Part shown: positions 1-50,977 of the stretch, piece by piece | Numbering within the stretch: the stretch's first letter is position 1 | Layout of the letters: every line of letters starts with the position of its first letter | DNA from: a virus | Taxonomy: Duplodnaviria > Caudoviricetes | Reading direction: 5' to 3' (one strand) | Length of the DNA: 50,977 bases | IMG/VR virus record: IMGVR_UViG_3300045733_000207 | Coordinates: 1-50,977 of that record | The notes under the pieces: model-generated | Seen by the model: only the letters and a program-made list of their open reading frames with translations | Database searches by the model: none | Told to the model about the DNA's origin: nothing | Made by a program: the position numbers and the translations under genes

Positions 1-127
1 AATGAACGACTGTACCTTACTACAGCATTGATTGCGGGTGTGAATGAAACCATTGCACTTGATCAACAGACGTATCAGGGTTTGATCTCGCTTGGACTGG
101 ATTACTACATTTCTGATCAGGGGCAGT
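1..127. repeat. Terminal direct repeat, identical to 50851-50977; marks a circular or circularly permuted assembly
   Basis: Exact 127-bp identity of the first and last bases; the ORF starting at 50731 continues in frame into 1..255. Confidence 0.95.
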
Positions 128-255
128 GGACAATTCAGGGGTTAGATGGGGTTGAACGTAAGTACAAAGACAAGTTGAAGACTGTTCAAATGCGACATCA
201 GCAAACACTGTCGCTGAAATACAAGTTTGGGGATGTGGACTCCACTACTGGGTAA
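1..255 (+). CDS. 3' part of the join-spanning ~124-aa putative head-completion protein
   Basis: In-frame continuation of the 50731 ORF. Confidence 0.6.
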   Translation, partial: NERLYLTTALIAGVNETIALDQQTYQGLISLGLDYYISDQGQWTIQGLDGVERKYKDKLKTVQMRHQQTLSLKYKFGDVDSTTG

Positions 256-260
256 GTCTT

Positions 261-2792
261 ATGGCGGCTGAATACAAAATTGATATTCTGTGTGCGGAAG
301 AAAAGGCATACCTGATTCCGGGTAGTGAAGAATCCCGCGCATTGGTCAACGATAGAGTATTCAAACGCGCATGGAAAGGCATACCTAACAAGTTCCTGGA
401 ATCCATTACCGCCGACTTACGGGCAAGACGTACATATACCGCGCCGCAAGCGGACCTGAAAGAGTTTCCCGGCGTATGGCGGCAAGTGTCGGTTCAACAT
501 CTCATTGGCAAAGCTGAAAGTGATGGTCAAATAATCGAGTCGCTTGCGCTCGGTTTTCTACAGGCATTTGTCAGTCCTGATACCGATGTACGCCTGTTCA
601 AAGTGGAAGTTGTCCCGGAGATACCAACTCTTACCCTGACCCAAGTCTGGCGGTACTGCGACCCGCTCAAAGCAGATGACATGATAGTTGCCTTGCAGGG
701 TATCAAGACTGTAACCAATCCTGTTGCCGATGGACAGGCGTACACAGGCACGTACACAGTTGAGAAGGCATGGGGCGAGAAGCAGGAAGATGGCAGTGTT
801 GACATATTCCGTACCATGAACAGTGGGTTACTGACTGATTTCGAGTACACCTATGCCAAGAACTGTAAGGAAGATGTGCGGTTGATAGTAAAAGAAGGCT
901 TGAGCAAGACTGTATTGGAAGCCGCAATAGTAGAGTTTCAACGTGCCGCCTATAGTCCCGGCGTAATGAATGAGATCACTGTTGGTTTTGATACGCAACG
1001 CGGCCTTTACACCTTATCAGTACGGCAACATATAGCAATCAAGGTCACGCAAGCCCAATATCAGTCTTACGGTAGTGCGGCACGAACTGACTTGGAAGAT
1101 AAGGTCATCAACGATACCACGGCAACGCCACTGGATACCACGCGGGTTGCTGGTGAGATTATCAGGAGTACCGTTGAACTCAATGAGATGTGCCAGTATG
1201 ACAAAGACCGGGTAAAGGCAACAGTCATTGATCAAGAGGCAACGGATTACGATAATAATGCTGCGCGTGAGATAACACGGTTGAAACATACCGAAGCCGA
1301 TGCGCCCCTTGCTGATCCTGGCGTACCAACTCCCGGAACGATGAAGCGAAGGGTTAATCAGCCAACCGAGTCGGGAAAGAATCAGACGATTGACGAGACG
1401 GTAACGGCAATAGACCAGACTGCCAAAGACTACGACAATAATGCAGCGCGTGAGATAGAACGAACCAAGCATACCGAAGCCGATGCGCCCCTTGCTGATC
1501 CACTTGTACCTACGCCCGGAACTATGGTACGCAGAACCACGCAACCTAATGAGTCGGGCAAGAATCAGACGGTTGATGAGGTTGTCACCGTGATAGATCA
1601 GACCGCAACTGATTACGACAACAATGCGGCGCGGGAGATCACGAGGCTCAAGCATACAGAGAATCCAGCGGCATTGGATGATCCACTTGTACCGACCCCA
1701 GGCACAATGAAACGGCGGATCAATCAACCTACTGAGTCAGGTGAAGTTCAGACAGTGGATGAAACTATAGAAGTCATAGATCAAACCGCAACCGATTACG
1801 ACAAGAACGCGGCTCGACTGATCGAACGAGTGAAGCATACTGAAGGTGCTGTCGTTGCTGATCCTGACCCTGGCAATCCGCCAGCAGCCGGAACCTTACT
1901 ACGAATCATCAACGATGAAACTGAATCAGGCAAAGAACGGACAGTACTCGAAACCACTACGGTTATAGATCAAACTTCTACCGATTATGACAACAATGCG
2001 GCAAGGACAATACGACGAGACAAGAGAACCGAAAATGATGCAGCATTGGCCGATCCATTAGTCCCTACGCCGGGAACAATGAAACGGCGGATCAATCAAC
2101 CAAACGAATCAGGCAAACTGCAAACGGTGGATGAGACTGTTACCGTAGTTCCTCAACTTTCCACTGATTATGACAAGGCTATAGGTCACACCACCTCCAT
2201 ATCAAAAAACACTGAAGGTGATGCTGTAGCAGAACCAACTCCGGCCACTGGCACACAAGTTGTAGTCAAGAATGACCCGACCGAATCAGGCAAGAACCGC
2301 ACAGTCTCGGAACAGACCGTATTCAATATGCTTACGTTCCTGTTATCGTACAGTAGTGGTTATTCGACCAAACAATACTTGCATAGATCACACGCAACAG
2401 CGGCGCAGTTGGCGGTGGACAAAGCGGCATACCTGACGGCGACAACTAATAATTCAGCGTCGGGTTCTCAAGAGGATAATGGCCTATTGGAATACAGTAT
2501 GGATACCCGTACGCCAGACGATGTGGATGGCGGCGCATGGACTGCGTACAGTTTTACTGGCGTTGCTGAATATAATGGCGTCTTACGTGCATTCAAGGTG
2601 TGGGTACAGTATTTTGCTATACGCTCAGGTGCGGAAGCCTTTCTCAAGGTTGATGCACAGTCAGGTTATCAAACACATGATGGCATACGCGGTCATGTTA
2701 CAGGAATCAAGGGGCCGATGGTGGGGCAGTTTATATTTGAAGGCAAGCGCGTTGAAGTGGCAGATAAAGCAACAACGTGGGGTATCTCATAA
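261..2792 (+). CDS. 843-aa putative virion protein with six ~61-aa tandem repeats
   Basis: Long ORF in the structural operon; repeats IDQxATDYDNNAAR...ESGKxQTVDETV. Confidence 0.7.
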   Translation: MAAEYKIDILCAEEKAYLIPGSEESRALVNDRVFKRAWKGIPNKFLESITADLRARRTYTAPQADLKEFPGVWRQVSVQHLIGKAESDGQIIESLALGFLQAFVSPDTDVRLFKVEVVPEIPTLTLTQVWRYCDPLKADDMIVALQGIKTVTNPVADGQAYTGTYTVEKAWGEKQEDGSVDIFRTMNSGLLTDFEYTYAKNCKEDVRLIVKEGLSKTVLEAAIVEFQRAAYSPGVMNEITVGFDTQRGLYTLSVRQHIAIKVTQAQYQSYGSAARTDLEDKVINDTTATPLDTTRVAGEIIRSTVELNEMCQYDKDRVKATVIDQEATDYDNNAAREITRLKHTEADAPLADPGVPTPGTMKRRVNQPTESGKNQTIDETVTAIDQTAKDYDNNAAREIERTKHTEADAPLADPLVPTPGTMVRRTTQPNESGKNQTVDEVVTVIDQTATDYDNNAAREITRLKHTENPAALDDPLVPTPGTMKRRINQPTESGEVQTVDETIEVIDQTATDYDKNAARLIERVKHTEGAVVADPDPGNPPAAGTLLRIINDETESGKERTVLETTTVIDQTSTDYDNNAARTIRRDKRTENDAALADPLVPTPGTMKRRINQPNESGKLQTVDETVTVVPQLSTDYDKAIGHTTSISKNTEGDAVAEPTPATGTQVVVKNDPTESGKNRTVSEQTVFNMLTFLLSYSSGYSTKQYLHRSHATAAQLAVDKAAYLTATTNNSASGSQEDNGLLEYSMDTRTPDDVDGGAWTAYSFTGVAEYNGVLRAFKVWVQYFAIRSGAEAFLKVDAQSGYQTHDGIRGHVTGIKGPMVGQFIFEGKRVEVADKATTWGIS
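1227..2330 (+). repeat. Six coding tandem repeats of ~183 bp (61 aa)
   Basis: Visible in the translation; boundaries approximate. Confidence 0.85.
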
Positions 2793-3607
2793 TGGCAAAG
2801 GGCGGTAACACATGGGATGATCCTGAAATGGAAGGACAAGAGGAACGTGTGTATCCGGCGAGCCGCAACACCAATGATGTTCCCGTAGGTCAGTCACGTA
2901 ACACCAATGATCAATCTAAAGTCAAACAGACACAGTGGGAATCTACGCCCGGTTATCACGCCATAGGTTCACCGAAAGTTGAGCCACCACCTACACCCAA
3001 ACCGATTGCCAATCCCTTTCCTGACAAGACGCCACAAGAAAAGGAGCAGGAACTTAATGCTAAACTTTCCATGTTGACCAACAAAGTCTTGGAACAGGAA
3101 GCGACACTGGAAGAACTGAATATGAAGGTCGCAATGGGAGTAGGACAGGATTCTACTTGGCCGAGTCATCCGCCTGTTGAGGGTAATCAATTTCGACTGA
3201 CAATCCAGAATACGGGAACGAAATTGTATATCGGTGCTGGCAACATTTGGGCAGGCATCCTGGCGCAATGGTACTGGCCGAGTGGAAGTAATATTGATAA
3301 TTTCGCGGTTCCCGCAGCGGGGCGATACATAGTAGGTATGGTGATAAGAGTTGATCCTGACACTGGCACTTTTGCGGCAGGATACGAACCATATCTTGAT
3401 AAATTTGTGGATGCCGGATCAACACCAGCCATGCAAACTGGTAGTACATGCTTCAAGTCATTGGGATGGGCAGTCAGCAACGGCAGTAAATGGACGAATT
3501 GCGGTCAGATATATTCTGCCACAATAGAAGTGCCGGTTTTGTACTTCCAGCCTCCATGCGATGATCCGCAGTGGTATTGTACATGGCAAAATGTTGATCA
3601 ATTTTGA
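2792..3607 (+). CDS. Hypothetical structural-module protein
   Basis: ATG overlaps the upstream TAA; ~271 aa with a coiled-coil-like middle. Confidence 0.65.
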   Translation: MAKGGNTWDDPEMEGQEERVYPASRNTNDVPVGQSRNTNDQSKVKQTQWESTPGYHAIGSPKVEPPPTPKPIANPFPDKTPQEKEQELNAKLSMLTNKVLEQEATLEELNMKVAMGVGQDSTWPSHPPVEGNQFRLTIQNTGTKLYIGAGNIWAGILAQWYWPSGSNIDNFAVPAAGRYIVGMVIRVDPDTGTFAAGYEPYLDKFVDAGSTPAMQTGSTCFKSLGWAVSNGSKWTNCGQIYSATIEVPVLYFQPPCDDPQWYCTWQNVDQF

Positions 3608-3609
3608 TT

Positions 3610-4347
3610 ATGAAAGGTGTAGTAATGAAAACGGGTTTTGTCAGATGTTTATGGGGTATAGATAATCCCGGAACAGCTCGACAACAGTTGAATAGTGAGA
3701 TTGATTTTGCGTTGACTCAAACCAAGAAGTTTCCACATACGTTTACAACGTTTGTTTATGGGAAAGACAACTACACTTTCCTGAAACGGAAAGGTCTTGA
3801 TGTAGTTCTGGCTGGCGAGGATTCTGATTCATGGCCTGATCTAAAAGATAAGTACCGTCCCAAGATTGACCTCATACGTTACGCAATGGGAGAAGGTGGA
3901 TTTGACGAAATTGTTTTCCTGGACTGGGACTGTTACCCAACATCTGCGACACCTGACGATTTTTGGGAAGAAACTCGCAAGAAGGGCAAGATGCAGATGA
4001 ACTTGATGCGGATTCGCAGAATACCTTTTTTGCCATGGCGGAATAATGGGCGAGAATTTCGCAGTATTAGTGGATTCATGTATCTTGCCGATAAAACTAT
4101 TCCTGTACGCGCAATAGAGGCTTGGGAAACATTGCCAGACAAAAGCAGATGGAGCGATGATAATGCGTGGCGTATCGTTCAGGATGAAGTCATGGGTGGT
4201 TGGAAAGGGATTGACGCCTATTACGAAACATGTGAACCAAAGTTCTGTAATGTGAAGAAGTCGCGTGTTCCATATAGTATGGAGCAGATGGCGCAAAAAC
4301 AGCAATGCTTCTATCACGAATGGTCAACACCACCTAGACCGAAATAA
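3610..4347 (+). CDS. Putative GT-A fold glycosyltransferase
   Basis: Hydrophobic strand plus DxD (IVFLDWDCY), upstream PKIDLI motif, downstream SG and SDD motifs; start uncertain. Confidence 0.6.
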   Translation: MKGVVMKTGFVRCLWGIDNPGTARQQLNSEIDFALTQTKKFPHTFTTFVYGKDNYTFLKRKGLDVVLAGEDSDSWPDLKDKYRPKIDLIRYAMGEGGFDEIVFLDWDCYPTSATPDDFWEETRKKGKMQMNLMRIRRIPFLPWRNNGREFRSISGFMYLADKTIPVRAIEAWETLPDKSRWSDDNAWRIVQDEVMGGWKGIDAYYETCEPKFCNVKKSRVPYSMEQMAQKQQCFYHEWSTPPRPK

Positions 4348-4364
4348 CGAACAGGAGAGATAAT

Positions 4365-5615
4365 ATGGCCTCATATAGAGATTTCATGGGATACGACGAA
4401 GAACAGAAGAAAAGAGAAGAACAGAAGAAAAGACTTGGACTGAATGCACAGGGTTACTTGGGTGCGTTAGGTGCGAGTCCGGCAATGTCCCAAAACGATT
4501 TACAGCCGGGACAAGGACTAGCCTATGGCAGTACAGGTCGAACAGCAACTACAGGAATGCCTAATCTATATGGCAACACAAACCCAGTATCACCCGCCAG
4601 TACCTATCCAGCCACATTACGTCAACTGAACCCGGCTGAGGCCGCTACAGCCACTACAGCCCCGCTACAGCCTCCACAGCCTATGCGTAGCGCAACTCAG
4701 CAGGCTCAGATAAGGGCTGGTTTGTCTTTGCCAGCCAATGCCGGGTATGAGGAGCGGAAAGCATACCTTTTGGGCAAAATGGGCGGAACCCGGAATACCA
4801 GTGAATTACGTGGTTATCAGGCAGACTTGGCCGGACTTGTAAATCCCAATGCGGAACCTGTATTGACGAAGGAACAACGTAAACTGGCGGCTGACATAGA
4901 ATTGGAAAAGGTAAGACAGGGCGGCAGAATGGGACTGCGTGAATTCGACTGGACTAACAAGAATATGACTCGTGAGGATGTACAGGCGTTTCAGGCGCAA
5001 CAGGCGACACAGGCTCAAGCGGCAGTTGCGTCTAATCTGGAAGCACGGCGCAAGGCTGACGAGAACGCAATGATTGCTCAAGGTAAAGTTCCGAGTAATG
5101 ATCCAAACTCGCCATTTCAGATTGAGTTGAAGAATAAGTCGTTAGCGCGAATTGATGAGGCGATAGCAATCAACGAGAATAAAGCAGGTTTAGCCAATAG
5201 TGCGGCTGAACTGGCTATGAACCGTGAAGAAAATGTTGCCCTGTACAAAGCAAAAATGGAAGCAGCAAAGACGATTGAGCGAACATGGCAAAAGGATAAG
5301 GATGGGAAGGTTATTGGAGAGACTGATACTCAGTCATTAGTGAATCCACCGCAACCTACCGCGCCGGAAGTGGAGCAGGGTACACCTACTGCGGGAAATG
5401 ATGCTGACAACAATGGTGTGCCTGACAATTTGATGTGGACTGATCCCAAAGCAAACACCAAACACAACATGAACACTATCGTGAATTGGATTACCAAGTA
5501 TGAGAGTTTGCCGGAAACTGATCCTATGCGCGAGAAGTGGGCTGCGAAGTATGAGTTGGAAAGAAAGCGCAAACAACTATGGTTGAGTTCTCAGACCAAA
5601 CCGCAGACGACATAA
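4365..5615 (+). CDS. Putative ejection/internal virion protein
   Basis: AGGAG RBS; Ala/Gln-rich helical composition; lies just before the giant protein. Confidence 0.55.
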   Translation: MASYRDFMGYDEEQKKREEQKKRLGLNAQGYLGALGASPAMSQNDLQPGQGLAYGSTGRTATTGMPNLYGNTNPVSPASTYPATLRQLNPAEAATATTAPLQPPQPMRSATQQAQIRAGLSLPANAGYEERKAYLLGKMGGTRNTSELRGYQADLAGLVNPNAEPVLTKEQRKLAADIELEKVRQGGRMGLREFDWTNKNMTREDVQAFQAQQATQAQAAVASNLEARRKADENAMIAQGKVPSNDPNSPFQIELKNKSLARIDEAIAINENKAGLANSAAELAMNREENVALYKAKMEAAKTIERTWQKDKDGKVIGETDTQSLVNPPQPTAPEVEQGTPTAGNDADNNGVPDNLMWTDPKANTKHNMNTIVNWITKYESLPETDPMREKWAAKYELERKRKQLWLSSQTKPQTT

Positions 5616-5624
5616 GAGAATGAT

Positions 5625-8600
5625 ATGGACACGGATTACGATGAACTACTGAATTACAAGCCGACTCAATCGGCAACAGCGGTAGCACCATCTTCTGATT
5701 ACGATGAATTGCTGAAGTATCAACCACCTAAACCGCCACAAGTTCAACCGCCAGTTCAACCACCTACGGAATCTGATTACGATGAACTACTGAATTACAA
5801 GACTCCTACCCCTACTCCGACCCCACCGCCTGATCCGTACTTTGCCGGGATGGTTGACAAGTTCAATCAAGGTTACAACGCCTTACAGACTGTCAGTGGA
5901 TTTGTTTCGGGTGTTGCACAGAACAGGGAAGCTGAACGACAATCGTATCTTACCGAAGATCAGAAGTTGGCTGAACGCATGAAGGATGCAAGACGTGAAT
6001 ACGTTGCCGCGCCGGTTGGTAGTCCTGAAGCAGTTGCGGCACAACGTCAACCTGAACTAGGTAAGAAGGCGCAAGGTGTTGACGTGAATCAACGACCGTC
6101 TTTGGTTGCTAGAGCAGTAGAACAGTACGGAACAGCGGCAACACCTGATTTTGCATTCAAGATGTGGGGTATGTCACCTGTTAGTGAATCCGGTGAAGCG
6201 CAAACTCCCGGTGAAGTAGCAACAGATTTCCTTGCACAAACCGCCGGAACACTCACTGGCTTTGGCGCGGTGAGCGGCGGCTTAAAACTAATCACAAAAG
6301 CATTCAAGATTCCGACGTATGTCGCGCAACTTGCTTCACTTTACAAGACTGCTCCAAAGTTGGCGAAGATCGCTGATGCTGGACTACGAAACGCCACACT
6401 CTTTGGAACACATAGCCAGATTTACATTCCTGTTGATACAACGGTGACTGAACGAGCAAAGGCGTTGGGGCAATCACAGATTGATGCTGCTTTGTTCACT
6501 GGTGCTGGACTTGCTCCAAAGTTACTACAGACACCGGCAATGGCTGGCGTAGGATGGGTTATGGCAGGTGAAAATGCTTCACAAGAAGACCGCGCCGTGA
6601 GTATGGCGACAATGGTCTTATTGCATCTCATGGGACAAGGCGCAGAACGAATCAAGGCAATCCGTGAAACATCTGATATACTCAAGGAAACGGGTGTCAA
6701 TAACCCTGTAGAATTGGCGGTAACAGTTCTGGATGGTATCACACCTGAACAGATAGATTCCGTAAAGCGCCAGGCCACCAAAGTCCCGCCATCCGCCGTC
6801 CTAAATCCGCCCGACCGTGTTGGCAAGTTCAAGCGATTTGGGCCAAGACCTGCTGAACAACCTGTAAAATCTCCTATTCAGCGTGAAGACTACAAAGGAC
6901 AACATAGACCAGTAACGATCGAAGGGGGAGCCGCTAGACTTGACGACTTAACACCCGCCTTTGGCTTGGATATATATGGCAAGGATGCAGTTCGATACTT
7001 TGGAACAGGTGATACTAAATTGGATGGCGAAACTGTCAATATACTTCAATCGCTCAAAGGGAAACCGGATGCCGACGTGAAAGTATATAGAGCCATTCCA
7101 AAAGAAGTTAACGAAACGGACTTAAAGCAGGGAGATTGGGTAACTGTAAACAAGGATTACGCCGAACAACATGGGCAAACAACGCTCGGAGGAAATCATA
7201 AGATAATTACACAGACGGTCAGAGCAAGAGATTTAACGACAAATGCAGACTCCTTTCATGAACAGGGTTATTATCCTTCCGAAGTTCTTGCCCCAAGTGA
7301 GACGCAAATCGGTGAACAACCTATCGTACCCCAACCCACTTTGCCGGTTCAGCCAAGGCAACCTACACAACCCATAGAGGCGCAAGCCACTACTACTAGG
7401 CCAACGGCTGAACCGGCGAGTATTCTGAATACTATATGGTATCGAGGAATTCCACCTGAAGGCAAAGATTTAGCAAGTGGGGACACATTCTATTCGGCAA
7501 GTAAAGGTGTTGCCGACGAATACGCATCACAACTTGGACAGGACAAGCGTGGCAAAGTCAGCGAACACGGCAAGGATATAATGCCGAAGAATCCACTTGT
7601 CATTGAATCCAAAGAAGTGTTGGCAGAAAACATGGGTATTGATGATCCGTTTAATAAAGACTTCGACGCCAAAGCCAAGGCCTATGCTCAAGACAAAGGT
7701 TACGATGGAATATATTACGAAAATGGTACGACAGATTTTAACACCGGAGAATTACCGCCAGAACTTCATGTATTTCCCCAACCCACTCCCGCCGCACCGC
7801 CTACACCGGCGAAAGCCCCAGCAGTACAAGACAAGGGGGAGACGTTGATTCCGTCCCTCGTAAAAACGGTGGTTACAAATCATCCCCTGTACGGACATCA
7901 GCCGATGGAGATTTTAGAGGAATATCACGACTCCTACATCACCAAAACTGAGGGTGGACATATAGCCGTTGTATCTAAAGACGGAACCACAGTGTTCTTT
8001 CCAGCGATGGATGAAGATGTTAAACCAAGACGTATCATCAAATCAGCAGATAATGTAGAAACCGCCAGAAAATATCTTGATTGGAGGGTGGCAGCCGAAG
8101 CCAAAAATAAACTAATCGCAGACCGACAGAGGAACGCAACCATACCGGAACAGAAAGCCCCGGTCACTCAGACCGCACCTATCTTCAAAACTGCAACGAA
8201 ACCCGCAACACGTACTGACATCAAGAAGGCAAGATTCTTTGAATTACGTGACATGGCAAAGTCAGCGAAATACGAGTCAGGTGAAACGGCATTTGATCAC
8301 AGACAAGGCAATAGTCAAAAGGATTTACTCAATGCAGTTCTGGAACATCGTCGCTGGTACAACGAATCTATGGGCAAGAAAGAACGTGCGCCCATCTCAA
8401 AAGAAACGAGAGCAAAACTCAGTAGAGCGGCGGTAGATCGAAAGTACCGTGAAGATGAAATAGCACAACTTGATTCAGTCGCAGCGGAAGCCTATCGAAA
8501 TGGAGACAACGAAACTGCTCGTAATGCGGCAATGGCGGCAAACGAACTTCGCGGCAAGACTGAGGACGTTACACTTGATAGCCTTAAGCCGGGTGATACC

Positions 8601-11600
8601 TTTACACTCGACGGGGAACAACACAGGGTTATGGCAGAAACCGATACTTCATTGCGAATCAAAGATGGTGTAGAATTCTCAATACCTTATGAACAAGATG
8701 GAATCATTATTGATAAAGGTTCACTGAAACACAATCAACCGCCAGAAGTAGTGAAAGCGACTGAACCCAAAGCCCCCGGCGAACTATTCTCGGAATCTGA
8801 GAAGCCGTTCAATCTAGCGCAAGAATCTTCCCTGGACAATGCCGTAGTCATGGCAGAACAGGCAAAGACCGCAGCGCAGAAGGCACAGCAGGAAACGGCT
8901 CAGGTCAAGATGGACTTGACCGGACAACCTCCTGACTCACCTTACCAAGTAGGTCAAACCGTGAAACTGGCTGGCAAGAACCCGCGTACCGCTGTCATTA
9001 CCAAGATAAGCACGGATACCGAGACTGGTGATGTTTACTACGACTTGAAGCCAAACAAAGGTGATCCGATTGGCAATGCAACTGAACGTGATTTTAAGGC
9101 ACTAAAGACACCAGCCCCCACAATGGATCAGATACTTGCCAAGCAACGTGCAGCCAAAGTCAGCCCATTGGATAAGTTGTCGGCCAATGAACGGGCGGCA
9201 GTCGAGCAAATGAACATTTCCGAAGGCGAAAAGAAGAAGGTCGCGGAACGGATGCTGGCGAAGAAGATGGGGCCGGGTGCAGCTAATCCCGAAGATATAT
9301 CAGAAAGTTTTGGCCTTCAAGAACGAGTCATTGCACCACTGAATGAAGCACTTGGCCGAAAACCGGAAGTCAAAGGTGAACCTGTTTCAGATGAAACGGT
9401 AACAAAACAAGCGTTGGATAACATCAATGCTGACCCGAATCACGTGACAAATCTTGTCAAAAACTTACAATCCAATCCTCACCCATTAAACAATCTGGAA
9501 GTTGTCACCTTAAGTGTCGGAGCAAATAAATTGCTTCAAGTCAGAAATGCGGCAGCAGAACGAACAAATCAAGCGGCAGCGAAAGGTGATGAACCTGCCC
9601 GAATCAAAGCACAAGAAGAATTTATGCTGGCGGCAAAAGAAGTTGACGATATTCTTGACGTAACAGCTAGAGGTCACGACAAATCTGTTTCTGAGATGGG
9701 TAGAGCATTGAGACAGTTGCGCGTCTTACGTGATGAAGAATTCAAGGTCATTACGATGGAAAGCAATCTCAAGGCGAGACAAGGCGGAAAACCATTGACA
9801 CCTGAACAGATGGCCGAAGTTCAACGACTCCACGGCGAATGGGTCAAAGCGCAAGGTGAAGTTGAAACTGGCAAGACTGAACGGACAAAGGCGGCAACTG
9901 ATACGACTATGCGCGATATTGAACAAAAGGCCAGAAAGCAATCCAAAGTTGATCCAGACAAGGTGTTGACGCGAATCAGGAATGCACTGGCAGCCGATCC
10001 CGAATTGACTGTTGCCGATATGCAGACTGACTTACAGAAACTTGCCTTGTATCTGGAACAGAAGAACATTGATGCCAATAAGGGTAAATCCACTTTGACC
10101 CATGAAGAACTTGTCACGCAGTTACATGAACTGATTAGACGTGAAATGCCAACAGTAAGGCCGGATGAAATACGTGATGCTTTGACGGGATACGGGCAAG
10201 TCCGGTATCCGAGCAAGGATGTAGCCAAGACCGCATTGCGTGGACATAAGGCGGAGTTGTTAAAGGTTGCGCCACTTGAGACTGTTCAAAAGAACATTGC
10301 TGAGTTGCAGACCAAAGCCAAACAAGCGGAGATTGAAGCAACCAAGCATACAGGTTATCAACGTGACCAAGCGACCGCACGAGCACGAGAATTGACCAAG
10401 CAACTTAACAACGCCATGAAGGAACAAGACCGGCTCATGGGCGAACTTGGAATCAAACCGGACGATTCAGCCCAACGACTCAAGAGCGGACTGGACGCCA
10501 AAGAAACAAGGTTGACCAATGAGATTGCTGATATAGACCGGGCGATTGCCGAGAACAAACGACTGGTAAAGGCACAACCGTCAGTTCTGATGAATGAGAA
10601 GATCAAGGCATTGGAAGCGAAACGCGCCGAACGCAAGGCGCAATATGATGAGATATTCCCGGAACAACCCATAACCGATCAACAACGGCTAGACCGTGCA
10701 ATCAAAGTTGCGGCGCGTAGTCTTGCCGATTGGACGCAACGTGCAATAGATGCGGCGGCGGGTAAGTTCAAAACCAAAGAACCCGGCAAACCACTTCCCG
10801 AAAGTGATAAGTTGATGAACATCATCAAAGAACGGGAAGCGGCTAAAGTGGAAGTTCAGCGGTTGCGTGACATTGCCTTCCCCAAGAAATCCGCCCACGA
10901 AATAGCATTACAGACTTACAGAACACGTACCGAGAACCGGATCAAGTTCCTAGAAGACAAGATGGCACGAAATGACTTTACCACTCCGCAACGTGATCCA
11001 CTCGACATATCCGGTGAGCCAAAGGCTTTGGCGGCGCAGGCAAAACTTGGCGAGATCAAGCAGCGATATGACAACCTCAAGAAGCAGGCATGGTGGAACA
11101 CTCTTGGTCATGGTGAAAAAACTTGGGTGATGGCTAAAGGAGTTTATGAGAGTATTCGCAATTTGCGATACGCTTTTGATAACTCCATATTAGGAAGACA
11201 GGGTTGGTGGATGTTGTTGTCACATCCTAAAGAAGTTTGGGCTAAGGCGGTTCTGCCTTCTACTGCTGCTGCATCCAAAACACAAAGTATGAAATACGCA
11301 GCCGAATTCGATGAACGTCCTAATCATAAAAACGGGTTTGATGATATATCTGGATTGAGTTACAACAAAGCAGATAAATCCGGCAACTATCTCGCCGCTG
11401 ATGATCGCCAAGAACTGAATGTAACACGCAGAGTTCCCGGTATTGACGCTTCGGGTCGCATGTATGCTACAGGTGCAAACCTGATTCGTGGTGGAGCTTT
11501 CGACTTCTTCTTAGCCAACACCAAGACTGGTGCAAGGCTAACGCGAAACCCAAAGAACCTTTCGGCTCAGGACAAGCAGTTCTTGAAAGACATAGCACAG

Positions 11601-12317
11601 GGTGTAAACATCTTTACTGGTAGAAGCAAACTCAAAAATGCTGGAGGTTCAGTCAGGTTACTCGGTGCTCCTAGTTTCTTGAAATCGGCATTTGAATTGA
11701 TGGCGTTCAAACCTATATGGGGTGCAAAGACTGCCGAAGCAAGAATGGTTTTTGCCAAAGAATACGCACGCATAGGTGGCGTTATGACAATGATGTATCT
11801 GTTGGCGCATAAAGCTGGTGCGGACATTGATTTTCACCCTACCTCAGGCAAGTTTGGAGACATTACCCTTCCCGGCGGGTACTATTTCAATCCATTCAAC
11901 TACGTCAAATCGAAGTTGGTCTTTACCGCTCGCATGATTCAAGACTTGTCGGCAACCGCTGGTGCGCTCAGTACTGGAACGAATCGCAAAACAAACAACC
12001 CTTATAGTGCCGATTCTGGAAAGACTGTGTTCAGGTTTGCTCAGAGCGTGGCGCATCCCGGAGCAAGTTCAACGTTAAGCGCATTCACTGGTCGTCAATT
12101 CAGTGGAGAGCCGGTGACGAAAACAAGTATGGCAAAGGATGCACTTGCGCCACTGTCGCCATCGCAGACATTTGATTATATGGGTGAAGGCAAGAACAAA
12201 ACGGGCGGAGCGATTATGTCAATCCTGAATCTTGTGGGCTTCCCCGTCGGAATTGATTATGAAGATAAATCCAGACATACCAAGCCCAGTGTCCCTAAAG
12301 CTCCGAGTCCATATTGA
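5625..12317 (+). CDS. 2230-aa giant internal virion/ejection (polyvalent-type) protein with two possible ADP-ribosyltransferase-like inserts
   Basis: Size and position; N-terminal DYDELLxY x3; segments VKVYRAIP..GDWVT..YAEQHG and WYRG..FYS..ADEYA..GYDGI..ELHVF; long coiled-coil region. Confidence 0.65.
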   Translation: MDTDYDELLNYKPTQSATAVAPSSDYDELLKYQPPKPPQVQPPVQPPTESDYDELLNYKTPTPTPTPPPDPYFAGMVDKFNQGYNALQTVSGFVSGVAQNREAERQSYLTEDQKLAERMKDARREYVAAPVGSPEAVAAQRQPELGKKAQGVDVNQRPSLVARAVEQYGTAATPDFAFKMWGMSPVSESGEAQTPGEVATDFLAQTAGTLTGFGAVSGGLKLITKAFKIPTYVAQLASLYKTAPKLAKIADAGLRNATLFGTHSQIYIPVDTTVTERAKALGQSQIDAALFTGAGLAPKLLQTPAMAGVGWVMAGENASQEDRAVSMATMVLLHLMGQGAERIKAIRETSDILKETGVNNPVELAVTVLDGITPEQIDSVKRQATKVPPSAVLNPPDRVGKFKRFGPRPAEQPVKSPIQREDYKGQHRPVTIEGGAARLDDLTPAFGLDIYGKDAVRYFGTGDTKLDGETVNILQSLKGKPDADVKVYRAIPKEVNETDLKQGDWVTVNKDYAEQHGQTTLGGNHKIITQTVRARDLTTNADSFHEQGYYPSEVLAPSETQIGEQPIVPQPTLPVQPRQPTQPIEAQATTTRPTAEPASILNTIWYRGIPPEGKDLASGDTFYSASKGVADEYASQLGQDKRGKVSEHGKDIMPKNPLVIESKEVLAENMGIDDPFNKDFDAKAKAYAQDKGYDGIYYENGTTDFNTGELPPELHVFPQPTPAAPPTPAKAPAVQDKGETLIPSLVKTVVTNHPLYGHQPMEILEEYHDSYITKTEGGHIAVVSKDGTTVFFPAMDEDVKPRRIIKSADNVETARKYLDWRVAAEAKNKLIADRQRNATIPEQKAPVTQTAPIFKTATKPATRTDIKKARFFELRDMAKSAKYESGETAFDHRQGNSQKDLLNAVLEHRRWYNESMGKKERAPISKETRAKLSRAAVDRKYREDEIAQLDSVAAEAYRNGDNETARNAAMAANELRGKTEDVTLDSLKPGDTFTLDGEQHRVMAETDTSLRIKDGVEFSIPYEQDGIIIDKGSLKHNQPPEVVKATEPKAPGELFSESEKPFNLAQESSLDNAVVMAEQAKTAAQKAQQETAQVKMDLTGQPPDSPYQVGQTVKLAGKNPRTAVITKISTDTETGDVYYDLKPNKGDPIGNATERDFKALKTPAPTMDQILAKQRAAKVSPLDKLSANERAAVEQMNISEGEKKKVAERMLAKKMGPGAANPEDISESFGLQERVIAPLNEALGRKPEVKGEPVSDETVTKQALDNINADPNHVTNLVKNLQSNPHPLNNLEVVTLSVGANKLLQVRNAAAERTNQAAAKGDEPARIKAQEEFMLAAKEVDDILDVTARGHDKSVSEMGRALRQLRVLRDEEFKVITMESNLKARQGGKPLTPEQMAEVQRLHGEWVKAQGEVETGKTERTKAATDTTMRDIEQKARKQSKVDPDKVLTRIRNALAADPELTVADMQTDLQKLALYLEQKNIDANKGKSTLTHEELVTQLHELIRREMPTVRPDEIRDALTGYGQVRYPSKDVAKTALRGHKAELLKVAPLETVQKNIAELQTKAKQAEIEATKHTGYQRDQATARARELTKQLNNAMKEQDRLMGELGIKPDDSAQRLKSGLDAKETRLTNEIADIDRAIAENKRLVKAQPSVLMNEKIKALEAKRAERKAQYDEIFPEQPITDQQRLDRAIKVAARSLADWTQRAIDAAAGKFKTKEPGKPLPESDKLMNIIKEREAAKVEVQRLRDIAFPKKSAHEIALQTYRTRTENRIKFLEDKMARNDFTTPQRDPLDISGEPKALAAQAKLGEIKQRYDNLKKQAWWNTLGHGEKTWVMAKGVYESIRNLRYAFDNSILGRQGWWMLLSHPKEVWAKAVLPSTAAASKTQSMKYAAEFDERPNHKNGFDDISGLSYNKADKSGNYLAADDRQELNVTRRVPGIDASGRMYATGANLIRGGAFDFFLANTKTGARLTRNPKNLSAQDKQFLKDIAQGVNIFTGRSKLKNAGGSVRLLGAPSFLKSAFELMAFKPIWGAKTAEARMVFAKEYARIGGVMTMMYLLAHKAGADIDFHPTSGKFGDITLPGGYYFNPFNYVKSKLVFTARMIQDLSATAGALSTGTNRKTNNPYSADSGKTVFRFAQSVAHPGASSTLSAFTGRQFSGEPVTKTSMAKDALAPLSPSQTFDYMGEGKNKTGGAIMSILNLVGFPVGIDYEDKSRHTKPSVPKAPSPY

Positions 12318-12342
12318 CGATAATTGACAGTTATGATATAGT
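12314..12342 (+). promoter_or_regulatory. Sigma70-type promoter
   Basis: TTGACG-17 bp-TATAGT with extended -10 TG. Confidence 0.65.
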
Positions 12343-12351
12343 GAGGTGCAA

Positions 12352-15309
12352 ATGAAAAAGTTGATGATGATATGTGCGATGTTGATTGGCGTGACGTTGA
12401 ACGTGGAAGCGTTCAACTATGATACTTACTCTGACTCTTTCAATGCAACTAATGTATCGTATGATTACGAAAACTTCTCCTACGATTTTTCGGGCTATTC
12501 GGACGTATTGATGACCAACACCTTTACGCCCGCCTTCGCGCATATCATGCTGCGCCTGAGTTATCCGCAACACAACGGCACGAGCTATCTGGACGTGACC
12601 AATGGCGTGACTACGGTTGGCTCAAACAGTTCCACGTGGAGTGCAATAATTTCGAGGACGAATTTTCCGCCAACCACGATCTACTTTGCGGAATATCTCG
12701 GTTTCGAGTCTCAAGCAACCAATGTTCCGGCCAGGGTCTTGGCTGCGGGTCGCGTCAACATCCACTACAGTATCTACCAAGGCACGGCGGCGGCTGGCTA
12801 CACGAATCCGCTTCAAGGTCAGATCATCATTGGTGTTGTAGGTACGAATGGGTTAATGGCGCAAGACATGTATGATCCGACTGGCGCACAGTTGCCGGTT
12901 GTGTTTACAAATGATTCAAGACTTAGTGATACTCGTGTCCCTACAGCGGCATGGCAGAACATTATTAATGCCAGCACGAATCAGACTGTTGTGAACAGCA
13001 ACACATTCTACGCTGTTGATGTATCGCTTGCGACACAGATCAATACCAACACAGCATCTATAACGAACGAGGCCGCGCTCAGAACTGCGGCAGATTCTTC
13101 ACTTACCATGCAGGTAAGTACGAACAAAGCGAGCATTACCAATGAGGCGGCATTACGAATATTGGCAGATGCTTCATTGACTTCACAGATTGGCACGAAT
13201 ACCGCGAGTATCACAAACGAGGCCGCGCTAAGGATAGTGGGTGACAATACTGGCACGAACTACACGTATGCCGTTAGTAATGCGCTCAGAACGGCACTCA
13301 GTTCAGCGACCAACCAGACTCTAGCCAACAGCAATGCACTCAACGCAGTTGATGTGTCGTTGACGGCACAGATAGTCAGTAACGATACCGACATCGCTGC
13401 GGGCTTTACGACTCAGATTCAACATACCGCAAGCATCACGTCGCTGACTTCTCAGATCAACACCAACACTGCCAGCATTACGAATGAAGCTGCTAACAGG
13501 GCTGCGGCTGATATTGTCGGTACGAACTACACGTATGGCGTCAGTAACGTCTTGCATGTGGTTGACACGAATCTGCAAGATCAGATTACAGCGATAGGTA
13601 ACGCTTATTCGACAAATTCGTATCTATTCCCGCGCCTTGTTGTGTCCGATCCTACTCAACAGGGTGGCGAAATGGTGACAAATGGCAGTTTCACGAGTGA
13701 CTCAGGCGGCTGGATATTGACGAACGCTTACTGGTCAGGCGGTCATATGTATGTCAACGCCGGACTCACAGCGACCATTACACAGAGCAATACTACGGCA
13801 ATCACCAATGGCCGTATCTACGTCGTGCGGGTTACGAAGGGGACGACGAATGGCACACTGTCAACCTTCTTTGCGGGTAACAGTACAACGAATATGGCAC
13901 TTGGCGTGAACAGTAACAATCTGGTGTGCATGAATGCCAGTAACGACTTGGTCATTACCTGTACTGGCGGTGGGGCTGGTACATGGATAGACGATGTAAG
14001 CATCAAGCAGATCACGAATGGCAGTGCATATGTGGCTGGCGATCTGTACGTGGGCGGCAACTTCATTGGGACACATGCTTATGCGCTGTCAAGTGAGGTT
14101 ACGGCGGAAGCAGACCGGGCGCAGGTGGCAGAGGCGTTGATGGTGCAGACGAATGTCTATACCAATGCTGTCAACATCTTCGGAAACAACCACATTTGGA
14201 AGGCGTCCTACACGAATCTTGTTCCAGCATTGGCAGCGGCAACATATGGGGATACGTTAATACTTTCCCCCGGTATTCATGTCGCAGGTACATTCTCGTT
14301 TCCATCTAATATCTGTGTGATAGGTCAAGGAGTGGATAATACCATCATATCTAATACAGCCGCCGATAGTGCTTTCAAACTATCACCTGGTTCAATTTAT
14401 TTTAGGAATATTTATTTCAAGGGACATGGGCAGACAACTCTTCCTATGTTTCCTTTGGTTAACTCAACAGCGTCAACAGATGTTCATTTTGACAACTGTA
14501 TCGCAACTAATCTTACCGTGAGTTCACCAACAACATGTTTCTCGTCGTACAATAACACAAATGATTTCTACCTGAACTCGTCAACTATTTACGGACAGTT
14601 CTACAGAGTATCGGACACCTTTGGTAAGGTTAGATTATACATTTCCGGTCTTTCTTATTTTGAAAATCCCACATCAGAATATGGAGGGGGCGCAACAAAT
14701 TACTATGGTGCCAGTGAAACAAATTACTTTGGGCTATCAACACATGTGGGTGATGTGGTTGCACATTCCATTTGGTTACCAGGAAATTATCCGAATGATG
14801 GGCGGTTGAATCTTGGCAATAACACAAATACGTATGTGGCAGACCAAGGCGCGCCGGGAGTACCGACATGGTATTTGTACGTTAATGGTGTCAATACACT
14901 TCGATCATATTCCAACATAGTTGAACTTTTTCAAGGCATGGCGTTTTACAACAATCCGGTTGGCGGCGAAGGCCTCGACATGCAGGGTCGGATCATAGAC
15001 TCGCTGGCAAACGGAACCAACGATGAGGCTGTGAATTATTACCAGTTGACGAACGCTGTCAGCGGCATGGTGAGCAATAATCAGCAGGGCGTGACGTTCG
15101 GCGGCCAGATCACGAGTGCGGCCACGGCCGGTAACTCCACACAATTGCTCGGTCAGGTTGCGGGGTATTATCGCTTGGCTCAGACCATCACCAATGCCCC
15201 GTTTAACACTGTCGGGCTTGGGGTGATGTGTCTTGGCACGAACTACAACGGGAGCAACGGCGTATTCTGGGCTGTTGGAACAACCAATTACATTATGACG
15301 TTCCCATGA
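12352..15309 (+). CDS. ~985-aa Thr/Asn-rich tail fibre/spike-like protein with an N-terminal signal peptide
   Basis: MKKLMMICAMLIGVTLNVEA signal-like start; repeats QINTNTASITNEAALR; beta-helix-like entry motif (AATYGDTLILSPG...IGQG). Confidence 0.65.
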   Translation: MKKLMMICAMLIGVTLNVEAFNYDTYSDSFNATNVSYDYENFSYDFSGYSDVLMTNTFTPAFAHIMLRLSYPQHNGTSYLDVTNGVTTVGSNSSTWSAIISRTNFPPTTIYFAEYLGFESQATNVPARVLAAGRVNIHYSIYQGTAAAGYTNPLQGQIIIGVVGTNGLMAQDMYDPTGAQLPVVFTNDSRLSDTRVPTAAWQNIINASTNQTVVNSNTFYAVDVSLATQINTNTASITNEAALRTAADSSLTMQVSTNKASITNEAALRILADASLTSQIGTNTASITNEAALRIVGDNTGTNYTYAVSNALRTALSSATNQTLANSNALNAVDVSLTAQIVSNDTDIAAGFTTQIQHTASITSLTSQINTNTASITNEAANRAAADIVGTNYTYGVSNVLHVVDTNLQDQITAIGNAYSTNSYLFPRLVVSDPTQQGGEMVTNGSFTSDSGGWILTNAYWSGGHMYVNAGLTATITQSNTTAITNGRIYVVRVTKGTTNGTLSTFFAGNSTTNMALGVNSNNLVCMNASNDLVITCTGGGAGTWIDDVSIKQITNGSAYVAGDLYVGGNFIGTHAYALSSEVTAEADRAQVAEALMVQTNVYTNAVNIFGNNHIWKASYTNLVPALAAATYGDTLILSPGIHVAGTFSFPSNICVIGQGVDNTIISNTAADSAFKLSPGSIYFRNIYFKGHGQTTLPMFPLVNSTASTDVHFDNCIATNLTVSSPTTCFSSYNNTNDFYLNSSTIYGQFYRVSDTFGKVRLYISGLSYFENPTSEYGGGATNYYGASETNYFGLSTHVGDVVAHSIWLPGNYPNDGRLNLGNNTNTYVADQGAPGVPTWYLYVNGVNTLRSYSNIVELFQGMAFYNNPVGGEGLDMQGRIIDSLANGTNDEAVNYYQLTNAVSGMVSNNQQGVTFGGQITSAATAGNSTQLLGQVAGYYRLAQTITNAPFNTVGLGVMCLGTNYNGSNGVFWAVGTTNYIMTFP

Positions 15310-16187
15310 GAAAATTACTCACAATAGTTATTGTGTGCCTCATTGCCGCAACAGCGTTTGCGGTGGACGTGTTTCTCGGACGGCAACAGGACATCACATG
15401 GACGGGCGAAGGGACTACGCGGGTCGCACAATGGGGAAGTGTGGCTCCGCCTGCATGGACTGACCCCCTCCCTCAACTGGCTTGGTACGCATTCGAGGCA
15501 ACCAACGCCACGCAGACACTTGACCTATCCGGCAACGGTTACAACGGCGGCAACATGCCGACCGTAGCTACTGGCCCCGCATGGACGACACTGTACACAA
15601 ATGGAAATGGCCGGGTCGAACATGGTTACACGTTCGACGGCGCGGATGACGGGCTGAAAATCGCCGATAACACGCCAATGAGTTTCGTTTCAGGTACGAC
15701 AGACCTGCCGTTGACAATGGCAGCGTGGATATATCCGCACAGTTTCGGGAGCGTTGTTCAGATAATTGTTGGCAAACAGGACAGCGTAGTTTCAGAGTGG
15801 CTCTTCATGACACGTCCAACCAGCAACTTGTCATGGCTTACCCAAAACACGGGAGCTACGGTCACATGGTCGTGCAACACTTACACGAACAGCCTCGCAC
15901 TCAACACATGGTATCACGTCGCTGTCGTTTCGACAGGAAAAACAAATGCGACACTATACATCAACGGCGTTACTCCAACCAATACCTACATCCTCGAATC
16001 AGGCAGTTACGCTTCCCGGAGTGATACTGTTTGCAAGCCGTACATTGGCCGACGCGAAGATACCTCGAACCCCCGTTATTTCGACGGCGTGATTGACGAT
16101 GTGCGCATGTACACTCAGGCGCTAACCTCAGCGCAAATTCTCACGCTCTACCAGAACACAATCACCAACATTTCAACGGGATACTGA
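15306..16187 (+). CDS. LamG/concanavalin A-like domain protein with signal peptide
   Basis: DLSGNGYNG, FDGADD, TMAAWI, NTWYHVAVV, LYING, FDGVIDDVRMY motifs; ATGA overlap with upstream gene. Confidence 0.85.
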   Translation: MRKLLTIVIVCLIAATAFAVDVFLGRQQDITWTGEGTTRVAQWGSVAPPAWTDPLPQLAWYAFEATNATQTLDLSGNGYNGGNMPTVATGPAWTTLYTNGNGRVEHGYTFDGADDGLKIADNTPMSFVSGTTDLPLTMAAWIYPHSFGSVVQIIVGKQDSVVSEWLFMTRPTSNLSWLTQNTGATVTWSCNTYTNSLALNTWYHVAVVSTGKTNATLYINGVTPTNTYILESGSYASRSDTVCKPYIGRREDTSNPRYFDGVIDDVRMYTQALTSAQILTLYQNTITNISTGY

Positions 16188-16188
16188 T

Positions 16189-16593
16189 ATGCGGAAACTG
16201 ATTATGCTTTTGGTCTTGATCGCCGCTCCGGTTCTGGCCGGGGACTACATCGTCCTTTGGCTCGATCTTCGTGCTTCAACTGCCGACAAGGTCACGGTTA
16301 GAGACGCGCTCAAGAATCAACTCAACGACCGGACTACGATCCCCTTTGCTGATTTGCCCACATGGGAACTGATAGCCAACCCGAACATTGCAGGTATGGT
16401 TTGTGCCATTTCGCGGGATCAGGTCAAGCGCTTGACGAACGACGTATCAAGGTTGACTCCGAATATCCTGAACACATGGGCAACGAATAATCTGGCACAA
16501 CCGCAATACCTGCGTTGGCGCAGCGGCGATGATCCTTTGGCGGTACTGAGAGATGCGGGATTGCGGGTGAGGCAATCAGGGAGTGCACAATGA
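16189..16593 (+). CDS. Hypothetical protein with signal peptide
   Basis: MRKLIMLLVLIAAPVLA start; tightly packed. Confidence 0.65.
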   Translation: MRKLIMLLVLIAAPVLAGDYIVLWLDLRASTADKVTVRDALKNQLNDRTTIPFADLPTWELIANPNIAGMVCAISRDQVKRLTNDVSRLTPNILNTWATNNLAQPQYLRWRSGDDPLAVLRDAGLRVRQSGSAQ

Positions 16594-16817
16594 CCAACCC
16601 AATCCAGCTTGAAGATCATCCGACGCCGTGGGGGCAGGTGGAAAATGAAACCCGCGTGGCAATGGAATTGCCGGACGGTCACATGATTGTAGGGCGCAAA
16701 GTGTGGTTCGATCTGTTCGTGCCGGATGACCGGGAGCATGAGCGGATACGGCTTAGCCCGGAGTGTCCGGTGTATCAGGAGCAGAAAGCGTTTACCGTGG
16801 AGGTAAAGAAAATATGA
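16590..16817 (+). CDS. Hypothetical protein
   Basis: GGAG RBS; ATGA overlaps at both ends. Confidence 0.6.
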   Translation: MTNPIQLEDHPTPWGQVENETRVAMELPDGHMIVGRKVWFDLFVPDDREHERIRLSPECPVYQEQKAFTVEVKKI

Positions 16818-17047
16818 CTACGCTCGCATGTGTCGCGACGATCCTTGTCGGGCTGGCGCTTGGCCTGTTGTGGTTTGTGGCGTACTGCCGGAAGTGCCAT
16901 TTCAGAAATGTTAAGTCTGACGACGCTGAACTGTTGGCGATCTTCCACCGATCGGTGACGCAATGCGGTGTGAAGCAGTTCCCGGACTTGGCAAACGAGC
17001 ACGATGCAAGGGCGCTGAAACACAAGTTCAAGGTGAAACTGGAATGA
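16814..17047 (+). CDS. Small membrane protein
   Basis: N-terminal hydrophobic helix; ATGA coupling. Confidence 0.55.
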   Translation: MTTLACVATILVGLALGLLWFVAYCRKCHFRNVKSDDAELLAIFHRSVTQCGVKQFPDLANEHDARALKHKFKVKLE

Positions 17048-17169
17048 GCAAACTGATATGGCTGTTGGTTGTGGCGGGGATCATTGTCCTGCTCGCCGTG
17101 GCATCAACGATATTCCTGTTCTACTTGATACGAGACGCGGCGAAGAAATACCAAGGGAAGGGGTACTGA
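17044..17169 (+). CDS. Small membrane protein
   Basis: Long hydrophobic helix and basic tail; ATGA coupling. Confidence 0.5.
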   Translation: MSKLIWLLVVAGIIVLLAVASTIFLFYLIRDAAKKYQGKGY

Positions 17170-17170
17170 G

Positions 17171-17632
17171 ATGAGCATTGACGACATATCCTTCAAGCTC
17201 GGCCAGATAGATGAAAAGCTTGAAACCATTGTTGCAACACAGTTGGATATTTCGGTAAACGGCTGTCATCTTGGTCAGGCGCATACGCGGCAAATTGCCA
17301 AGTTACAGGACAAGTCCGGGGTGAAGAAAGCGGAAAATAGTAATTGGGTGGAAGTTACGAAGAATGGGATCAAAGCAGGCGGATTCCCGGCTCTCATCTT
17401 GATACTCTTGGGATGGTTGACATGGAACCAATCTCATCAGAATAGTTCGGCTGTGATTAGTCGTGACGAGATTGCTCAGGTTGTTCAGATTCAGATGCAC
17501 CAGATGGCGCGGGACAACGTCAAACTCTTGGCGAACGGCGAATCAACCAAGCAGGAATTCAAGAAACAAACTGTAGCGAGAACGGAATTGGAAGGCAGGA
17601 TCATGGACAAAGTCATGGAGGAAAAGAAATGA
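17171..17632 (+). CDS. Single-TM protein, possible holin or other lysis component
   Basis: N-terminal coiled coil plus TM segment FPALILILLGWLTW. Confidence 0.45.
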   Translation: MSIDDISFKLGQIDEKLETIVATQLDISVNGCHLGQAHTRQIAKLQDKSGVKKAENSNWVEVTKNGIKAGGFPALILILLGWLTWNQSHQNSSAVISRDEIAQVVQIQMHQMARDNVKLLANGESTKQEFKKQTVARTELEGRIMDKVMEEKK

Positions 17633-18306
17633 ACTTACCGAGATGGGCGTGGACAATTATTGCAGTTGTGATCGTAATCATCCTGTTTGTGATACTCAAG
17701 GTTGAACATGAGTATTGGCAGAGGTGGATTCCATATTACTCAGGGACTTGTCAACTAAGGAGCAAGGCAATGAAACGACGGATAACAGCGCTGGCGATTC
17801 TTGGCTATCTCATGGCGTGGTCATGCTTGCTCTATGTGGGCTGCAAGACGCCGGACTGGCCGCCGTGGGATCCGGACACGACTACGACAACTACGGTTCC
17901 GCCGGTTGTGCCGCCGGTGGTTGATGGGTTTGATTACAGCGCGGTTCAGTGGGTGAGTAATTTTCAAGGCCAGAACGCCAAAGAAGATTTGATCATCAGC
18001 GGTATGTCATGGAACGGAGCACAGTTGCATCTTGAGTGGAACCACAACAACTGGCCTGCGTTTGGTGATCAAGCGTGTAACGGTGAGTTGATCGTATTCT
18101 ACATTGTTGATGGATTCTGGTACGCTCAATACCTCGACTGGAAAACGGCAAGCCAACTGAGTTACAATTTCTCAGGTTTCAAGGATATGGTCAACGCGCC
18201 CGAACCACACGCCATAAATGGAACTCCGACAAAGGTCATGCTGTTGAGTTATGATAAAACGAAACGAAGCAACATCTTGGACTTTCCGGGAGGCTGGCCG
18301 CTATGA
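17629..18306 (+). CDS. Membrane protein/lipoprotein (internal start ~17770 gives a lipobox-like LLYVGC)
   Basis: Two hydrophobic segments; Pro/Thr linker after the Cys. Confidence 0.55.
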   Translation: MNLPRWAWTIIAVVIVIILFVILKVEHEYWQRWIPYYSGTCQLRSKAMKRRITALAILGYLMAWSCLLYVGCKTPDWPPWDPDTTTTTTVPPVVPPVVDGFDYSAVQWVSNFQGQNAKEDLIISGMSWNGAQLHLEWNHNNWPAFGDQACNGELIVFYIVDGFWYAQYLDWKTASQLSYNFSGFKDMVNAPEPHAINGTPTKVMLLSYDKTKRSNILDFPGGWPL

Positions 18307-18904
18307 AGAAGGCTCCGAAGAAAACTTGCGGGAACTGCCGGGACATAGCGTGCTCCTGCCGTGGGTGCGAAGATGACGTGCGGTGTCCGGGCGGCAACCT
18401 GAAATGCTGGTTGGAAACTTGCAAAGACTGGACGGGGAAAACGAAATGAGTAGAGATATACCATACGATCCTGAAGCCGTGTGTGAAGTGTGCGGCGCGA
18501 AGGGTGCTTATGACTTCATGGGCGACTTGCTTTGCGGGGAATGTATAACGACAGGCTTGAAAATACAGAGCAAGAACTACATGTTGACCAAGTTGGTGAC
18601 AGCACCGGCGAGCGTATAGGAGTATGGAAAAGACATGAAACGAACCACCAATTTGCTACTAACATGTACCATTTTAGTAGTTGCCGCATTCTGTTCTGGA
18701 TGCTTTATGTTCTACGACAACCCTGACGCACCGGATGTTGTGCCACCGATTGGCAGACCGGATGACTGGCCGGTTTATAAGATAACGAATGTGGTGGAGG
18801 TTGTAGAGTGAAGCGGAAGTACGGTTGGATACCTGACATGAAAAACTCGCGCATTGCCAAACTGTTGCGAAGATTGCTGGCCAAGAAAGCGGAGGTCAAG
18901 AAGC

Positions 18905-19702
18905 ATGAAAAGAGATAAACGAGTGTATGGGTACGTTAGGGATTTGCCTGACAGCCAGGATTTCTGTCTCAGACGCACAACCAAGTCTTCATCTTCATTC
19001 CCAGATGAGTTCAGTTTGACGCCACAACTTCCGCCGATATTCGATCAGGGCAAAATTGGTTCCTGCGTGTTCAACGGCATTGTGCGCCAACACATGTTCT
19101 GTCAGGCTCGGCAACCGGGTGGTATCACGTCCATGCTTTCCCGACTCTACGGTTACTACTGGGTGCGCTGGCCGAATGTGATTGCGGATTCAGGGTGTAT
19201 GCCGAGGGACGCCTTCAAGCTGATTCAGAAGCGCGGATTGCCTGTTGAGACTTTGTGGCCGTACGTAGACGATGGCAAACGTTACATGAAGAAGCCGCCT
19301 ATGTCATGTAGTAGAGACGCCAAGCATCATACCGGTTTGGTCTATGAAACTGTGCCGCAGACTCAGGACGACATAATGGCTTGCCTGTATGGCAATGGCA
19401 AATCACCCTATGGATTCCCTATTGGCTTCGGAGCCATCCTCTATGAATCATTTGAGTCGAGTACGACAGCCAAGACCGGCATTGTCACTCTGCCGAAGAA
19501 GAATGAGTCAGAAGTCGGCGGGCATTATCAGGTCATAGCGGGCTGGAAGCAGATCAAGGGCAAACTCTATTTCGAGATACACAATAGCTGGAGCGTTGCT
19601 TTTGGTGATCAAGGCCGAGACTGGATGCCAGCCGAATATATCCTTGATAAAGATTTGGTGAGTGATTTGAGGAAACTTACTCTTGTTTTGGAGGACGCAT
19701 GA
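18905..19702 (+). CDS. Papain-like cysteine peptidase (family C1)
   Basis: DQGKIGSC (oxyanion Q and catalytic C), GGH and HNSW..FGDQG motifs. Confidence 0.9.
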   Translation: MKRDKRVYGYVRDLPDSQDFCLRRTTKSSSSFPDEFSLTPQLPPIFDQGKIGSCVFNGIVRQHMFCQARQPGGITSMLSRLYGYYWVRWPNVIADSGCMPRDAFKLIQKRGLPVETLWPYVDDGKRYMKKPPMSCSRDAKHHTGLVYETVPQTQDDIMACLYGNGKSPYGFPIGFGAILYESFESSTTAKTGIVTLPKKNESEVGGHYQVIAGWKQIKGKLYFEIHNSWSVAFGDQGRDWMPAEYILDKDLVSDLRKLTLVLEDA

Positions 19703-20427
19703 TTTTCAACAAGCCGTGTCCGATAGATGAGCAGCCGTGCAACGATGGTAAACCGGATTGCTGCTTCTATCCCAAAGGTTGCCCGGAGATGCAGCAACCT
19801 CAACTTCCAGTCATCGGCGATGTGGGCCATTGTAAACATCTCACTTTTTGGCCCCCAATATGCAAACTCATCCACTACCAACTCAATAAGGGTCACCGCG
19901 ATTGGTGCACCCGACACGTCAAACTCTATAAAGAAGTGCTCGGTACGCATGACTTCACCTTCATGCCATGCAAGGAATCAGTCTATGGCATAGGCGTAGG
20001 CGAATCTCTGGCTGGCAAAGGCACAGTTATCACGCCGTATGAGCAATATCTTGACGAGGCCGCTAAGGGCAAACTTGAGTTTTGGGTTTTCAATACGGGC
20101 TTCACACTGGAAGAACGGAAAATTTGTGTTGATTGGTGGATGGAGAATTGTCTCGGCAGCGATTACGACTGGCCGGACATTCTCGATATATTCTGGAAGA
20201 TAACAAAAGGCAAATTCAGTTACAGCAGGCAGCATCCTAAGCTGCCGTGGTTCTGCTCCGAATCAGTTGCGGCCATGCTGCGGCAAGTCAATGACGTGTA
20301 TCAGACATCGTGTCCCACACCTATGAGAACAGAACAAATCGCAGGCTGGTTGAGTCGGCCAGACGAGATGTACACTAGTTTGTGGTTGCGGTTTCATGTT
20401 GACAAGGATGTGCTCCCGGAAATATAA
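19699..20427 (+). CDS. Permuted papain-like NlpC/P60 (YiiX/YaeF-like) amidase/peptidase
   Basis: His motif (THD) precedes G.DYDW and WFCSESVA; true start may be ~19788. Confidence 0.65.
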   Translation: MIFNKPCPIDEQPCNDGKPDCCFYPKGCPEMQQPQLPVIGDVGHCKHLTFWPPICKLIHYQLNKGHRDWCTRHVKLYKEVLGTHDFTFMPCKESVYGIGVGESLAGKGTVITPYEQYLDEAAKGKLEFWVFNTGFTLEERKICVDWWMENCLGSDYDWPDILDIFWKITKGKFSYSRQHPKLPWFCSESVAAMLRQVNDVYQTSCPTPMRTEQIAGWLSRPDEMYTSLWLRFHVDKDVLPEI

Positions 20428-20518
20428 TCTTCGCTTCGCACCGATAAACATTGATCAGGATTGACTTGCCAAAAATACTTCTTGCAACTTACCTATGATA
20501 AGTAGTAATCTCTCCACC

Positions 20519-20647
20519 ATGAAACTAATCCAACTTACCTGTAAGCGCAAGCAATGCGGTTATCAGTGGACACCCAGGATGATTAAACCTGCTATGTGTC
20601 CCAAGTGCAAAAGCCGACTGTGGAATGTTGCAGTCAACAAGAAGTAA
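20519..20647 (+). CDS. 42-aa zinc-ribbon protein (absent from the ORF track)
   Basis: Own translation MKLIQLTCKRKQCGYQWTPRMIKPAMCPKCKSRLWN; directly after a promoter-like sequence. Confidence 0.6.
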   Translation: MKLIQLTCKRKQCGYQWTPRMIKPAMCPKCKSRLWNVAVNKK

Positions 20648-20665
20648 GATTAGTCACAACAAGGG

Positions 20666-20899
20666 GTGCGTAACATGGACATTAAACACAATCTCACCTT
20701 AGTGCATTGCAGGGACTGTCAGCATCACCAACTAGGCTTAGACCGGAAACTACGTTGCCGATTCAATGTTGGTAAACCATTGCCAGTCTGGGCAATCACA
20801 GAATCAATCATGGTCGTACCGCCAAGCAAGGGCTGGCCGTGCAAGGCGTTTAAGTCCAACACGGATTTGAGGGCCGGCAAAGCCGTACCCTCGAAATGA
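20666..20899 (+). CDS. Small Cys-rich hypothetical protein; its C-terminus runs into an attC-like site
   Basis: CRDC...C...C; in-frame AAC at 20858. Confidence 0.55.
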   Translation: MRNMDIKHNLTLVHCRDCQHHQLGLDRKLRCRFNVGKPLPVWAITESIMVVPPSKGWPCKAFKSNTDLRAGKAVPSK

Positions 20900-20908
20900 T
20901 GGTTGTCG
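20854..20908 (-). mobile_element. attC-like recombination site (locus 1)
   Basis: + strand: GTCCAAC acgga TTT GAGGGC cggc aaa gccg [T] ACCCTC [G] AAA tgatg GTTGTCG; extrahelical T and G on the right arm. Confidence 0.8.
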
Positions 20909-20933
20909 TAACAAATCAAAGGAGGGTTGAATA

Positions 20934-21281
20934 ATGATTACTCAACAGACAGCAGCGAAGATATGGGCAGCATACCGCGAAATTGAAGTGTCCGAAAAAC
21001 TGATTGCCGACATGAAGAAAGAACGGGATGCGCCTTTCTCTGACATCAAGCGCCACGAAGCAACGCTGAAGGACGCTTTCGGACGAAGGCAGCATCTTGA
21101 ACTTGGCATCCCTTGCGGAGACAATGGGCATCGACTCTATCAGGTTGAACCGGAACTTGCGGAGTCTGTCATTCGCGCTCACATCGCCCACAAACGGGTT
21201 GCGCTGGTTGAAGCCAATGAATGTGCGCGGATCGAACTCAGTACCGACAACAACAGAATATGCGTCACCGGCGAGGACTGA
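20934..21281 (+). CDS. Hypothetical protein, cassette cargo
   Basis: GGAGG RBS; flanked by GTTGTCG (20902) and its reverse complement CGACAAC (21245). Confidence 0.75.
   Translation: MITQQTAAKIWAAYREIEVSEKLIADMKKERDAPFSDIKRHEATLKDAFGRRQHLELGIPCGDNGHRLYQVEPELAESVIRAHIAHKRVALVEANECARIELSTDNNRICVTGED
21245..21267 (-). mobile_element. attI-like terminal site 1
   Basis: CGACAAC-aacag-AATATGCGTCA; same motif and spacing as 30557-30579. Confidence 0.6.
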
Positions 21282-21282
21282 T

Positions 21283-21573
21283 ATGTATCGCAAAACCTAC
21301 AGGCGCAAGAAGTGCGAAAGCAAGGTCAGTCGGTTAAGGGCGAACCAACGGGCGGCGAAGGAACGCAAGCGCATTGCTGAAGCCTGTCACTGGCGCGATG
21401 TCGGTGGGTTTACGACAGATGGGATACTCGGCAATCACAAGGTGCGACTACTGGCAAAAGATGATGAGGATAAATGGCTGGCAGTGTTTGTTGACGGCCA
21501 AGCCAAACAACCGAGAACCATGCGCGGGATAAAGAACTGTATAGCAGACATGATTTGGGGGAAAATGAAATGA
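21283..21573 (+). CDS. Hypothetical basic protein
   Basis: ATG 2 nt after the upstream stop; GAGGA RBS. Confidence 0.55.
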   Translation: MYRKTYRRKKCESKVSRLRANQRAAKERKRIAEACHWRDVGGFTTDGILGNHKVRLLAKDDEDKWLAVFVDGQAKQPRTMRGIKNCIADMIWGKMK

Positions 21574-21786
21574 TAGCCAACCTGAGTCTCAGTGTGATGC
21601 TGCAAATCGTGTTGGTCATCTTCATAGCATGGGGGACAGCCAAGACTATTGATGCTGCGTACCAGGCTGCTGACCGGCGTAGGCGGTACTTTGAGCGGAA
21701 CAGGCGGGAAGGGCGGGAGTCGTTGTACAGGCGGTTGAAACAGAGTAGGAGATAAACCAGTACCAACAGAAAGGCGGGGAGTAGTT

Positions 21787-22239
21787 ATGAACGTATCTGA
21801 TCTATCAACCAGTAATTACCTATCACGGAAAGAGACGGGGGACGGTGTAGGGTTGTTGCTCACAGTAAAATCGGTCGAGCATGAAAATATTGCAGGCGAC
21901 AACCAAGCGGAAAACATGAAGTATGTCATGTTTTTTAACGAACAGGAAAAGGGACTCGTTCTGAACAAAACGAACGGCACTATTATGGCTGCTATTGCCG
22001 GAAGTCCTGAGTCAGAAAACTGGATCGGCAAGAAATGCGTTGCGTATTTTGATGCAAGCATTATGTACAAAGGCGAAGTCAAAGGTGGTATCAGATTACG
22101 TAAACCGGTACTTAAAGCAGCGCAACCCGCAAAACAACCAGTGACCAAGCCTGCTCCGGTTGCGGCAGTTGATCTGGCCGAGGGTAATCCGCCGGATGAT
22201 CTTGATATGGGCGCAGATGTTTCTGATATGCCTTTCTAA
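21787..22239 (+). CDS. Putative single-stranded DNA-binding protein
   Basis: LVLNKTN...WIGK...GGIRL core, low-complexity linker and acidic tail ending DMPF. Confidence 0.6.
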   Translation: MNVSDLSTSNYLSRKETGDGVGLLLTVKSVEHENIAGDNQAENMKYVMFFNEQEKGLVLNKTNGTIMAAIAGSPESENWIGKKCVAYFDASIMYKGEVKGGIRLRKPVLKAAQPAKQPVTKPAPVAAVDLAEGNPPDDLDMGADVSDMPF

Positions 22240-22256
22240 AATTATTAAGGACTAAC

Positions 22257-22583
22257 ATGCCCACTACAGATAAACAGGCGCAAGTGCTGGAAGCTGCAAG
22301 ACAAATCAAGCATCTACGATTTGACTGGCGACGCCACAACCCTTGCGACCTGTTTGTTCTGAGTGCTGGACAGGAACGTATATTGGCAGAGGCAGAGCAA
22401 ATTACTCAGGCGCGGCTGGCGGAGTATTTCGCAATAAAGGCAGAGTATCAGGCTATGACCGAAATAGAGTCTAGGCGGGGTGAGGATACGGCCATTGATG
22501 ATGAGATTCACAAAGCCATTTCGGACAGGATCGGCGGTGATGCTTACTTTGGGTTGCCGCCTAGGGAGCATGTAAATTCGTGA
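22257..22583 (+). CDS. Hypothetical protein
   Basis: AAGGA RBS; 108 aa. Confidence 0.6.
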   Translation: MPTTDKQAQVLEAARQIKHLRFDWRRHNPCDLFVLSAGQERILAEAEQITQARLAEYFAIKAEYQAMTEIESRRGEDTAIDDEIHKAISDRIGGDAYFGLPPREHVNS

Positions 22584-22586
22584 TCC

Positions 22587-22641
22587 GCCGGGGTGGGGAA
22601 CATTCGGCAGCATACCCCTTGCTGACCGCCCCACGCCCGGC
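22587..22641 (+). other. Long GC-rich intergenic hairpin
   Basis: GCCGGG/CCCGGC, GTGGGG/CCCCAC and CAGCA/TGCTG closing a 7-nt loop. Confidence 0.6.
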
Positions 22642-22665
22642 CTTTAAGGATGTAAAAGAAATTTG

Positions 22666-22840
22666 TTGACTGTTTTCAGGAGATGTGATTAACTATGCGG
22701 CATGAAAAGAATACTGGTATGTTCTTGGAATCAAAACCACTGCATAGACAAGCTTGCATTTTGTCCCCACATGGACAAGTCCACTTGTCTGTCGGTCTGG
22801 CCCAAAACCGGAACGGCATACCAGCATGTGGGGACTTTTT
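22666..22840 (+). ncRNA. Promoter plus multi-stem leader RNA with internal antisense boxes (C4/CI-like architecture)
   Basis: TTGACT at 22666; outer stem GTCCCCACATG/CATGTGGGGAC followed by TTTTT; inner boxes complementary to 22714-22723 and 22744-22752. Confidence 0.55.
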
Positions 22841-23433
22841 ATCCCTGCTGATTTCATCGCGTAAGCACCGACAATCGCTTCAGGCGGGTCGCTTGCTGAA
22901 GGAATGGCGCAGGGAGGAGGCTAACCCCACCTTGCTCAAAGATGATTCAGGGATTCACCACTCCGCGACAGAGAGAAGGCTAGGCATGGGCATATACCAT
23001 TGGCCGAGGGTGAACAACAAGCGACGGCGGCTCCGGCTGCGGGCTTACAGTCAACAGATAGTCCCTCTTTGCACAGGGGGATTATCTGCTCAGGCTCACC
23101 AACAACAGGCTGTCAGTCAAAGGAAAAGGGGGAGGAATATGAACGGCAAACACCAAAAGAAACACTTCAACAATCCGCGCTTCGGCAAGTTTACATACAC
23201 GCCAGCCGATCTTCCGGTAACTTTCGGTCTTATGCCACATGAACAGCCACGGCTAACAACACTGCAAATTGTTCAGGATGTTATGACCGAGGCAGAATTG
23301 AGATGCAACTTCACACCGCCCGGATGTAAGAAGTGTGAGCACTATCCACCCGCACGTTTTCCGGCCTGTCGCGGATTGAAACGAAAAGCAGCAATCAGAA
23401 TTGCACTATGGTTTATCAATCACAGGAGTTGAC

Positions 23434-23757
23434 ATGAACTACAAACCCATTGTTGTACTCGGATATTTCTTGGAGATGGGATTACCCGAACCAGTGTTTG
23501 AGCACGTCTATATTCCATGCAGAAAATTCAGGTTAGACATTGCTTTCCCTGCATACAAGGTGGGGTTAGAAGTTCAGGGCGGCTTATGGTTCAAGGCGGC
23601 ACACTCCACCGGCAAGGGTATCAAGCGCGACATGGAGAAACGCAATCTCGGAATCCTCCACGGCTGGGATGTCGTGGAGTGTGAACCTTGCGAAGTGTGC
23701 ATGTTGGAAACAGTAGAACTACTCAGGACGGTGCTCAGGTTGCACGGAAGGAAATAA
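23434..23757 (+). CDS. PD-(D/E)xK, Vsr/DUF559-like endonuclease
   Basis: E.....RKFRLDIAFP..KVGLEVQGG.......H......DMEKRN pattern; AGGAG RBS. Confidence 0.7.
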   Translation: MNYKPIVVLGYFLEMGLPEPVFEHVYIPCRKFRLDIAFPAYKVGLEVQGGLWFKAAHSTGKGIKRDMEKRNLGILHGWDVVECEPCEVCMLETVELLRTVLRLHGRK

Positions 23758-23760
23758 CAT

Positions 23761-24153
23761 ATGGAATCAGAATATCCAACAGACGAGCAACTTTCCAAAA
23801 TCGAATTATGGCCAACGACCAATATGGTTGGCTTGGCCCAATACGTTGTCGAGGTGTGGCAAAATGATTTTGGCCAAGCGACGTTGAATCCTGCCAAAAC
23901 GTATATGAGACTTATTACAGGGGGTGGGTCTGGCAATGAATATATAATCGAGGCATTGAGTTCAACTCTGTTCTGGCAAGTATTCTGGGCAGCCTCATAC
24001 CGTGGCGGAGTATATGCGTTTGACGGCATCCGAGAGTTTGCCAGCTCCACAATGCCCCTACAAGCTCGTAAAACGGGCAAGGCGGGGTTCTGCGGCACTA
24101 AAGGCATACAGGGGAAGGGGTCAAGCAGGACAAACTGCGGGACAAACCCTTAA
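23761..24153 (+). CDS. Hypothetical protein
   Basis: 130-aa ORF, tightly packed. Confidence 0.55.
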   Translation: MESEYPTDEQLSKIELWPTTNMVGLAQYVVEVWQNDFGQATLNPAKTYMRLITGGGSGNEYIIEALSSTLFWQVFWAASYRGGVYAFDGIREFASSTMPLQARKTGKAGFCGTKGIQGKGSSRTNCGTNP

Positions 24154-24189
24154 CAAAGCACTGTTAGTCAATACTTTGGAGGGGACAAA

Positions 24190-24561
24190 ATGAGCGACAA
24201 ACCAACAACTGAAACATGGGTCACCGGCTGCATAGCCAAACGCACACCGGATGCGCTGCGGATCCTCATGGACTTAGTGCAAGCTGGATTGCGGAATGGT
24301 GAATGTTCCGCGCTGGACGTACGCGACGTGCATTTCGATGAGCCTAACATTATTGGTTGCACTATGCGCCTTCTACCGAAACTAGGCTTTGTGCATACGG
24401 ATCGGCGCGTTGCCAATGTGATCCGGCGCAAACACTACAGGCGGGTTGATATGTGGGAACTGCGGGAACGTTACAAAGCTGAACTATTCATAGACAAATG
24501 CCGGGGCCGGTTGCTGGAAGTGGCGCAGGGGCAGGCAAATCAGTTAAGACTAGCAATGTGA
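24190..24561 (+). CDS. Hypothetical protein
   Basis: GGAGG RBS; 123 aa. Confidence 0.65.
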   Translation: MSDKPTTETWVTGCIAKRTPDALRILMDLVQAGLRNGECSALDVRDVHFDEPNIIGCTMRLLPKLGFVHTDRRVANVIRRKHYRRVDMWELRERYKAELFIDKCRGRLLEVAQGQANQLRLAM

Positions 24562-24566
24562 TTTCA

Positions 24567-24643
24567 ACTCCGGGGACTTGCCTACTCCGTGACTAGTCCG
24601 CCGAGGATCCCGAAAGGGTAAAGCAGACCCGGAGTAGTTTTTT
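24567..24643 (+). other. Branched RNA structure/terminator-like element upstream of the helicase
   Basis: ACTCCGGG/CCCGGAGT outer stem, CCC-GAAA-GGG hairpin, T run. Confidence 0.5.
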
Positions 24644-24664
24644 GAAAGGGGAAACAATAAAGAG

Positions 24665-26098
24665 ATGAATGATTACGAGAAATTCTTGGAGCAAAAGTCG
24701 CAGCTTGGTGGGAACTATGGATTTGAACCGACGTTCATGCCCGCGCTTCTGTTTCCTTTTCAGGTCGCATTGACACAATGGGCAACAATGAAGGGACTTT
24801 GCGCTATTTTTGCCGACTGTGGTCTTGGCAAAACTTTCATTCAGTTGACCTGGGCTGAGAATGTCGCACGCAAAACAGACAAGCCCGTTCTCATTCTTGC
24901 GCCTCTTGCCGTATCAGGTCAAACAGTAAAAGAAGCCGACAAGATTGGAGTAGACTGTCAACAGAGTCGCGACGGTAAAGTCATGCCGCGAATCACGGTG
25001 ACTAACTATGAGAAATTACACCTGTTCAATCCTTCTGATTTTGCGGGATGTGTCTGCGATGAATCATCCATCTTGAAACATTTCACTGGCGCAACGCAAA
25101 TGCAAGTCACGCGGTTTATGAATAAGATGCCGTATCGATTGCTTTGCACGGCAACCGCCGCGCCTAACGATTACATTGAACTTGGAACGTCAAGTGAGGC
25201 GTTAGGGGAGTTAAATTATTCAGATATGCTGTCCAGATTTTTCAAACAGCTTGATGATAAGGGACAAAAGAGTGAGACTAAGAGACAAGACTTTGACGAG
25301 AAAGCATCAAAGCATTTTGCAAAGCTATCATTCAGAGTGTCGCAGACTATCGGGCAATACCGATTAAAACATCACGCTATAACGGCTTTCTGGAAATGGG
25401 TTTGTTCATGGTCAAGAGCATGTCGGAAGCCGAGTGATCTGGGATTCGATGATACGGGATTCATTCTACCGGAACTCCAAGAACAGCATCACATCATAAC
25501 ACCGACCACTCCGCCTGAGGGAATGCTTTTCTGTATGCCTGCTTTCGGACTGAGAGAAGAACGGGAAGAGCGACGGCGCACTATGAAAGAGCGTTGTGAG
25601 TTTGTGGCGTCATTGGTGAATCATTCTGAGCCTGCTGTTATTTGGTGCCACATGAATAAAGAGGGTGATCTGCTGGAAAAGATAATTCCTGATGCGCAGC
25701 AAATCAAAGGGTCAACGCCGGATGATATGCGTGAAGAACTTTACGCGGCGTTCAGTTCCGGCAATCAACGAGTGCTGATTATCAAGCCAAAGATAGGAGC
25801 TTGGGGACTCAACTGGCAGCATTGCGCACACGTTGTCACATTTGCCAGTCATTCTTATGAACAGTTCTATCAGTCAATAAGAAGATGCTGGAGGTTCGGG
25901 CAGAAAAGGCCTGTAAGATTAGACGTTGTCGCAACCGAGGGAGAACGCGGAGTGTTTGAAAACATGATGAGGAAGTCTCAGAGAGCGGATGCAATGTTTA
26001 CAGAATTAGTCAAACACATGAACGATGCACAAAAAATAGAGAGAGTCAACAGCTACACAAACAAAATGGAGGTTCCGTCATGGTCAAAGAACAGCTAA
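24665..26098 (+). CDS. SNF2-like superfamily 2 helicase
   Basis: ADCGLGKT (Walker A), CDESS (Walker B), TATAAPN, GLNWQ, QSIRRCWRFGQ. Confidence 0.9.
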   Translation: MNDYEKFLEQKSQLGGNYGFEPTFMPALLFPFQVALTQWATMKGLCAIFADCGLGKTFIQLTWAENVARKTDKPVLILAPLAVSGQTVKEADKIGVDCQQSRDGKVMPRITVTNYEKLHLFNPSDFAGCVCDESSILKHFTGATQMQVTRFMNKMPYRLLCTATAAPNDYIELGTSSEALGELNYSDMLSRFFKQLDDKGQKSETKRQDFDEKASKHFAKLSFRVSQTIGQYRLKHHAITAFWKWVCSWSRACRKPSDLGFDDTGFILPELQEQHHIITPTTPPEGMLFCMPAFGLREEREERRRTMKERCEFVASLVNHSEPAVIWCHMNKEGDLLEKIIPDAQQIKGSTPDDMREELYAAFSSGNQRVLIIKPKIGAWGLNWQHCAHVVTFASHSYEQFYQSIRRCWRFGQKRPVRLDVVATEGERGVFENMMRKSQRADAMFTELVKHMNDAQKIERVNSYTNKMEVPSWSKNS

Positions 26099-27036
26099 TC
26101 ACACCGCGCTATGCGATATACAATGGTGACTGCGTTCAAGCAATGCAAGAGTTGAAAGATGAATCAATCCACCTTTCTCTATACTCACCTCCTTTCGCCG
26201 GGTTATACGTTTATTCGAGCGATGAGCAAGACCTGTCAAACTCCGTCAACTTCACGGAGTTTATGGATCACTACCGTTTCGTGATAAACGAAATCCACCG
26301 GCTCACAATGCCTGGCCGAATATCAGCCGTGCATTGCATGGATATTACCACTGGGAATAGTGGGTTCGATCATCTGAAAGATTTTCCGGGAGATATAATT
26401 AGGCTCCACGAGGAATGCGGCTTTCATTATATCGCACGGTATCACATTTGGAAAGAGCCATTGACGATCCGCAATAGAACAATGATGAAGTCGCTATCGC
26501 ATAAATGTCTTACGTTAGATTCAACAAAATGCAGCGTTGCTAACGCGGATTATCTGTTGATCTTTCGGCGGTCCGGTAACAATCCTGTTCCTGTTGCGCA
26601 TACTCACGGACTGTTGAACTATGCCGGGGAAAAGCCGATACCAAACGAAGTCCTGCCTTATCGTAACTGGCAAGGTAGTCAGCTTGAGAACAGATATTCT
26701 CAATGGGTTTGGAGGCAATACGCAAGTTCATTCTGGGATGATGTTAGGATTGACCGCGTGTTGAAATACAGACCCGCAAAAGATCAAGACGATGAAAAGC
26801 ATTGTCACCCCTTGCAACTTGACGTAATAGAGCGTGCCTGCGTGCTATGGTCAAACCCTAACGACGTTGTGTTGACTCCGTTCATGGGAGTGGGATCAGA
26901 GGTCTATGGGGCAGTACTGAACGGACGCAAGGCCATAGGGGTTGAGTTGAAGTCGTCATACTTCAAACAGGCGGTACGAAATCTAGCCGAGATCAAGCTG
27001 GATGATGAGCATGGCGAGTTCCAATTCAAAACTTGA
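26080..27036 (+). CDS. DNA amino-methyltransferase (N4-C/N6-A, beta class)
   Basis: SPPF catalytic motif near the N-terminus; HP.QL and VLTPFMGVGS SAM-binding motif near the C-terminus. Confidence 0.9.
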   Translation: MVKEQLITPRYAIYNGDCVQAMQELKDESIHLSLYSPPFAGLYVYSSDEQDLSNSVNFTEFMDHYRFVINEIHRLTMPGRISAVHCMDITTGNSGFDHLKDFPGDIIRLHEECGFHYIARYHIWKEPLTIRNRTMMKSLSHKCLTLDSTKCSVANADYLLIFRRSGNNPVPVAHTHGLLNYAGEKPIPNEVLPYRNWQGSQLENRYSQWVWRQYASSFWDDVRIDRVLKYRPAKDQDDEKHCHPLQLDVIERACVLWSNPNDVVLTPFMGVGSEVYGAVLNGRKAIGVELKSSYFKQAVRNLAEIKLDDEHGEFQFKT

Positions 27037-27072
27037 CTCCACCCTGAATAACGAATAAGGTATGTACAAAGT

Positions 27073-27267
27073 ATGAACGAACCAAACAAGGTGAGATTTA
27101 CCTTCACGCTTGATCCGGTTATCGTGGAGAAGGTGAAGGTGCGGGGTAGGGCATTTGGGTTTGCGCTTAGTACGTGGATCAACCACATACTCGCCCGGTC
27201 AGAGGGCTTAGTTGACGATACGAATTGGCCGAGGAAAGATATTGATGCAACAAAGGAAGATGAATGA
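27073..27267 (+). CDS. Ribbon-helix-helix-like regulator
   Basis: VRFTFTLD strand plus two helices; promoter TTGACT-17-TAAGGT at 27033-27061. Confidence 0.5.
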   Translation: MNEPNKVRFTFTLDPVIVEKVKVRGRAFGFALSTWINHILARSEGLVDDTNWPRKDIDATKEDE

Positions 27268-27497
27268 ACAACGATCCCGCCACAATCCCTGACCGTGCCG
27301 CCGCGATATTGTTCCCCATGCTTGGCATGAATGTCTATTCACGGGTTGATACACTGGCTGAACGGCTGGCGAAGTTGCTTGGACCCGGTCACACTATCCA
27401 TACCGTGATAGAAGGATTCAAGGAATCACTGGATGACCCTGAAAACACATGCAGAGAACTGGCTATACTGATTGCTAAAGCGGAGGGTGAGATATGA
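27264..27497 (+). CDS. Hypothetical protein
   Basis: ATGA coupling at both ends. Confidence 0.55.
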   Translation: MNNDPATIPDRAAAILFPMLGMNVYSRVDTLAERLAKLLGPGHTIHTVIEGFKESLDDPENTCRELAILIAKAEGEI

Positions 27498-27670
27498 ACA
27501 GAATCAAGCGACAGAAGAATACTGCAAAGACCTGCAAGAATTGCTCGGCATGGTTCGGTGATGATGAGACTTGCTGGTATATCTCCTGCAAGCGCAACCC
27601 TTGCCAATATGACCATTGGAGATCAAAGAAGTTTGCAACGAGTTCCAACAATGCCGTGAGGGTCAAATGA
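27494..27670 (+). CDS. 58-aa Cys-rich protein (absent from the ORF track)
   Basis: Own translation MNRIKRQKNTAKTCKNC...SSNNAVRVK; GGAGG RBS; stop overlaps ATG 27667. Confidence 0.55.
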   Translation: MNRIKRQKNTAKTCKNCSAWFGDDETCWYISCKRNPCQYDHWRSKKFATSSNNAVRVK

Positions 27671-27709
27671 CCGCTGCGGGCATTTGTACTCTCGACGGGC
27701 TGGTTCGCT
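27643..27709 (-). mobile_element. attC-like site Z
   Basis: TTCCAAC aatgc CGT GAGGGT CAAATG ... CATTTG [T] ACTCTC [G] ACG ggctg GTTCGCT. Confidence 0.85.
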
Positions 27710-28392
27710 GTCTTGATCTCTTCTGCTGCGCCGGGGGGGCAGGAGAGGGCTACCGCCGCGCCGGGTTCGACGTGACCGGCGTGGACATCCGGCCTCAACC
27801 GCAGAACCCGCACCGATTCATTCAGGGGGACGCGCTCGCGTTCCTGCCCGCCCACGGCCACGAGTTCGACTTCATCCACGCAAGCCCGCCATGCCAAGGC
27901 TACAGCACGCTTGCCGCGATGCACCCAGGCAAGACGTGGCCGAAACTGATTGACCAAGTGCGGTCGTTGCTCAAGGCGACCGGACGGCCTTACGTGATTG
28001 AGAACGTCGAAACCGCACCGCTCAACCGTGAATCTGACCTGTTCGGAAACCACGGCGTCTTGCTGTGTGGGAGCATGTTTGGCCTCGGTGTGGAGAGCGG
28101 ATTTCTGCGGAGGCATCGAATCTTCGAGACGAGCTTTCCAGTCCCGCAGCCGGAATGCCGCCACGTCGGCAAGGCGGTGGGAGTTTACGGCCACGGCGGG
28201 CACACTGGAAAGCACCGGATGCTGTACCGCGAAGAGGCGGCGAAGGCGATGGGGATTGACTGGATGAACAGGGACAACATGTGCCAGGCGATACCGCCGG
28301 CGTACACCGAATGGCTTGGGCGCTACGCGATGGCCCATACAGCGAACGCCCGAAATCAGGGGCTTGCGCACCAAGGAGAACGCCATGACTGA
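27667..28392 (+). CDS. Short DNA cytosine-C5 methyltransferase (cassette cargo)
   Basis: LDLFCCAGG (motif I), SPPCQ (IV), IENV (VI); GC-richer than its flanks. Confidence 0.85.
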   Translation: MTAAGICTLDGLVRCLDLFCCAGGAGEGYRRAGFDVTGVDIRPQPQNPHRFIQGDALAFLPAHGHEFDFIHASPPCQGYSTLAAMHPGKTWPKLIDQVRSLLKATGRPYVIENVETAPLNRESDLFGNHGVLLCGSMFGLGVESGFLRRHRIFETSFPVPQPECRHVGKAVGVYGHGGHTGKHRMLYREEAAKAMGIDWMNRDNMCQAIPPAYTEWLGRYAMAHTANARNQGLAHQGERHD

Positions 28393-28438
28393 GACAAACG
28401 CGAGCGGGGCGCAAGTACCCTGCATTTCATTGTTGGCC
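28341..28438 (-). mobile_element. attC-like site A; loop holds AGGAG RBS and ATG 28385
   Basis: AGCGAAC gcccga AAT CAGGGG CTTGCGC ... GCGCAAG [T] ACCCTG [C] ATT tcatt GTTGGCC. Confidence 0.85.
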
Positions 28439-28657
28439 GATCACCTCGACTTGATGGTTGATGAGTTCAAGAGGATCAAGGCGCTGACAAGGGATACCGA
28501 AATTCAAGGGCTTTGTGACCGGGCAATCTCAAACACGAAACAGCGCGTTCCGGTGATTGTTCAACGGAACGAATGGGAGAGGAAGTTCTGGGAACTGGAC
28601 AAGCAATGGTCGGAGCGATACGCCGAATTGAAGAAGGCCACCGGCAGGAGGAAGTGA
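28385..28657 (+). CDS. Hypothetical protein (cassette cargo)
   Basis: RBS and ATG inside the site A loop. Confidence 0.7.
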   Translation: MTETNASGAQVPCISLLADHLDLMVDEFKRIKALTRDTEIQGLCDRAISNTKQRVPVIVQRNEWERKFWELDKQWSERYAELKKATGRRK

Positions 28658-28763
28658 AATGACGCCCAAAGAAATTGAACAAGCAGAGCATGACGAGTTG
28701 GATAAGCACGGTGTGTTGAAGTTTGCCGAGCTTTCTCCTGTACGGTCGGTGCCATTGTTGGCT
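28636..28763 (-). mobile_element. Degenerate attC-like site B
   Basis: Intact right arm CCTG[T]ACGGTC[G]GTG ccatt GTTGGCT; left arm shortened, starting GGCCACC instead of GGCCAAC. Confidence 0.6.
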
Positions 28764-28967
28764 GAGGCAGTTCTTATTGACATCTTCAAGACAACTGTTC
28801 AGGCAATGCGAGATAGGCATATTCATCTGGCAGATCATTGTCTTGATTGCAGGCGTGAGTTTCGATGGGAATTCATATGCCCTGAATGCGAGGGCATTGA
28901 AATTGACAAAAGAAATCAGCAAGCCAACGCTCCTCTTGAGCGTTTGCGAGAAAAGGAGAATGGATGA
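28659..28967 (+). CDS. Hypothetical protein with CxxC...CxxC (cassette cargo)
   Basis: GGAGG RBS; CLDC...CPEC. Confidence 0.7.
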   Translation: MTPKEIEQAEHDELDKHGVLKFAELSPVRSVPLLAEAVLIDIFKTTVQAMRDRHIHLADHCLDCRREFRWEFICPECEGIEIDKRNQQANAPLERLREKENG

Positions 28968-29012
28968 AAAAGAAGCGGCTGTCGAGCAATACGCTCCGAG
29001 AGGTTGTTCGGC
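28922..29012 (-). mobile_element. attC-like site C; loop holds AGGAG and the ATGA overlap
   Basis: AGCCAAC gctcct CTT GAGCGT TTGC ... GCAA [T] ACGCTC [C] GAG aggtt GTTCGGC. Confidence 0.85.
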
Positions 29013-29197
29013 TATGCTATCTCTGCAAAGCACCTGCAACGCGACTTCTGGTGCGGTGGGGTTATGATCCAGACATTACTACACGGAAACCAATTTGCTC
29101 GAAATGTCCTTCAGGTGGAGTTGACAGTACGTGTGGTTACTCAACTGAGCCATTACCGAACGCGGAGCATGAGCCTCCGCGAGAAAGGAAAGTATGA
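28964..29197 (+). CDS. Small zinc-finger-like protein (cassette cargo)
   Basis: CYLC...CSKC; ATGA coupling at both ends. Confidence 0.65.
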   Translation: MKKKRLSSNTLREVVRLCYLCKAPATRLLVRWGYDPDITTRKPICSKCPSGGVDSTCGYSTEPLPNAEHEPPRERKV

Positions 29198-29253
29198 AAC
29201 GATTACGAATTGCCGCCGCGCTTCTCGCGGCAGGCTCCGGGCTTTTGTTGGCC
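29155..29253 (-). mobile_element. attC-like site D
   Basis: ACCGAAC gcggag CAT GAGCCT CCGCGAGAA ... TTCTCGCGG [C] AGGCTC [C] GGG ctttt GTTGGCC. Confidence 0.8.
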
Positions 29254-29484
29254 GGAAGTATCTACGCAGATACCAACGTCTGGTCTAACGACAGCACCAA
29301 CATATGCTCGATCAATACATGGAGGGTATCTACTGATCTTACCATTGGCCCCGTCACTATCTGTACGACTAATGGGGTAGTCAAGATCAAGGAGGGCGTA
29401 GCACTTGATGAAGCGAGTAGAGCTTTTTGGAAGGCAGTGTCAGATGCGTATCCCGCGATGTTTGAAACGGTGAAAAAGAAGTGA
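29194..29484 (+). CDS. Secreted hypothetical protein (cassette cargo)
   Basis: Signal peptide MKRLRIAAALLAAGSGLLLAGSIYA, mostly encoded by the attC loop and arm. Confidence 0.7.
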   Translation: MKRLRIAAALLAAGSGLLLAGSIYADTNVWSNDSTNICSINTWRVSTDLTIGPVTICTTNGVVKIKEGVALDEASRAFWKAVSDAYPAMFETVKKK

Positions 29485-29485
29485 A

Positions 29486-29544
29486 GGCCAACGCTGACAT
29501 GAGGCGCGGCGGGTGAGCCGTCGCCCTCCATGTGTTGGTTGGGC
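29486..29544 (-). mobile_element. attC-like site E (59 bp)
   Basis: GGCCAAC gctga CAT GAGG..GGCGG gtgag CCGTC..CCTC [C] ATG tgttg GTTGGGC. Confidence 0.8.
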
Positions 29545-29550
29545 AATGTT

Positions 29551-29715
29551 ATGGACGTAGATAAGAAATGGTTCAAGGATCAATTGTTCGTGATTGTGTA
29601 CCACACGGCGCACGAAAGCGAGTTGACACTGAGGGAGATGGTTCAGGCCCTTCACGAAGTGGCTGAACACGTCATGTTTCTGGAGGAAAAGAAGAATGAC
29701 AACGATGGAAGGTAA
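29551..29715 (+). CDS. Small hypothetical protein (cassette cargo)
   Basis: ATG 7 nt after site E. Confidence 0.5.
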   Translation: MDVDKKWFKDQLFVIVYHTAHESELTLREMVQALHEVAEHVMFLEEKKNDNDGR

Positions 29716-29881
29716 ATGTGCGGCACGTCTGCATTGGTTGCATGACTGTTCAATCGGAACATTGGATGTAGACGGCTATGAGTTTGTAACGGGGCAGGGC
29801 TTCACAATCGAAGCTGCTGCGCTCGCCGCCGAAGCTGACATAAAAGAGGCGTGTCAATCATGGGACTATGTAGTCGTCTAA
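29696..29881 (+). CDS. Small hypothetical protein (cassette cargo)
   Basis: GGAGG RBS; TAA stop lies inside the GTCTAAC box. Confidence 0.6.
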   Translation: MTTMEGKCAARLHWLHDCSIGTLDVDGYEFVTGQGFTIEAAALAAEADIKEACQSWDYVVV

Positions 29882-29934
29882 CGCCGCAACTCAGCCGCGA
29901 GCTTAGGCGAGTAGGCTGGTGTTGCTGGTTGGAA
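29876..29934 (-). mobile_element. attC-like site F (59 bp)
   Basis: GTCTAAC gccgca ACT CAGCCG ... [T] AGGCTG [G] TGT tgctg GTTGGAA. Confidence 0.8.
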
Positions 29935-29940
29935 CTGAAT

Positions 29941-30099
29941 ATGAAAACAACTTTAGATATGCTTAAAATGAGATTGTTCCTTTTGGAGAAATTGCGGGAT
30001 CAGATGGATGAAGATATTTTGCATGTATGGTTCGCATGGCAATGGGCGAAATATAGACATAGTTCCAACACTCAAGCTGAGGCTGAGAGAAGAGCGTAG
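29941..30099 (+). CDS. Small hypothetical protein (cassette cargo, AT-rich)
   Basis: Bounded by GTTGGAACT and AGTTCCAAC. Confidence 0.55.
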   Translation: MKTTLDMLKMRLFLLEKLRDQMDEDILHVWFAWQWAKYRHSSNTQAEAERRA

Positions 30100-30133
30100 C
30101 GATGAACGATAGATCTCCAGCGCCTTGTTCGGC
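30063..30133 (-). mobile_element. attC-like site G (weaker inner stem)
   Basis: TTCCAAC actcaa GCT GAG ... CTC [C] AGC gcctt GTTCGGC. Confidence 0.65.
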
Positions 30134-30596
30134 GGCTCCGGTCAAATGGAAAGGACGCGCTGTCTTTAGCTCGGCCCACGTCGAATGGGGAACTGACCCG
30201 GCACTAAAAGCGGCGCTCGACAAAGAGTTTAGGTTCACGCTCGATCCATGTACACCTGGACAAATATGGGATGGCAGGGCGATGTCGTGGGTCGGACATC
30301 GCGTCTTCTGTAATCCTCCATACGGTAAAGGCATGGACAAGTGGTTCGTCAAAGGGCCGGAAGCAGAACTCGCCGTGTTCCTTGTGCCTGCAAGAACCGA
30401 TGTGGGGTGGTTTCACGACTACGCGCTAAAAGCTGCCGAGATCAGATTCTTTCGTGGGCGTCTTAAATTTGTGGAGGGTCACGCTATCAAACCAGACAAA
30501 TTCTTTGGGACTGCGCCGTTCCCCTCGATGCTCGTAATTTTCAGGCGCGAGGATTCGCCGAACAGTGCAATATGCGTCAAGACGGTTTGCCATTAG
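30102..30596 (+). CDS. Phage N6-adenine DNA methyltransferase (Dam-like; cassette cargo)
   Basis: EW.T.P, FTLDPC, FCNPPY, LVPARTD, RGRLKF and APFPS motifs. Confidence 0.88.
   Translation: MNDRSPAPCSAAPVKWKGRAVFSSAHVEWGTDPALKAALDKEFRFTLDPCTPGQIWDGRAMSWVGHRVFCNPPYGKGMDKWFVKGPEAELAVFLVPARTDVGWFHDYALKAAEIRFFRGRLKFVEGHAIKPDKFFGTAPFPSMLVIFRREDSPNSAICVKTVCH
30557..30579 (-). mobile_element. attI-like terminal site 2
   Basis: GCCGAAC-agtgc-AATATGCGTCA with no hairpin partner; matches 21245-21267. Confidence 0.6.
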
Positions 30597-30635
30597 AACG
30601 AAACAAGCTGTCCGAGCAGCGGCAGCGAATAAAGG

Positions 30636-30775
30636 TTGACAGTGCGCGGGGATTTGGTAGGATGTGCGACATGCTAGAGTTAAATCAGAATCAGTTTGAA
30701 TCCCGTTCAAGTGGCGCAAGCCATTTCTTCCCGCAAGGGGAAACTCTAGCAGGCTTGGGCGGGATTCTTTTTTTT
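30636..30775 (+). ncRNA. Promoter plus multi-stem leader RNA/terminator with antisense box, upstream of the replication genes
   Basis: TTGACA...TGGTAGGAT; stem 30698-30711/30754-30767 followed by T8; two GCAA tetraloop hairpins; 30742-30751 is complementary to 30672-30681. Confidence 0.65.
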
Positions 30776-30795
30776 ACAGGGAAAAGAGGATTGCC

Positions 30796-31449
30796 ATGTA
30801 TGGTAAATTATTTGTTTCGATGTACGAGGGGTCAATGGTTGGAGCTGGTGCCAATGTTTTTGCGTTATGGGGTTATTGCATAGCCAAAGCCGATCCAGAG
30901 GATCACACTGTTATTTTGAATCCCGAACTTTTAGCAAAGATCATTGGTACTACTGCCGAGGAAATATCAAAGTCATTGACATTTTTGACATCGCCTGATC
31001 CTAACTCAAAAAATGGAGATCACGGCGGTTGCAGGTTGTTACATCAATCAGGATTCCAGTATTTCCTTGTGAGTCACGAACACTATCGGAACATCAAAAA
31101 CAGCGAAGACGTAAGGGCTTACAACAGAGAAATGAAACGTAGAGAACGTGAAAGGAAGGCGTTGAAGGTAAATGTCAATGACAGTCATGGACAAGTCAAT
31201 GACTCTGCCTCTGCTTCTGTATCTGATATTGGGGATTGTCAAGGGGGACATACGCTCGCCGAGTGTCTAGCTGCTTCTGAGGGAATTGGAATGAAGCCTG
31301 ACGATGTTAAGAAGTTCTTCGACTACTACGACGGGGTTAAAGGCTGGGGTACAATCAAAGGCAGTCTCAAGTCAGCGTTGTCATACTGGAAATCCAACAG
31401 CCATAATTTCGACAAGCCTAAATCACGAACCCGCCCAGTGAACATATGA
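30796..31449 (+). CDS. Putative replication initiator
   Basis: N-terminal HTH-like region, charged linker, C-terminal FFDYY..KGW...W domain; coupled to the primase-helicase. Confidence 0.6.
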   Translation: MYGKLFVSMYEGSMVGAGANVFALWGYCIAKADPEDHTVILNPELLAKIIGTTAEEISKSLTFLTSPDPNSKNGDHGGCRLLHQSGFQYFLVSHEHYRNIKNSEDVRAYNREMKRRERERKALKVNVNDSHGQVNDSASASVSDIGDCQGGHTLAECLAASEGIGMKPDDVKKFFDYYDGVKGWGTIKGSLKSALSYWKSNSHNFDKPKSRTRPVNI

Positions 31450-33059
31450 ACATGCAAGATTTTCTTTCCCGGTTGCAAAAGGTTAGCAAGACCTCAAAGG
31501 GCTGGCAAGCGTGTTGTCCGTCCCATGCTGATACAACGCCGTCCCTTTCTGTTGACGAAGGAGAAAAAGGAATTGTTCTTACGTGTCGCGCTGGTTGTGA
31601 TACTGAGAAGGTCGTTGCCGCAATGGGTTTGAAAATGTCAGACCTATTTCGGGACTCATCAAAGGAAGTCATAATCACGCCTATCAAGCGGCAGGTCGTT
31701 GAAAGTTACGTGTACACCGACGCGCTTGGCAAGCCACTTTTCAGGACATGCCGAATTGAGCCAGGCAAGGACGGTCGCAAGAAAGACTTTGCGCAACAGG
31801 GAATTGGGGCAGACGGAAAATATCAGAACAACATGGAAGGCATGATCCGCGTCTTATACAATCTTCCGGCAGTATTGAAGTCTGAACAGGTCGTAATCTG
31901 TGAGGGGGAGCGCAAAGCAAATTGGATCAACGAAACAGGATACGTAGCAACGTGCAATGTTGGAGGCGCGGGGAAGTGGCTTGACGCTTGGACTGATTGC
32001 CTTGCCGGGAAATCTATTGTTATTTGTGCCGACAATGACGAACCCGGTCAGAACCATGCACGCCTTTTACACAAGGCTCTATCAGGACACGTCAAAGAAA
32101 TTCTTCATATCCGAGTACCGAAACCACACAATGACATTGTTGACTATTTCCGCAGTGTAGGCATGGACAAGGACACACGTACAAAGGCGTTCATTGATTT
32201 GCTCATGGCCGGAATGCCTGTCCCGCAAAATCTTGATGTGCCTATCCGCTCAATGGCGCAACTAGAAGAAGAATACATCGCATTCATTGCTAAATCTTCC
32301 AATACAGTTTTACTTCTTGGCAACTGGTTGCCAGCGTATCGAACCTTGCGGGGAATTGTACCCGGAGAGATGGTTACGATCATTTCAGATACCGGCGTTG
32401 GCAAAACAATGGTGCTGCATAATATAGCGTTATCAGCATCGCCGCTCTATGTCCTGTTGTTTGAATTGGAGTTGCCGAGCAGTTTAACCTTTGAACGGCT
32501 TGCCGCACTCACAACGGAATGTAGTGGATATGACATCGAGTCATTCTACAAGTCAACCAAACCCGTCCACTGGCAACGAAACGAACAGGTCAAGCGGATA
32601 TTCACCTGTTCAGAATCAAATCTATCAGTTGAGAAAATCAGGGAGATATTGCACAAGGCTGAATTGGCAATGGGCGTTAAACCCGCTGTTGTGATGATTG
32701 ATTACATCCAGTTGATGCAAGGCAGGGGTAGTCGCTACGAGAAAACATCAGACGTTGCAGAACAGTTAAAGGTGCTCGCCAAAGAGGAAAACGTAATATT
32801 GATCCTTGCATCTCAAGTATCCCGCGATGGCTCAGAGCAAATAACATTGCACTCGTCTAAAGATAGCGGGGCAATAGAAAATTCATCAGGTTGCGTTCTC
32901 GGTGCATGGCGCGACGAACATGAACGCGACAGCATTTATATCAAGCTTCTGAAGTTCACCAAAGGCCGCGCCGGAGAATTTGCAGCCGTAAAATGCACCA
33001 TTGACCGCTCATTGAGAATTAAGGAGGCAATGCCCTTTGACAAAGATGACCCGCGCTGA
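31446..33059 (+). CDS. Bifunctional primase-helicase (Zn finger + TOPRIM + DnaB-like SF4)
   Basis: CCPSHAD..PSLS...CRAGC; ICEGE...ADNDEPG; DTGVGKT; IDYIQL; ASQVSR; KDSGAIE. Confidence 0.92.
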   Translation: MNMQDFLSRLQKVSKTSKGWQACCPSHADTTPSLSVDEGEKGIVLTCRAGCDTEKVVAAMGLKMSDLFRDSSKEVIITPIKRQVVESYVYTDALGKPLFRTCRIEPGKDGRKKDFAQQGIGADGKYQNNMEGMIRVLYNLPAVLKSEQVVICEGERKANWINETGYVATCNVGGAGKWLDAWTDCLAGKSIVICADNDEPGQNHARLLHKALSGHVKEILHIRVPKPHNDIVDYFRSVGMDKDTRTKAFIDLLMAGMPVPQNLDVPIRSMAQLEEEYIAFIAKSSNTVLLLGNWLPAYRTLRGIVPGEMVTIISDTGVGKTMVLHNIALSASPLYVLLFELELPSSLTFERLAALTTECSGYDIESFYKSTKPVHWQRNEQVKRIFTCSESNLSVEKIREILHKAELAMGVKPAVVMIDYIQLMQGRGSRYEKTSDVAEQLKVLAKEENVILILASQVSRDGSEQITLHSSKDSGAIENSSGCVLGAWRDEHERDSIYIKLLKFTKGRAGEFAAVKCTIDRSLRIKEAMPFDKDDPR

Positions 33060-33183
33060 AAAGATTGACCACAATGTAGATTACTACGTTGCAATGATTG
33101 ACCGTCAAGGATTGCGTAAGGTGCTCAGGATGATTCTCGCAATGTTAGACCAAGCAAGAAAGAAAGCAGGGTACAAACCATGA
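33046..33183 (+). CDS. 45-aa hypothetical protein (absent from the ORF track)
   Basis: Own translation MTRAEKIDHNVDYYVAMIDRQGLRKVLRMI...; ATGA coupling to the next gene. Confidence 0.5.
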   Translation: MTRAEKIDHNVDYYVAMIDRQGLRKVLRMILAMLDQARKKAGYKP

Positions 33184-33368
33184 TCCTCGAAACGAGACAG
33201 CAACGAGTGGACCGGCTGACAAAGTACTATGTCAAACTCGTGGAGAAGGACGGACTGGAGCCGGTAATCAGATTCTTACGTGAGGTCATCGAAAGTCACA
33301 ACAGCGGCAACAAGCCAAGGTTGGACTCGGTGGAAAGCAACGCCCCGGCTCCGAAGGAGAAAGTATGA
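33180..33368 (+). CDS. Hypothetical protein
   Basis: 62-aa ORF resembling the preceding gene. Confidence 0.55.
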   Translation: MILETRQQRVDRLTKYYVKLVEKDGLEPVIRFLREVIESHNSGNKPRLDSVESNAPAPKEKV

Positions 33369-33395
33369 CAATAATTTTTGCTTGTTGTTGATAGT

Positions 33396-33749
33396 TTATT
33401 CATCACCGAGTCTCAACCACGCCTGATGTTTTTTCCAGCATGACCGACAATAGTACCGTTTCCCTAATTGCCTTGCCGCCCTTTGTCCGCAAGCACAGAT
33501 TCGACTATGGATAATCGCCGCCTTCCTTTTCCGGGAATACAGAATCCGTTGACACGCCCTGCAATGCAGGTATGGTTTACCGGTGAGCTTGTATATTCCT
33601 TTTCGTGGTGGAACCTTGCCGCAAGTCGAGCATAGATGTTTGAGCACCAGACTACGCCGGTAAAATCGCATGTACCCGGAATGATTACCTCTCCATTCAT
33701 TGCCGCGCTCTTGAGCCAATGGACGATTGCAAGTTGGACAGTTATCCAT
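33396..33749 (-). CDS. Multi-CxxC zinc-finger protein
   Basis: Several CxxC pairs; likely start MDNCPTC. Confidence 0.5.
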   Translation of the reverse strand: MDNCPTCNRPLAQERGNEWRGNHSGYMRFYRRSLVLKHLCSTCGKVPPRKGIYKLTGKPYLHCRACQRILYSRKRKAAIIHSRICACGQRAARQLGKRYYCRSCWKKHQAWLRLGDE

Positions 33750-34041
33750 GTGGATGTTTTTCAAAGTGCTTCTCCATTTCTGCATTTTCGAGTGTGCGTC
33801 GTTCTTCGATCCGATGTTCCGCGTTGGCTTCGTCTTGAATTTCATCATCTTGTTCATGCCTTACATTATGGCAAGCCCGGCATAAGAGGAAATTTGCTCC
33901 TGATGAATTGCTGCCGCCTTCTGATTTTGGTGGAACGTGGTGCAAAGTCAAGTCGTTAGGAGAAAATGTCTTCTCACAATCCACGCAACATCCGACTTGC
34001 GACATATACAACGCCATAAACCGCCTGTTGTTTATTCTCAC
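33742..34041 (-). CDS. HNH endonuclease
   Basis: CVDC...LTLHHVPPKSEGG...N..LLCRACHNVRH. Confidence 0.85.
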   Translation of the reverse strand: MRINNRRFMALYMSQVGCCVDCEKTFSPNDLTLHHVPPKSEGGSNSSGANFLLCRACHNVRHEQDDEIQDEANAEHRIEERRTLENAEMEKHFEKHPHG

Positions 34042-34229
34042 TAGACCCGCCCTTCCTGCTCCAGCCTGAGCCGTGTCCTGTTAGCTGCCCCGCGCCAGAC
34101 TAGCCACTGATGCAGCCGTGGGCGTAACCGTTTCCATTCGCCTCGGCACAGTTGCCATACATAGCGCAAGCTTGCCGCCGTGACTGCCAAGGACAAGCTG
34201 ATGATTGCTACAGTGAGCAGTAGCTTCAT
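34041..34229 (-). CDS. Small membrane protein
   Basis: Hydrophobic N-terminus; coupled to neighbours. Confidence 0.5.
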   Translation of the reverse strand: MKLLLTVAIISLSLAVTAASLRYVWQLCRGEWKRLRPRLHQWLVWRGAANRTRLRLEQEGRV

Positions 34230-34513
34230 TTCCGCACCTCCATCAGTTTATCGGCTTGCTGGTTAATGCAGTTCCTTGTTGCCGCCAATTGCGCCCGGTA
34301 CGATTCTGCTCTGTCAGGTCGTAACTGTTCTAACGTGCTAGCATCACGCTCAACACGGAGCAAATCATCTTCTAGCTCCGCCAGTTCCGCAGCATGTTCC
34401 ATCTCGGGCGTTATTTCCAATTCATTGAGTGTACCGAGATGATACCCACGCCCGCCGCAATCCTGACATGTGATCACGCCGTTACCCTGACATGATTCGC
34501 AAGTACATTTCAT
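34226..34513 (-). CDS. Protein with DnaJ-type CxxCxGxG zinc repeats
   Basis: CESCQGNG and CQDCGGRG. Confidence 0.65.
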   Translation of the reverse strand: MKCTCESCQGNGVITCQDCGGRGYHLGTLNELEITPEMEHAAELAELEDDLLRVERDASTLEQLRPDRAESYRAQLAATRNCINQQADKLMEVRK

Positions 34514-34693
34514 TTTACCACCTCCTTTGGCCCGTCGCTGATACTGACTTCCGGCGCGCCAACTGGTTGCCAGCCTGCAAGGTATTTCCCGCCGGCGCGT
34601 GCCTGCCGCACAGCTTCCCGCAGTGCCGCGGCCTGGTCGCTTGCCTCGTACTCAATTTCCGTGCGCTCATAGGTGCGCCGGAGTAACACTGAT

Positions 34694-35020
34694 CTATAGG
34701 TCATTTGATGTGTCCTTTCTGATGTTGGTGAGCCATGACTTTTTTGGCATATGTCCACAAATCTGACATACCCATTTTGATCTACCATTACCTAAATCCT
34801 TGGCAACTTGATTTGTGTGTGTCCGGCATTTTGCGCATACTTGCCAGCGTTTCCCTTCGGCCTGTCGTACTGTGTCGGGCGTGGGATCGTATTGCTTGAA
34901 TGGTTTGAAAGGATGTGGAGCTTTGTCCCGTACTTCGTATGGTGTGACGCTGAGAATCACATCAAACATATGGGAACACTTAGGACAACACAGAGAAAGA
35001 GCTTTGTCTATCGTGGGCAT
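34694..35020 (-). CDS. Zinc-ribbon hypothetical protein
   Basis: CPKC, CAKC and CQIC; GAGGG RBS. Confidence 0.6.
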   Translation of the reverse strand: MPTIDKALSLCCPKCSHMFDVILSVTPYEVRDKAPHPFKPFKQYDPTPDTVRQAEGKRWQVCAKCRTHTNQVAKDLGNGRSKWVCQICGHMPKKSWLTNIRKDTSNDL

Positions 35021-35600
35021 AGTTGAACCCTCTCTCTTAGTTGTGTTTGAAGATCACATTCAGGCAGACGGGACTTTTCCCTCTTTTCCTTCGACCAGTA
35101 CGATCCAGTATCACACTCAGGAGCGGCTATGCCCACCGCTAGGGCCGGTATCTTATTTTCTGACACTCTTTCGGCTGTCGTAGTGCTCTGGACGCCAGCC
35201 ATTCCGAGAATCAGTCCGAGGATTTCTCCCTCAGCACGCCATAGCCTATCGGCTACTTTCCGGGTCGCAAAGTCCTTACAAGCGTTGCCCGATTTCCTGA
35301 ATCGTAACAAGTTAGACAGTGGGGAGAGAAAAGAGCATCCCGCAGCCGTTAGACAGTTCAGAACAATGCAACGGCTCTTGTAGGAACCGGCTACGGGATG
35401 CAAAGATAAATCTAAGTCGCGCAGTTTGCATTGTTCTTTTGTCCTTCTGCTTTTACTGTCTGATGCGAACATTGGACTATTCTCTTTTATGTGTCAACAA
35501 CTTTCTTTTTACGCAAACATGATGACCGCAATCGCCCACGCCATTGCGCCGAGCACCAGCCCACCTGCAACGGTGACAAGAATTTCTCTGATAAGCTTGG

Positions 35601-35930
35601 TCATACTGATTTCACTCCTCTGTTGCAAACGTCCATCATGCCCTTTCTAAATGCCGCGTGATCATCCGCGTTCAGTGGTATGTCATCCAGGAACCCCACC
35701 GCGACAGCCCTATCTATGATGTTGCCGGTCAATGGCTGATACGGCGCCGCCCCGTTTTCCTCACGCTCCCAGGAGTCAATAATTCCCTGCATTCCTCGCA
35801 TGAGAATTGGATGATCAGGTACATCTTCCGCAGCATTGAGATTCTCCCGGTGGCACAAGTTGCCCGCTGTGTCGGTGATCCGGGCAACGAGTGTTAGTTC
35901 GAGTTGATAGCCTTTGTATGTCTGTTTCAT
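35601..35930 (-). CDS. Hypothetical protein
   Basis: Likely start MKQTYKGY; packed in the minus-strand operon. Confidence 0.55.
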   Translation of the reverse strand: MKQTYKGYQLELTLVARITDTAGNLCHRENLNAAEDVPDHPILMRGMQGIIDSWEREENGAAPYQPLTGNIIDRAVAVGFLDDIPLNADDHAAFRKGMMDVCNRGVKSV

Positions 35931-36151
35931 ACTGTTACCCTTTCGCTTTGGCTTTCCTTTTCGCATTCGCTGCATAATATAGTCTTTGCCTTCTTCTCCG
36001 CCTTCACCTTGTCCAATTCCGCTTGACCGTTAGCCAGTATCAACCGGCCTTTGCAGCCGCACTTTACGCAACGGTATTTGATGTTGCAAGCTATCCAGTT
36101 CACGCTGTTGACCTTTCCCGTTTCGATGTCCACAAGTTCGATGATCTCCAT
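35927..36151 (-). CDS. Small zinc-binding hypothetical protein
   Basis: CVKC...CSEC. Confidence 0.55.
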   Translation of the reverse strand: MEIIELVDIETGKVNSVNWIACNIKYRCVKCGCKGRLILANGQAELDKVKAEKKAKTILCSECEKESQSERVTV

Positions 36152-36154
36152 GAT

Positions 36155-36586
36155 TCAATCTTCCGTCGGTAACATGATAGTTATGACAGGCTCCATATCA
36201 TCACCCGGACCGCAAAGACTGTACAGGTCAACCTTCTTGTGCCGCCCGTCGCCCCGTACGTCCACGAGCACGGAGAAGTCAACCCGGCTTCCCTTTACGT
36301 GCTTTATCGCACTACGCAACATCCAGAATACATCATGCAGCCTGCCGGTAACGTCCTGGCCGCCCGGAAGTTTCAACGTTTCACCTTCTCCATCGTCAGC
36401 CCCTGCTTCCCATGTCCCGCCAGCCTCTACACTTTCCGCCCATGCCGCCCTTGTCATCGCAACGGGAAACTTGAAACCGTCGTTCTTTGCATGTTCTGTC
36501 ACGTCCACTAGTGCTCCGTCCGATATGCCCATTTGTCGGCTGTATGTGCTTATTGCCTCTCCAAAGATTTCTGTCATTGTGTCCAT
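36155..36586 (-). CDS. Conserved phage/plasmid-type hypothetical protein
   Basis: YSR...DG.LVDV, FPVAMT, GRLHDV and GPGD..EPVITIMLP.ED motifs; family recognised from memory only. Confidence 0.65.
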   Translation of the reverse strand: MDTMTEIFGEAISTYSRQMGISDGALVDVTEHAKNDGFKFPVAMTRAAWAESVEAGGTWEAGADDGEGETLKLPGGQDVTGRLHDVFWMLRSAIKHVKGSRVDFSVLVDVRGDGRHKKVDLYSLCGPGDDMEPVITIMLPTED

Positions 36587-36598
36587 AATTTGCCCCTT

Positions 36599-36811
36599 TC
36601 ACGTTGCCAGCGAGTACCAACGATCTGACCGTTTCATTTCCCGGAAAGCCCGTTTGACTGAGTCGTGTTTGCTCTCCGCCAAGTATCCGGCCAATGCCCT
36701 AATATGGCAACCGTCCCAATTCTCCGGGAACCGTTCCACGTTCTTATTGAGTATCGTTTTGAGATTTTCGCACAATTCCCGCACTATCCGCTTCCTGTCT
36801 CTGAGTTTCAT
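36599..36811 (-). CDS. Hypothetical protein
   Basis: Packed in the minus-strand operon. Confidence 0.55.
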   Translation of the reverse strand: MKLRDRKRIVRELCENLKTILNKNVERFPENWDGCHIRALAGYLAESKHDSVKRAFREMKRSDRWYSLAT

Positions 36812-37116
36812 TTATGCGCCCCCTTCAGTCTGATTGATTGCCGCCTTGCACGCCTTGCATCCGCTACCTTCAGCCTGTGCCGCTATTGCCTCCTTCTGTT
36901 CTAACCAGCGGAAACCCGGCAAACATTCCGCCTTGTAATTCATCCGCGCCGATGCCGTGTAACGTCCCTTGTCATTCAGTGTCCCGGCTTTGTTCAGCAA
37001 ATCAACAGCATAAGCCGCTTGCTCGCAGACTGCCCTTTTGTCCTCTTCTGCGTCCCAGTAAATCAAGTTGCCTTTCGCTATGTACATTATTCCGCCCGCT
37101 CTGGCCTGTTGGCCTG

Positions 37117-37641
37117 TTACTCTTTCGCCCACTTGATCAACGCCGCTTCGCTCATCTGGTCTGGCGTCAACTCGCATTGTGCATGCAACCACGCGATGAA
37201 GTCGTAAGCACGGAGAAACGCAAGCTGCTTAACCACGACAATGTGTTGTCCGTCGTACACGCTCAATATGCACGATGCACCCAAGTCAAGAACAACCTCT
37301 GTCTCATGCGTCACGAGAAACTGTTTATCCCTCTCGCTTACCAATTCCCACGCCGTACACCCGCCGCCCGTCTCCGTCTCATTGAATCCCATCAGCTCAA
37401 ACGCTGACCGGCATTCCCGCTCGGTCTCGGACATTGCGTCTCCGTTGTCCTCGTCCTCCCTGTCATCGTGGTCGATCATCGTACGCGCCTCGGCGGCGCA
37501 CTCGTCGCACTCATCCTGAGTGAGATCGTCGCATTCTCCGGGGAACATGCTCCGCATGTTGTCCACTGTGAAATAGTCCGCGACATCGTCCAACTCCACG
37601 CGATCACCATTGAAAAACCCACTCTGTTCTATCGTTAGCAT
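37117..37641 (-). CDS. Acidic hypothetical protein, first gene of the leftward operon
   Basis: AGGAGGAG RBS; Asp/Glu-rich N-terminal half. Confidence 0.65.
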   Translation of the reverse strand: MLTIEQSGFFNGDRVELDDVADYFTVDNMRSMFPGECDDLTQDECDECAAEARTMIDHDDREDEDNGDAMSETERECRSAFELMGFNETETGGGCTAWELVSERDKQFLVTHETEVVLDLGASCILSVYDGQHIVVVKQLAFLRAYDFIAWLHAQCELTPDQMSEAALIKWAKE

Positions 37642-37659
37642 TGCCGTTCTCCTCCTGTT

Positions 37660-38870
37660 ACTGGTTGTTAATCTCTCTAATGATCCCTCTAATATGCCAG
37701 CCTACTCTACCATCCCGCACAATCCCGCACACATGCAACCACACTCTACCAGCTCTGCTCTGCACCAATCTGCATTGTGTTGTTGCGCTCATGATACCAG
37801 CATATTAAGCATCAGCCGTGCCATATCCTCACCCCACTGCAATATATTCCTCATCACACTCGTAACCCATTGCAATCCAACACAACTGTGTAATTCTGTA
37901 TGCACTATCCACGCGCTGCTTGTGTTACTCAGTACACACTCTATGTTTCGGAATTCACATATATGCGAAGATTTTCACATATCTGATTCTCGGTCCCGCC
38001 AATACACTGTGTACAAACTGTGTACATACTCACACCCAGTCATAGGGTAGGGTTATGGTCAACCTGAGACTGTGTACATATACTGTGCTGGTGTAAGGGT
38101 TACTCTATGTCATAGGATAGGTATAGTATATCCGTACCAGGAATATCGCTCGCGATTATACCACACAACCATATTCAGTGTCAATCACCAATCCGGGCAT
38201 ATCCCACAAAACATGCGTTCCGACCAATACTGTATCGCAAAAATAGTTCGCACAACATACACAGTTTCAGCCCGGACAGTTTCATAATTTGGTTATCACA
38301 TCATATCTGCATACAGTTGTATGCACCAACAACAACGCTGCATACAACTGTATGCACCAACACTATTGACACATGTGACATACATCACTACTGGATTTGG
38401 TAGTCGCTGCATCCCACGCGCCATCTGTGTTGCCGTGACAATTTGTCACGCCTAAACTGGGGTGATCGTATGCCTCGGATAGCCTATGTCCTGCATTATG
38501 TCCTGCATAAGCCTAGCCTAGCCTGCATCCTGGCTCATCCTATGCCATATAGGGATTACACCCCACCATGCTGTGTAACCTATTGCATATCAATTATGTT
38601 GACATATGTGCATATTGACATAAGTGCGCATCTGTTGTAGGTCATTGTAGTGACAATGTTATTGAGTAGACAGGTTATATGTTATGCGACGTAGATCATG
38701 GCTGTGCATGCGCTGCTGCTGTGCTGTGTCATGCTGTGGATATGGGTGTGCAGGGGCAGGGGGGGGAGGCCGGTCCCTTTGCCCACCGATGAGTTTGTTG
38801 CACGTAATTGATCCAACCTTCACGCAATTGAAAGAAACATCTTGACACATTCTAATTTATTATGACATAT
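37660..38870. other. ~1.2-kb non-coding divergence region with short repeats, palindromes and a G tract; candidate packaging, terminus or origin region
   Basis: No credible ORF; C-rich to G-rich skew switch near 38640-38700; lies between divergent operons upstream of the terminase genes. Confidence 0.55.
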
Positions 38871-39099
38871 TATGACGCATGAAAAGTGAAGACAGGATAC
38901 GCCTTGTTTAGAATCGAAGCCTCAATCTGAGCAATAGGGACGGTGCTGTGATGATAGGCATTGATGAGCAGGGGAAGTGTTGGCTCATAGCGGAAGCTGA
39001 CACATATCACAACGTGGAGCGTTTTGTGGGGATGGGTAGTACGGAAGATATTGAGATAAGCAGGGTAGCGTTTGACGCGATGTGTGTGGGGGTGAAGTG

Positions 39100-39327
39100 A
39101 TGGACGAGCGGGTGAAGGTGGTGGATAGGCCGAAGTTACCTGACGATTTCATAACATTCACGGTGCATCGGTGGTTAGTGGATATGATGCGTGTGCGGAA
39201 GAAGAAGACAGGTGAGCCATTGATACATCAGGTAGAGACGGCTGTGAAGTGGTATCTGGAGGGGAAGGATTCGAGGAAGATAGAGACTGACGAGCGGGGG
39301 TATTATGATGCTGATGGGGTGAAGTGA
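39100..39327 (+). CDS. Small hypothetical protein, possible ribbon-helix-helix
   Basis: TGATG overlap; FITFTVH strand followed by helices. Confidence 0.5.
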   Translation: MDERVKVVDRPKLPDDFITFTVHRWLVDMMRVRKKKTGEPLIHQVETAVKWYLEGKDSRKIETDERGYYDADGVK

Positions 39328-39791
39328 AATTAACGGAGGTTTAGTTATGAAAAACGTCAAGATAATGTCGCAATGGGATATTCGGCGAATTGTGAGGGAT
39401 GAGATAGACAAAAGTATTGCCCATATAACAGAGAAAACAATTCAGAGAATTTGTAATGATTATCTTTATCGAACGGAGAGGGGTTTTCTGGATCATCTGG
39501 CTAGACAATTTGGTTTGAAGGTTGCGGTTCCTGTGACTCAAAACATAACGGATGCTACCCCGATTCGGGATTTGCGTTTTACACGACGCACTCAGAGTTG
39601 TTTGGAACTGGCAGATATAAAAACCATTGCAGAATTGACGAATAAAACTACGTCTGATTTACTAAGATGTAGGGGACTTGGCAAAAAAACATTCTTTGAA
39701 GTTCGTAATCGGTTAAAAAGTTGTGGGCGGTCATTGAAAGATGAATGATGGTTAGGAAGATAGAGACTGACGAGCGGGGGTATTATGATGC
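39274..39791 (+). repeat. 38-bp direct repeats (39274-39311 and 39754-39791) flanking the alphaCTD gene
   Basis: AGGAAGATAGAGACTGACGAGCGGGGGTATTATGATGC occurs twice, 480 bp apart. Confidence 0.9.
39347..39748 (+). CDS. Protein with an RNA polymerase alpha subunit C-terminal domain
   Basis: PIRDLRFTRRTQSCL..ADIKTIAEL......LL...GLGKKT..EV...L...G.SL matches the RpoA CTD pattern. Confidence 0.85.
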   Translation: MKNVKIMSQWDIRRIVRDEIDKSIAHITEKTIQRICNDYLYRTERGFLDHLARQFGLKVAVPVTQNITDATPIRDLRFTRRTQSCLELADIKTIAELTNKTTSDLLRCRGLGKKTFFEVRNRLKSCGRSLKDE

Positions 39792-39803
39792 GGAGGCTGT
39801 TAA

Positions 39804-40079
39804 ATGAAGATAATGACGGCGAGTGAATTGACTGCACATGCTTTGAGCGAGGCAATATGGGAGGCTACGGGTAGAGCGCATTACGTTGAAGGGATAGAGT
39901 TGGTCTTGACGGTATCAAGCAAGATACTGGCTAGAGCGATCCTGTTGGCGTGGGCAATGAGTAAGGATTTACGGGTGGAGGTAGATGAGAGTTACGGGTA
40001 CAGGTGGACGGTGTTGGGTCGGCGGATTCTTCCAAATGGCAGGACGGAGGAGACATTGGTGTACAATGATGGGTGTTAA
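39804..40079 (+). CDS. Hypothetical protein
   Basis: GGAGG RBS. Confidence 0.6.
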   Translation: MKIMTASELTAHALSEAIWEATGRAHYVEGIELVLTVSSKILARAILLAWAMSKDLRVEVDESYGYRWTVLGRRILPNGRTEETLVYNDGC

Positions 40080-40082
40080 GTA

Positions 40083-40586
40083 ATGACCGAAGAATTGACA
40101 GCGAAGCCGGAAGAAGTACTGGAGCGGTACTTACCGACGATAACATTTGACGGTGACTTGGATCCGGCGTTCAGGAATTTGCCGGTGCAAGTGCAAGGGA
40201 TACTATTATTGAGGGCAATGGGGCTGACTCCAATGGAAATCAGCAAGATACTGAAGGTGGAGAATACTGTCATTAGTGGATATTTGGTAAGACACGATCC
40301 ATACCACAAGTTCCGGTTGACGAAGGAGCAGGTCAAGCAGGTGCAGAAAGCGTACTGGCTGCGGATCCAGAATTTAGCGTTCACGAGTTTGGATGCGGAG
40401 CGGATGAGTGAACTTGATCCAAACAAGGTGGTGCGGATGGCGGATCAGGCGCAGAAGGCGTTGGACAAGTTGGAGCAGCCAGGGGTGAGCAAGCTGACGG
40501 CTACGCAGATATTGAAGCGGCTGATGGAGTCAAAAGCGGTTACAGTGGAGGTTAAGGATGTGAACATAGGTGAAGTGACGCCATGA
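40083..40586 (+). CDS. HTH protein, candidate terminase small subunit
   Basis: GLTPMEISKILKV..TVISGYL HTH; helical remainder; upstream of TerL. Confidence 0.55.
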   Translation: MTEELTAKPEEVLERYLPTITFDGDLDPAFRNLPVQVQGILLLRAMGLTPMEISKILKVENTVISGYLVRHDPYHKFRLTKEQVKQVQKAYWLRIQNLAFTSLDAERMSELDPNKVVRMADQAQKALDKLEQPGVSKLTATQILKRLMESKAVTVEVKDVNIGEVTP

Positions 40587-40792
40587 GTCTGAACACAATG
40601 ACACCTGAGATGTACAAGGCGCGGACGGGGATCGGTGGCGGGATCAGGGAAGATGTAGAGAAGCACAAGGTGCGGCGGAATAGTAAGAGCAGGGGTAACT
40701 GGCCGGTAAGATTATGTATGCGGTTCGATTGTGTGAACAGAGACGATTTGTGCAACAACTGTATCCGATGGGACAAGTACAAGAAAGTGTGA
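40583..40792 (+). CDS. Small Cys-rich hypothetical protein
   Basis: ATGA coupling. Confidence 0.5.
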   Translation: MSLNTMTPEMYKARTGIGGGIREDVEKHKVRRNSKSRGNWPVRLCMRFDCVNRDDLCNNCIRWDKYKKV

Positions 40793-40794
40793 AC

Positions 40795-41046
40795 ATGCCT
40801 AATAAAACAGCGACGGTTGAGCAATACGCAGATTGTTCGGTGTGTGTTCACGGCCACGATCTTGATCCGCGTGCAAGTTCGATGGTCGTCTGCACGCCAC
40901 AACACAAGGCGCACGATCCGCGCCACTGTTGCTCTGGTTTCCGGCACATCACAATCATAGAAATTGACGAAAGATCAAATGCTAAATTTGGGAAACCCAA
41001 CATAGAGATCACCGGCGACAGTCCTGTGCATCGAGTGGTTGAATGA
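40795..41046 (+). CDS. Small Cys/His-rich protein, probable cassette relic
   Basis: Bounded by GTTCGGT (40835) and ACCCAAC (40995); C-richer than the G-rich flanks. Confidence 0.5.
   Translation: MPNKTATVEQYADCSVCVHGHDLDPRASSMVVCTPQHKAHDPRHCCSGFRHITIIEIDERSNAKFGKPNIEITGDSPVHRVVE
40995..41044 (-). mobile_element. Isolated short attC-like site (locus 3)
   Basis: ACCCAAC ataga GAT CACCGG ... [T] CCTGTG [C] ATC gagtg GTTGAAT. Confidence 0.6.
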
Positions 41047-41229
41047 AGCCATGAAAATCTGTTGTATAACGCAAGTTGAGATGGAAGCCGAGAAGATGAC
41101 ATGGGTGCGGAAGGGTACTAAGGATCAGGAGGGCTACAAGTTCTACGTGATGCGGCGACTGAGGGAGAGCGGGATAGACTTGGAGAAGCCGCATGTGTGG
41201 GAGAAGCAGGGTGAGAAGCGAAAGGCGAT

Positions 41230-43080
41230 GTGGATATGTCGGCAGTAGTGACCCCTGAAACCAGACCACCGTTTATTTTCACATTCATTACGGATGTTGG
41301 TGTCGAGAAGTTGACCTATGCCGAATATCTGAAACGTGATGATTTACGGAAACAAGTCAACGATGAAGATATGGCGCGACTGTTTCTTGGCAGAACGATT
41401 GTCCTGTTCAGTAAGGACTTTCTGGCTGGCAATGAAGGGCAGTTGGAAATGTACGCTGACCTGGAGCACTTGTGGAAGACCAATCCCTTACAGTTCTTTG
41501 CGCCTGCCACCTATGAGGCACAAGACGCAATCAACGACTGGATACATGATGTTGTGGCAGTGGTGGCACCAAATCGAGTGGGGAAAACTACCCTGATGAT
41601 GGTCAAGTTACTGCTTGGTGCGATACCAATGAAACGGGACTGGCCGATATTCGCGGAACACGGTGTTGATTATGTGCCGTTCCGTGATCCAATGGAACTG
41701 GCCGTGTCGAGTTACAAAGAGAAGAATCTCAGAGATACCATATGGCCAAAGATGATCCGATTCTGGACGCCGGATAGTGAATTGGGGGTGTATGGCAAGC
41801 AGTACAAAGGTACAGGTGCAAGAAGTAATCCGTCTTGGGGACACGAGAGCAGGATTGAACTGACGTGCGGTAGTGCAATGAGCATGTTCACTTACGAGCA
41901 GGATCAAGACGTGTATGAGAGTGGCGTGTTCAAGAGAAGGTTATGGGATGAGCAGGGTAAGGAGAACCTGTTTGACGGTGCTGACGAACGATGCAGAACG
42001 GTAAGAGGCATACACTTCTTTTCGCTGACACCGCATAAGGTGGAAGGTAGGCCGGACACTGGCGCGGGTAGTTTCGTTCACAAGATGTTGACCGGCGAAC
42101 AGAAGAAGGGACATAACCCAAAGACCTACACAATGGGTGTAAGGGAAATGCTGGACTGGATTTACCCGGAAAGTGAGAAGCAGAAAGCGTTCGATAAATG
42201 GGAGAACGAACCGCGCAAGAACGGGAATAGCCGGGTACTCAGGGAAGGTCGAGCCAGGCTGTATGGTGAGTGGCACAGTACTGCGGGACTGGTGATTACC
42301 AGTTGGGAACCTGAATACAGTTGGATTGACCCGTTGTGGGAACATCCTCCGGACGACTGGACGTGTTACCGGGCATGGGATCATGGCAAGGTTAATCCTA
42401 CATGTGGCTTATGTCTTGCTGTCAATAAGAACCTGGATGTTGTTATTTACAGAGAGCTATATACCAAGGGCGATAGTCCATTTCAGAATGTCAGACGAAT
42501 GGTTCAGATGAGTGGCAACAGTTTACGCAAGCTGCCAAGTGTGCATGATGATAATCGTGGTGTTATACTCGAACGGTTTGAGGAAGTATATGATACCGAG
42601 GTGTACGCCAAACAGGTATTAGATGGCAGGAGTTTTGCCGGACTTGATGACAGTACATCCAAGCCCGTTGGCTGGTTGTACAAGTGCGCTGGGTTGAAAG
42701 TTGTACCAGCTTCCACGGCGCATTACGAACAGTGGATACCCATGTTTGAAGAATACCTGCATGTTGATCCTGAACGTGTGCATCTTGTGACTGGCAAGAA
42801 AGGCGCATCACGCATGTACGTGTTCAATACCTGTGTGAACTGGAAACGGGAAATAGAAGGTTGGCACTGGATGGATACCATAGCAGGCAAGAACGAATCA
42901 GACAAACCGGCTGACATAGACAACCATTCCATGTCAGCGAGTGGGTATAGCATCCAAATCCCTTTGCGGTTCCTCGGCGACATTTTTCAGACAGGCCGAA
43001 ACAGGGTGAGAGAGAAACCGTGGTATGAGGAAAAGAGACAGGGACAGGTTGTGGGGTCGAGTCAATACAGGAGATTGTGA
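41230..43080 (+). CDS. terL: Terminase large subunit
   Basis: APNRVGKT Walker A, WDE Walker B, SLTP, RAWDHG RNase H-like nuclease motif, C-terminal DNHSMSA. Confidence 0.85.
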   Translation: MDMSAVVTPETRPPFIFTFITDVGVEKLTYAEYLKRDDLRKQVNDEDMARLFLGRTIVLFSKDFLAGNEGQLEMYADLEHLWKTNPLQFFAPATYEAQDAINDWIHDVVAVVAPNRVGKTTLMMVKLLLGAIPMKRDWPIFAEHGVDYVPFRDPMELAVSSYKEKNLRDTIWPKMIRFWTPDSELGVYGKQYKGTGARSNPSWGHESRIELTCGSAMSMFTYEQDQDVYESGVFKRRLWDEQGKENLFDGADERCRTVRGIHFFSLTPHKVEGRPDTGAGSFVHKMLTGEQKKGHNPKTYTMGVREMLDWIYPESEKQKAFDKWENEPRKNGNSRVLREGRARLYGEWHSTAGLVITSWEPEYSWIDPLWEHPPDDWTCYRAWDHGKVNPTCGLCLAVNKNLDVVIYRELYTKGDSPFQNVRRMVQMSGNSLRKLPSVHDDNRGVILERFEEVYDTEVYAKQVLDGRSFAGLDDSTSKPVGWLYKCAGLKVVPASTAHYEQWIPMFEEYLHVDPERVHLVTGKKGASRMYVFNTCVNWKREIEGWHWMDTIAGKNESDKPADIDNHSMSASGYSIQIPLRFLGDIFQTGRNRVREKPWYEEKRQGQVVGSSQYRRL

Positions 43081-43454
43081 TATGAAGGCAATGCGAATAT
43101 GTTTAGGAATTGAATTTGGAGACATGAGTAGAAAAGGATTTTTTCGCAATATCAAAACACCTGAATATAGACTTGGAGTGGCAATCCTTAAAAGATGTCA
43201 AATTGATAAGTATATACGGATGTTGTATAGGTCATGCAGATTAACGGTGCATGCGGGGGGAGATGTGGATATGTCGAAATTGTTGAAAGGACTGAAACCA
43301 TGAACATCAACAGAAGCGGGGAAATCGGATTGCGAAAATTCATGTTGCTACACGAGCCGGAGATTGCCAGATCCGGCAAGGACGGCGGGGATCAGTGGGG
43401 ATTATTGTGGCTCGCGTTTTTTCAAATGTTCAACAGGAAGCCGGGAGAGAAGGA

Positions 43455-44054
43455 ATGATAGTCAACTTGAAGCCAACAGGTGACAACATCCTGATCCATA
43501 AGTGCGGTGTGGGTCAATCGTTGTCAAACGGGGACAGGGGTATTGCAAAGGAAGATGGAACACCATTACTCATTCTGCCCCAATACTATGCGGATACTAC
43601 CAGTTTCGTAGAGATCGTGGACGTTGGTCCAGACTGTGAAATGTTCCACGTGGAACATTGCCAAAAAGAGAATGGCGACTTTGGGGAAACTACGCTATGC
43701 CCTGAAATGGGTGACGGTATGCACCATATCGAGGAACATTACTGGATCATCAAGGAGTCATTACTGTTTCCAGTGATATTCCCGGCAGAACTGGATATAC
43801 AGGCTATTGGCGATTGCGTGGTTGTGGAAGTACCGGCCAAGGATCAAAGCAAATTGATTGTGACGTGTGATCAGTTTCAAGACAAGACTTATGTCTATCC
43901 CGTAGTCTCAGTTGGAAATGGTGTCAAGGATAGGATATTGAAAGGATCACAAATCATTGTTCAGGCTAAAATCAAGATATTCAAGATCAAGGACAAGCAG
44001 TATGGTTGTGTCAGAGAGGAAGATGTTTTGGGAGTTGCGGAAAATGAGACTTGA
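43455..44054 (+). CDS. GroES-like co-chaperonin with two tandem domains
   Basis: LKPTGDNILI...IVDVGP and IQAIGDCVVV...VVSVGNG...VREEDVLGV. Confidence 0.65.
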   Translation: MIVNLKPTGDNILIHKCGVGQSLSNGDRGIAKEDGTPLLILPQYYADTTSFVEIVDVGPDCEMFHVEHCQKENGDFGETTLCPEMGDGMHHIEEHYWIIKESLLFPVIFPAELDIQAIGDCVVVEVPAKDQSKLIVTCDQFQDKTYVYPVVSVGNGVKDRILKGSQIIVQAKIKIFKIKDKQYGCVREEDVLGVAENET

Positions 44055-44166
44055 CATAGTTTCGATAATTTGATACATAGCCAGTGAAAGTAAAAAAAGG
44101 TCGCTGTAGGGCTTCAGGGTTCAGCGGCCTTTGTATTTGAGAGCGTTAGGGAATGAGGGAACGCTT

Positions 44167-46431
44167 ATGCCAGACGAAAAAGAAGTACCTGCTAATCAGA
44201 AACCGTACGATACTCCATTATCGTCCGATGCTTTCATTCCGACCGAGATAGAAGATCAGCCCAAGCCAAAGAATGTTCAGAAGATTTTTCACGGCGAGAA
44301 TCTGGCTGATGATCCTGCATTGTGCGAATCGGCTATGTCCTATCTCAAAATCTACAAAGATAAGTACAAAACTGATCGTGCCTCGCATGAGACTATTTGG
44401 GAAACAACCGACTGGATGTGGAAGTGCGGACAGGACGAAACCATACGTGAAACTGAACGTACCCGACTTGACCGACAGGCCGATAACCTTACAAAGACGA
44501 AGGCGCAAAAAGTCGGATCAACGATGTTCTACAAGATTGTGCGTTCACTAGCCGCTCAGTTCGTAAACGTCCTGTTCAGTCAGACCGACCCTTACCATTA
44601 CTCAAGTCGTAGTAATCCTGAAATCTTCGGAAGCGACAAGCAAGCTGAACTGCTTGCCAATCAGCATAATCTCACAATGCGATGGAACCGTGACAAGGAG
44701 AACTTCACGGTCAAAGCAATCGAGTTTCTATTCCAACTTATCAAGTACGGTAATCAACCTGTAGTGTGTAGTTGGTTCAGACGTTCACAAGAAGTGTTGG
44801 ACAGGTGGCCAACTAAGAAACCCGTTGAAGGTCAACCCGTAGAAACCAAGGTCAGTCGCAAGCTGGTACTGACCGACAACCGTTTCAACTGGGAAGCCAT
44901 ACCAATCGAGAACTTCTATGCCGATTCCAATATAGCCGATATGCAGAAACAGAACTGCGTTATTACCGAATCCACAACCAATATGACCGAATTATTGGAC
45001 GGTCAACGGCTCAAGGAATACATCAATGTGGATCAGGTCAACGAGTCACATCTATTCAAAGGTTCCGGCGATAATGATGAGATCAGGCAACAGAAAGAAA
45101 CCAATGCTGGACTGGCCTCTACAACGCCTGACGCCAATACCGGCACATTCCAGTTGTGGAACGCAATGGTGCTCTTACCAATAGATGAGACTGCGAAAAT
45201 CGGCAAACGGTGGGATCCGCTCAAGAACATGCCAAAGAAGTTTTGGGTGACAGTAGTCAAGGACTTTACGGCTGGTGTGGTATTGCGAATTGAACGCAAT
45301 CCCGATCCTGACGATGAGATACCGATGGACATGATTCATCACCTTCCCGATGATTCGGATAAGTTGTACCACATCAGCCTAGCTCAATTAATACGCGGCA
45401 ACTACAGCGAGTCCACTACCAGTAAGGAGCAGTTGATTGACACCAAGACTGCCAATATCAATAGACCACTGAAAGCGAAACGTGGCGAAGTCTATACTGA
45501 TACCGGTGATTTGAAGTTTGGGAAAGACGTTATCTACTACGTGGAAAACGAGAATTCGCTAACCGAATTTGTCATGGCTCCAGTCAATGACATCATACCA
45601 ACCCTGCAATACATTGACAACGACAGCGACGAAGCGGCTGGCAACAATCGTGCAACACGCGGCGAGGCAATGGGGCAGCGTACCAGTTCTAGTGAAGCCG
45701 TGAATGCCTATACCGCAGCCAGTCTGCCAAACAAGATGTTGATCAAGTACGTCTTTCACCAATGGCTCAGTTGGCTTGCGCGTAAGGGTGTGCGTTACTG
45801 GCACATCTACGCTCAGGAAAATCAGACATTGAAGATCGCGGATGATGAAGGTGTCTATCAGTCTATCAGGCCGATTGATCTGTTTGGCGATTACGATGTG
45901 GTCATAGATATTGTTGACGAGTTTGAACAGAACTTGATGCAGCAACAGGGTATGACCTTCGCGGCTCAGAATCTACTGCCTCTATTCCTGAAAGACATGA
46001 ACAGCAGGGAAGCGGCCAAGAAGTTCTTTGAACTGATCCTGCATACAGACATAAGCGACATAATCAAGCCAGACGATTCTGAACAACAGAAGGCATTGGC
46101 GCGGCACGAGAACCGGCTATTAATGGACGGGCAATATGTCAATCCGAGTCCACAAGACAACCATGACGTAATGTTGGCTGAACATAAGTCATGGCGATTG
46201 CAGTACACAGGCGTCGAAGGTGATTACCCCAATATCCGTCTATTAGACCGGCACATTGCGGAAACTGAATTCCTGAAACAACAGACTGGACAGCAAACCG
46301 GCAGTATGACCGCACCGCCTGAAAACACGACACCCGGTATGGTGGTTGGTAATGAGATGGCCGGTCAAATGGGTGCAATGGCAAATGGTGGTGGTGGTGC
46401 GGCAATGGGCGGTGGAGTGGCAATGCAATGA
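44167..46431 (+). CDS. Portal protein (large, P22-like)
   Basis: ~754 aa after TerL; IKYGN, ENFYAD and RTSSSE..A portal-type motifs; Gln/Gly-rich tail. Confidence 0.8.
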   Translation: MPDEKEVPANQKPYDTPLSSDAFIPTEIEDQPKPKNVQKIFHGENLADDPALCESAMSYLKIYKDKYKTDRASHETIWETTDWMWKCGQDETIRETERTRLDRQADNLTKTKAQKVGSTMFYKIVRSLAAQFVNVLFSQTDPYHYSSRSNPEIFGSDKQAELLANQHNLTMRWNRDKENFTVKAIEFLFQLIKYGNQPVVCSWFRRSQEVLDRWPTKKPVEGQPVETKVSRKLVLTDNRFNWEAIPIENFYADSNIADMQKQNCVITESTTNMTELLDGQRLKEYINVDQVNESHLFKGSGDNDEIRQQKETNAGLASTTPDANTGTFQLWNAMVLLPIDETAKIGKRWDPLKNMPKKFWVTVVKDFTAGVVLRIERNPDPDDEIPMDMIHHLPDDSDKLYHISLAQLIRGNYSESTTSKEQLIDTKTANINRPLKAKRGEVYTDTGDLKFGKDVIYYVENENSLTEFVMAPVNDIIPTLQYIDNDSDEAAGNNRATRGEAMGQRTSSSEAVNAYTAASLPNKMLIKYVFHQWLSWLARKGVRYWHIYAQENQTLKIADDEGVYQSIRPIDLFGDYDVVIDIVDEFEQNLMQQQGMTFAAQNLLPLFLKDMNSREAAKKFFELILHTDISDIIKPDDSEQQKALARHENRLLMDGQYVNPSPQDNHDVMLAEHKSWRLQYTGVEGDYPNIRLLDRHIAETEFLKQQTGQQTGSMTAPPENTTPGMVVGNEMAGQMGAMANGGGGAAMGGGVAMQ

Positions 46432-46688
46432 CAAGCAACATGGAAATACCCATTCCGAAAGAGAAGGTCCAGCAGTTGGCCGAACTCATGGATTCCGAGA
46501 AATTCACGGTTTATACGTGGATGCTGGAACAGATGATTGACCGCATTCATGGTCAATTAGAAACGGCGAAGCCCGAAGAATCGCCTCTATTGCAAGGTGA
46601 ATGTAAGCGGCTCAGAAGACTCCTGATGTTTCGGGAATTCCTTCTGAAAGCGGCACAGAGTAATGGCGTGGCTCAAGCCAGTGATTGA
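46428..46688 (+). CDS. Small protein coupled to the portal gene
   Basis: ATGA overlap; LQGE motif. Confidence 0.6.
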   Translation: MTSNMEIPIPKEKVQQLAELMDSEKFTVYTWMLEQMIDRIHGQLETAKPEESPLLQGECKRLRRLLMFREFLLKAAQSNGVAQASD

Positions 46689-46707
46689 GCCGGAAAGGAC
46701 ATGAACT

Positions 46708-47478
46708 ATGTCTGACGAATCAACGGTAATGCCGGATTCTTCCAGTTTGTCCCCCGATGAGGGTGACTCACGAACTGGAACCCAGGTTACCAGCGAGCAG
46801 GGAACTGAGTCAACCACTGGCGATTCCCCAAAAGGGATTCAATCGAAAGATGGTCAAGACCCGGTGATGGCGAAACGACTGGCCGACACGGAAACCGCTT
46901 TGAAAGAGCGACAACGTGAATTTACGGAAATGTCGTTGAAACTCGCGGAACTGAAAGGTCAGTTCAATGAGCGCACAAAGTCTGAGCAAACAACCAGTGA
47001 TCCAATGGCGGATGTATGGAACGCGGAACTTGAGGAACGTTTCGTGTCTGAACCGCAGAAGGTCATAGGCGAAGTTTTGCAAAGACAGCAACGCGCTTTT
47101 GGACAGGTCTTGCAGCAACGTGATGACTATTGGAAAGACCAAATTGGCAAGATAGTTGATGAGCGGGTTAATCCTGAACGAATAGAGTTACGGGATACGA
47201 TCAATGAACTGTCGAAAAGCGATTGGTTCACCAAGTTATCGCCTAATGAGCAAGTGGCGGCAGCCAAACAGTATCGCGGCGCGCCTGGTAGGGAAACGGG
47301 TCCACAACCGCACAGTACAAGTTTGGGCGGAACTGGACGTAGAACTGTTGATACCAGAACGGCAGACGAAACTCGTCGCGCAACGGCAAAGGCCATCATG
47401 GAAAACTCATTCCCAATGACCGACAATTCCAACACATTGGAACCAACATTGTCGGTCAGTACCAGACAAAGAAGGTAG
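46708..47478 (+). CDS. Putative capsid scaffolding protein
   Basis: Acidic disordered N-terminus and coiled coil; lies between portal and capsid genes. Confidence 0.65.
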   Translation: MSDESTVMPDSSSLSPDEGDSRTGTQVTSEQGTESTTGDSPKGIQSKDGQDPVMAKRLADTETALKERQREFTEMSLKLAELKGQFNERTKSEQTTSDPMADVWNAELEERFVSEPQKVIGEVLQRQQRAFGQVLQQRDDYWKDQIGKIVDERVNPERIELRDTINELSKSDWFTKLSPNEQVAAAKQYRGAPGRETGPQPHSTSLGGTGRRTVDTRTADETRRATAKAIMENSFPMTDNSNTLEPTLSVSTRQRR

Positions 47479-47487
47479 GTGAATATC

Positions 47488-47949
47488 ATGTCCGAAGAAC
47501 AGGAAACAGTAACGGCAGTAAAAGGCAAACGTGGACGACCAAGACTGGACAGGAAACCAGCACCGGACGTTTCCATTGTTGAAGAAGTCTATAAAGACCC
47601 GCGCCAGAAGAAGATTGATGAGGCGTGGCGATTGAAGGCGAAAGAGGAAGGCTGGAACAGTGAACAGTTGGCAGAAGCCAAAAAGAAATGGCATTTGTAC
47701 TTTTCACTGAACAACGCCGATCCCGACACAATGGAATCAGAAGGTTATATCCCGTTTGAAGTGTTGAAGAAAAACAGTCAAGAAAAGAAACAAGTGCTGG
47801 ATCGCGGGGACAGACTTTGGATGAAAGATGCGAAAGAGGCACAACGTGCCATTGATGCACCGGGGCGTATGGCTACGGAAATGCTCAGTGACACGTTAGA
47901 CGCCAATTCCGACAAGTATCGTACAGAGTTTGATAAGAACCCCGAATGA
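47488..47949 (+). CDS. Hypothetical head-module protein
   Basis: Charged protein with KRGRPR (AT-hook-like) motif. Confidence 0.6.
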   Translation: MSEEQETVTAVKGKRGRPRLDRKPAPDVSIVEEVYKDPRQKKIDEAWRLKAKEEGWNSEQLAEAKKKWHLYFSLNNADPDTMESEGYIPFEVLKKNSQEKKQVLDRGDRLWMKDAKEAQRAIDAPGRMATEMLSDTLDANSDKYRTEFDKNPE

Positions 47950-47974
47950 TCCTCGCTTTTGGAGGATATAAGTC

Positions 47975-48505
47975 ATGGCAGCTTTAACAGCTATGAACCC
48001 TGCAATGGTGTCAGACGGAATTATGGCAACCGTTGACCTGTTGGTGAAGGGTGTGGCAACAAACATACCGTGGGCGGCAGGTCAGTTCCTGTTCGTTGAT
48101 ACGTCAGGATTGGCCAAGGCTTGCGTAACAAGCGCGGCAACGGTAGCCACATCAGGTGGTATCAAGTATTATGCGCTCACGAGTCAAGCACTCGGCGCGG
48201 CTGGTACGGATACCGTTGTGGCGGAAGTCGGGATCATAACAGACGACATGGAGTGGGAAGGCAATGAACTCGATGGCGATCTTGCTCAGGGCGACATTGG
48301 ACTACAGACGGGCATTAACGTCACAGCGGCCAGCACTACTGGCAGTATTGTGACGGTTGATGAAAGTCTCACGTCCTATCCGCACATTGAGATCACGAAT
48401 ATCGGGCATCTGTTTGATCCTGCTCAGTATGCGAGCACGGACACAGTTGCGAAAGTAAGATTCAAGGTTCTCCCGATCGCGTTGAACGCTGTCAGGATTG
48501 CATAA
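47975..48505 (+). CDS. Putative head decoration/cement protein
   Basis: GGAGG RBS; Ala/Thr/Gly-rich; immediately before the major capsid gene. Confidence 0.6.
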   Translation: MAALTAMNPAMVSDGIMATVDLLVKGVATNIPWAAGQFLFVDTSGLAKACVTSAATVATSGGIKYYALTSQALGAAGTDTVVAEVGIITDDMEWEGNELDGDLAQGDIGLQTGINVTAASTTGSIVTVDESLTSYPHIEITNIGHLFDPAQYASTDTVAKVRFKVLPIALNAVRIA

Positions 48506-48523
48506 TAGGAAAGGAGATATATC

Positions 48524-49474
48524 ATGGCTACAGCTAGTCAACTTACAAATCACTTCTCCCGACCCGGCGTATTGATGGCGGAGAACTATCAGGACGTGTT
48601 GGACTCCCGTATGGAGTTCGTCAAGCGGCGCAAGTGGGCACAGCCTCTTGAGGGCTTGGAGTACTATCAACAGAGGACTACAAACCGTGCGTATGAGAAA
48701 CATTCATACGTGTCGAGTGGTGCGATTGTTCCGAGAGCGCGAACAGTTGATGGTATTCCACTGATGCACGTTACGCCCGGTTTCGACAACACTTATACTC
48801 CGGTTGAGTATAAGCTCGGAATCAGGATTGATAAGAGGCTTCGTGAAACTGATCAGTTCAACGTGATTGATCAGCACATGGAAGACCTCAATCAGTCGGC
48901 GCGTGATACCATTGAACTCTATGCGGCACTTCCGTTTAACAACGGATTTGGCGCAACGAGCGAATGGGTTTGCGCGGATGGCATGTACCTGTTCGATTCA
49001 AGAGACAGAGAACTTGGCTCGGCTGGCACGTGGAGCAATGTGGAAACATCGTCTGCTCTTTCGCAGGCGTCTATTGCCACAATGCGGCTGGACTTCCGTA
49101 AGAACAAGAACGAGAATGGTTTACTTCGTCCGATGACGATGGACACTGTTGTCATTCCGCCTGATCTGGAAGATTCGGCTATTGTTCAGTTGGAGGGCGT
49201 TTTGAAGCCCGGTTCAAGTCTGAACGATCCGAACTACCTGTCCCGTTATGGTCTGAAGTACAAGGTATGGAATTACCTTACTTCGGCTACAGCGTGGTTT
49301 GGTATGGCGGCAAAGGACAGTCTGTATGAACTGTTCTGGTATTGGGGCGTCAAGCCTGAGATCAAGTCATACGATGTTGGCAACAATCCAGACATTGATG
49401 CCTATCGTATCAGAATGGTCTTTGTGACTGGCGCGGATAGGCCGATGGCAATAAGGGGCAACGCCGGTGCTTAG
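48524..49474 (+). CDS. Major capsid protein (HK97 fold)
   Basis: 316 aa; strong RBS; DG..LF, VVIPPDLE, NDPN, YLTSATAWF and terminal G.D...I.GNAGA motifs. Confidence 0.85.
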   Translation: MATASQLTNHFSRPGVLMAENYQDVLDSRMEFVKRRKWAQPLEGLEYYQQRTTNRAYEKHSYVSSGAIVPRARTVDGIPLMHVTPGFDNTYTPVEYKLGIRIDKRLRETDQFNVIDQHMEDLNQSARDTIELYAALPFNNGFGATSEWVCADGMYLFDSRDRELGSAGTWSNVETSSALSQASIATMRLDFRKNKNENGLLRPMTMDTVVIPPDLEDSAIVQLEGVLKPGSSLNDPNYLSRYGLKYKVWNYLTSATAWFGMAAKDSLYELFWYWGVKPEIKSYDVGNNPDIDAYRIRMVFVTGADRPMAIRGNAGA

Positions 49475-49503
49475 TCTTGCGTTGCAATGAGTTAGAACAC
49501 CCT

Positions 49504-49538
49504 TTGGGCGGGTGGGGTCACAATCCCTGCCCGTCCAA
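49504..49538 (+). promoter_or_regulatory. Hairpin with TCACAAT loop, upstream of an RBS
   Basis: TTGGGCGGGTGGGG-TCACAAT-CCCTGCCCGTCCAA. Confidence 0.55.
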
Positions 49539-49549
49539 CATAGGAGGAC

Positions 49550-50194
49550 ATGATAATGTCTAAGGAAAAAGAAAAAGAGATGAATGTGGAAGATGAGATT
49601 ACGGCAATCAAGAAGCAGTTGACAGAGTTTTCAGGTTGGCGTCGGCGTATTTCTACGAACTGGAAACAGTTTGTCAGACGATACGTTGGTGACGCTGAAC
49701 TCAAGAAAGGCAGTGACGGCGAACTGGGATTTGTGAGTCCGAGACTCATAGGCGCAATGTTGGTTAGTTTTGCTGTTGTTGTTGGACTGGCTATTGCTGT
49801 GTCCACCAACAGTACGGACATTGCACATTGGGGTACTGCGGCCATACGAGCAGACGGCAGTTACGTGACTGATGGCAATGTGGTTTCTGGTGGTGGTGTC
49901 TATACGAATGCTACCGCTACTCAGACGCCTACGCTTGTCAGCAACGCGACGTTGAAGGTCTATGGGTTGACTCAGGTAGTGGCCAACAACGGAACGATTA
50001 CTGTTGGAACCAATGTCACGGTGACGATAGGGACGGGCAGCACTTTGCCTGCTGCTAGTCTTTCCGGCAATGTGGCGTTGGCACGTCTAACTAATGTTGT
50101 AGGTACATTGAATTATGCCTACACAGGTGCAATTACGAACCTATCCATTACGATTACCAATGGCATAGTGAAGACCTGTACTGCACTCCCGTAA
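49550..50194 (+). CDS. Single-TM, Thr/Asn-rich protein after the capsid gene
   Basis: AGGAGG RBS; TM LIGAMLVSFAVVVGLAIAV; TN-rich C-terminal domain. Confidence 0.65.
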   Translation: MIMSKEKEKEMNVEDEITAIKKQLTEFSGWRRRISTNWKQFVRRYVGDAELKKGSDGELGFVSPRLIGAMLVSFAVVVGLAIAVSTNSTDIAHWGTAAIRADGSYVTDGNVVSGGGVYTNATATQTPTLVSNATLKVYGLTQVVANNGTITVGTNVTVTIGTGSTLPAASLSGNVALARLTNVVGTLNYAYTGAITNLSITITNGIVKTCTALP

Positions 50195-50213
50195 TCAAGC
50201 AAAGGAAATTGTT

Positions 50214-50246
50214 ATGTGGGGCGCGGTCACAATCCGTGTCCCACAT
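50214..50246 (+). promoter_or_regulatory. Second hairpin with TCACAAT loop, upstream of an RBS
   Basis: ATGTGGGGCGCGG-TCACAAT-CCGTGTCCCACAT. Confidence 0.55.
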
Positions 50247-50263
50247 CTTACAAGGAGAAAGAT

Positions 50264-50713
50264 ATGAAACGATTTTCCATCTTCTGTCTTACGATACTGA
50301 TTGCCTGTTCTTGCCGAGCTGGCGGCCTGTATCCCGTACCATTTGTTCTTACCAATGTGGGAACCAATGTGGCAACACCATCAAGTGCTGTAAGTGAAAT
50401 TCCGTTCACTGGCTTTGTGGAAATGATTGTCATTGATCCCACAAATGCAGTGGCCTCACTTGCCACTAACAGTCTGGCTGTTACAGTTTCGGTGTCGGGT
50501 GATAGCAGTGTAAGGAGAACCATCTATTCGGCGTCTGGCATTGTGGTTCCAACAACGGTTTATCCACAAGCACCAATCAATACTACTATTGGCGGTACAA
50601 CAACCAATTCATTCACCAAGATACCTATTGCCAACGGCAAGATCACAGTCAGTATTTACAATGATAAAACCAACTGCAACGTCAAGGCATGGCTATTCCT
50701 AAGCCTCCCTTGA
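50264..50713 (+). CDS. Signal-peptide-bearing Thr/Asn-rich beta protein
   Basis: AAGGAG RBS; MKRFSIFCLTILIACSCRA start. Confidence 0.65.
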   Translation: MKRFSIFCLTILIACSCRAGGLYPVPFVLTNVGTNVATPSSAVSEIPFTGFVEMIVIDPTNAVASLATNSLAVTVSVSGDSSVRRTIYSASGIVVPTTVYPQAPINTTIGGTTTNSFTKIPIANGKITVSIYNDKTNCNVKAWLFLSLP

Positions 50714-50730
50714 AGAAGGGAGGGTTTTGT

Positions 50731-50977
50731 ATGAGCGTGGACGTGTCCGCACTTGTAACGCAAAAAGCTCGTAAATTCGGGGCTAGTGAGTCTTCCCAGG
50801 ATTTTGTTCAAATCTGCATTGACTCCATCAACTACATCATATCCGACATCAATGAACGACTGTACCTTACTACAGCATTGATTGCGGGTGTGAATGAAAC
50901 CATTGCACTTGATCAACAGACGTATCAGGGTTTGATCTCGCTTGGACTGGATTACTACATTTCTGATCAGGGGCAGT
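50731..50977 (+). CDS. 5' part of a ~124-aa protein spanning the join (continues to 255); possible head-tail adaptor
   Basis: ATG 50731 after GGAGG; 40 codons to 50850, then in frame with ORF 28..255; function inferred only from size and position after the capsid genes. Confidence 0.6.
   Translation, partial: MSVDVSALVTQKARKFGASESSQDFVQICIDSINYIISDINERLYLTTALIAGVNETIALDQQTYQGLISLGLDYYISDQGQ
50851..50977. repeat. Terminal direct repeat (copy of 1-127)
   Basis: Exact sequence identity. Confidence 0.95.

Follow-up and report, generated by a model that had tools for sequence, protein, structure and literature searches.

The window, the whole stretch of 50,977 bp that was analyzed, is the complete genome of a river phage belonging to the Duplodnaviria; Caudoviricetes. 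At 20.86–21.25 kb and 27.65–30.56 kb, it carries an array that probably consists of integron-type gene cassettes without an integrase (CALIN), laid out as a mirror image of the known type. Three DNA methyltransferase genes are among its cargo. The complete 50,977-bp genome yielded neither a tyrosine nor an integron-type nor a serine recombinase: searches with PF00589 and TIGR02249 gave no match and intI was not found, so that a complete integron—intI, attI, and Pc adjoining the array—is not present by these searches. An Rfam scan at gathering thresholds returned 0 matches. Between 20400 and 31000, promoter-like sites number 9 and terminator-like sites 7, where shuffled sequence averages 10.0 and 11.4, respectively, so that neither type is in excess.

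The array features 11 boxes with an AAC core and one with ACC, each with a GTT box 44–117 nt to its 3′ side. Every site is thus bounded by inverted imperfect boxes as in attC, ending in AAC at one end and starting with GTT at the other. All features described in the following lie on the + strand, and a hyphen in a protein end follows the Asn of the box. The first attC-like site (20854–20908) has the left box GTCCAAC, whose AAC at 20858 is an in-frame Asn of ORF 20675–20899, and the right box GTTGTCG at 20902, which over 7 nt is the reverse complement of box 21249. Its hairpin has a z of −3.4, with a 3′ arm that exceeds the 5′ arm by 2 nt. The first cassette (20860–21250) contains ORF 20934–21281, which ends in STDN-NRICVTGED with AAC 21249 in frame; when it is folded with its own 3′ box, the 7-bp outer stem closes, at −15.7 versus −10.8 kcal/mol in situ. 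A tentative multi-gene cassette (21251–24153) has the right box GTTAAGGG at 21333, and the 8-nt complement CCCTTAAC provides the TAA stop (24151–24153) of ORF 23761–24153; it is only a lead because the chance expectation for such a pair is about 0.2 in that search.

The second part of the array begins with the attC-like site (27643–27711) at the head of the C5 methyltransferase cassette. AAC 27647 is an in-frame Asn of ORF 27494–27670, the right box GTTCGCTGT at 27703 is complementary over 9 nt to the box at 28345, and the methyltransferase start codon 27667 lies inside the hairpin (z −2.9). Folded with its own end, this site pairs over 9 bp in the outer stem; next come a 4+4 internal loop and an inner stem whose 3′ arm carries one bulged T and one bulged G. 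The cassette itself (27649–28346) carries the C5 cytosine DNA methyltransferase ORF 27667–28392 (PF00145, phrog_363), which ends in HTAN-ARNQGLAHQGERHD; its homologues diverge past the Asn. The cassette of ORF 28385–28657 (28347–28641) has the right box GTTGGCC at 28432 and the degenerate end box GGCCACC with ACC 28640 in frame, the sole mismatch between the two being an A-to-C change in the core. Two further cassettes follow: 28642–28927 with ORF 28659–28967 (end QQAN-APLERLREKENG, right box GTTGGCT at 28757, 7-nt box pair) and 28928–29160 with ORF 28964–29197 (end PLPN-AEHEPPRERKV, AAC 29159 in frame, right box GTTCGG at 29006, 6-nt box pair). ORF 29194–29484 in cassette 29161–29491 has a signal-peptide-like N terminus and stops before its own box GGCCAAC (AAC 29490), which forms a 7-nt pair with the right box GTTGGCC at 29247.

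In the attC-like site at 29486–29544, CCAAC and GTTGG pair as the outer stem, and a 4+4 internal loop leads to a bulged inner stem of 15 bp (hairpin z −3.4). The two-ORF cassette 29492–29881 contains ORFs 29551–29715 and 29696–29881, the second of which stops on the TAA of the box GTCTAAC; the box pair 29538/29880 matches only via GTT and two G·T positions. The cassette of ORF 29941–30099 (29882–30068) has an attC-like body, the right box GTTGGAACT at 29928, a 9-nt box pair, and the end HSSN-TQAEAERRA; folded with its own end box, it reaches −17.1 versus −10.9 kcal/mol in situ. The Dam-type N6-adenine methyltransferase cassette (30069–30562) contains ORF 30102–30596 (PF05869, phrog_111), which ends in EDSPN-SAICVKTVCH. 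Its right box GTTCGGCG at 30127 encodes PCSAA and forms an 8-nt box pair, and the tails of its homologues vary past SPN. The junction closing the array (30561–30579) consists of AAC with AATATGCGTCA at offset +8, as at 21249–21267, giving two exact copies at the same offset; the tail NKRICGTG of one homologue (P0020) matches this junction. A further candidate box lies outside the array at 40999–41046. It has a box-like appearance and its AAC is in frame in ORF 40795–41046, but it has no complementary partner of at least 7 nt near its ORF, and its hairpin is not significant (z +0.96).

The boxes around an ORF belong together: over runs of 6–9 nt, the AAC-ended box that terminates an ORF is matched by an exact reverse complement in the GTT box close to that ORF's 5′ end. 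Eight boxes—21249, 28345, 28640, 28926, 29159, 29490, 30067, and 30561—have such a partner, with runs of 7, 9, 7, 7, 6, 7, 9, and 8 nt, respectively, the value for 28640 holding if its ACC was once AAC. Such runs flank eight of nine cassettes, the complementarity expected of a split site. Own box pairs of at least 7 nt number six genome-wide, all six inside the array, compared with a mean of 2.5 and a maximum of 5 in a shifted-ORF-pair control, which is high because the boxes resemble one another. Boxes 20858 and 27647 each begin a hairpin, but no partner box was found for the ORF upstream of either. When the own 3′ box is folded with the upstream body, 7–9 bp form the outer stem, the internal loop is 4+4, and the inner stem is interrupted by single-base bulges. 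In situ, only four to five bodies fold convincingly. The attC-like arrangement of stems, spacer, and loop is clear at 20858, 27647, 29490, and 29880, whereas the longer bodies (80–117 nt) fold ambiguously. It is the coding-strand 3′ arm that carries the extra bases (5′/3′ arm lengths of 21/23, 27/29, 23/23, and 23/24). Since the end box is the reverse complement of the own GTT box, a circularized cassette would re-form the complete folded site.

The first-pass annotation had proposed that the AAC core is always an in-frame codon, and translation bears this out for all nine AAC that it listed (20858, 21249, 27647, 28345, 28926, 29159, 30067, 30561, and 40999), as well as for the degenerate ACC at 28640. 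The two exceptions that it named are also as described: ORF 29194–29484 stops 5 nt ahead of AAC 29490, and the stop TAA 29879–29881 of ORF 29696–29881 overlaps AAC 29880–29882. The motif C[CG]AAC[AG] occurs 75 times on the + strand, with frames of 30:15:14 inside genes and 9:0:1 at most 50 nt from a stop; for [CG]AAC, the frames are 26:7:9 at this distance versus 219:246:147 overall. In a larger sample, the frame again is not random. Own box pairs in other loci number 87, against 10 control pairs, and the 87 box-flanked ORFs (406 loci) include 34 with an in-frame Asn, 22 that stop on the TAA of the box, 13 in frame 1, and 9 in frame 2. Boxes without T before AAC are in frame in 19 of 29 cases against a baseline of 0.349 (p = 7e-4). 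No frame bias was seen among 16 box-flanked ORFs in 80 bacterial-genome loci. Frame-0 stops are not clearly more frequent in leaders behind TAA-stop boxes (75% versus 65% and 45% in the other frames). As a universal rule, "always" is overstated, because the TAA-of-box stop is almost as frequent as the in-frame Asn and about one-quarter of box-flanked ORFs—a share near background—use another frame. The junctions in the window are tight: ATGA stop/start overlaps at 27667, 28964, and 29194, an 8-nt ORF overlap at 28385, 1-nt gaps at 28659 and 21283, and a 2-nt gap at 30102, all as annotated earlier. This start/stop geometry suggests translational coupling of the cassettes.

Comparison with relatives supports the earlier claim that cassette genes take their C terminus and stop from the next cassette. 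Neither of the two outcomes named beforehand as refuting it, tails conserved past the Asn or a random frame in more loci, was observed. Homologues of the Dam and C5 methyltransferases agree fully as far as the Asn, and their tails beyond it show no relation. Among the matches listed for Dam, 18 of 120 carry (D/E)(S/P)PN; in P0005 and P0009, the last 120 core residues are 100% identical and the tails 0%. The C5 homologues carry three different tails after QVKQAN and two after QWCTAN, and seven near-identical C5 loci have seven different continuations directly after GCGCCTAAC. Two homologues of ORF 28659–28967 (P0361 and P0364) likewise share sequence up to AN and then differ. The clearest case is a pair of contigs, L260 and L261, that match at 100% of positions for 833 nt, ending with GCGAAC. 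Here, L261 has an extra 1,677 nt ending in CACAGAAC, after which the identity is again 100%. The insert is two box-flanked cassettes placed exactly between two GAAC boxes, and the tail TDYPHQKCK is read in the same frame behind two different genes, in keeping with interchangeable tails. L266 and L270 share 99.8% identity as far as CAGAAC. In L171 and L172, identity is 1.00 in the core and in the upstream 90 nt, hairpin included, and 0.66—the level of unrelated sequence—in the downstream 90 nt. These comparisons place the exchange point within the AAC/GTT triplet, as in attC, and show that it falls at or in the coding-strand AAC, with the hairpin traveling with the downstream gene.

AAC is not the sole border, because Dam cores that are nearly identical have different N-terminal leaders as far as the GTT box, and some C5 pairs differ on both sides. 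Both boxes being mosaic borders suits a model without a site-specific enzyme, in which short conserved sequences at the junctions, together with hairpins, favor template switching or recombination of the illegitimate or short-homology kind, and selection keeps only products with intact gene ends (cf. PeSL cassettes and lambdoid boundary sequences). The absence of a recombinase from the phage, its T7-gp4-like primase-helicase, and GAAC as the only microhomology at the L261 event also agree with this model, which is nevertheless unlikely: it gives no role to the ORF-flanking box complementarity or the attC-like geometry, and the promoter and terminator excess is absent, unlike in PeSLs.

An ordinary cassette array in classical orientation—the ORF overlapping its own downstream attC, crossover at G/TT, and the tail being the gene's own—predicts the box complementarity around the ORF equally well. 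The published array of phage TJE1 (NC_019930) has box-flanked ORFs (8-nt pairs) with two in-frame AAC (ASN-NEF and TYN-NEF) and one TAA-of-box stop, combined with arm lengths of 18/17 and 25/23, that is, bulges on the coding-strand 5′ arm and classical polarity; in addition, homology between L171 and L285 begins at the GTT box. However, L260/L261, L171/L172, L266/L270, the seven GCGCCTAAC loci, and the Dam and C5 cores all put the border at AAC with the body linked to the downstream gene, and the bulge asymmetry of the window sites is opposite to that of TJE1. With the body co-inherited with the downstream ORF, tails that change past AAC, and bulges on the coding-strand 3′ arm, the array departs from classical polarity, and the classical orientation is accordingly quite improbable. 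That AAC near gene ends is in frame by accident and codon bias, with no cassettes at all, is scarcely credible and is refuted by the exact two-cassette insertion–deletion between AAC boxes of L260/L261, by the box pairs flanking ORFs, by the 9:0:1 frames near stops, and by the frame bias seen again in an independent sample, even though the motif is short (n = 75 on the + strand) and, as a baseline, lies in frame in 30/59 of its occurrences inside genes.

In the preferred mirror-image reading, a cassette would run from the C of AAC through the attC-like hairpin body and the GTTNNNN box to one or two ORFs and the NNNNAA box, and its circular form would carry the folded site. The ORF would run over the crossover: AAC is read as Asn, and the next cassette gives 5–15 codons and a stop, often overlapping the next start. 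Alternatively, the box would read TAAC and its TAA serve as stop. The enzyme would presumably be an integron-type integrase of the host or a helper, with the folded coding strand as its substrate. A common frame may serve as a standard interface, so that cassettes stay terminated and translationally coupled in one early operon when they are shuffled. More broadly, it is tentatively proposed that a mirror-image integron system is common to many environmental phages: the attC hairpin would be the 5′ leader of the cassette and supply a stop beside its own start, and the crossover triplet would be a codon. This natural assembly interface could let integrase-less phages swap single anti-restriction methyltransferases and other early genes via host integrases with operon translation unbroken.

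Precise exchange of single genes at phage gene borders is an old question, to which the classical answers are linker sequences or random illegitimate joints filtered by selection. The present case offers a concrete site, an AAC/GTT box pair per gene with an attC-like hairpin, and the one two-cassette insertion–deletion seen (L260/L261) falls exactly at AAC. If true, the mechanism would explain phage mosaic joints falling exactly at gene borders. To integron biology, it would add an array type with recombinogenic polarity inverted relative to the genes and context-dependent C termini. DNA methyltransferase genes in phages are usually read as anti-restriction; with three of them in the cargo, the cassette system may therefore give lytic phages that lack an integrase a way to update their counter-defense genes.

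Classical attC sites feature RYYYAAC and GTTRRRY boxes, and the split site re-forms on circularization, with exchange in the AAC/GTT triplet (work of the Hall, Stokes, and Mazel laboratories). The folded single strand of approximately 57–141 nt has an outer R stem, an unpaired spacer, an inner L stem with extrahelical bases, and a variable loop; a classical cassette carries its own attC 3′ of the ORF, and the crossover is G/TT. The window array resembles this system in its boxes, split site, and exchange triplet, and apparently in its folded single-strand substrate. In contrast to classical integrons, it has no intI, attI, or Pc, and the attC of an ORF precedes it instead of following it; translation of the ORF therefore continues over the crossover, its C terminus being set by the neighbor.

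PeSL cassettes of T4-type phages are described as an early promoter with a terminator stem-loop, moved by homologous recombination (PMC2839356, PMC4122927). The window array shares with them short repeated regulatory or structural elements at gene borders of plastic early regions and the proposed shuffling of single genes. The window differs in having no promoter or terminator excess, only 3–4 nt shared, and a complementary box pair per ORF; a PeSL-type regulatory cassette, with promoter and terminator at each border, was rejected on the counts given above.

attC arrays without integrase that carry methyltransferase cassettes in virulent phages and are active with IntI1 have been reported (Qi et al. 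2023, PMC9892861), and phage attC arrays as such are thus already published. The present phage resembles those CALIN phages, as far as the consulted portion of that paper describes them: the genome has approximately 50 kb and lacks an integrase, and a few attC-type hairpins are arrayed among small ORFs, some of them for DNA methyltransferases. No description of the reading frame, of tail exchange, or of the hairpin moving with the downstream gene was found in that portion. In contrast to those CALINs, of which TJE1 is an example, the crossover in the window and its relatives maps to the coding-strand AAC, the hairpin going with the downstream gene.

The cassettes of the array carry a short box ending in AAC at the 3' side of the ORF and a box starting with GTT near its 5' end. 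The core AAC was claimed by the first-pass annotation to be always an in-frame Asn codon, such that a cassette gene takes its C terminus and stop from the next cassette. In the window, this reading holds in detail: the AAC triplets at 20858, 21249, 27647, 28345, 28926, 29159, 30067, 30561 and 40999 are in-frame Asn codons in 9/9 cases, and the degenerate ACC at 28640 is in frame as well. The two exceptions are also as described—ORF 29194-29484 ends 5 nt ahead of the AAC at 29490, and the stop of ORF 29696-29881 is a TAA overlapping the AAC at 29880. The borrowed tails, i.e., the last codons and the stop read past the Asn, end on or beside the next start: they form ATGA with it at 27667, 28964, and 29194, overlap it by 8 nt at 28385, and stop 1-2 nt short of it at 28659, 21283, and 30102. 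Across the genome, the short motif C[CG]AAC[AG] occurs 75 times on the plus strand and is in frame in 30 of the 59 occurrences inside genes; at most 50 nt from a stop codon, its frames are distributed 9:0:1. For [CG]AAC, the frames within the same distance are 26:7:9 compared with 219:246:147 overall. In-frame AAC codons close to the ends of genes cluster in the early region; the structural genes have almost none.

Homologous proteins share a core up to the Asn and differ in their tails, as predicted, for Dam, the C5 methyltransferase, and the product of ORF 28659-28967. The conserved part of Dam ends in (R/K)xx(D/E)(S/P)PN, followed by unrelated tails, in 18 of the best 120 matches; the homologues P0005 and P0009 show 100% identity in the final 120 residues of the core and 0% in the tail. 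The C5 methyltransferase features three different tails after ...QVKQAN and two after ...QWCTAN, and other subgroups end in CEAN, RQN, RCN, or RAN. For ORF 28659-28967, the sole two comparable homologues agree up to ...AN and then differ. In the family of ORF 20934-21281, conservation already stops at ...ARIEL, short of the Asn, and this family is therefore uninformative on the claim. The same types of tail are seen after unrelated genes: N-x-RIC-x-TG follows both ORF 20934 and the Dam homologue P0020, and the Dam tail of the window, NSAICV, is related to it. Tabulation of the last shared residue, in two versions for three protein families, was swamped by ordinary divergence, and scans of viral contigs with Dam and the C5 methyltransferase gave relatives of at most 60% identity, mostly without boxes.

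The border at AAC can be appreciated directly at the DNA level. Scanning metagenomes with an alignment of C5 methyltransferases yielded 80 loci. The loci L260 and L261 are 100% identical across 833 nt through ...CAAGCGAAC, where L261 carries an additional 1677 nt ending in ...CACAGAAC, after which the identity returns to 100%. This insert consists of two cassettes with their own complementary box pairs of 9 and 8 nt; the ORF of the second is a methyltransferase, and the other is, from its appearance, presumably PAPS reductase-like. The tail TDYPHQKCK plus stop is read in the same frame behind two genes: the C5 methyltransferase (ending CQAN) in L260 and, in L261, the other methyltransferase (ending SSQN). 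In addition, L266 and L270 are 99.8% identical through ...CAGAAC and divergent afterward, seven near-identical C5 genes ending in GCGCCTAAC—its TAA being the stop—run into seven different continuations, and L171 and L172 share an identical core plus 90 nt upstream with unrelated sequence downstream (0.66). The exchange point in these recent events is therefore at AAC, tails are exchanged with it, and the hairpin body, the attC-like stretch between AAC box and GTT box, travels with the downstream gene. Other locus pairs differ on both sides, and the N-terminal leaders of Dam vary up to CSANP, which corresponds to the GTT box; over longer times, the GTT box is therefore a border as well. In a second, AT-richer phage lineage (L171-L177 and L284-L296), the bodies after TAAC often open directly with GTT, and a repeated TAGAAGCACAAA-like motif lies just ahead of the next start codon.

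The generality of the frame was judged on all fetched loci, comprising 5857 ORFs, by requiring complementary flanking boxes of at least 8 nt irrespective of frame. This gave 87 distinct box-flanked ORFs versus 10 in a shifted control. The AAC is an in-frame Asn in 34 of them, 22 stop on the TAA of the box, 13 are in frame 1 and nine in frame 2, and in nine the box follows the stop; for the 13 locus-strands with at least two box-flanked ORFs, the counts in the same order are 13, 11, 3, 1, and 2. When no T precedes the AAC, 19/29 boxes are in frame compared with 0.349 for AAC elsewhere in the same ORFs (p = 7e-4), and TAAC boxes comprise 11 in frame 0, 21 stops, and two in frame 2. The 80 bacterial-genome loci alone (relatives at most 54%) carry 16 box-flanked ORFs and have no frame bias, with four in frame 0, six in frame 1, and four in frame 2. 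The frame is thus nonrandom in the larger sample, but the word "always" has to be given up, with TAA stops and other frames each accounting for 22/87; the rule that emerges is either an in-frame Asn or a TAA stop.

The GTT box near the 5' end of a cassette ORF and the AAC box at its 3' end are exact reverse complements of each other. The complementary run is 9 nt for GTT 27703/AAC 28345 and GTT 29928/AAC 30067; 8 nt for GTT 30127/AAC 30561; 7 nt for GTT 20902/AAC 21249, GTT 28757/AAC 28926, and GTT 29247/AAC 29490, as well as for GTT 28432/28640 if the ACC was once AAC; and 6 nt for GTT 29006/AAC 29159. The sole poor pair in the array is 29538/29880. Own pairs of at least 7 nt number six genome-wide, and 6/6 lie inside the array region. 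A control pairing gene ends with the starts of other genes averaged 2.5 and reached at most 5, and the similarity among the boxes inflates these values. An integron cassette has a recombination site whose two parts are separated in the array and come together again upon circularization; by analogy, the complementary boxes around each ORF follow the same logic. Some AAC boxes head hairpins ending in GGTTG, with z values of -3.4 (20858), -2.9 (27647), -3.0 (29159), and -3.4 (29490). Folding the own 3' box of a cassette together with the upstream body yields a 7-9-bp outer stem that leads through a 4+4 internal loop into an inner stem bearing bulges of one base. The bulges of the C5 methyltransferase cassette are T and G, both in the 3' arm and 6 bp apart, a geometry like that of the folded attC bottom strand. 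Longer bodies (80-117 nt) fold ambiguously, and their bulge asymmetry is uninformative.

Both arrays end in AAC with an exact AATATGCGTCA at offset +8 (21249-21267 and 30561-30579), and these are the two exact copies in the whole genome; this junction may represent either an attI-like sequence at the array terminus or a type of body common to both. Moreover, GTTAAGGG at 21333, 84 nt past AAC 21249, is complementary to CCCTTAAC (24147-24154), which supplies the TAA that terminates ORF 23761-24153. The pair may bound a 2.9-kb cassette of seven ORFs.

The window is the entire record of 50,977 bp, features direct terminal repeats, and is estimated to be complete. A run search located the array in one public sequencing run only, a riverine metagenome that may be its source and whose contigs show no joints; a 151-nt contig of depth 3 from the probable source (run X1, record 5) matches 27647-27707, from the AAC through the GTT box, with two differences. 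Scans of the window found no tRNA and 0 Rfam matches. Megablast of 20-42 kb against phages gave no match, with no close relative among deposited phages, and close viral contigs were not found with the primase-helicase or the terminase as query. A more sensitive blastn search matched solely the C5 methyltransferase gene (27667-28392), with a DNA identity of 72-75% to methyltransferases of mycobacteriophages, the matches including genes from phages of Mycobacterium and Gordonia. Region 27711-28310 has a G+C content of 0.54, above most of the genome. Further genes encode a papain-family cysteine peptidase domain (18854-19699; PF00112, E 6e-8), a helicase-C protein with an N6_N4 methyltransferase (24665-27036), the Dam-type methyltransferase (30102-30596), a T7-gp4-like primase-helicase (31446-33059), and, on the minus strand, an HNH nuclease (33745-34041). 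The helicase-C/N6_N4 methyltransferase pair is common to 80 viral contigs (L001-L080) at 52-75% amino-acid identity; these are not relatives of the phage because this module is all they share. Upstream homology in several of these contigs begins 3-7 nt past an AAC, at a GC hairpin (CGCCCGCGTGCGGGC).

Tyrosine recombinase, integron integrase, and serine recombinase were all searched for in the window, and none was found. An integron-type integrase of a host or helper would act on the folded gene-sense strand. The shared frame would keep shuffled cassettes properly terminated and also coupled, the latter as suggested by the geometry of tails and starts. Leaders behind TAA boxes show no clear enrichment of frame-0 stops. 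Promoter-like and terminator-like sites show no excess in the array. Among sigma-70-like promoter matches in the region, one of the joint-best (10/12), and the sole one on the plus strand, lies at 30636-30663 in the 199-nt gap between array and replication genes and reads TTGACA, 16 nt, TAGGAT, with TG. At 24585-24650, after ORF 24190-24561, a long GC stem followed by six T looks by eye like an intrinsic terminator but is absent from the consensus scan. An ECF-type promoter was rejected for its wrong spacing, and DGR, HUH or IS91-type ends, and RNase III sites for a resemblance that is vague at most.

Integrase-less attC clusters are known from phages: 17 were described in 10,705 phage genomes, several of them carrying methyltransferase cassettes, and 5/6 phage attC sites recombined with attI1 under IntI1 (Qi et al. 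2023; PMC9892861). Reading frame and tail exchange are absent from the accessible part of that text (PMC9892861), and full-text searches found no other paper on these points. The PeSL elements of T4-type phages represent a looser analogue of the window array. Phage TJE1 of Qi et al. (NC_019930, L327 1-1500), with a published attC cluster, has, like the window, box-flanked ORFs with 8-nt pairs. It features two in-frame AAC codons, at 248 and 1020, with the tails NEFKATKAP-stop after ASN and NEFDLTT-stop after TYN, and one stop on the TAA of a box at 1465-1467. However, the extra bases on the coding strand are located in the 5' arm in TJE1 (18/17, 25/23) and in the 3' arm in the window (21/23, 27/29, 23/23, 23/24). 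A classical cassette consists of an ORF followed by its own attC, with the crossover between G and TT. The window cassettes are the mirror image of this arrangement: the body stays with the gene that follows it, and AAC is the point of exchange. Together with the opposite arm asymmetry, the comparison with TJE1 thus identifies the window array as one of a known kind, with its polarity inverted relative to the genes.

Follow-up and report, generated by a model that had tools for sequence, protein, structure and literature searches.

Why should the genes of a phage begin inside attC-like sites? The window analysed here is a complete phage genome of 50,977 bp. At 27.6-30.6 kb it carries an array of such sites, consisting of seven attC-like hairpins, a weak site (S3) and a terminal left box (S7); a further (ninth) attC-like site lies outside the array (Table 1). 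We believe that the region is probably a CALIN, an integrase-free row of eight integron-type gene cassettes built back to front, in a genome of the virulent type. What is observed here is the anatomy of the sites, their strand, the complementarity of neighbouring boxes, a rule on the reading frame and, in other genomes, boundaries that fall sharply at AAC. The inverted-cassette reading of the preliminary description is largely upheld by these data with regard to the strand, the AAC boundaries and, with exceptions, the position of the site at the 5' end of the gene.

Table 1. Features of the attC-like array and its genes (positions in the window; bit scores are those of the minus strand unless stated otherwise; energies in kcal/mol where given)
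Feature	Positions	Strand	Boxes	Coding signals within	Matches and folds
Lone attC-like site	20854..20908	-	AAC 20858		R1 10.7 bits; R3 26.7 bits, E 5.4e-5
S1, attC-like	27643..27709	top strand -, folded bottom strand +	AAC 27647, GTT 27703	stop of gene 27494-27670; GAGGG; ATG 27667	R3 29.2 bits on minus, 6.4 on plus; predicted fold
S2, attC-like	28341..28438	-	AAC 28345, GTT 28432	in loop: AAGGAG, ATG 28385, methylase stop at 28392	R1 10.2 bits; R2 17.9 bits, E 0.11; fold
S3, weak/degenerate	28617..28763	.	TAC 28619 instead of AAC; GTT 28757	AGGAGG; ATG 28659	fold -43 kcal/mol on +, -33 on minus
S4, attC-like	28922..29012	-	AAC 28926, GTT 29006	in loop: AAGGAG, ATGA overlap at 28964-28967	R2 12.2 bits, E 2.0; fold
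S5, attC-like	29155..29253	-	AAC 29159, GTT 29247	in loop: ATGA overlap at 29194-29197	R3 29.0 bits, E 1.4e-5
S5b, intergenic attC-like	29486..29544	-	AAC 29490, GTT 29538		R1 18.3 bits, E 0.021; R2 21.6 bits, E 0.018
S5c, attC-like	29876..29934	-	left box TCTAAC; GTT 29928	TAA stop of gene 29696-29881, in left box	R2 16.7 bits, E 0.21; fold -26.8 on +, -16.5 on minus
S6, attC-like	30063..30133	-	AAC 30067, GTT 30127	stop at 30099; ATG 30102	R2 13.8 bits, E 0.87
S7, left box only	30554..30563	.	at Dam gene end; pairs with S6 right box
C5 cytosine DNA methylase gene	27667..28392	+			Pfam PF00145
Small gene, no known family	28385-28657	+			coding score best in called frame
Small gene, no known family	28659-28967	+			coding score best in called frame
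Small gene, no known family	28964-29197	+			coding score best in called frame
Small gene, no known family	29194-29484	+			coding score best in called frame
Small gene	29530 or 29551-29715	+			coding score
Small gene	29696-29881	+			coding score
Small gene	29941-30099	+			coding score
Dam-type N6-adenine DNA methylase gene	30102..30596	+			Pfam PF05869

A CALIN comprises at least two attC sites within a few kb with no integrase nearby; here seven model-supported sites lie in 2.5 kb. The profile search of the complete genome gave no match to a tyrosine recombinase (PF00589) or to the integron integrase (TIGR02249), and the array is classed as a CALIN because the genome is without an integrase. 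No intI, attI or Pc was found at the array, as a complete integron would have.

Pfam and the coding score place the array genes on the + strand. The cargo includes DNA methylases of three families. Homologues of the C5 methylase align over residues 13/14 to 218/224 only, which is the stretch from the S1 GTT to the S2 AAC, and those of the Dam methylase over residues about 8-152, from the S6 GTT to the S7 AAC. The four small genes at 28385..29484 have no Pfam or PHROG match and no homologue among 80 related loci; the three at 29530..30099 have no PHROG match. The genome has a GC content of 0.488 and the cassettes range from 0.43 to 0.63, the highest value being that of the C5 methylase cassette (27649-28346). 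Many ORFs of the phage genome belong to no family.

The AAC...GTT hairpins of the preliminary description were recovered at the same places in predicted folds, with the exception of S6, whose free fold did not produce the hairpin. AAC and GTT are paired in all 19 aligned phage sites, and S3 carries TAC. Over these 19 sites the paired share of the cells is 94.5%, which none of 500 shuffles attains (67% when shuffled), double-sided changes number 64 against 20, both sides change in 10 of 14 pairs and the covariation score is 0.59 against 0.12, all in an alignment that had been fitted to the covariance model. Sites of one array are alike in structure, not in sequence. There are local resemblances: the right end of S3 is identical to that of S2 at 12 of 13 positions, and the left arms of S4 and S5 share 71% identity over 28 nt. 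Folding energy by itself does not set the region apart (mean z = -0.47); of eight sites, seven have a more stable fold on the + strand than on the minus strand, by about 28 kcal/mol summed.

On the + strand, the 5' arms have five pure bulges of 1-2 nt within 20 bp of the hairpin base and the 3' arms have 13; by site, the 3' arm has more in five of eight, fewer in one and the same number in two. Top strands of bona fide attC gave the opposite counts (15 v 0 in 15 sites, 22 v 2 in 18 sites), and their reverse complements gave 4 v 9 and 1 v 20. The extrahelical bases are one-sided, as they are in attC, and their side marks the + strand as the bottom strand. A cruder tally of all unpaired bases is ambiguous (40 v 16), since the wide apical loops of S2 and S3 dominate it. 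The extra bases had been placed on the right arm of the + strand, and there they are; where a 5-nt spacer had been proposed with them, the predicted folds show bubbles beside AAC/GTT of 2-4 nt (4x4 in S1 and S5b, 3x2 in S2, smaller in S4 and S5c), those of the metagenome-contig sites being 4x3-4.

The strand was also addressed with covariance models, all made in this analysis and distinct from the curated IntegronFinder model. R1 and R2 were trained on integrase-linked or integrase-tested attC only, without any sequence of this phage genome, R2 on 18 attC top strands of Shewanella phage M16-3 and Tetrasphaera phage TJE1; R3 is a family model, and S5 is absent from its training set. In the whole genome R2 gives nine matches at E<=10, and the best five are S5b, S2, S5c, S6 and S4, all on the minus strand, within 1.8 kb and at coordinates set beforehand (for S2, 28345-28434, within its range); only S5b, which is also the top match of R1 in the genome, falls below E = 0.05 (Table 1). 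Matches of R1 and R2 are in full register, covering both boxes and the bulge position. R2 leaves S1, S3 and S5 unmatched, and S3 is matched by none of the three models. With R3 the matched sites score 23-39 bits lower on + than on minus. As controls, R2 gave two matches in 93 kb of related phages, three weak matches in 26 kb and none in 804 kb under default filters; a match of 19 bits also lies within a structural gene of an AT-rich phage (L256:12383-12421), so that single R2 matches prove little.

Because the models of bona fide attC match the minus strand only, the coding (+) strand is supported as the recombinogenic (bottom) strand. It reads AACGC...TTGTT, which is the bottom-strand reading of the sites in the control integron, and agrees with the side of the bulges. 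The preliminary description had proposed exactly this and had suggested comparing the strand of the model matches with that of the genes: the matches are on minus and the genes on plus, and the outcome that would have spoken against the proposal, a + strand scored as the top strand, did not occur. The canonical orientation, with the gene on the attC top strand and attC downstream, is found in TJE1 and M16-3, not here.

These matches bear on the alternative that deserves most attention, namely that genuine single-strand recombination sites, sharply bounded at AAC, are present but serve some enzyme that is not an integron integrase, either a phage recombinase that escaped recognition or a different host enzyme able to read folded single strands. 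It is in keeping with a complete genome that has no integrase and many ORFs without a family, with the modest scores against the bona fide models, and with the apex of S1, which has no match in 185,579 species genomes, so that no link to a bacterial integron is seen. We nevertheless regard it as unlikely: models built from integrase-linked or integrase-tested attC match in full register on one strand, the complete genome has no Y1 transposase (PF01797), and IntI1 recombines five of six tested phage attC sites, according to the accessible part of PMC9892861.

An integron-type array is further indicated by the boxes. A right box pairs with the left box of the site that follows and not with that of its own site. 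The complementary runs beyond AAC/GTT between neighbours are 6, 0, 4, 3, 4, 0 and 6 nt; their sum of 23 compares with a permutation mean of 8.8 (p = 0.002, without S7) and with a sum of 2 for right boxes against their own left boxes. No complementarity was found for the neighbours S2>S3 and S5b>S5c. Inclusion of S7 (a run of 5) raises the sum to 28 (p = 1.4e-4), S7 having been identified through this very pairing with the S6 right box; no hairpin partner was found for it. As a positive control, successive cassettes of a real integron (L160) show the same pairing between the right box and the next left box.

The reading frames follow a rule at the left box. Wherever the upstream ORF reads through, which it does at eight junctions, the left AAC (for S3, TAC) keeps to frame 0 of that ORF, the base rate being 0.326. 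The right-hand GTT, which had been described as falling in all three frames, is indeed found in frames 0, 2, 2, 0, 2 and 1. The six start codons that had been placed inside the sites are all flanked by the left AAC and the right GTT of their site and preceded by Shine-Dalgarno-like words (Table 1; weaker in S5 and S6), and start and stop codons overlap within six sites. The intergenic S5b and S5c hold no start codon.

The apex of S1 occurs in 12 metagenome contigs, all of which share with this phage only the segment 27644/7-27705/8 (the 59-nt S1 element). The identity begins exactly at AAC in ten distinct upstream contexts, and in all 12 contigs the upstream reading runs in frame into a common 7-residue tail and a stop. 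In the foreign contigs all 22 R2 matches are antisense to the genes and fall on ATGA-type junctions; beyond this genome, the inverted layout occurs in at least 12 contigs, which come from several metagenome projects. Two contigs (L168 and L173) have in common a 633-nt unit, 99.7% identical, which runs from AAC to the next AAC between unrelated flanks. A unit with different neighbours is seen for this unit and for the S1 element, as distinct from the other cassettes of the array. The comparison supports the proposed crossover at the left AA|C; the sequence data are compatible with AA|C as well as with AAC|.

That each attC stands at the 5' end of its gene is supported, though not as an absolute rule. 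The 633-nt unit speaks for it, and so does a block of about 100 nt (S1 and the first codons of the DPPW methylases) that keeps 96-100% identity between genes which elsewhere agree at 73-86% or less. The S1 element itself departs from it, joining unrelated gene bodies directly after GTT in this phage, L163 and L166; the right boundary thus serves as a breakpoint as well, and a site may travel without its gene.

Could the hairpins act in RNA only, masking the ribosome site and start (a gene being translated only once the upstream ribosome opens the stem) or serving processing or stability, the likeness to attC being convergent? The overlap of starts and stops in six sites and the better folding of the + strand would suit such a role, and attC stem-loops hinder the translation of a downstream cassette in the accessible text of PMC8876359. 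We consider the proposal improbable, since it leaves unexplained the pairing of neighbouring boxes, the sharp AAC start of identity in ten contexts, the 633-nt unit with unrelated flanks and the matches to the attC models, and since S5b and S5c contain no start codon to mask. An RNA role in addition to the recombination role may well exist.

Still less probable is that the sites are short conserved linkers (modular boundary sequences) guiding ordinary homologous recombination between phages with no site-specific cut, in the manner of the promoter-stem-loop cassettes of T4-type phages. General recombination or conversion can yield a block such as that of about 100 nt between diverged DPPW methylases; scattered breakpoints would nonetheless be expected, whereas the upstream break is at one base in ten of ten contexts, and the sites of one array share structure rather than sequence. 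Chance, with ordinary imperfect palindromes at gene junctions selected by eye, can practically be set aside: the folding energy is ordinary, a few shared 9-10-mers are expected per 3.7 kb and 11 AAC..GTT hairpins genome-wide pass a strict filter (8 of them outside the array region), but the five best model matches lie within 1.8 kb on one strand, the neighbour-box permutation test is significant, the frame rule holds at eight of eight junctions and the architecture recurs in 12 unrelated contigs.

Every junction of two + strand genes in the region is an attC-like imperfect hairpin with the coding strand as its bottom strand. On the cassette reading a unit extends from the C of one left-hand AAC through the AA of the next and so opens with its own attC. 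The left arm supplies a short in-frame tail and a stop for whichever gene lies upstream, the loop carries the ribosome-binding site and the start codon, and the right arm encodes the first 8-33 codons of the unit's own gene. An integron integrase of the host, acting in trans, would recognise the folded + strand and cut at AA|C, so that units are excised and inserted. Phages could in this way swap anti-restriction methylases and other small genes while translation stays coupled. It is plausible that the hairpin forms in the mRNA too, where it might hide the start region until an upstream ribosome opens the stem.

It is tempting to go further and propose that phages keep an integron-type cassette class of their own, in which attC is a 5' adaptor of the gene, the recombinogenic strand has the sense of the mRNA, and the site provides a universal in-frame tail and stop with a portable ribosome site, start and leader peptide, so that any two cassettes joined at AA|C would make a translationally coupled operon without a platform promoter; we offer this tentatively, as a possibility that may well prove wrong.

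In the textbook integron a cassette is a promoterless gene followed by its attC, and transcription comes from the promoter of the platform. The sites here resemble canonical attC in the imperfect hairpin closed by AAC/GTT, the small predicted bubble beside its AAC/GTT base, the one-sided extra bases, the structure kept over sequence and the right box that belongs with the next left box. In the canonical controls, for which Vibrio phage Va_90-11-286_p16 (MK672802) and Shewanella phage M16-3 (MZ568829) were used, each gene is carried by the attC top strand and stops ahead of or within the left box, and the following gene begins beyond the site. Here it is the bottom strand that bears the genes, and the site is coding throughout (tail, stop, ribosome site, start and leader).

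Two other systems are comparable. Single-strand transposition of the IS200/IS605 type also involves strand-specific recognition of an imperfect hairpin and a cut at a short fixed word beside it; such elements depend on hairpins at both ends and on a Y1 transposase, which this genome lacks, and are not known to have AAC/GTT closing pairs or to match attC models. The promoter-stem-loop cassettes of T4-type phages are, as here, small accessory genes of a hyperplastic region bracketed by stem-loops, the repeats being thought to mediate shuffling through homologous recombination. Their repeats differ from the sites here in being conserved in sequence, in carrying promoters and in lying between genes.

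Phage CALINs as such are already in print: the accessible part of Qi et al. (2023, PMC9892861) describes attC clusters without an integrase and with methylase cargo in lytic phages, as here, and proposes them as a supply of anti-restriction genes for phages. TJE1 differs from the present array, its three sites being co-oriented with orf1-3. Effects of attI and attC on translation are likewise documented in the accessible part of PMC8876359 (coupling through ORF-11 at attI1, attC stem-loops as barriers, short ORFs inside attC), and the likeness extends to a recombination site with a ribosome site, a start and a small reading frame, to a stop supplied across the crossover and to termination-reinitiation coupling. 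In the cases of that text such signals are part of attI, or of a minority of attC sites read on the top-strand transcript, and serve cassettes that have none; here every cassette has its own initiation region inside its attC, on the bottom-strand transcript. In the literature we did not find whole arrays of antisense, coding-embedded attC sites in print.

The importance of the observation lies in a layout opposite to that of the textbook in whole phage arrays, where the recombination site doubles as coding and translation-start sequence under a strict frame rule at the crossover. Should an integrase cut these sites, phages would trade anti-restriction methylases as plug-in units expressed wherever they are inserted, and surveys that pair attC with the upstream gene would mis-assign phage cassettes. 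How attC becomes attached to a new gene is an open question of cassette genesis, and a route through a transcript is possible. One 59-nt site is joined to methylases from unrelated families, so the arrays may show how attC gains a new gene and, again provided that an integrase cuts, would offer a concrete handle on cassette birth. The models separate the strands by 20-40 bits, which makes a survey of viral databases directly feasible.

Two single sites may be added. Polaribacter phage P12002L, for which the accessible part of PMC9892861 mentions "divergent directions", has one model site (L256:30005-30059, 19.2 bits), which lies between two methylase genes and is antisense to them; it differs from the array here in being intergenic, single and not coding-embedded. 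The lone site of the present genome, which is absent from the R3 training set, has its AAC in frame 0 of ORF 20666-20899.

The attC-like hairpins at the gene junctions of the window (S1 to S6, with S5b and S5c; see the table) are read here on the coding (+) strand, with a left box at the AAC end and a right box at the GTT end; the status of S3 as a site is doubtful. In six of the sites the upstream gene ends and the downstream gene begins between AAC and GTT, often with stop and start overlapping as ATGA; a Shine-Dalgarno-like word precedes the start. The preliminary description had placed start codons inside the sites and the right-hand GTT in all three reading frames; both statements hold (the GTT frames are 0, 2, 2, 0, 2 and 1). 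The 9-13-mers shared by the site ends are suggestive, but 3.7 kb of sequence should contain a few repeats of this length by chance. A 10-mer in the left box of S1 recurs in S6, and upstream of S1 there is no right box that matches this left box.

Sites, genes and matches to the family model R3 in the window
Feature	Position	Strand	Description	R3 match
Lone site	20854-20908		outside the array	minus, 26.7 bits
S1	27643-27709		imperfect hairpin, AAC...GTT closure	minus, 29.2 bits (an S1 homologue is within the training set)
C5 methylase	27667-28392	+	Pfam match	
S2	28341-28438		imperfect hairpin, AAC...GTT closure	
S3	28617-28763		imperfect hairpin, TAC replaces AAC	
S4	28922-29012		imperfect hairpin, AAC...GTT closure	
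S5	29155-29253		imperfect hairpin, AAC...GTT closure	minus, 29.0 bits
S5b	29486-29544		intergenic imperfect hairpin, AAC...GTT closure	
S5c	29876-29934		AAC...GTT hairpin; TAA stop forms part of the left box	
S6	30063-30133		imperfect hairpin, AAC...GTT closure	
Dam methylase	30102-30596	+	Pfam match	
S7	30554-30563		left box only, at the end of the Dam gene	

Generic structural searches contribute little. Rfam at gathering scores gives no match in the window, which carries little weight. Folding energy was dropped as evidence, the region not being exceptional (mean z = -0.47 in sliding windows; 52 windows of the genome have z < -2). A strict AAC..GTT hairpin filter, passed genome-wide by 11 of 1709 candidate pairs, 3 of them within the array, proved too crude, since it misses S1, S2 and S5. 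Two MAFFT alignments (A1 and A2) put the left arms of the sites out of register and were kept out of the models.

The strand was judged with home-made covariance models (R1, R2 and R3), for which the E-values of single sites are weak. The reference attC sites come from phage records with complete integrons and CALINs (clusters of attC sites without an integrase) named in Qi et al. 2023 (PMC9892861). Vibrio phage Va_90-11-286_p16 (L160) has an integrase gene followed by co-oriented cassettes separated by 16 repeats, and 15 of these make up R1. In Shewanella phage M16-3 this model picks out the sites on the cassette-sense strand, and in Tetrasphaera phage TJE1 all three sites in the orientation of orf1-3, with 17-34 bits versus 10-13 bits on the reverse strand. 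With R1, a search of both strands of the window ranks S5b first (18.3 bits, E 0.021) and S2 third, both of them on the minus strand. R2, built from only the 18 M16-3 and TJE1 matches, gives nine matches in the window at E<=10; the top five, S5b (21.6 bits), S2 (17.9), S5c (16.7), S6 (13.8) and S4 (12.2), are all on the minus strand, four at exactly the coordinates set beforehand and S2 inside its range (28345-28434). The background of R2 is 2 matches in 93 kb of related phages at the same settings and 3 weak ones in 26 kb around Dam homologues; with default filters no match was found in 804 kb. One 19-bit match of R2 lies inside a structural gene of the AT-rich Polaribacter phage P12002L, so the weight rests on the cluster and not on any single match. 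The models thus take the minus strand as the top strand, which makes the coding + strand the bottom, recombinogenic one, as had been proposed from the sequence; a model scoring the + strand as top would speak against this, and the searches gave the opposite outcome. A weak minus-strand match at 31531-31581, inside the primase-helicase gene (11.3 bits with R2 and 10.9 with R3), is probably due to chance.

The extra bases lead to the same orientation. Pure bulges of 1-2 nt at most 20 bp from the hairpin base number 5 on the 5' arm and 13 on the 3' arm of the window + strand, versus 15 and 0 on the top strands of L160 (15 sites) and 22 and 2 on those of M16-3 and TJE1 (18 sites); the reverse complements of these controls give 4 and 9, and 1 and 20, respectively. 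The excess on the right arm of the + strand, noted earlier by eye, is therefore on the same side as in the control bottom strands. Counting every unpaired base per arm, a cruder measure, gave an ambiguous result because S2 and S3 have large apical loops; the count of pure bulges replaced it. At most sites the end words of the + strand are AACGC on the left and TTGTT on the right, which is the reverse-strand reading of the ends of the L160 integron. Bulge side and end words agree with the model on the orientation.

In an integron array the crossover falls within the closing box, so the outer part of right box n belongs with left box n+1. Between these boxes, the complementary runs beyond AAC/GTT are 6, 0, 4, 3, 4, 0 and 6; their sum of 23 compares with a permutation mean of 8.8 (p = 0.002, S7 excluded). 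S7, which was discovered through neighbour complementarity itself, adds a run of 5 (sum 28, p = 1.4e-4). Two of the eight neighbour pairs have no stagger. The right boxes paired with the left boxes of their own sites sum to 2, and random AAC/GTT pairs of the genome reach a run of at least 5 at 0.13%. The same stagger is found between successive cassettes of the real integron of L160. It is symmetric and gives no orientation alone.

The reading frame distinguishes the two ends of a site. At 8 of the 8 junctions with read-through of the upstream ORF (S1, S2, S3, S4, S5, S6, S7 and the lone site at 20858), the left AAC, or TAC in S3, is in codon frame 0, and 6-14 more codons follow before the stop. 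In the genome 32.6% of in-gene AAC words are in frame 0, which puts the probability of 8 of 8 at about 1e-4. Exchanges made at the left AAC would consequently keep the upstream gene in frame and end it with another short tail and stop, which those at the right GTT, with its three frames, would not do.

One DNA run, probably the source of the record, contains the window, and no RNA runs are listed. The contigs of that run show no joints across the array; contigs drop rare variants and are thus uninformative on excision. One of these contigs, 151 nt long and of low depth, matches the window at 27647-27707 only. An exact search of metagenome contigs with the 22-nt apex of S1 yielded 12 contigs from several projects, each sharing with the window only the 60-65 nt from 27644/7 to 27705/8, at 95-98%. 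AAC is the exact first position of identity. The preceding 60 nt of the 12 contigs sort into 10 classes unrelated to one another, and in all 12 the upstream ORF enters a common 7-residue tail and stop in frame. The element has no blastn match in GenBank phages, and its apex has no exact match in species genomes.

On the other side of the element, its ATG opens in 10 contigs a 13-codon leader continued by N6/N4 (DPPW-type) methylases that have diverged from one another, in L166 a C5 methylase and in L163 an unrelated body. The window also has a C5 methylase after the element, and beyond it no DNA is shared with L166. A block of about 100 nt (the site and the first codons) is 96-100% identical, whereas the genes are otherwise 73-86% alike or less. 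The earlier proposal that each cassette carries its attC at the 5' end of its own gene is thus supported, though not without exception: the site is usually linked to the downstream gene, but in three lineages (the window, L163 and L166) a breakpoint also falls right after GTT. In the top-strand reading of a cassette this position corresponds to the boundary between gene and attC, and in the L160 array it is where the repeated sites meet differing genes. Contigs L168 and L173 have 633 nt in common at 99.7%, from the AAC of an S1-like site to the AAC of the next site, with unrelated flanks on both sides; GTTGGCC within this unit is complementary to GGCCAA at its end. The comparison directly supports a unit with attC 5' of its gene and a crossover at or beside AA|C, as suggested in the preliminary description, AA|C and AAC| being indistinguishable. 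In contig L164 (9486-9617; the same contig as L255) the methylase after the S1-like element ends at 43 codons and an ORF of 226 codons goes on in a different frame, likely because of a frameshift, a pseudogene or an assembly error.

The architecture extends beyond S1. In the 12 contigs (46.5 kb) R2 gives 22 matches at E<=10, and 22 of 22 are antisense to the genes; in L170, L169, L166 and L167, where the genes are closely packed, they fall on junctions of the ATGA type. The sequences of L167 and L169 overlap. The predicted hairpins are clean: a 4 x 3-4 bubble follows AAC, and the 3' arm carries two bulges of one base each. The box stagger recurs, with runs of 5, 0, 5, 0, 6, 7; 6, 5, 2; 5, 8, 5; and 2, 3, 5, versus own-site runs of 0-2. 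The cargo consists of C5, N6/N4 and MT-A70 methylases; in L164, a contig also filed as viral, it adjoins a phage minor capsid gene.

Among 19 aligned sites, in an alignment fitted to the model, 94.5% of cells are paired versus 67% in shuffles (none of 500 reaches this value) and 32-41% with partners slid, and double-sided changes number 64 versus 20. R3, the family model made from these 19 sites, finds three window sites outside its training set, all on the minus strand (see the table); its next match has 12.7 bits, and S3 is not recovered in this search. The lone site, with minus as its model top strand (R1 10.7 bits), lies where ORF 20666-20899 ends, and its AAC is in frame 0 of that ORF; past it come a 12-codon mini-ORF, AAAGGAGGG and ATG 20934. 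The site could belong to a single cassette or be a remnant.

The record (50,977 bp, direct terminal repeats) is rated 100% complete and encodes an SU10-type portal, a capsid protein, a helicase and a primase-helicase, along with many ORFs of no known family. The complete genome has no match to TIGR02249 (integron integrase), PF00589 (tyrosine recombinase) or PF01797 (Y1 transposase). The array is within a variable block flanked by a helicase and N6/N4 methylase pair (24665-27036) and the primase-helicase (31446-33059). The helicase and the N6/N4 methylase are conserved in 80 of 80 related viral loci; the C5 methylase is found in 1, and each of the small ORFs of the block (nine at 28385-30099 and three upstream of S1 at 27073-27670) in none. 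Those three + strand ORFs (64, 77 and 58 aa) overlap at ATGA, match no family and are not separated by attC-like sites. The block has its genes on the + strand: all twelve + strand ORFs have the top coding score in the called frame, and the long minus-strand ORFs score negatively. Cassette GC varies from 0.43 to 0.63 versus 0.488 for the genome, which fits separate origins of the cassettes. No attC-like array was found in the relatives of the phage, so the array is not shared with them. Homologues of the C5 and Dam methylases are at most 50-60% identical, and cassette boundaries are therefore not mappable at the DNA level; eight loci of Dam homologues have no flanking attC-like sites.

CALINs in virulent phages, their methylase cargo and IntI1-competent sites have already been published (PMC9892861). 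The window array is a CALIN by definition, and it lacks both the canonical orientation and the features of a complete integron. TJE1, in contrast, has the canonical layout with sites co-oriented with orf1-3. In full-text literature searches, the strand layout of the 17 CALINs of PMC9892861 aside, we found no account of whole arrays that combine genes on the attC bottom strand with an entirely coding attC containing an initiation region and in-frame terminator. The cultured phage P12002L (NC_028924) has a single intergenic site antisense to its flanking methylase genes: an attC-model match of 19.2 bits on the + strand at 30005-30059, in the 104-nt gap between the minus-strand genes gp35 and gp36. 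It may be the 'divergent', IntI1-tested site of Qi et al.

With the anatomy of the sites, their strand, the box stagger, the frame rule and the boundaries observed, a mechanism can be proposed. The bottom strand of attC recombines about 1000-fold better than the top one (PMC13108822), and the crossover is written as G|TTRRRY on the top strand (PMC9892861); we infer from the two that a host-supplied integron integrase would fold and cut the + strand at AA|C and move units between arrays. Each unit would carry its own ribosome site and start and would also close the reading frame of the gene ahead, so that translational coupling would survive any order of units. The nature of the cargo suggests an exchangeable anti-restriction kit, in line with the role that Qi et al. 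proposed for phage CALINs (PMC9892861). The mRNA would carry the same hairpin around each start; attC stem-loops impede translation, and short ORFs relieve the block (PMC8876359). Such a role of the hairpin in mRNA may coexist with recombination.

Past the Dam gene, the segment 30636-30780 contains a TTGACA stretch followed by a GC-rich stem and a run of eight T after it (about 30720-30778), and then by AGAGGA and ATG 30796; the arrangement resembles a terminator plus a further transcription unit, closing the array. Elsewhere in the genome, 39347-39748 encodes a 133-aa protein with a bacterial RNA polymerase alpha C-terminal domain (PF03118, E 3.5e-14), an unusual phage cargo. The AT-rich stretch at 38281-38380 and 38577-38660 (GC about 0.38), with a long AAC..GTT hairpin and the strongest fold anomaly of the genome (minus strand, z = -5.2), is situated where gene blocks on the minus and plus strands meet; it may serve as an origin or in regulation.

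Follow-up and report, generated by a model that had tools for sequence, protein, structure and literature searches.

The region from 27.6 to 30.6 kb raises the question of how a phage genome with no integrase of its own might acquire a row of small genes that each begin at a folded element resembling an integron attC site. We analyzed the whole stretch of 50,977 nucleotides, referred to here as the window. In this uncultured river phage small genes stand in a row, each preceded by a folded attC-like site, which suggests that accessory genes are exchanged as cassettes in some phages. We consider the region probably to be an array that lacks an integrase and consists of about eight gene cassettes, with attC-type recombination sites, defined by structure, between them. 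This architecture has no earlier description; integrase-less attC clusters in phages were known before, as excerpts of Qi 2023 (PMC9892861) report. Coordinates are given in Table 1.

Table 1. Sites, cassettes and adjoining backbone gene of the array (extra-base positions in parentheses).
Feature	Coordinates	Strand	Description
Backbone N6/N4 DNA methyltransferase	26080..27036	+	Adjoins helicase gene 24665-26098
Site 1	27643..27709	-	attC-like hairpin, top strand on -; passes geometry test (16, 23); holds stop of gene 27494-27670 and ATG (27667) of C5 methyltransferase
Cassette 1	27649..28346	+	From C of AAC to next AA; C5 cytosine DNA methyltransferase, gene 27667-28392
Site 2	28341..28438	-	attC-like hairpin; passes geometry test (16, 23); loop with AAGGAG, ATG at 28385 and methyltransferase stop codon
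Cassette 2	28347..28641	+	90-aa ORF 28385-28657, function unassigned
Site 3	28636..28763	-	Degenerate; core ACC instead of AAC; no convincing stem
Cassette 3	28642..28927	+	102-aa ORF 28659-28967; Cys pairs (by eye)
Site 4	28922..29012	-	attC-like hairpin; passes geometry test (17, 23); loop with RBS and ATGA overlap at 28964
Cassette 4	28928..29160	+	77-aa ORF 28964-29197
Site 5	29155..29253	-	attC-like hairpin; passes geometry test (17, 23); fold z -2.2; loop with RBS and ATGA overlap at 29194
Cassette 5	29161..29491	+	96-aa ORF 29194-29484; N-terminus signal-peptide-like (by eye); own stop codon 8 nt ahead of next AAC
Site 6	29486..29544	-	59-bp intergenic attC-like hairpin; best match to real attC sites; fold z -3.0
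Cassette 6	29492..29881	+	Small ORFs 29530-29715 and 29696-29881, overlapping each other; the latter ends in a TAA that shares bases with next AAC (GTC TAA C)
Site 7	29876..29934	-	59-bp intergenic hairpin, weaker than site 6
Cassette 7	29882..30068	+	52-aa ORF 29941-30099
Site 8	30063..30133	-	Degenerate as hairpin
Cassette 8	30069..30562	+	Dam-type N6-adenine DNA methyltransferase, gene 30102-30596
Terminal half-site TCGCCGAAC	30555..30563	+	No hairpin behind; junction of last cassette and phage backbone

DNA methyltransferases are the cargo of two of the eight cassettes, which would point to an anti-restriction role for the cargo. The cassette 1 enzyme matched Pfam DNA_methylase (4.8e-05) and PHROG 363 (2.3e-37), with homologues aligning from residues ~13-16 to 218-226 of 241; that of cassette 8 matched Pfam Dam (1.4e-11) and PHROG 111 (7.2e-31), with homologues aligning to residues ~20-152 of 164. 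The cassette 2 ORF matched no family in Pfam or PHROG. Its homologues, in two other viral contigs, start at residue 14-15, directly after the GTT box, and no attC-like site was present at their start in those contigs. For the cassette 3 ORF, a search for relatives that included Pfam and PHROG found none. The helicase and the backbone N6/N4 methyltransferase were conserved in 80 of 80 related loci, whereas the cassette genes were not.

Structure of the sites

Each site was compared arm against arm, with positions numbered from the outer end of the GTT box. From the 5' side, a 7-nt box that ends in AAC is followed by 2-4 unpaired bases (5-6 are usual) and then by a bulged stem and a loop; the return arm has single extra bases at 16/17 and 23 and leads into a 7-nt box that starts with GTT. 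This layout was clear in sites 1, 2, 4 and 5, where both extra bases lie on the same arm with 5-6 bp of stem between them; it was partial in sites 6 and 7 and absent from sites 3 and 8. Loops of 33-38 nt and enclosed start codons occur here. On the + strand the distal extra base was T in three of these four geometry-positive sites, and the first was G in one and C in the other three; site 1 has G at position 16 and T at 23. Sites 4 and 5 have in common AACGC, a stem and then GCGAGAAA, with stems of different sequence. Real class 1 attC sites, analyzed in the same way, had extra bases at 16 and 23, and those of Vibrio and Shewanella at 16, 20 and 24, in agreement with the positions given in excerpts of Nivina 2016 (PMC5027507).

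The strict geometry test is specific. It gave four matches in the 51-kb genome, all within the array and on the - strand, none on the + strand, and none in 20 shuffles of the whole window. When the sites were folded as single-stranded DNA, only sites 1 (z -3.3), 6 and 5 stood out on the + strand; folds were modest for sites 2 (z -1.7), 4 (z -1.3) and 7 (z -0.9), and those of sites 3 (z +0.05) and 8 (z -0.13) were no better than shuffled sequence. Site 7 had a stem score of 6.5 with one extra base, and its left box GTCTAAC fits RYYYAAC exactly; sites 3 and 8 had stem scores of 4 each. Thus, of eight hairpins originally predicted with a shared attC-like layout, six (sites 1, 2 and 4-7) are real and two are degenerate, although the boxes of all eight lie where they had been placed. 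Two sites are, as described, exactly 59 bp long.

The window was also searched with a covariance model (R1) built from 15 real attC sites only. The three best matches were sites 6 (15.8 bits, E 0.15, the top match of the whole window), 2 (14.6 bits, E 0.28) and 7 (9.2 bits, E 5.4), all on the - strand and with exactly the boundaries first assigned by eye. These scores are weak, yet they fall in the range of true class 1 attC sites outside the training set (26.7, 21.2, 15.6, 13.5 and below 12 bits). With default filters, site 2 was the only non-integron match in 952 kb. No match of at least 13.5 bits was obtained in 814 kb of related phage DNA, and with filters off the model found only one geometry-positive site of the relatives (11.7 bits).

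Complementarity between neighboring sites

The right box of each site had been reported to pair with the left box of the next site. All eight pairs were recovered with the same counts (9/9, 6/7, 7/7, 6/7, 7/7, 5/7, 9/9 and 8/8). At the ends of cassette 1, GTTCGCTGT at 27703 pairs with ACAGCGAAC at 28339, and at those of cassette 7, GTTGGAACT at 29928 pairs with AGTTCCAAC at 30061 (9/9 each). Both links of site 3 hold (6/7 and 7/7) in spite of its poor stem, as do those of site 8 (9/9 and 8/8). The left box of site 1, also AGTTCCAAC, has no complementary GTT box upstream, and site 1 is therefore the end of the array. At the other end, the terminal half-site pairs 8/8 with GTTCGGCG at 30127; a search for a stem-forming GTT partner found none, and in integron terms this half-site would be the attI-side junction.

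A chain statistic for this offset complementarity reached 20 over five links in the array region. Across 300 dinucleotide shuffles its mean was 6.3 (sd 2.6, maximum 16) and none attained the observed value, the other 3-kb windows of the genome gave at most 13-14, and GTT was the best of the 64 possible cores (next best 14). Among 499 windows from related phages, three did reach at least 20, including one that lies within a helicase gene, so the chain statistic alone is not specific. A real integron array likewise showed offset complementarity. The pattern was replicated in related phage contigs: pairing with the downstream AAC box extended at least 4 nt beyond the core for 10 of 13 geometry-positive phage sites, compared to 15% of 1406 control GTTs, and at least 5 nt for 8 of 13, compared to 4.9%. 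In two relatives (L027 and L107) the core is altered on both sides, so that GATCTGCGAA pairs with TTCGCAGATC.

Polarity and organization of the cassettes

The extra bases lie on the GTT-side arm, which is the 3' arm of the coding strand, and the + strand is therefore the "bottom," recombinogenic strand in integron terms. This polarity is opposite to the one first assigned. By integron rules, crossover would then take place between A and C of the left-box AAC on the + strand; by the same rules, the GTT-side extra bases and the - strand matches of R1 speak against the GTT core of the right box as the exchange point.

A cassette thus runs from the last C of one AAC through the hairpin, the GTT box and the gene body to the next nnnnAA, and the gene that it carries has its RBS and ATG in the hairpin loop. 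An intergenic location of the sites was considered and rejected, as six of eight contain the stop of the preceding gene and the RBS/ATG of the following one. The gene typically crosses the next AA|C junction, always in the phase that reads AAC as a codon, and terminates within the next site after a further 15-48 nt; its stop there usually overlaps the next start as ATGA. All 12 read-through cassettes had the AAC in frame as a codon (six from the window and six from relatives; 15 cassettes examined), against a background of 297 of 878 AAC in that phase (34%). Given this phase rule and the ATGA overlaps, any cassette order would keep reading frames and translational coupling intact.

Variation among related phages

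Comparison of related genomes revealed different neighbors joined at the AAC core. In a related site family of 24 unique copies from viral and metagenome contigs, conservation rises from ~0.4 to 1.0 exactly at the triplet, which is preceded by 17 different 4-mers; all 21 aligned sites have T as the distal extra base. In three pairs the site is shared and the downstream DNA is at least 98% identical, but the DNA upstream is unrelated; in one of these pairs identity starts exactly at the C of AA|C. No pair had the reverse arrangement, with upstream DNA in common and downstream DNA unrelated. Each site therefore travels with its downstream gene, not with its upstream gene. This 20-mer family has many different flanking genes, with up to three copies on one contig, and its conserved repeat encodes an N-terminal leader peptide that the downstream genes have in common. 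The family was not found in bacterial genomes: of eight matches to its 20-mer, the seven examined were an unrelated gene.

Across all relatives, the starts of homology blocks were not enriched for AAC (44/377, 12.8% at random), whereas the ends were (75/346, 12.3% at random), with block counts that are not independent. A search for recombination joints in the sequencing runs holding this DNA (kept as contigs) found none. A 151-nt contig from the source sample matches 27647-27707 only and diverges just after GTTCG, which could represent a break at the right box. Sites of this kind are absent from Synechococcus phage S-H1, the closest relative in culture.

Possible mechanism and alternative explanations

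The reported absence of a tyrosine recombinase was borne out, and the genome encodes no serine recombinase or Y1 transposase either. An enzyme acting on the sites must therefore come from elsewhere, most likely, we infer, from a host integron integrase. Excerpts of Qi 2023 (PMC9892861) report that IntI1 recombined five of six attC sites from virulent phages. In the proposed mechanism, the cassette would close into a circle in which its GTT box pairs with the far-end nnnnAAC as the R box; complementarity of these two boxes is what such a circle predicts. The original interpretation of the locus thus gains support in its attC-like geometry, offset complementarity, lack of a recombinase gene and the junctions of related phages at the AAC core, but not in its polarity.

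It is possible, though we think it unlikely, that the sites are hot spots for general or illegitimate recombination, through phage annealing proteins or replication slippage at hairpins, with no site-specific integrase. T4-type phages offer a parallel, as their repeated promoter/stem-loop elements shuffle small genes. The missing recombinase gene fits this explanation. So does a 443-nt indel that distinguishes the nearly identical phages L056 and L057: it lies inside a cassette at a 7-nt microhomology and not at the cores. Members of the related site family are ~90% alike and could support homologous exchange; the eight window sites, however, have almost no sequence in common beyond their geometry, which makes homologous exchange among them unlikely. 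General recombination also leaves a junction fixed at one triplet to be explained, and the paired cassette-end boxes, including a core changed on both sides, point instead to a circular or folded intermediate.

Less probable still is that the hairpins are mRNA elements that expose or mask the RBS and AUG of the following gene, whether to couple translation or to serve as the operator of a phage-encoded RNA-binding repressor; protein would contact the bulged bases, and the AAC/GUU flanks and cassette-like pattern would be secondary. The hairpins do lie on the sense strand and, in six of eight sites, enclose a stop codon, RBS and ATG; in six of eight the fold of the + strand equals or betters that of the - strand; and 10 of 11 geometry matches in relatives are on one strand, following gene orientation. 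Such a role would not account for a GTT box that pairs with an AAC box several hundred bases downstream, the constant in-frame reading of AAC as a codon, homologous sites behind 17 or more different upstream neighbors with a break exactly at the triplet, or extra bases at the two integron positions, 16 and 23, the latter with T. A role in mRNA and a role in recombination are not exclusive. Chance, from composition and the reader's selection, is very improbable: CpG is more frequent in the array region than elsewhere in the genome, the choice of sites was free and other phages have the three high-scoring windows, but the shuffles (0/300 and 0/20), a model trained on real attC sites only that picks the same sites with the same ends, and replication in independent contigs refute it.

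Comparison with known systems

Clusters of attC sites lacking an integrase are reportedly termed CALINs. The cassette array that we favor matches integron attC sites and CALINs in its AAC and GTT boxes and its unpaired spacer, in the placement of extra bases at ~16 and 23 (T at the latter), in site length (59-128 bp), in keeping a single polarity from end to end and in the offset complementarity of its boxes. It differs in that its sites face the opposite way relative to the genes, stand at the 5' end of their own gene and contain its RBS and start codon, have a shorter spacer and score weakly against the model of real attC sites, and in that junctions are phase-locked within codons and genes overlap as ATGA.

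The array also resembles the T4-type elements in that a lytic phage carries small accessory genes in a hypervariable region, with a repeated structured element associated with each. Those promoter/stem-loop elements lie between small early genes and are thought to act via homologous recombination; they are conserved in sequence, whereas the window sites share only geometry and the AAC/GTT cores.

Virulent phages with integrase-less attC clusters, several with DNA methyltransferases, are described in excerpts of Qi et al. 2023 (PMC9892861), and the window array resembles CALINs, including these, in having no integrase nearby and DNA methyltransferase cargo. In the published phage cluster of TJE1, three sites are on the gene strand; the window array is opposite to it, and to classical arrays. 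The 20-mer family resembles sedentary chromosomal integron arrays, such as that of Vibrio carried by phage MK672802 (our positive control), in its near-identical sites with many different flanking genes. It differs from them in having no intI and no attI with promoter, in a repeat that encodes an N-terminal leader and in that only viral and metagenome contigs yielded copies. Finally, nearly any sequence, genes included, can be made to contain attC-type hairpins, according to excerpts of Nivina et al. 2020 (PMC7439510); those coding-sequence attC sites were synthetic and designed, whereas the window sites would be natural ones that overlap coding sequence.

Setting and gene content of the array

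The record is a complete 50,977-bp virus genome with direct terminal repeats, and it derives from a riverine metagenome assembly. The array sits in a plus-strand operon and is flanked on both sides by conserved blocks, whose genes were identified by Pfam and PHROG scans. The array region holds two methyltransferase genes, together with seven small ORFs of no known family. Adjacent genes mostly overlap as ATGA, and only 29485-29529 and 29882-29940 are intergenic. The region is compositionally distinct, as unbiased k-mer enrichment yields mainly CpG-rich words. An Rfam search of positions 27000-31000 (E up to 5) gave no match, and no part of the window yielded a tRNA. Over positions 27712-28310, the C5 methyltransferase DNA is 72-75% identical to methyltransferase genes found in phages of Mycobacterium and Gordonia, and the remainder of the array region has no DNA match within the phage collection, which suggests an actinobacteriophage-like source for the cargo of this cassette.

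Features of the array and of other parts of the genome
Feature	Position	Strand	Remarks
ORF of 2230 aa	5625-12317		
Laminin_G_3 lectin-like domain	15228-16187		
Papain-like cysteine protease domain	18854-19702		
SNF2-type helicase	24665-26098		Upstream of array
N6/N4 DNA methyltransferase	26080-27036		Upstream of array
Site 1	27643-27709		
C5 cytosine methyltransferase	27667-28392	+	Within array
Site 2	28341-28438		
Site 3	28636-28763		
Site 4	28922-29012		
Site 5	29155-29253		
Site 6	29486-29544		
Site 7	29876-29934		
Site 8	30063-30133		
Dam-type methyltransferase	30102-30596	+	Within array
Terminal box (half-site)	30555-30563		
Promoter-like feature, full span	30636-30775		
Promoter-like site	30636-30663		TTGACA, 16 nt, TG, TAGGAT
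Long inverted repeat	30698-30711/30754-30767		Followed by an eight-T run
Primase/DnaB helicase	31446-33059		Downstream of array
ORF with RNA polymerase alpha C-terminal domain	39347-39748		Pfam RNA_pol_A_CTD, 3.5e-14

Several other features of the genome were recorded. The promoter-like site is strong, and with the inverted repeat on its 3' side it could represent a gene for a small RNA or else the cassette operon's terminator. An ORF that matches the bacterial RNA polymerase alpha subunit is unusual in a phage. The 2230-aa ORF, which had no match among the families searched, the protease and the Laminin_G_3 domain probably serve virion or lysis functions.

Boxes, folding and site geometry

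Every box of the original prediction was confirmed, as was every count of matches between the right (GTT) box of one site and the left (AAC) box of the next, here called offset complementarity. Seven of the eight left boxes, and also the terminal one, contain AAC; site 3 has ACC instead. All eight right boxes contain GTT. The fit to RYYYAAC/GTTRRRY is partial: there is one exact match to each half (GTCTAAC in site 7 and GTTGGGC in site 6), and the remaining boxes, as read from their sequences, mostly match three of the four degenerate positions. On the minus strand, AACAA begins five of the eight sites and GCGTT ends six of the nine boxes; among aligned real attC sites AACAA is invariant and GCGTT nearly so. 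Site lengths of 59-128 bp lie within the attC range of 57-141 bp. The proposal that all eight sites form hairpins held in part when single-stranded folding was compared with that of shuffled sequences. The signal was strong for sites 1, 6 and 5 (plus-strand z of -3.3, -3.0 and -2.2), modest for sites 2, 4 and 7, and absent for sites 3 and 8.

We assessed geometry by aligning the sequence 3' of each AAC to the reverse complement of the sequence 5' of the matching GTT. Sites 1, 2, 4 and 5 share a common design of 2-4 unpaired bases, a stem of 4-7 bp, an extra base, a stem of 5-6 bp, a second extra base and a further stem. Their extra bases all lie on the GTT-side arm, at positions 16 or 17 and 23 (numbered from the outermost base of the GTT box), and the distal one is T on the plus strand in three of these four sites (1, 2 and 4). 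Sites 6 and 7 have one clear extra base, and sites 3 and 8 none.

As positive controls we used a Vibrio array (MK672802), class 1 arrays on an E. coli P1 phage (MH445380) and a Shewanella array (MZ568829), all from phages listed in Qi et al. 2023. The alignment script recovered the attC sites of all three, with extra bases at positions 16 and 23 in class 1 sites and at 16, 20 and 24 in Vibrio and Shewanella sites. These positions agree with the published description of attC sites, in which a 6-bp stem separates the extrahelical base at 16 from that at 23/24, and the latter, distal base is a conserved T of the bottom strand (Nivina 2016, PMC5027507). Unpaired spacers, which are 2-4 nt in the window sites, measured 3 nt in Vibrio and Shewanella and 5-6 nt in class 1 sites by the same alignment, against an attC criterion of 5-6 nt. 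Offset complementarity was also seen in the Vibrio array, a real integron array, where GTTATAT, for instance, is followed by ATATAAC.

In every control array the gene strand carried the extra bases on its AAC-side arm, whereas in the window they are on the GTT-side arm. The window sites thus share the attC geometry, with an orientation opposite to that of the genes, and the coding plus strand of the window array corresponds to the bottom strand of an integron. With six to eight co-oriented sites packed into 2.5 kb and no integron integrase nearby, the arrangement is that of a CALIN.

Controls for chance similarity

Offset complementarity was evaluated with a chain statistic that used dynamic programming to connect any GTT box to any AAC box 100-700 nt downstream, and that box to any GTT box 50-135 nt further on. 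As all GTT/AAC links were allowed, the search mimics the freedom of box choice in the original prediction. The array region scored 20 over five links, a value reached by none of 300 dinucleotide shuffles (mean 6.3, sd 2.6, maximum 16), and the offset complementarity thus withstood the shuffled control. Scores elsewhere in the genome rose to 13-14, and GTT scored best among all 64 cores. Real DNA has a heavier tail, as 3 of 499 windows of related phages scored at least 20, one of them inside a helicase gene. For this reason the chain statistic was dropped as a sufficient test by itself and is regarded as supportive, not decisive.

A geometry detector was assembled from literature criteria: a stem score of at least 8, single-base bulges at 15-17 and 19-25 on one arm, no bulge on the opposite arm, and spacers of at least 2 nt. 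Across the whole window it returned four matches, all on the minus strand (sites 1, 2, 4 and 5), with none on the plus strand; 20 dinucleotide-shuffled versions of the window also gave none. There was likewise no match in cyanophage S-H1, which by its helicase (57% identity) is the nearest relative in culture. Sensitivity on real arrays was 10 of 15 hairpins for Vibrio, 4 of 6 for class 1 and 3 of 10 for Shewanella.

We also built a covariance model with 12 base pairs from 15 of 20 real attC sites (6 Vibrio, 7 Shewanella, 2 class 1), the MAFFT alignment being unable to join short class 1 sites with long ones; no site from the phage array was included. With filters off and both strands searched, the top three matches in the window were site 6 (15.8 bits, E = 0.15), site 2 (14.6 bits, E = 0.28) and site 7 (9.2 bits, E = 5.4), individually non-significant scores. 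All three were on the minus strand, with ends identical to the predicted boundaries, and the other five sites were unmatched. Class 1 sites outside the training set scored 26.7, 21.2, 15.6 and 13.5 bits, with one below 12, and three published sites of Tetrasphaera phage TJE1 scored 20.6-24.1 bits on the gene strand. In 814 kb of related phage DNA the model, run with default filters, found no match of at least 13.5 bits, and it recovered only one of the sites in these relatives (in contig L010, 11.7 bits). The model is a weak detector of this site class.

The cassette unit and its reading frame

[quoted passage not shown] Under integron rules with this strand assignment, crossover would occur between A and C of the left-box AAC, and a cassette would extend from that C through the hairpin, the GTT box and the gene body to the next nnnnAA. 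Gene starts fall within or just 3' of their own site, and the RBS and ATG lie in the loop of six of the eight sites.

Reading phase was examined in 15 cassettes, eight from the window and seven from related phages. In 12 of these the ORF crosses the next junction, each time with the AAC as an in-frame codon and with its stop codon 15-48 nt past the junction, inside the next site. The ORFs of the other three end just before or on the AAC. Among AAC triplets in the genes of this genome, 297 of 878 (34%) are in this phase, and 12 of 12 would arise by chance with a probability of about 2e-6. Given this phase rule, any cassette order would preserve reading frames and ATGA coupling.

Homology covers residues ~13-226 of 241 in the C5 methyltransferase and ~20-152 of 164 in the Dam enzyme, placing the domains between the boxes, and the homology of the 90-aa protein to two other phage proteins begins directly after the GTT box. 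The hairpin therefore encodes a leader foreign to the ancestral protein. A crossover at AA|C of the left box fits the gene starts, the phase rule and the domain limits. The classical layout, a promoterless ORF on the top strand followed by its attC, does not describe this array, as the ORFs are on the bottom strand and, unlike in a classical cassette, each site lies at the 5' end of its own gene with the start codon within it. Neither is the array a complete integron: there is no intI, and the terminal box has no recognisable attI features.

Sites in related phages

A helicase search retrieved 80 related IMG/VR loci at 52-75% identity. The helicase and N6 methyltransferase are common to these loci and the cassette genes are absent; when the cassette proteins of the window were compared by tblastn with 87 loci, matches were limited to helicase, N6 methyltransferase and primase, along with a single C5 methyltransferase. 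The geometry detector made 11 matches in the 814 kb of these relatives, 10 of them on the minus strand, the same polarity as in the window, and the matches clustered in contigs L010 (three), L020 (two), L016, L027 and L056/L057. Successive sites in L010 are linked 7/7 (GTTCTAC to GTAGAAC, GTTATGC to GCATAAC), and those in L020 by GTTAGAATG to CATTCTAAC. The downstream AAC box pairs for at least 4 nt past the core in 10 of 13 geometry-positive sites, compared to 15% of 1406 control GTTs, and for at least 5 nt in 8 of 13, compared to 4.9% of controls. A cassette in contigs L027 and L107 has its core altered at both ends (GATCTGCGAA ... TTCGCAGATC), which argues that the pairing of cassette ends is itself selected.

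Other comparisons among relatives were negative or weak. TTGTTSG and CSAACGC were not enriched 3' of the N6 methyltransferase in 58 related loci, and the variable stretch after this gene in the L016/L048 cluster had no attC-like sites. Within viral contigs, the 102-aa ORF had no relatives, the 96-aa ORF had partial weak matches, and the 90-aa ORF had two relatives, neither with sites. An empty-site test asked whether the original C-terminus of gene 27494-27670 is the tail now located 3' of the terminal box; no relatives of this gene were found in viral contigs, and a large protein collection returned only the gene itself.

A widespread site family

A 20-mer from L020 was present in 5 viral contigs and 40 metagenome stretches, with at most three copies per contig. 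Conservation among 24 unique copies climbs from ~0.4 to 1.0 precisely at the triplet (AAC in 16, ATC in 4, ACC in 4), which is preceded by 17 distinct 4-mers. Three of 210 copy pairs share at least 98% downstream identity and 97-100% left-arm identity next to unrelated upstream DNA, and none shows the reverse. The C of AT|C and AA|C is the exact point from which contigs L109 and L129 are identical, and identity between L147 and L148 starts at AAC and runs for at least 802 nt. A comparison of related phages, which the original prediction had proposed, thus reveals different neighbours joined at the AAC core. Together, the data from the relatives and from this family support a cassette composed of a site and the gene downstream of it, with the left box as the junction to the neighbouring cassette. 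All 21 aligned family members have T as the plus-strand bulged base at position 23; the alignment is too conserved for covariation analysis (one compensatory pair in 22).

The 20-mer gave eight matches in bacterial genomes, seven of them in an unrelated gene. Occurrences in Aeromicrobium and several other bacterial genomes (L150, L156, L157 and others) were rejected as sequence coincidence in an unrelated coding context.

Positions 1220-1335 of L020 and the 23 other unique copies, from viral and metagenome contigs, encode the same N-terminal leader, beginning MSTTPD, which precedes at least nine different downstream sequences. The conserved site family in this way supplies a common start and leader peptide to many genes.

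Searches for a recombinase and for rearrangement

The reported lack of a tyrosine recombinase was borne out, as TIGR02249 and PF00589 had no match in the complete genome. Neither a serine recombinase nor a Y1 transposase was found among its genes, and no candidate recombinase emerged when 40 further ORFs were scanned against Pfam and PHROG. A host integrase may play a role. No link to a bacterial integron was found.

In two runs with DNA of this phage, both in contig form and one probably from the source sample, no excision products, order variants or joints were seen. A 151-nt contig from the source sample matches positions 27647-27707 only and then diverges. Across all relatives, AAC was not enriched at the starts of homology blocks and was enriched 1.8-fold at their ends, counts that are not independent. 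A 443-nt indel distinguishes the 99% identical phages L056 and L057; it lies within a cassette, at a microhomology of 7 nt, and both boxes are retained.

At positions 10455-10500 of L057, a GTT box and its complementary AAC box are ~22 nt apart, an emptied cassette; in L056 (7394-7877) a 467-nt ORF lies between the same two boxes. The first 104 nt of L056 match L057 around 2842-3229 at many offsets spaced by 27 nt, and L057 therefore carries a tandem array with a 27-nt period.

Interpretation and comparison with known systems

The pattern is real and extends beyond what was first claimed. Judged by structure, four to six sites conform to the definition of attC, and the array would work like an attC cassette array. 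More tentatively, and with rather more doubt than confidence, we suggest that freshwater phages may hold a phage-adapted lineage of integron-like cassettes, in which the recombination site also acts as a portable translation-initiation module, junctions are phase-locked at AA|C, and a host integrase or an unrecognised recombinase acts on them. The RBS, ATG and leader peptide would then sit within the hairpin, and any shuffle would give intact, translationally coupled genes.

Integrons are known as bacterial devices. If the tentative reading is true, such phages could be both users and a source of integron-type cassettes. In the lytic-type phage described here, the operon itself follows a cassette logic: sites overlap gene starts and junctions keep frame. 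Many uncultured freshwater phages share this design. If active, the sites would explain in concrete terms how small early phage genes, including anti-restriction methyltransferases, undergo the turnover that has long been noted; they would also offer a route for cassette exchange between phages and bacterial integrons, and they would be a natural case of structure-defined recombination sites coexisting with coding and translation signals.

Phage-borne attC clusters were reported only recently, and those reported are small, with two to four sites of the classical type. Literature searches for earlier descriptions found only Qi et al. 2023 to be directly related. That study describes 17 integrase-less attC clusters in 10,705 phage genomes, with five methyltransferase cassettes, and recombination by IntI1 of five of six sites from virulent phages (PMC9892861). 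Integrase-less phage attC clusters are therefore already published, and the window array is of the same kind. In the literature searched, we found no description of the polarity, 5' site, embedded start, phase-locking, cassette number or recurrence seen here, and the list of 17 CALINs in Qi et al. 2023 may include similar cases. Compared to the clusters reported there, the window array has the opposite polarity, a site at the 5' end of the gene with an embedded gene start, phase-locked junctions, about eight cassettes, and recurrence in many uncultured freshwater phages.

Follow-up and report, generated by a model that had tools for sequence, protein, structure and literature searches.

A motif repeated at the heads of two attC-type cassette arrays in a phage genome is a candidate attI-like or attG-hotspot-like entry site

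In integrons, attI is described as a double-stranded site that precedes the first cassette on its 5′ side and is defined beside intI, with specificity for the cognate integrase, and it has been called 'devoid of a palindromic sequence' (PMC2095811), so that L boxes can be degenerate. The attI simple site, in the account given in PMC3146285, consists of two 7-bp binding domains in inverse orientation, and very high diversity is described there for the attI families of different integron classes. A diverse range of double-stranded genomic sites that share a GWT core, termed attG, has also been reported to receive cassettes through IntI; attG hotspots carry extra flanking motifs, and attI was suggested to derive from hotspots (bioRxiv 10.1101/2022.09.11.507474). 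Integron cassettes and attC clusters in phages have been reported only recently. A survey describes 17 attC clusters without an integrase in phages, some of them virulent, with five methyltransferases in the cargo, and recombination with attI1 was positive for 5 of 6 tested phage attC sites (PMC9892861). In addition, storage of anti-phage defence cassettes by integrons has been described (bioRxiv 10.1101/2024.07.02.601686, 10.1101/2024.07.02.601719). The existence of attC arrays in phages is already known; a repeated head motif, reversed cassettes and a cassette present in two phages are the new details of the present analysis.

The DNA analysed (the window) is a complete record of a river phage; it spans 50,977 bp, carries direct terminal repeats of 127 bp and has nearly all genes on the plus strand in tight packing. 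No close relatives of this phage were found in any collection searched, and no megablast match was obtained among phages. Among viral contigs the best relative of its Dam-like gene was 60% identical and among metagenome contigs 69%, and relatives of its primase-helicase showed at most 28% identity. One identical contig from sequencing run X1, the probable origin of this DNA, covered the whole stretch, and a few identical fragments were present in run X2. No joints were reported in X1 or X2, both of which consist of contigs only, so that rare excision or empty sites would not show.

The arrays were not revealed by generic repeat finding, Rfam (0 families) or tRNA search, and a strict RYYYAAC...GTTRRRY scan gave 5 palindromic candidates compared to 9.2 ± 4.6 in shuffles, none of which folds end to end. 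A looser AAC...GTT box-plus-fold scan gave 14 matches compared to 5–8 in shuffles and flagged 29486–29544 and 28341–28438, which prompted construction of a home-made attC covariance model (R1). Its basis was a set of 31 attC sites that adjoin intI genes: in 80 bacterial intI loci the cassette-side attC was chosen by box and fold, and 31 sites were aligned and their covariation confirmed. On 21 integron loci outside the training set, attC sites scored 17–76 bits, and the correct strand was preferred by approximately 40–60 bits. Since the E-values of R1 are rough, empirical controls were relied on instead. With the same default filters, 895,432 + 731,566 + 327,312 + 314,275 control bases (~2.27 Mb) gave 0 matches of at least 21 bits, the best being 17.6 (partial), 12.7 and 12.2 bits, and the window gave 4 matches of at least 21.5 bits.

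All attC-like matches in the two arrays were on the minus strand. The best site, attC-L3 (29486–29544; 35.7 bits, E 2.4e-6; R″ GCCCAAC, R′ GTTGGCC), scored 5.0 bits on the plus strand, formed a hairpin of −16 to −17 kcal/mol and occupied the only sizeable (45-nt) intergenic gap of the cluster. On either side of it were attC-L2 (29876–29934; 25.4 bits, E 6e-4; R″ TTCCAAC, R′ GTTAGAC) and attC-L4 (28341–28438; 21.5 bits, E 0.005; R″ GGCCAAC, R′ GTTCGCT), the latter spanning the stop of a C5 methyltransferase gene and the start of the next ORF. The Dam cassette carried the weak attC-L1 (30063–30133; 11.1 bits, E 1.3 for the whole window; R″ GCCGAAC, R′ GTTGGAA), which overlaps the ribosome-binding site and start codon of the Dam-like gene; attC-L1 is supported by 7/7 boxes on both sides and by a homologous 98-nt site (15.1 bits) at the start of Dam in L004, L340 and L341. 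A fifth site, attC-L5? (27647–27709), is doubtful: it scored 7.1 bits (E 2.6 in an 11.5-kb search) over 27647–27705, and its right end was extended by us to the box GTTCGCT at 27703–27709, which pairs 7/7 with AGCGAAC at 28341. The small array contained attC-S1 (20854–20908; 17.3 bits, E 0.046; R″ CGACAAC, R′ GTTGGAC). The two sites that define the array heads, attC-S1 and attC-L1, are the weakest model matches (E 0.046 and E 1.3). Isolated matches to R1 were also present on the minus strand at 40995–41044 (21.8 bits) and 25162–25207 (18.7 bits).

The large array thus contains four or five cassettes, from 27647 to 30563, and the small array a single cassette, from 20854 to 21251. A CALIN, an attC cluster lacking an integrase, is characterised by two or more model-matching attC sites that share a strand and lie no more than a few kb apart, and in the large array sites of 35.7, 25.4, 21.5 and 11.1 bits were found at 28341–30133. 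It is further characterised by complementarity of R″ to the TTnnnn at the other end of the cassette, which was also found. The TTnnnn that opens a cassette derives from the cassette's own attC and should therefore complement R″ of that attC. At L4-L3 and L2-L1, where the ends were fixed by the model, R″ was 7/7 complementary to the left box of the next site (chance ~0.004 each). The boxes of the L5?-L4, L1-head and S1-head junctions also paired at 7/7, GTTCGGC at 30127 pairing with GCCGAAC at 30557 and GTTGTCG at 20902 with CGACAAC at 21245, and those of L3-L2 at 5/7. This makes five of six junctions at 7/7 and one at 5/7, with one of the 7/7 pairs using the doubtful L5 site, whose end was set by the box itself. 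The first-pass annotation had read both arrays, and the terminal boxes that complement the other end of the cassette without forming a hairpin, from the sequence; an independent covariance model found sites at the array positions, and the terminal boxes matched at 7/7 with neither site folding. The arrays and their junction positions are well supported. No common sequence was found between the left ends of the two arrays.

In the large array, the first cassette carries a Dam-like N6-adenine DNA methyltransferase (30102–30596, plus strand; PF05869, 1.4e-11; phrog_111, 7e-31) and by integron logic is the newest one, in agreement with what had been proposed earlier. Cassette L5 carries a C5 cytosine DNA methyltransferase (27667–28392, plus strand; phrog_363, 2.5e-37; PF00145, 4.8e-5), between the boxes at 27703 and 28341–28347, and the sole cargo of the small array is a 115-aa ORF (20934–21281, plus strand) belonging to no Pfam or PHROG family. 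All identifiable cargo (Dam, the C5 methyltransferase and ORF 20934) is antisense to the attC top strand, as is Dam in the phages G001 and G002, so that the genes run with phage transcription; co-orientation of cargo with the attC top strand, which is typical of integrons and non-defining, was not observed. Because each cargo gene begins within or next to its own attC and has no stop inside the cassette, the motif at the array heads is coding and the protein tails are unlike those of the homologues. The last 11 codons and the stop of the Dam-like ORF lie beyond the junction, in the motif region, and its homology to relatives stops at residues 148–152; nucleotide similarity to L003 extends from 30155 to 30544 only, inside the boxes. 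The tail of ORF 20934, NNRICVTGED, is likewise encoded across and beyond the junction. This ORF has one homologue, a protein of G003 with 63% identity that ends earlier, and nucleotide similarity to that relative extends from 20916 to 21238 only, again inside the boxes.

The motif AAC-N5-AATATGCGTCA, noticed earlier as occurring twice at identical spacing, was found in exactly two copies in the whole 50,977-bp record, at 21249–21267 and 30561–30579, and nowhere else. Both matches to the pattern AACNNNNNAATATGCGTCA were on the plus strand, with no third match in the window even at up to 2 mismatches, and the reversed pattern, scanned as a control, gave 0 matches in the record. Read on the minus strand, the head of the large array (30557–30579) consists of the 11-mer TGACGCATATT, the spacer GCACT and the junction box of the Dam cassette, G|TTCGGC; the head of the small array (21245–21267) consists of TGACGCATATT, the spacer CTGTT and the junction box of the ORF 20934 cassette, G|TTGTCG. 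Both copies flank the first cassette on its right side, 5 nt beyond the 7/7 junction box G|TT. Since the minus strand holds all attC-like matches in the arrays, this side is the 5′ side of the first cassette, which is the place of attI in integrons, and the placement of the motif at the array head on the attC top strand was thereby confirmed. The 11-mer is conserved at 11/11 positions between the heads and the adjacent 5-nt spacers differ at 4/5 positions; head-to-head identity is 15/19 nt, with no similarity beyond this within ±120 nt.

On the plus strand, the large-array head covers codons 152–160 of the Dam-like ORF and the small-array head lies within the C-terminal tail of ORF 20934–21281. 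Both copies are in the same reading frame of these ORFs and encode N-x-x-I-C-V, so some constraint could act on the protein. No hairpin was found at either motif site (fold z +0.5 to +1.5 compared to shuffles), and the attC model gave only 5.3 bits on 30557–30591. With a position weight matrix for the 3′ half of attC, scores of −0.6 (94.7th percentile) and −9.0 (73rd percentile) were obtained for the large-array and the small-array head. The five phage attC-like sites all scored higher, at 4.0 to 20.5 (98.6–100th percentile), and the training sites averaged 21.4. An inverted L box is absent: by hand count, the 7-mer at the L position agreed with the inverted R box at 3/7 positions in the large and 2/7 in the small array. 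Neither an inverted L box ending in AAC nor repeats of DR1/DR2 type were evident at the heads, and the head R boxes GTTCGGC and GTTGTCG deviate from GTTRRRY.

Compared to attI, for example attI1 of the class 1 integron of plasmid R100, the heads are similar in being double-stranded, non-hairpin sites directly 5′ of the first cassette, with a G|TT crossover and a conserved box a few bp upstream. They differ from attI1 in that no intI adjoins them, that two copies are present per genome and that they lie inside coding sequence, and there is no sequence similarity (5/16 positions by eye). Thus, the earlier proposal of an attI-like site holds for position, G|TT and the 5-nt offset, but neither an intI gene nor an inverted L box accompanies it. 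Like attG, the heads are double-stranded sites outside an integron platform with a GWT core (here GTT at both junctions), with no fold beyond that of shuffles and no likeness to attC. In the published description, attG hotspots have flanking motifs, and neighbouring promoters can express inserted cassettes; attG sites are described as very diverse with a short consensus, whereas the heads share an 11-bp word at a fixed offset, and the heads precede whole arrays, whereas attG takes up single cassettes. The phage CALINs described in PMC9892861 resemble the arrays in having several attC on one strand, no integrase and methyltransferase cargo. Judged by the description in that paper, the present arrays are different in that the cargo is antisense to and overlaps attC and that a conserved non-attC head motif is present; the boundaries given there for phage CALINs are inverted GTTRRRY motifs, not a common head box.

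Small gene modules bounded by hairpins are also shuffled among the genomes of T4-type phages; these mobile regulatory stem-loop cassettes (PeSLs) are promoter plus stem-loop elements thought to act via homologous recombination. The arrays described here differ from PeSLs in that their sites match the integron attC model and follow the G|TT cassette logic.

Comparison with other phages supported the Dam cassette as a discrete unit. A 523-nt segment comprising an attC-like site and Dam was 98.5% identical (515/523) between L003 (2916–3438) and L005 (2916–3438), which represent the phages G001 and G002, with only 27–28% identity in the flanks of 200 nt on each side, and the segment ended exactly at ...AGCGAAC. 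In G001 and G002, which had first been chosen as negative controls, the Dam genes were bounded by the 7/7 boxes GTTCGCT...AGCGAAC at positions homologous to those in the window, and clusters of R1 matches were present beside Dam on the strand opposite to it. Beyond the AGCGAAC box, another attC-like site follows in G002 and a non-attC head in G001, as in the window. This comparison of sequences confirms the cassette boundaries at the boxes and supports the view that the Dam cassette is a mobile unit. The window and G001–G003 have a single cassette gene as their sole common gene, and no second protein common to G001, G002 and the window was detected at E < 1e-4.

The motif itself was absent from all related loci. 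A search for it at array ends of other phages had been put forward as a check; in G001 the related array head, which likewise adjoins such a Dam cassette, carries another sequence, with agreement by eye at 5/11 positions, and recurrence of the G001 head sequence was not found within G001–G003. Besides, neither the motif nor arrays were found upstream of the homologues of the backbone gene 30796–31449 in five phages. The gene following one motif copy was also considered as the counterpart of the gene following Dam in L003, and this was rejected.

No tyrosine recombinase or IntI was detected in the complete record (no PF00589 or TIGR02249 match at E ≤ 1), and thus no cognate intI adjoins the heads; in G001–G004 neither was found at E ≤ 0.01. 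With neither a tyrosine recombinase nor a common candidate recombinase protein, these genomes point to an enzyme supplied by the host.

Taken by itself, the motif pair is not beyond chance. Two or more matches to the motif occurred in 7 of 100 shuffles, and 599 exact 11-mer pairs more than 1 kb apart are present in this genome, of which 390 align at least as well. Isolated pairs of the 3-N5-11 form number approximately 11 in the genome compared to approximately 5 in shuffles, and 148 box pairs GTTnnnn...nnnnAAC are present genome-wide. A functionless 11-mer repeat, in variable C-terminal tails that happen to lie beside chance GTT/AAC boxes, would account for these counts, and by our estimate from real-genome frequencies about 0.1 box-plus-11-mer coincidences are expected per genome; it would also account for the lack of the motif in every related locus and its occurrence elsewhere in ordinary coding DNA. 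The viral matches listed (at least 119) fell into 73 unrelated, mostly coding clusters with random flanks, and 15 of the 119 listed were in one conserved gene. Chance was our first reading and was dropped after the covariance model had found the arrays. In context, the motif pair is beyond chance, as both copies lie at the equal 5-nt offset from the first-cassette junction box, and these junctions are fixed by the covariance model and box complementarity: the boxes pair 7/7 with attC-like sites found independently, and the Dam box is a cassette breakpoint by comparison. For two junctions with a common 11-mer at one offset (0–10), our arithmetic from genome base frequencies gives p ~11 × 0.252^11, or ~3e-6, and a cruder joint test by strict conjunction gave 0 of 150 triplet shuffles. 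We therefore regard chance as quite unlikely. Somewhat less unlikely, though still improbable, is common ancestry without present function, either by duplication or recombination of an array head or by decay of the L′-R′ half of one attC family. The identity is short (15/19 nt), phage genomes are mosaic, and the L′-spacer-R′ of attC has the matching layout of a box, approximately 5 nt and GTT. However, the poor scores with the attC 3′-half matrix led us to reject the idea that the heads stem from half an attC, neutral decay would not have spared 11/11 positions yet changed 4/5 in the adjoining spacer, and similarity is lacking both on the far side of the 11-mer and where the arrays end on the left.

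The first-pass annotation had also suggested that the sites were captured from a host integron, which in its strict form means a genuine attI copied together with its cassettes from a host that has intI beside TGACGCATATT-N5-GTT. Position and geometry fit, and since attI sites are reported to differ greatly between integron classes (PMC3146285), an unfamiliar sequence would be expected. Against this, 80 intI loci (1.108 Mb; mostly class 1, plus chromosomal relatives with 73–77% IntI identity) contained 0 exact motif matches, 0 at 1 mismatch and 2 at 2 mismatches, compared to approximately 7 two-mismatch matches expected by chance by our estimate, so the predicted motif beside intI genes was not borne out. 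Among the matches listed, none of 120 bacterial motif-bearing stretches had an IntI-like gene at E ≤ 1, which is weak evidence, and one viral stretch had a generic integrase of 25% identity. Likewise among the matches listed, no convincing attC-like neighbour was found in 239 motif-bearing stretches (119 viral and 120 bacterial): there were no viral attC-like matches and two bacterial ones, of 12.7 and 12.2 bits, kilobases from the motif. The cargo, moreover, consists of methyltransferases of phage type whose orientation suits phage transcription and is antisense to attC, and 0 of 18 bacterial loci of Dam homologues contained attC-like sites. Capture from a host integron is thus unsupported, and a copied attI is, in our view, highly doubtful. 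The lowest probability is given to a function on the plus strand, in which an operator or RNA element ends two early-gene blocks, or a C-terminal I-C-V peptide is selected, and the arrays merely abut. Both copies are indeed in the same frame in ORF tails, and a promoter-like site and a terminator-like hairpin come after one of them, but neither site shows any structure, the downstream contexts are unrelated, ICV was found in 0 of 42 distinct tails of Dam homologues, and the fixed 5-nt distance to the cassette junction is left unexplained. This makes a plus-strand function very unlikely.

The candidate explanation that we prefer, and to which we would give an even chance, is that the heads act as an orphan entry site, attI-like or attG-hotspot-like, for an integrase of the host. 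The motif would be the phage-side half of a recombination junction heading two attC-type arrays; on the minus strand, the 11-bp box TGACGCATATT and a 5-bp spacer would be followed by the crossover G|TT, with TTnnnn belonging to the first cassette. Such a site would be an orphan, double-stranded, non-hairpin entry site, either attI-like in position and geometry or a specialised hotspot of attG type. An integron-type tyrosine recombinase acting in trans, presumably that of the host, may insert circular cassettes at the entry site, and the 11-mer would then serve as the recognition element on which host IntI acts. In the large array the newest cassette would be that of the Dam-like methyltransferase, and in the small array that of ORF 20934; since cassette genes are read out across the junction, the motif would come to lie inside their C-terminal tails. 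Points against the entry-site reading include the presence of only two copies (n = 2) and the antisense orientation of the cassette genes relative to attC, which is atypical for integrons. An attI-like entry site is the best available mechanism, held with roughly balanced confidence: the heads fall outside attI proper and are equally compatible with a specialised attG-type hotspot.

A conserved, non-hairpin motif that heads two arrays of one phage, each time equally far from the crossover, is a concrete candidate for the missing entry site, and a near-identical cassette that breaks at the same boxes in two otherwise unrelated phages is direct evidence of cassette movement. We tentatively propose, as a broader model that is possible but rather less probable than the entry site as such, that virulent freshwater phages with orphan attI-like landing pads (an 11-bp box, 5 bp from G|TT) may borrow a host integrase to capture and exchange reverse-oriented cassettes. 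Each cassette, an attC followed by an anti-restriction gene such as a DNA methyltransferase that is expressed by phage read-through, would belong to a pool shared by unrelated phages and circulating without the involvement of bacterial integrons. If true, phages would be active users of the host integron machinery, collecting counter-defence genes in a way that mirrors the storage of anti-phage defence cassettes by integrons, and they would do so with a cassette architecture, in which the gene is antisense to its own attC, that would tend to be discounted by standard integron annotation.

Three DNA methyltransferases, each of a different class, are encoded within 4.5 kb of the window: an N6_N4 methyltransferase (26080–27036), a C5 cytosine methyltransferase (27667–28392) and a Dam-like methyltransferase (30102–30596), the latter two lying between cassette boxes. 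Beside the attC-like site at 28341–28438 on the minus strand, a 187-aa ORF (28476–29039, minus strand) ends 37 nt before the site, which is the canonical cassette orientation, and four small plus-strand ORFs compete with it. No PHROG family was found for the 187-aa ORF or for its four competitors, so that either strand of this cassette may be the coding one.

The Dam-like gene is followed by a 199-nt intergenic region (30597–30795) containing a promoter-like site (30636–30663; TTGACA-16-TAGGAT with TG), 3′ of which a long hairpin and a run of eight T residues were found near 30700–30778. A like order of promoter, hairpin and T-run was present in another stretch, L499, ahead of the homologue of the gene that follows this gap in the window (30796–31449). 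The region may represent either an operon terminator or a small RNA some 100 nt in length. Elsewhere, a perfect sigma-70 consensus (TTGACA-18-TATAAT, 12/12; 20399–20428) is located directly upstream of the small-gene block that holds the small array, and a strong GC-rich hairpin (22584–22694; −22 kcal/mol as DNA, z −2.95), which is terminator-like, occupies the 111-nt gap 3′ of the ORF at 22257–22583.

Outside the two arrays, the attC covariance model, built from 31 integron attC sites, gave an isolated match at 40995–41044 on the minus strand (21.8 bits), distant from both arrays; the 2.5 kb around it contained no box complementary to its own at 7/7 positions. A short palindrome at 25162–25207, enclosed by an ORF with a helicase C-terminal domain (24665–26098), matched the model on either strand, at 18.7 and 14.5 bits, and probably arose by chance. 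Other repeats in the window were two identical direct copies, each about 38 nt long, spaced 480 nt apart (39274–39311 and 39754–39791), a second short pair spaced 31 nt apart (38310 and 38341), and internal repeats at 183-nt and 372-nt spacing (1255–2100) within an 843-aa ORF (261–2792).

Comparison of two phage records carrying Dam homologues, G001 and G002, showed 98.5% identity over a 523-nt unit consisting of an attC-like site and the Dam methyltransferase gene (L003:2916–3438 versus L005:2916–3438) in otherwise unrelated phage genomes. The flanks of this unit were unrelated, with breakpoints at AAC boxes, and it looks like one cassette caught in two contexts. Adjoining the Dam homologue of G001, seven matches to the attC model (10–25 bits) were found within 3.1 kb on the plus strand (L085, 11163–14264), opposite to the genes. 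By these predicted sites, G001 is a second phage with an array, reversed in the same way as in the window.
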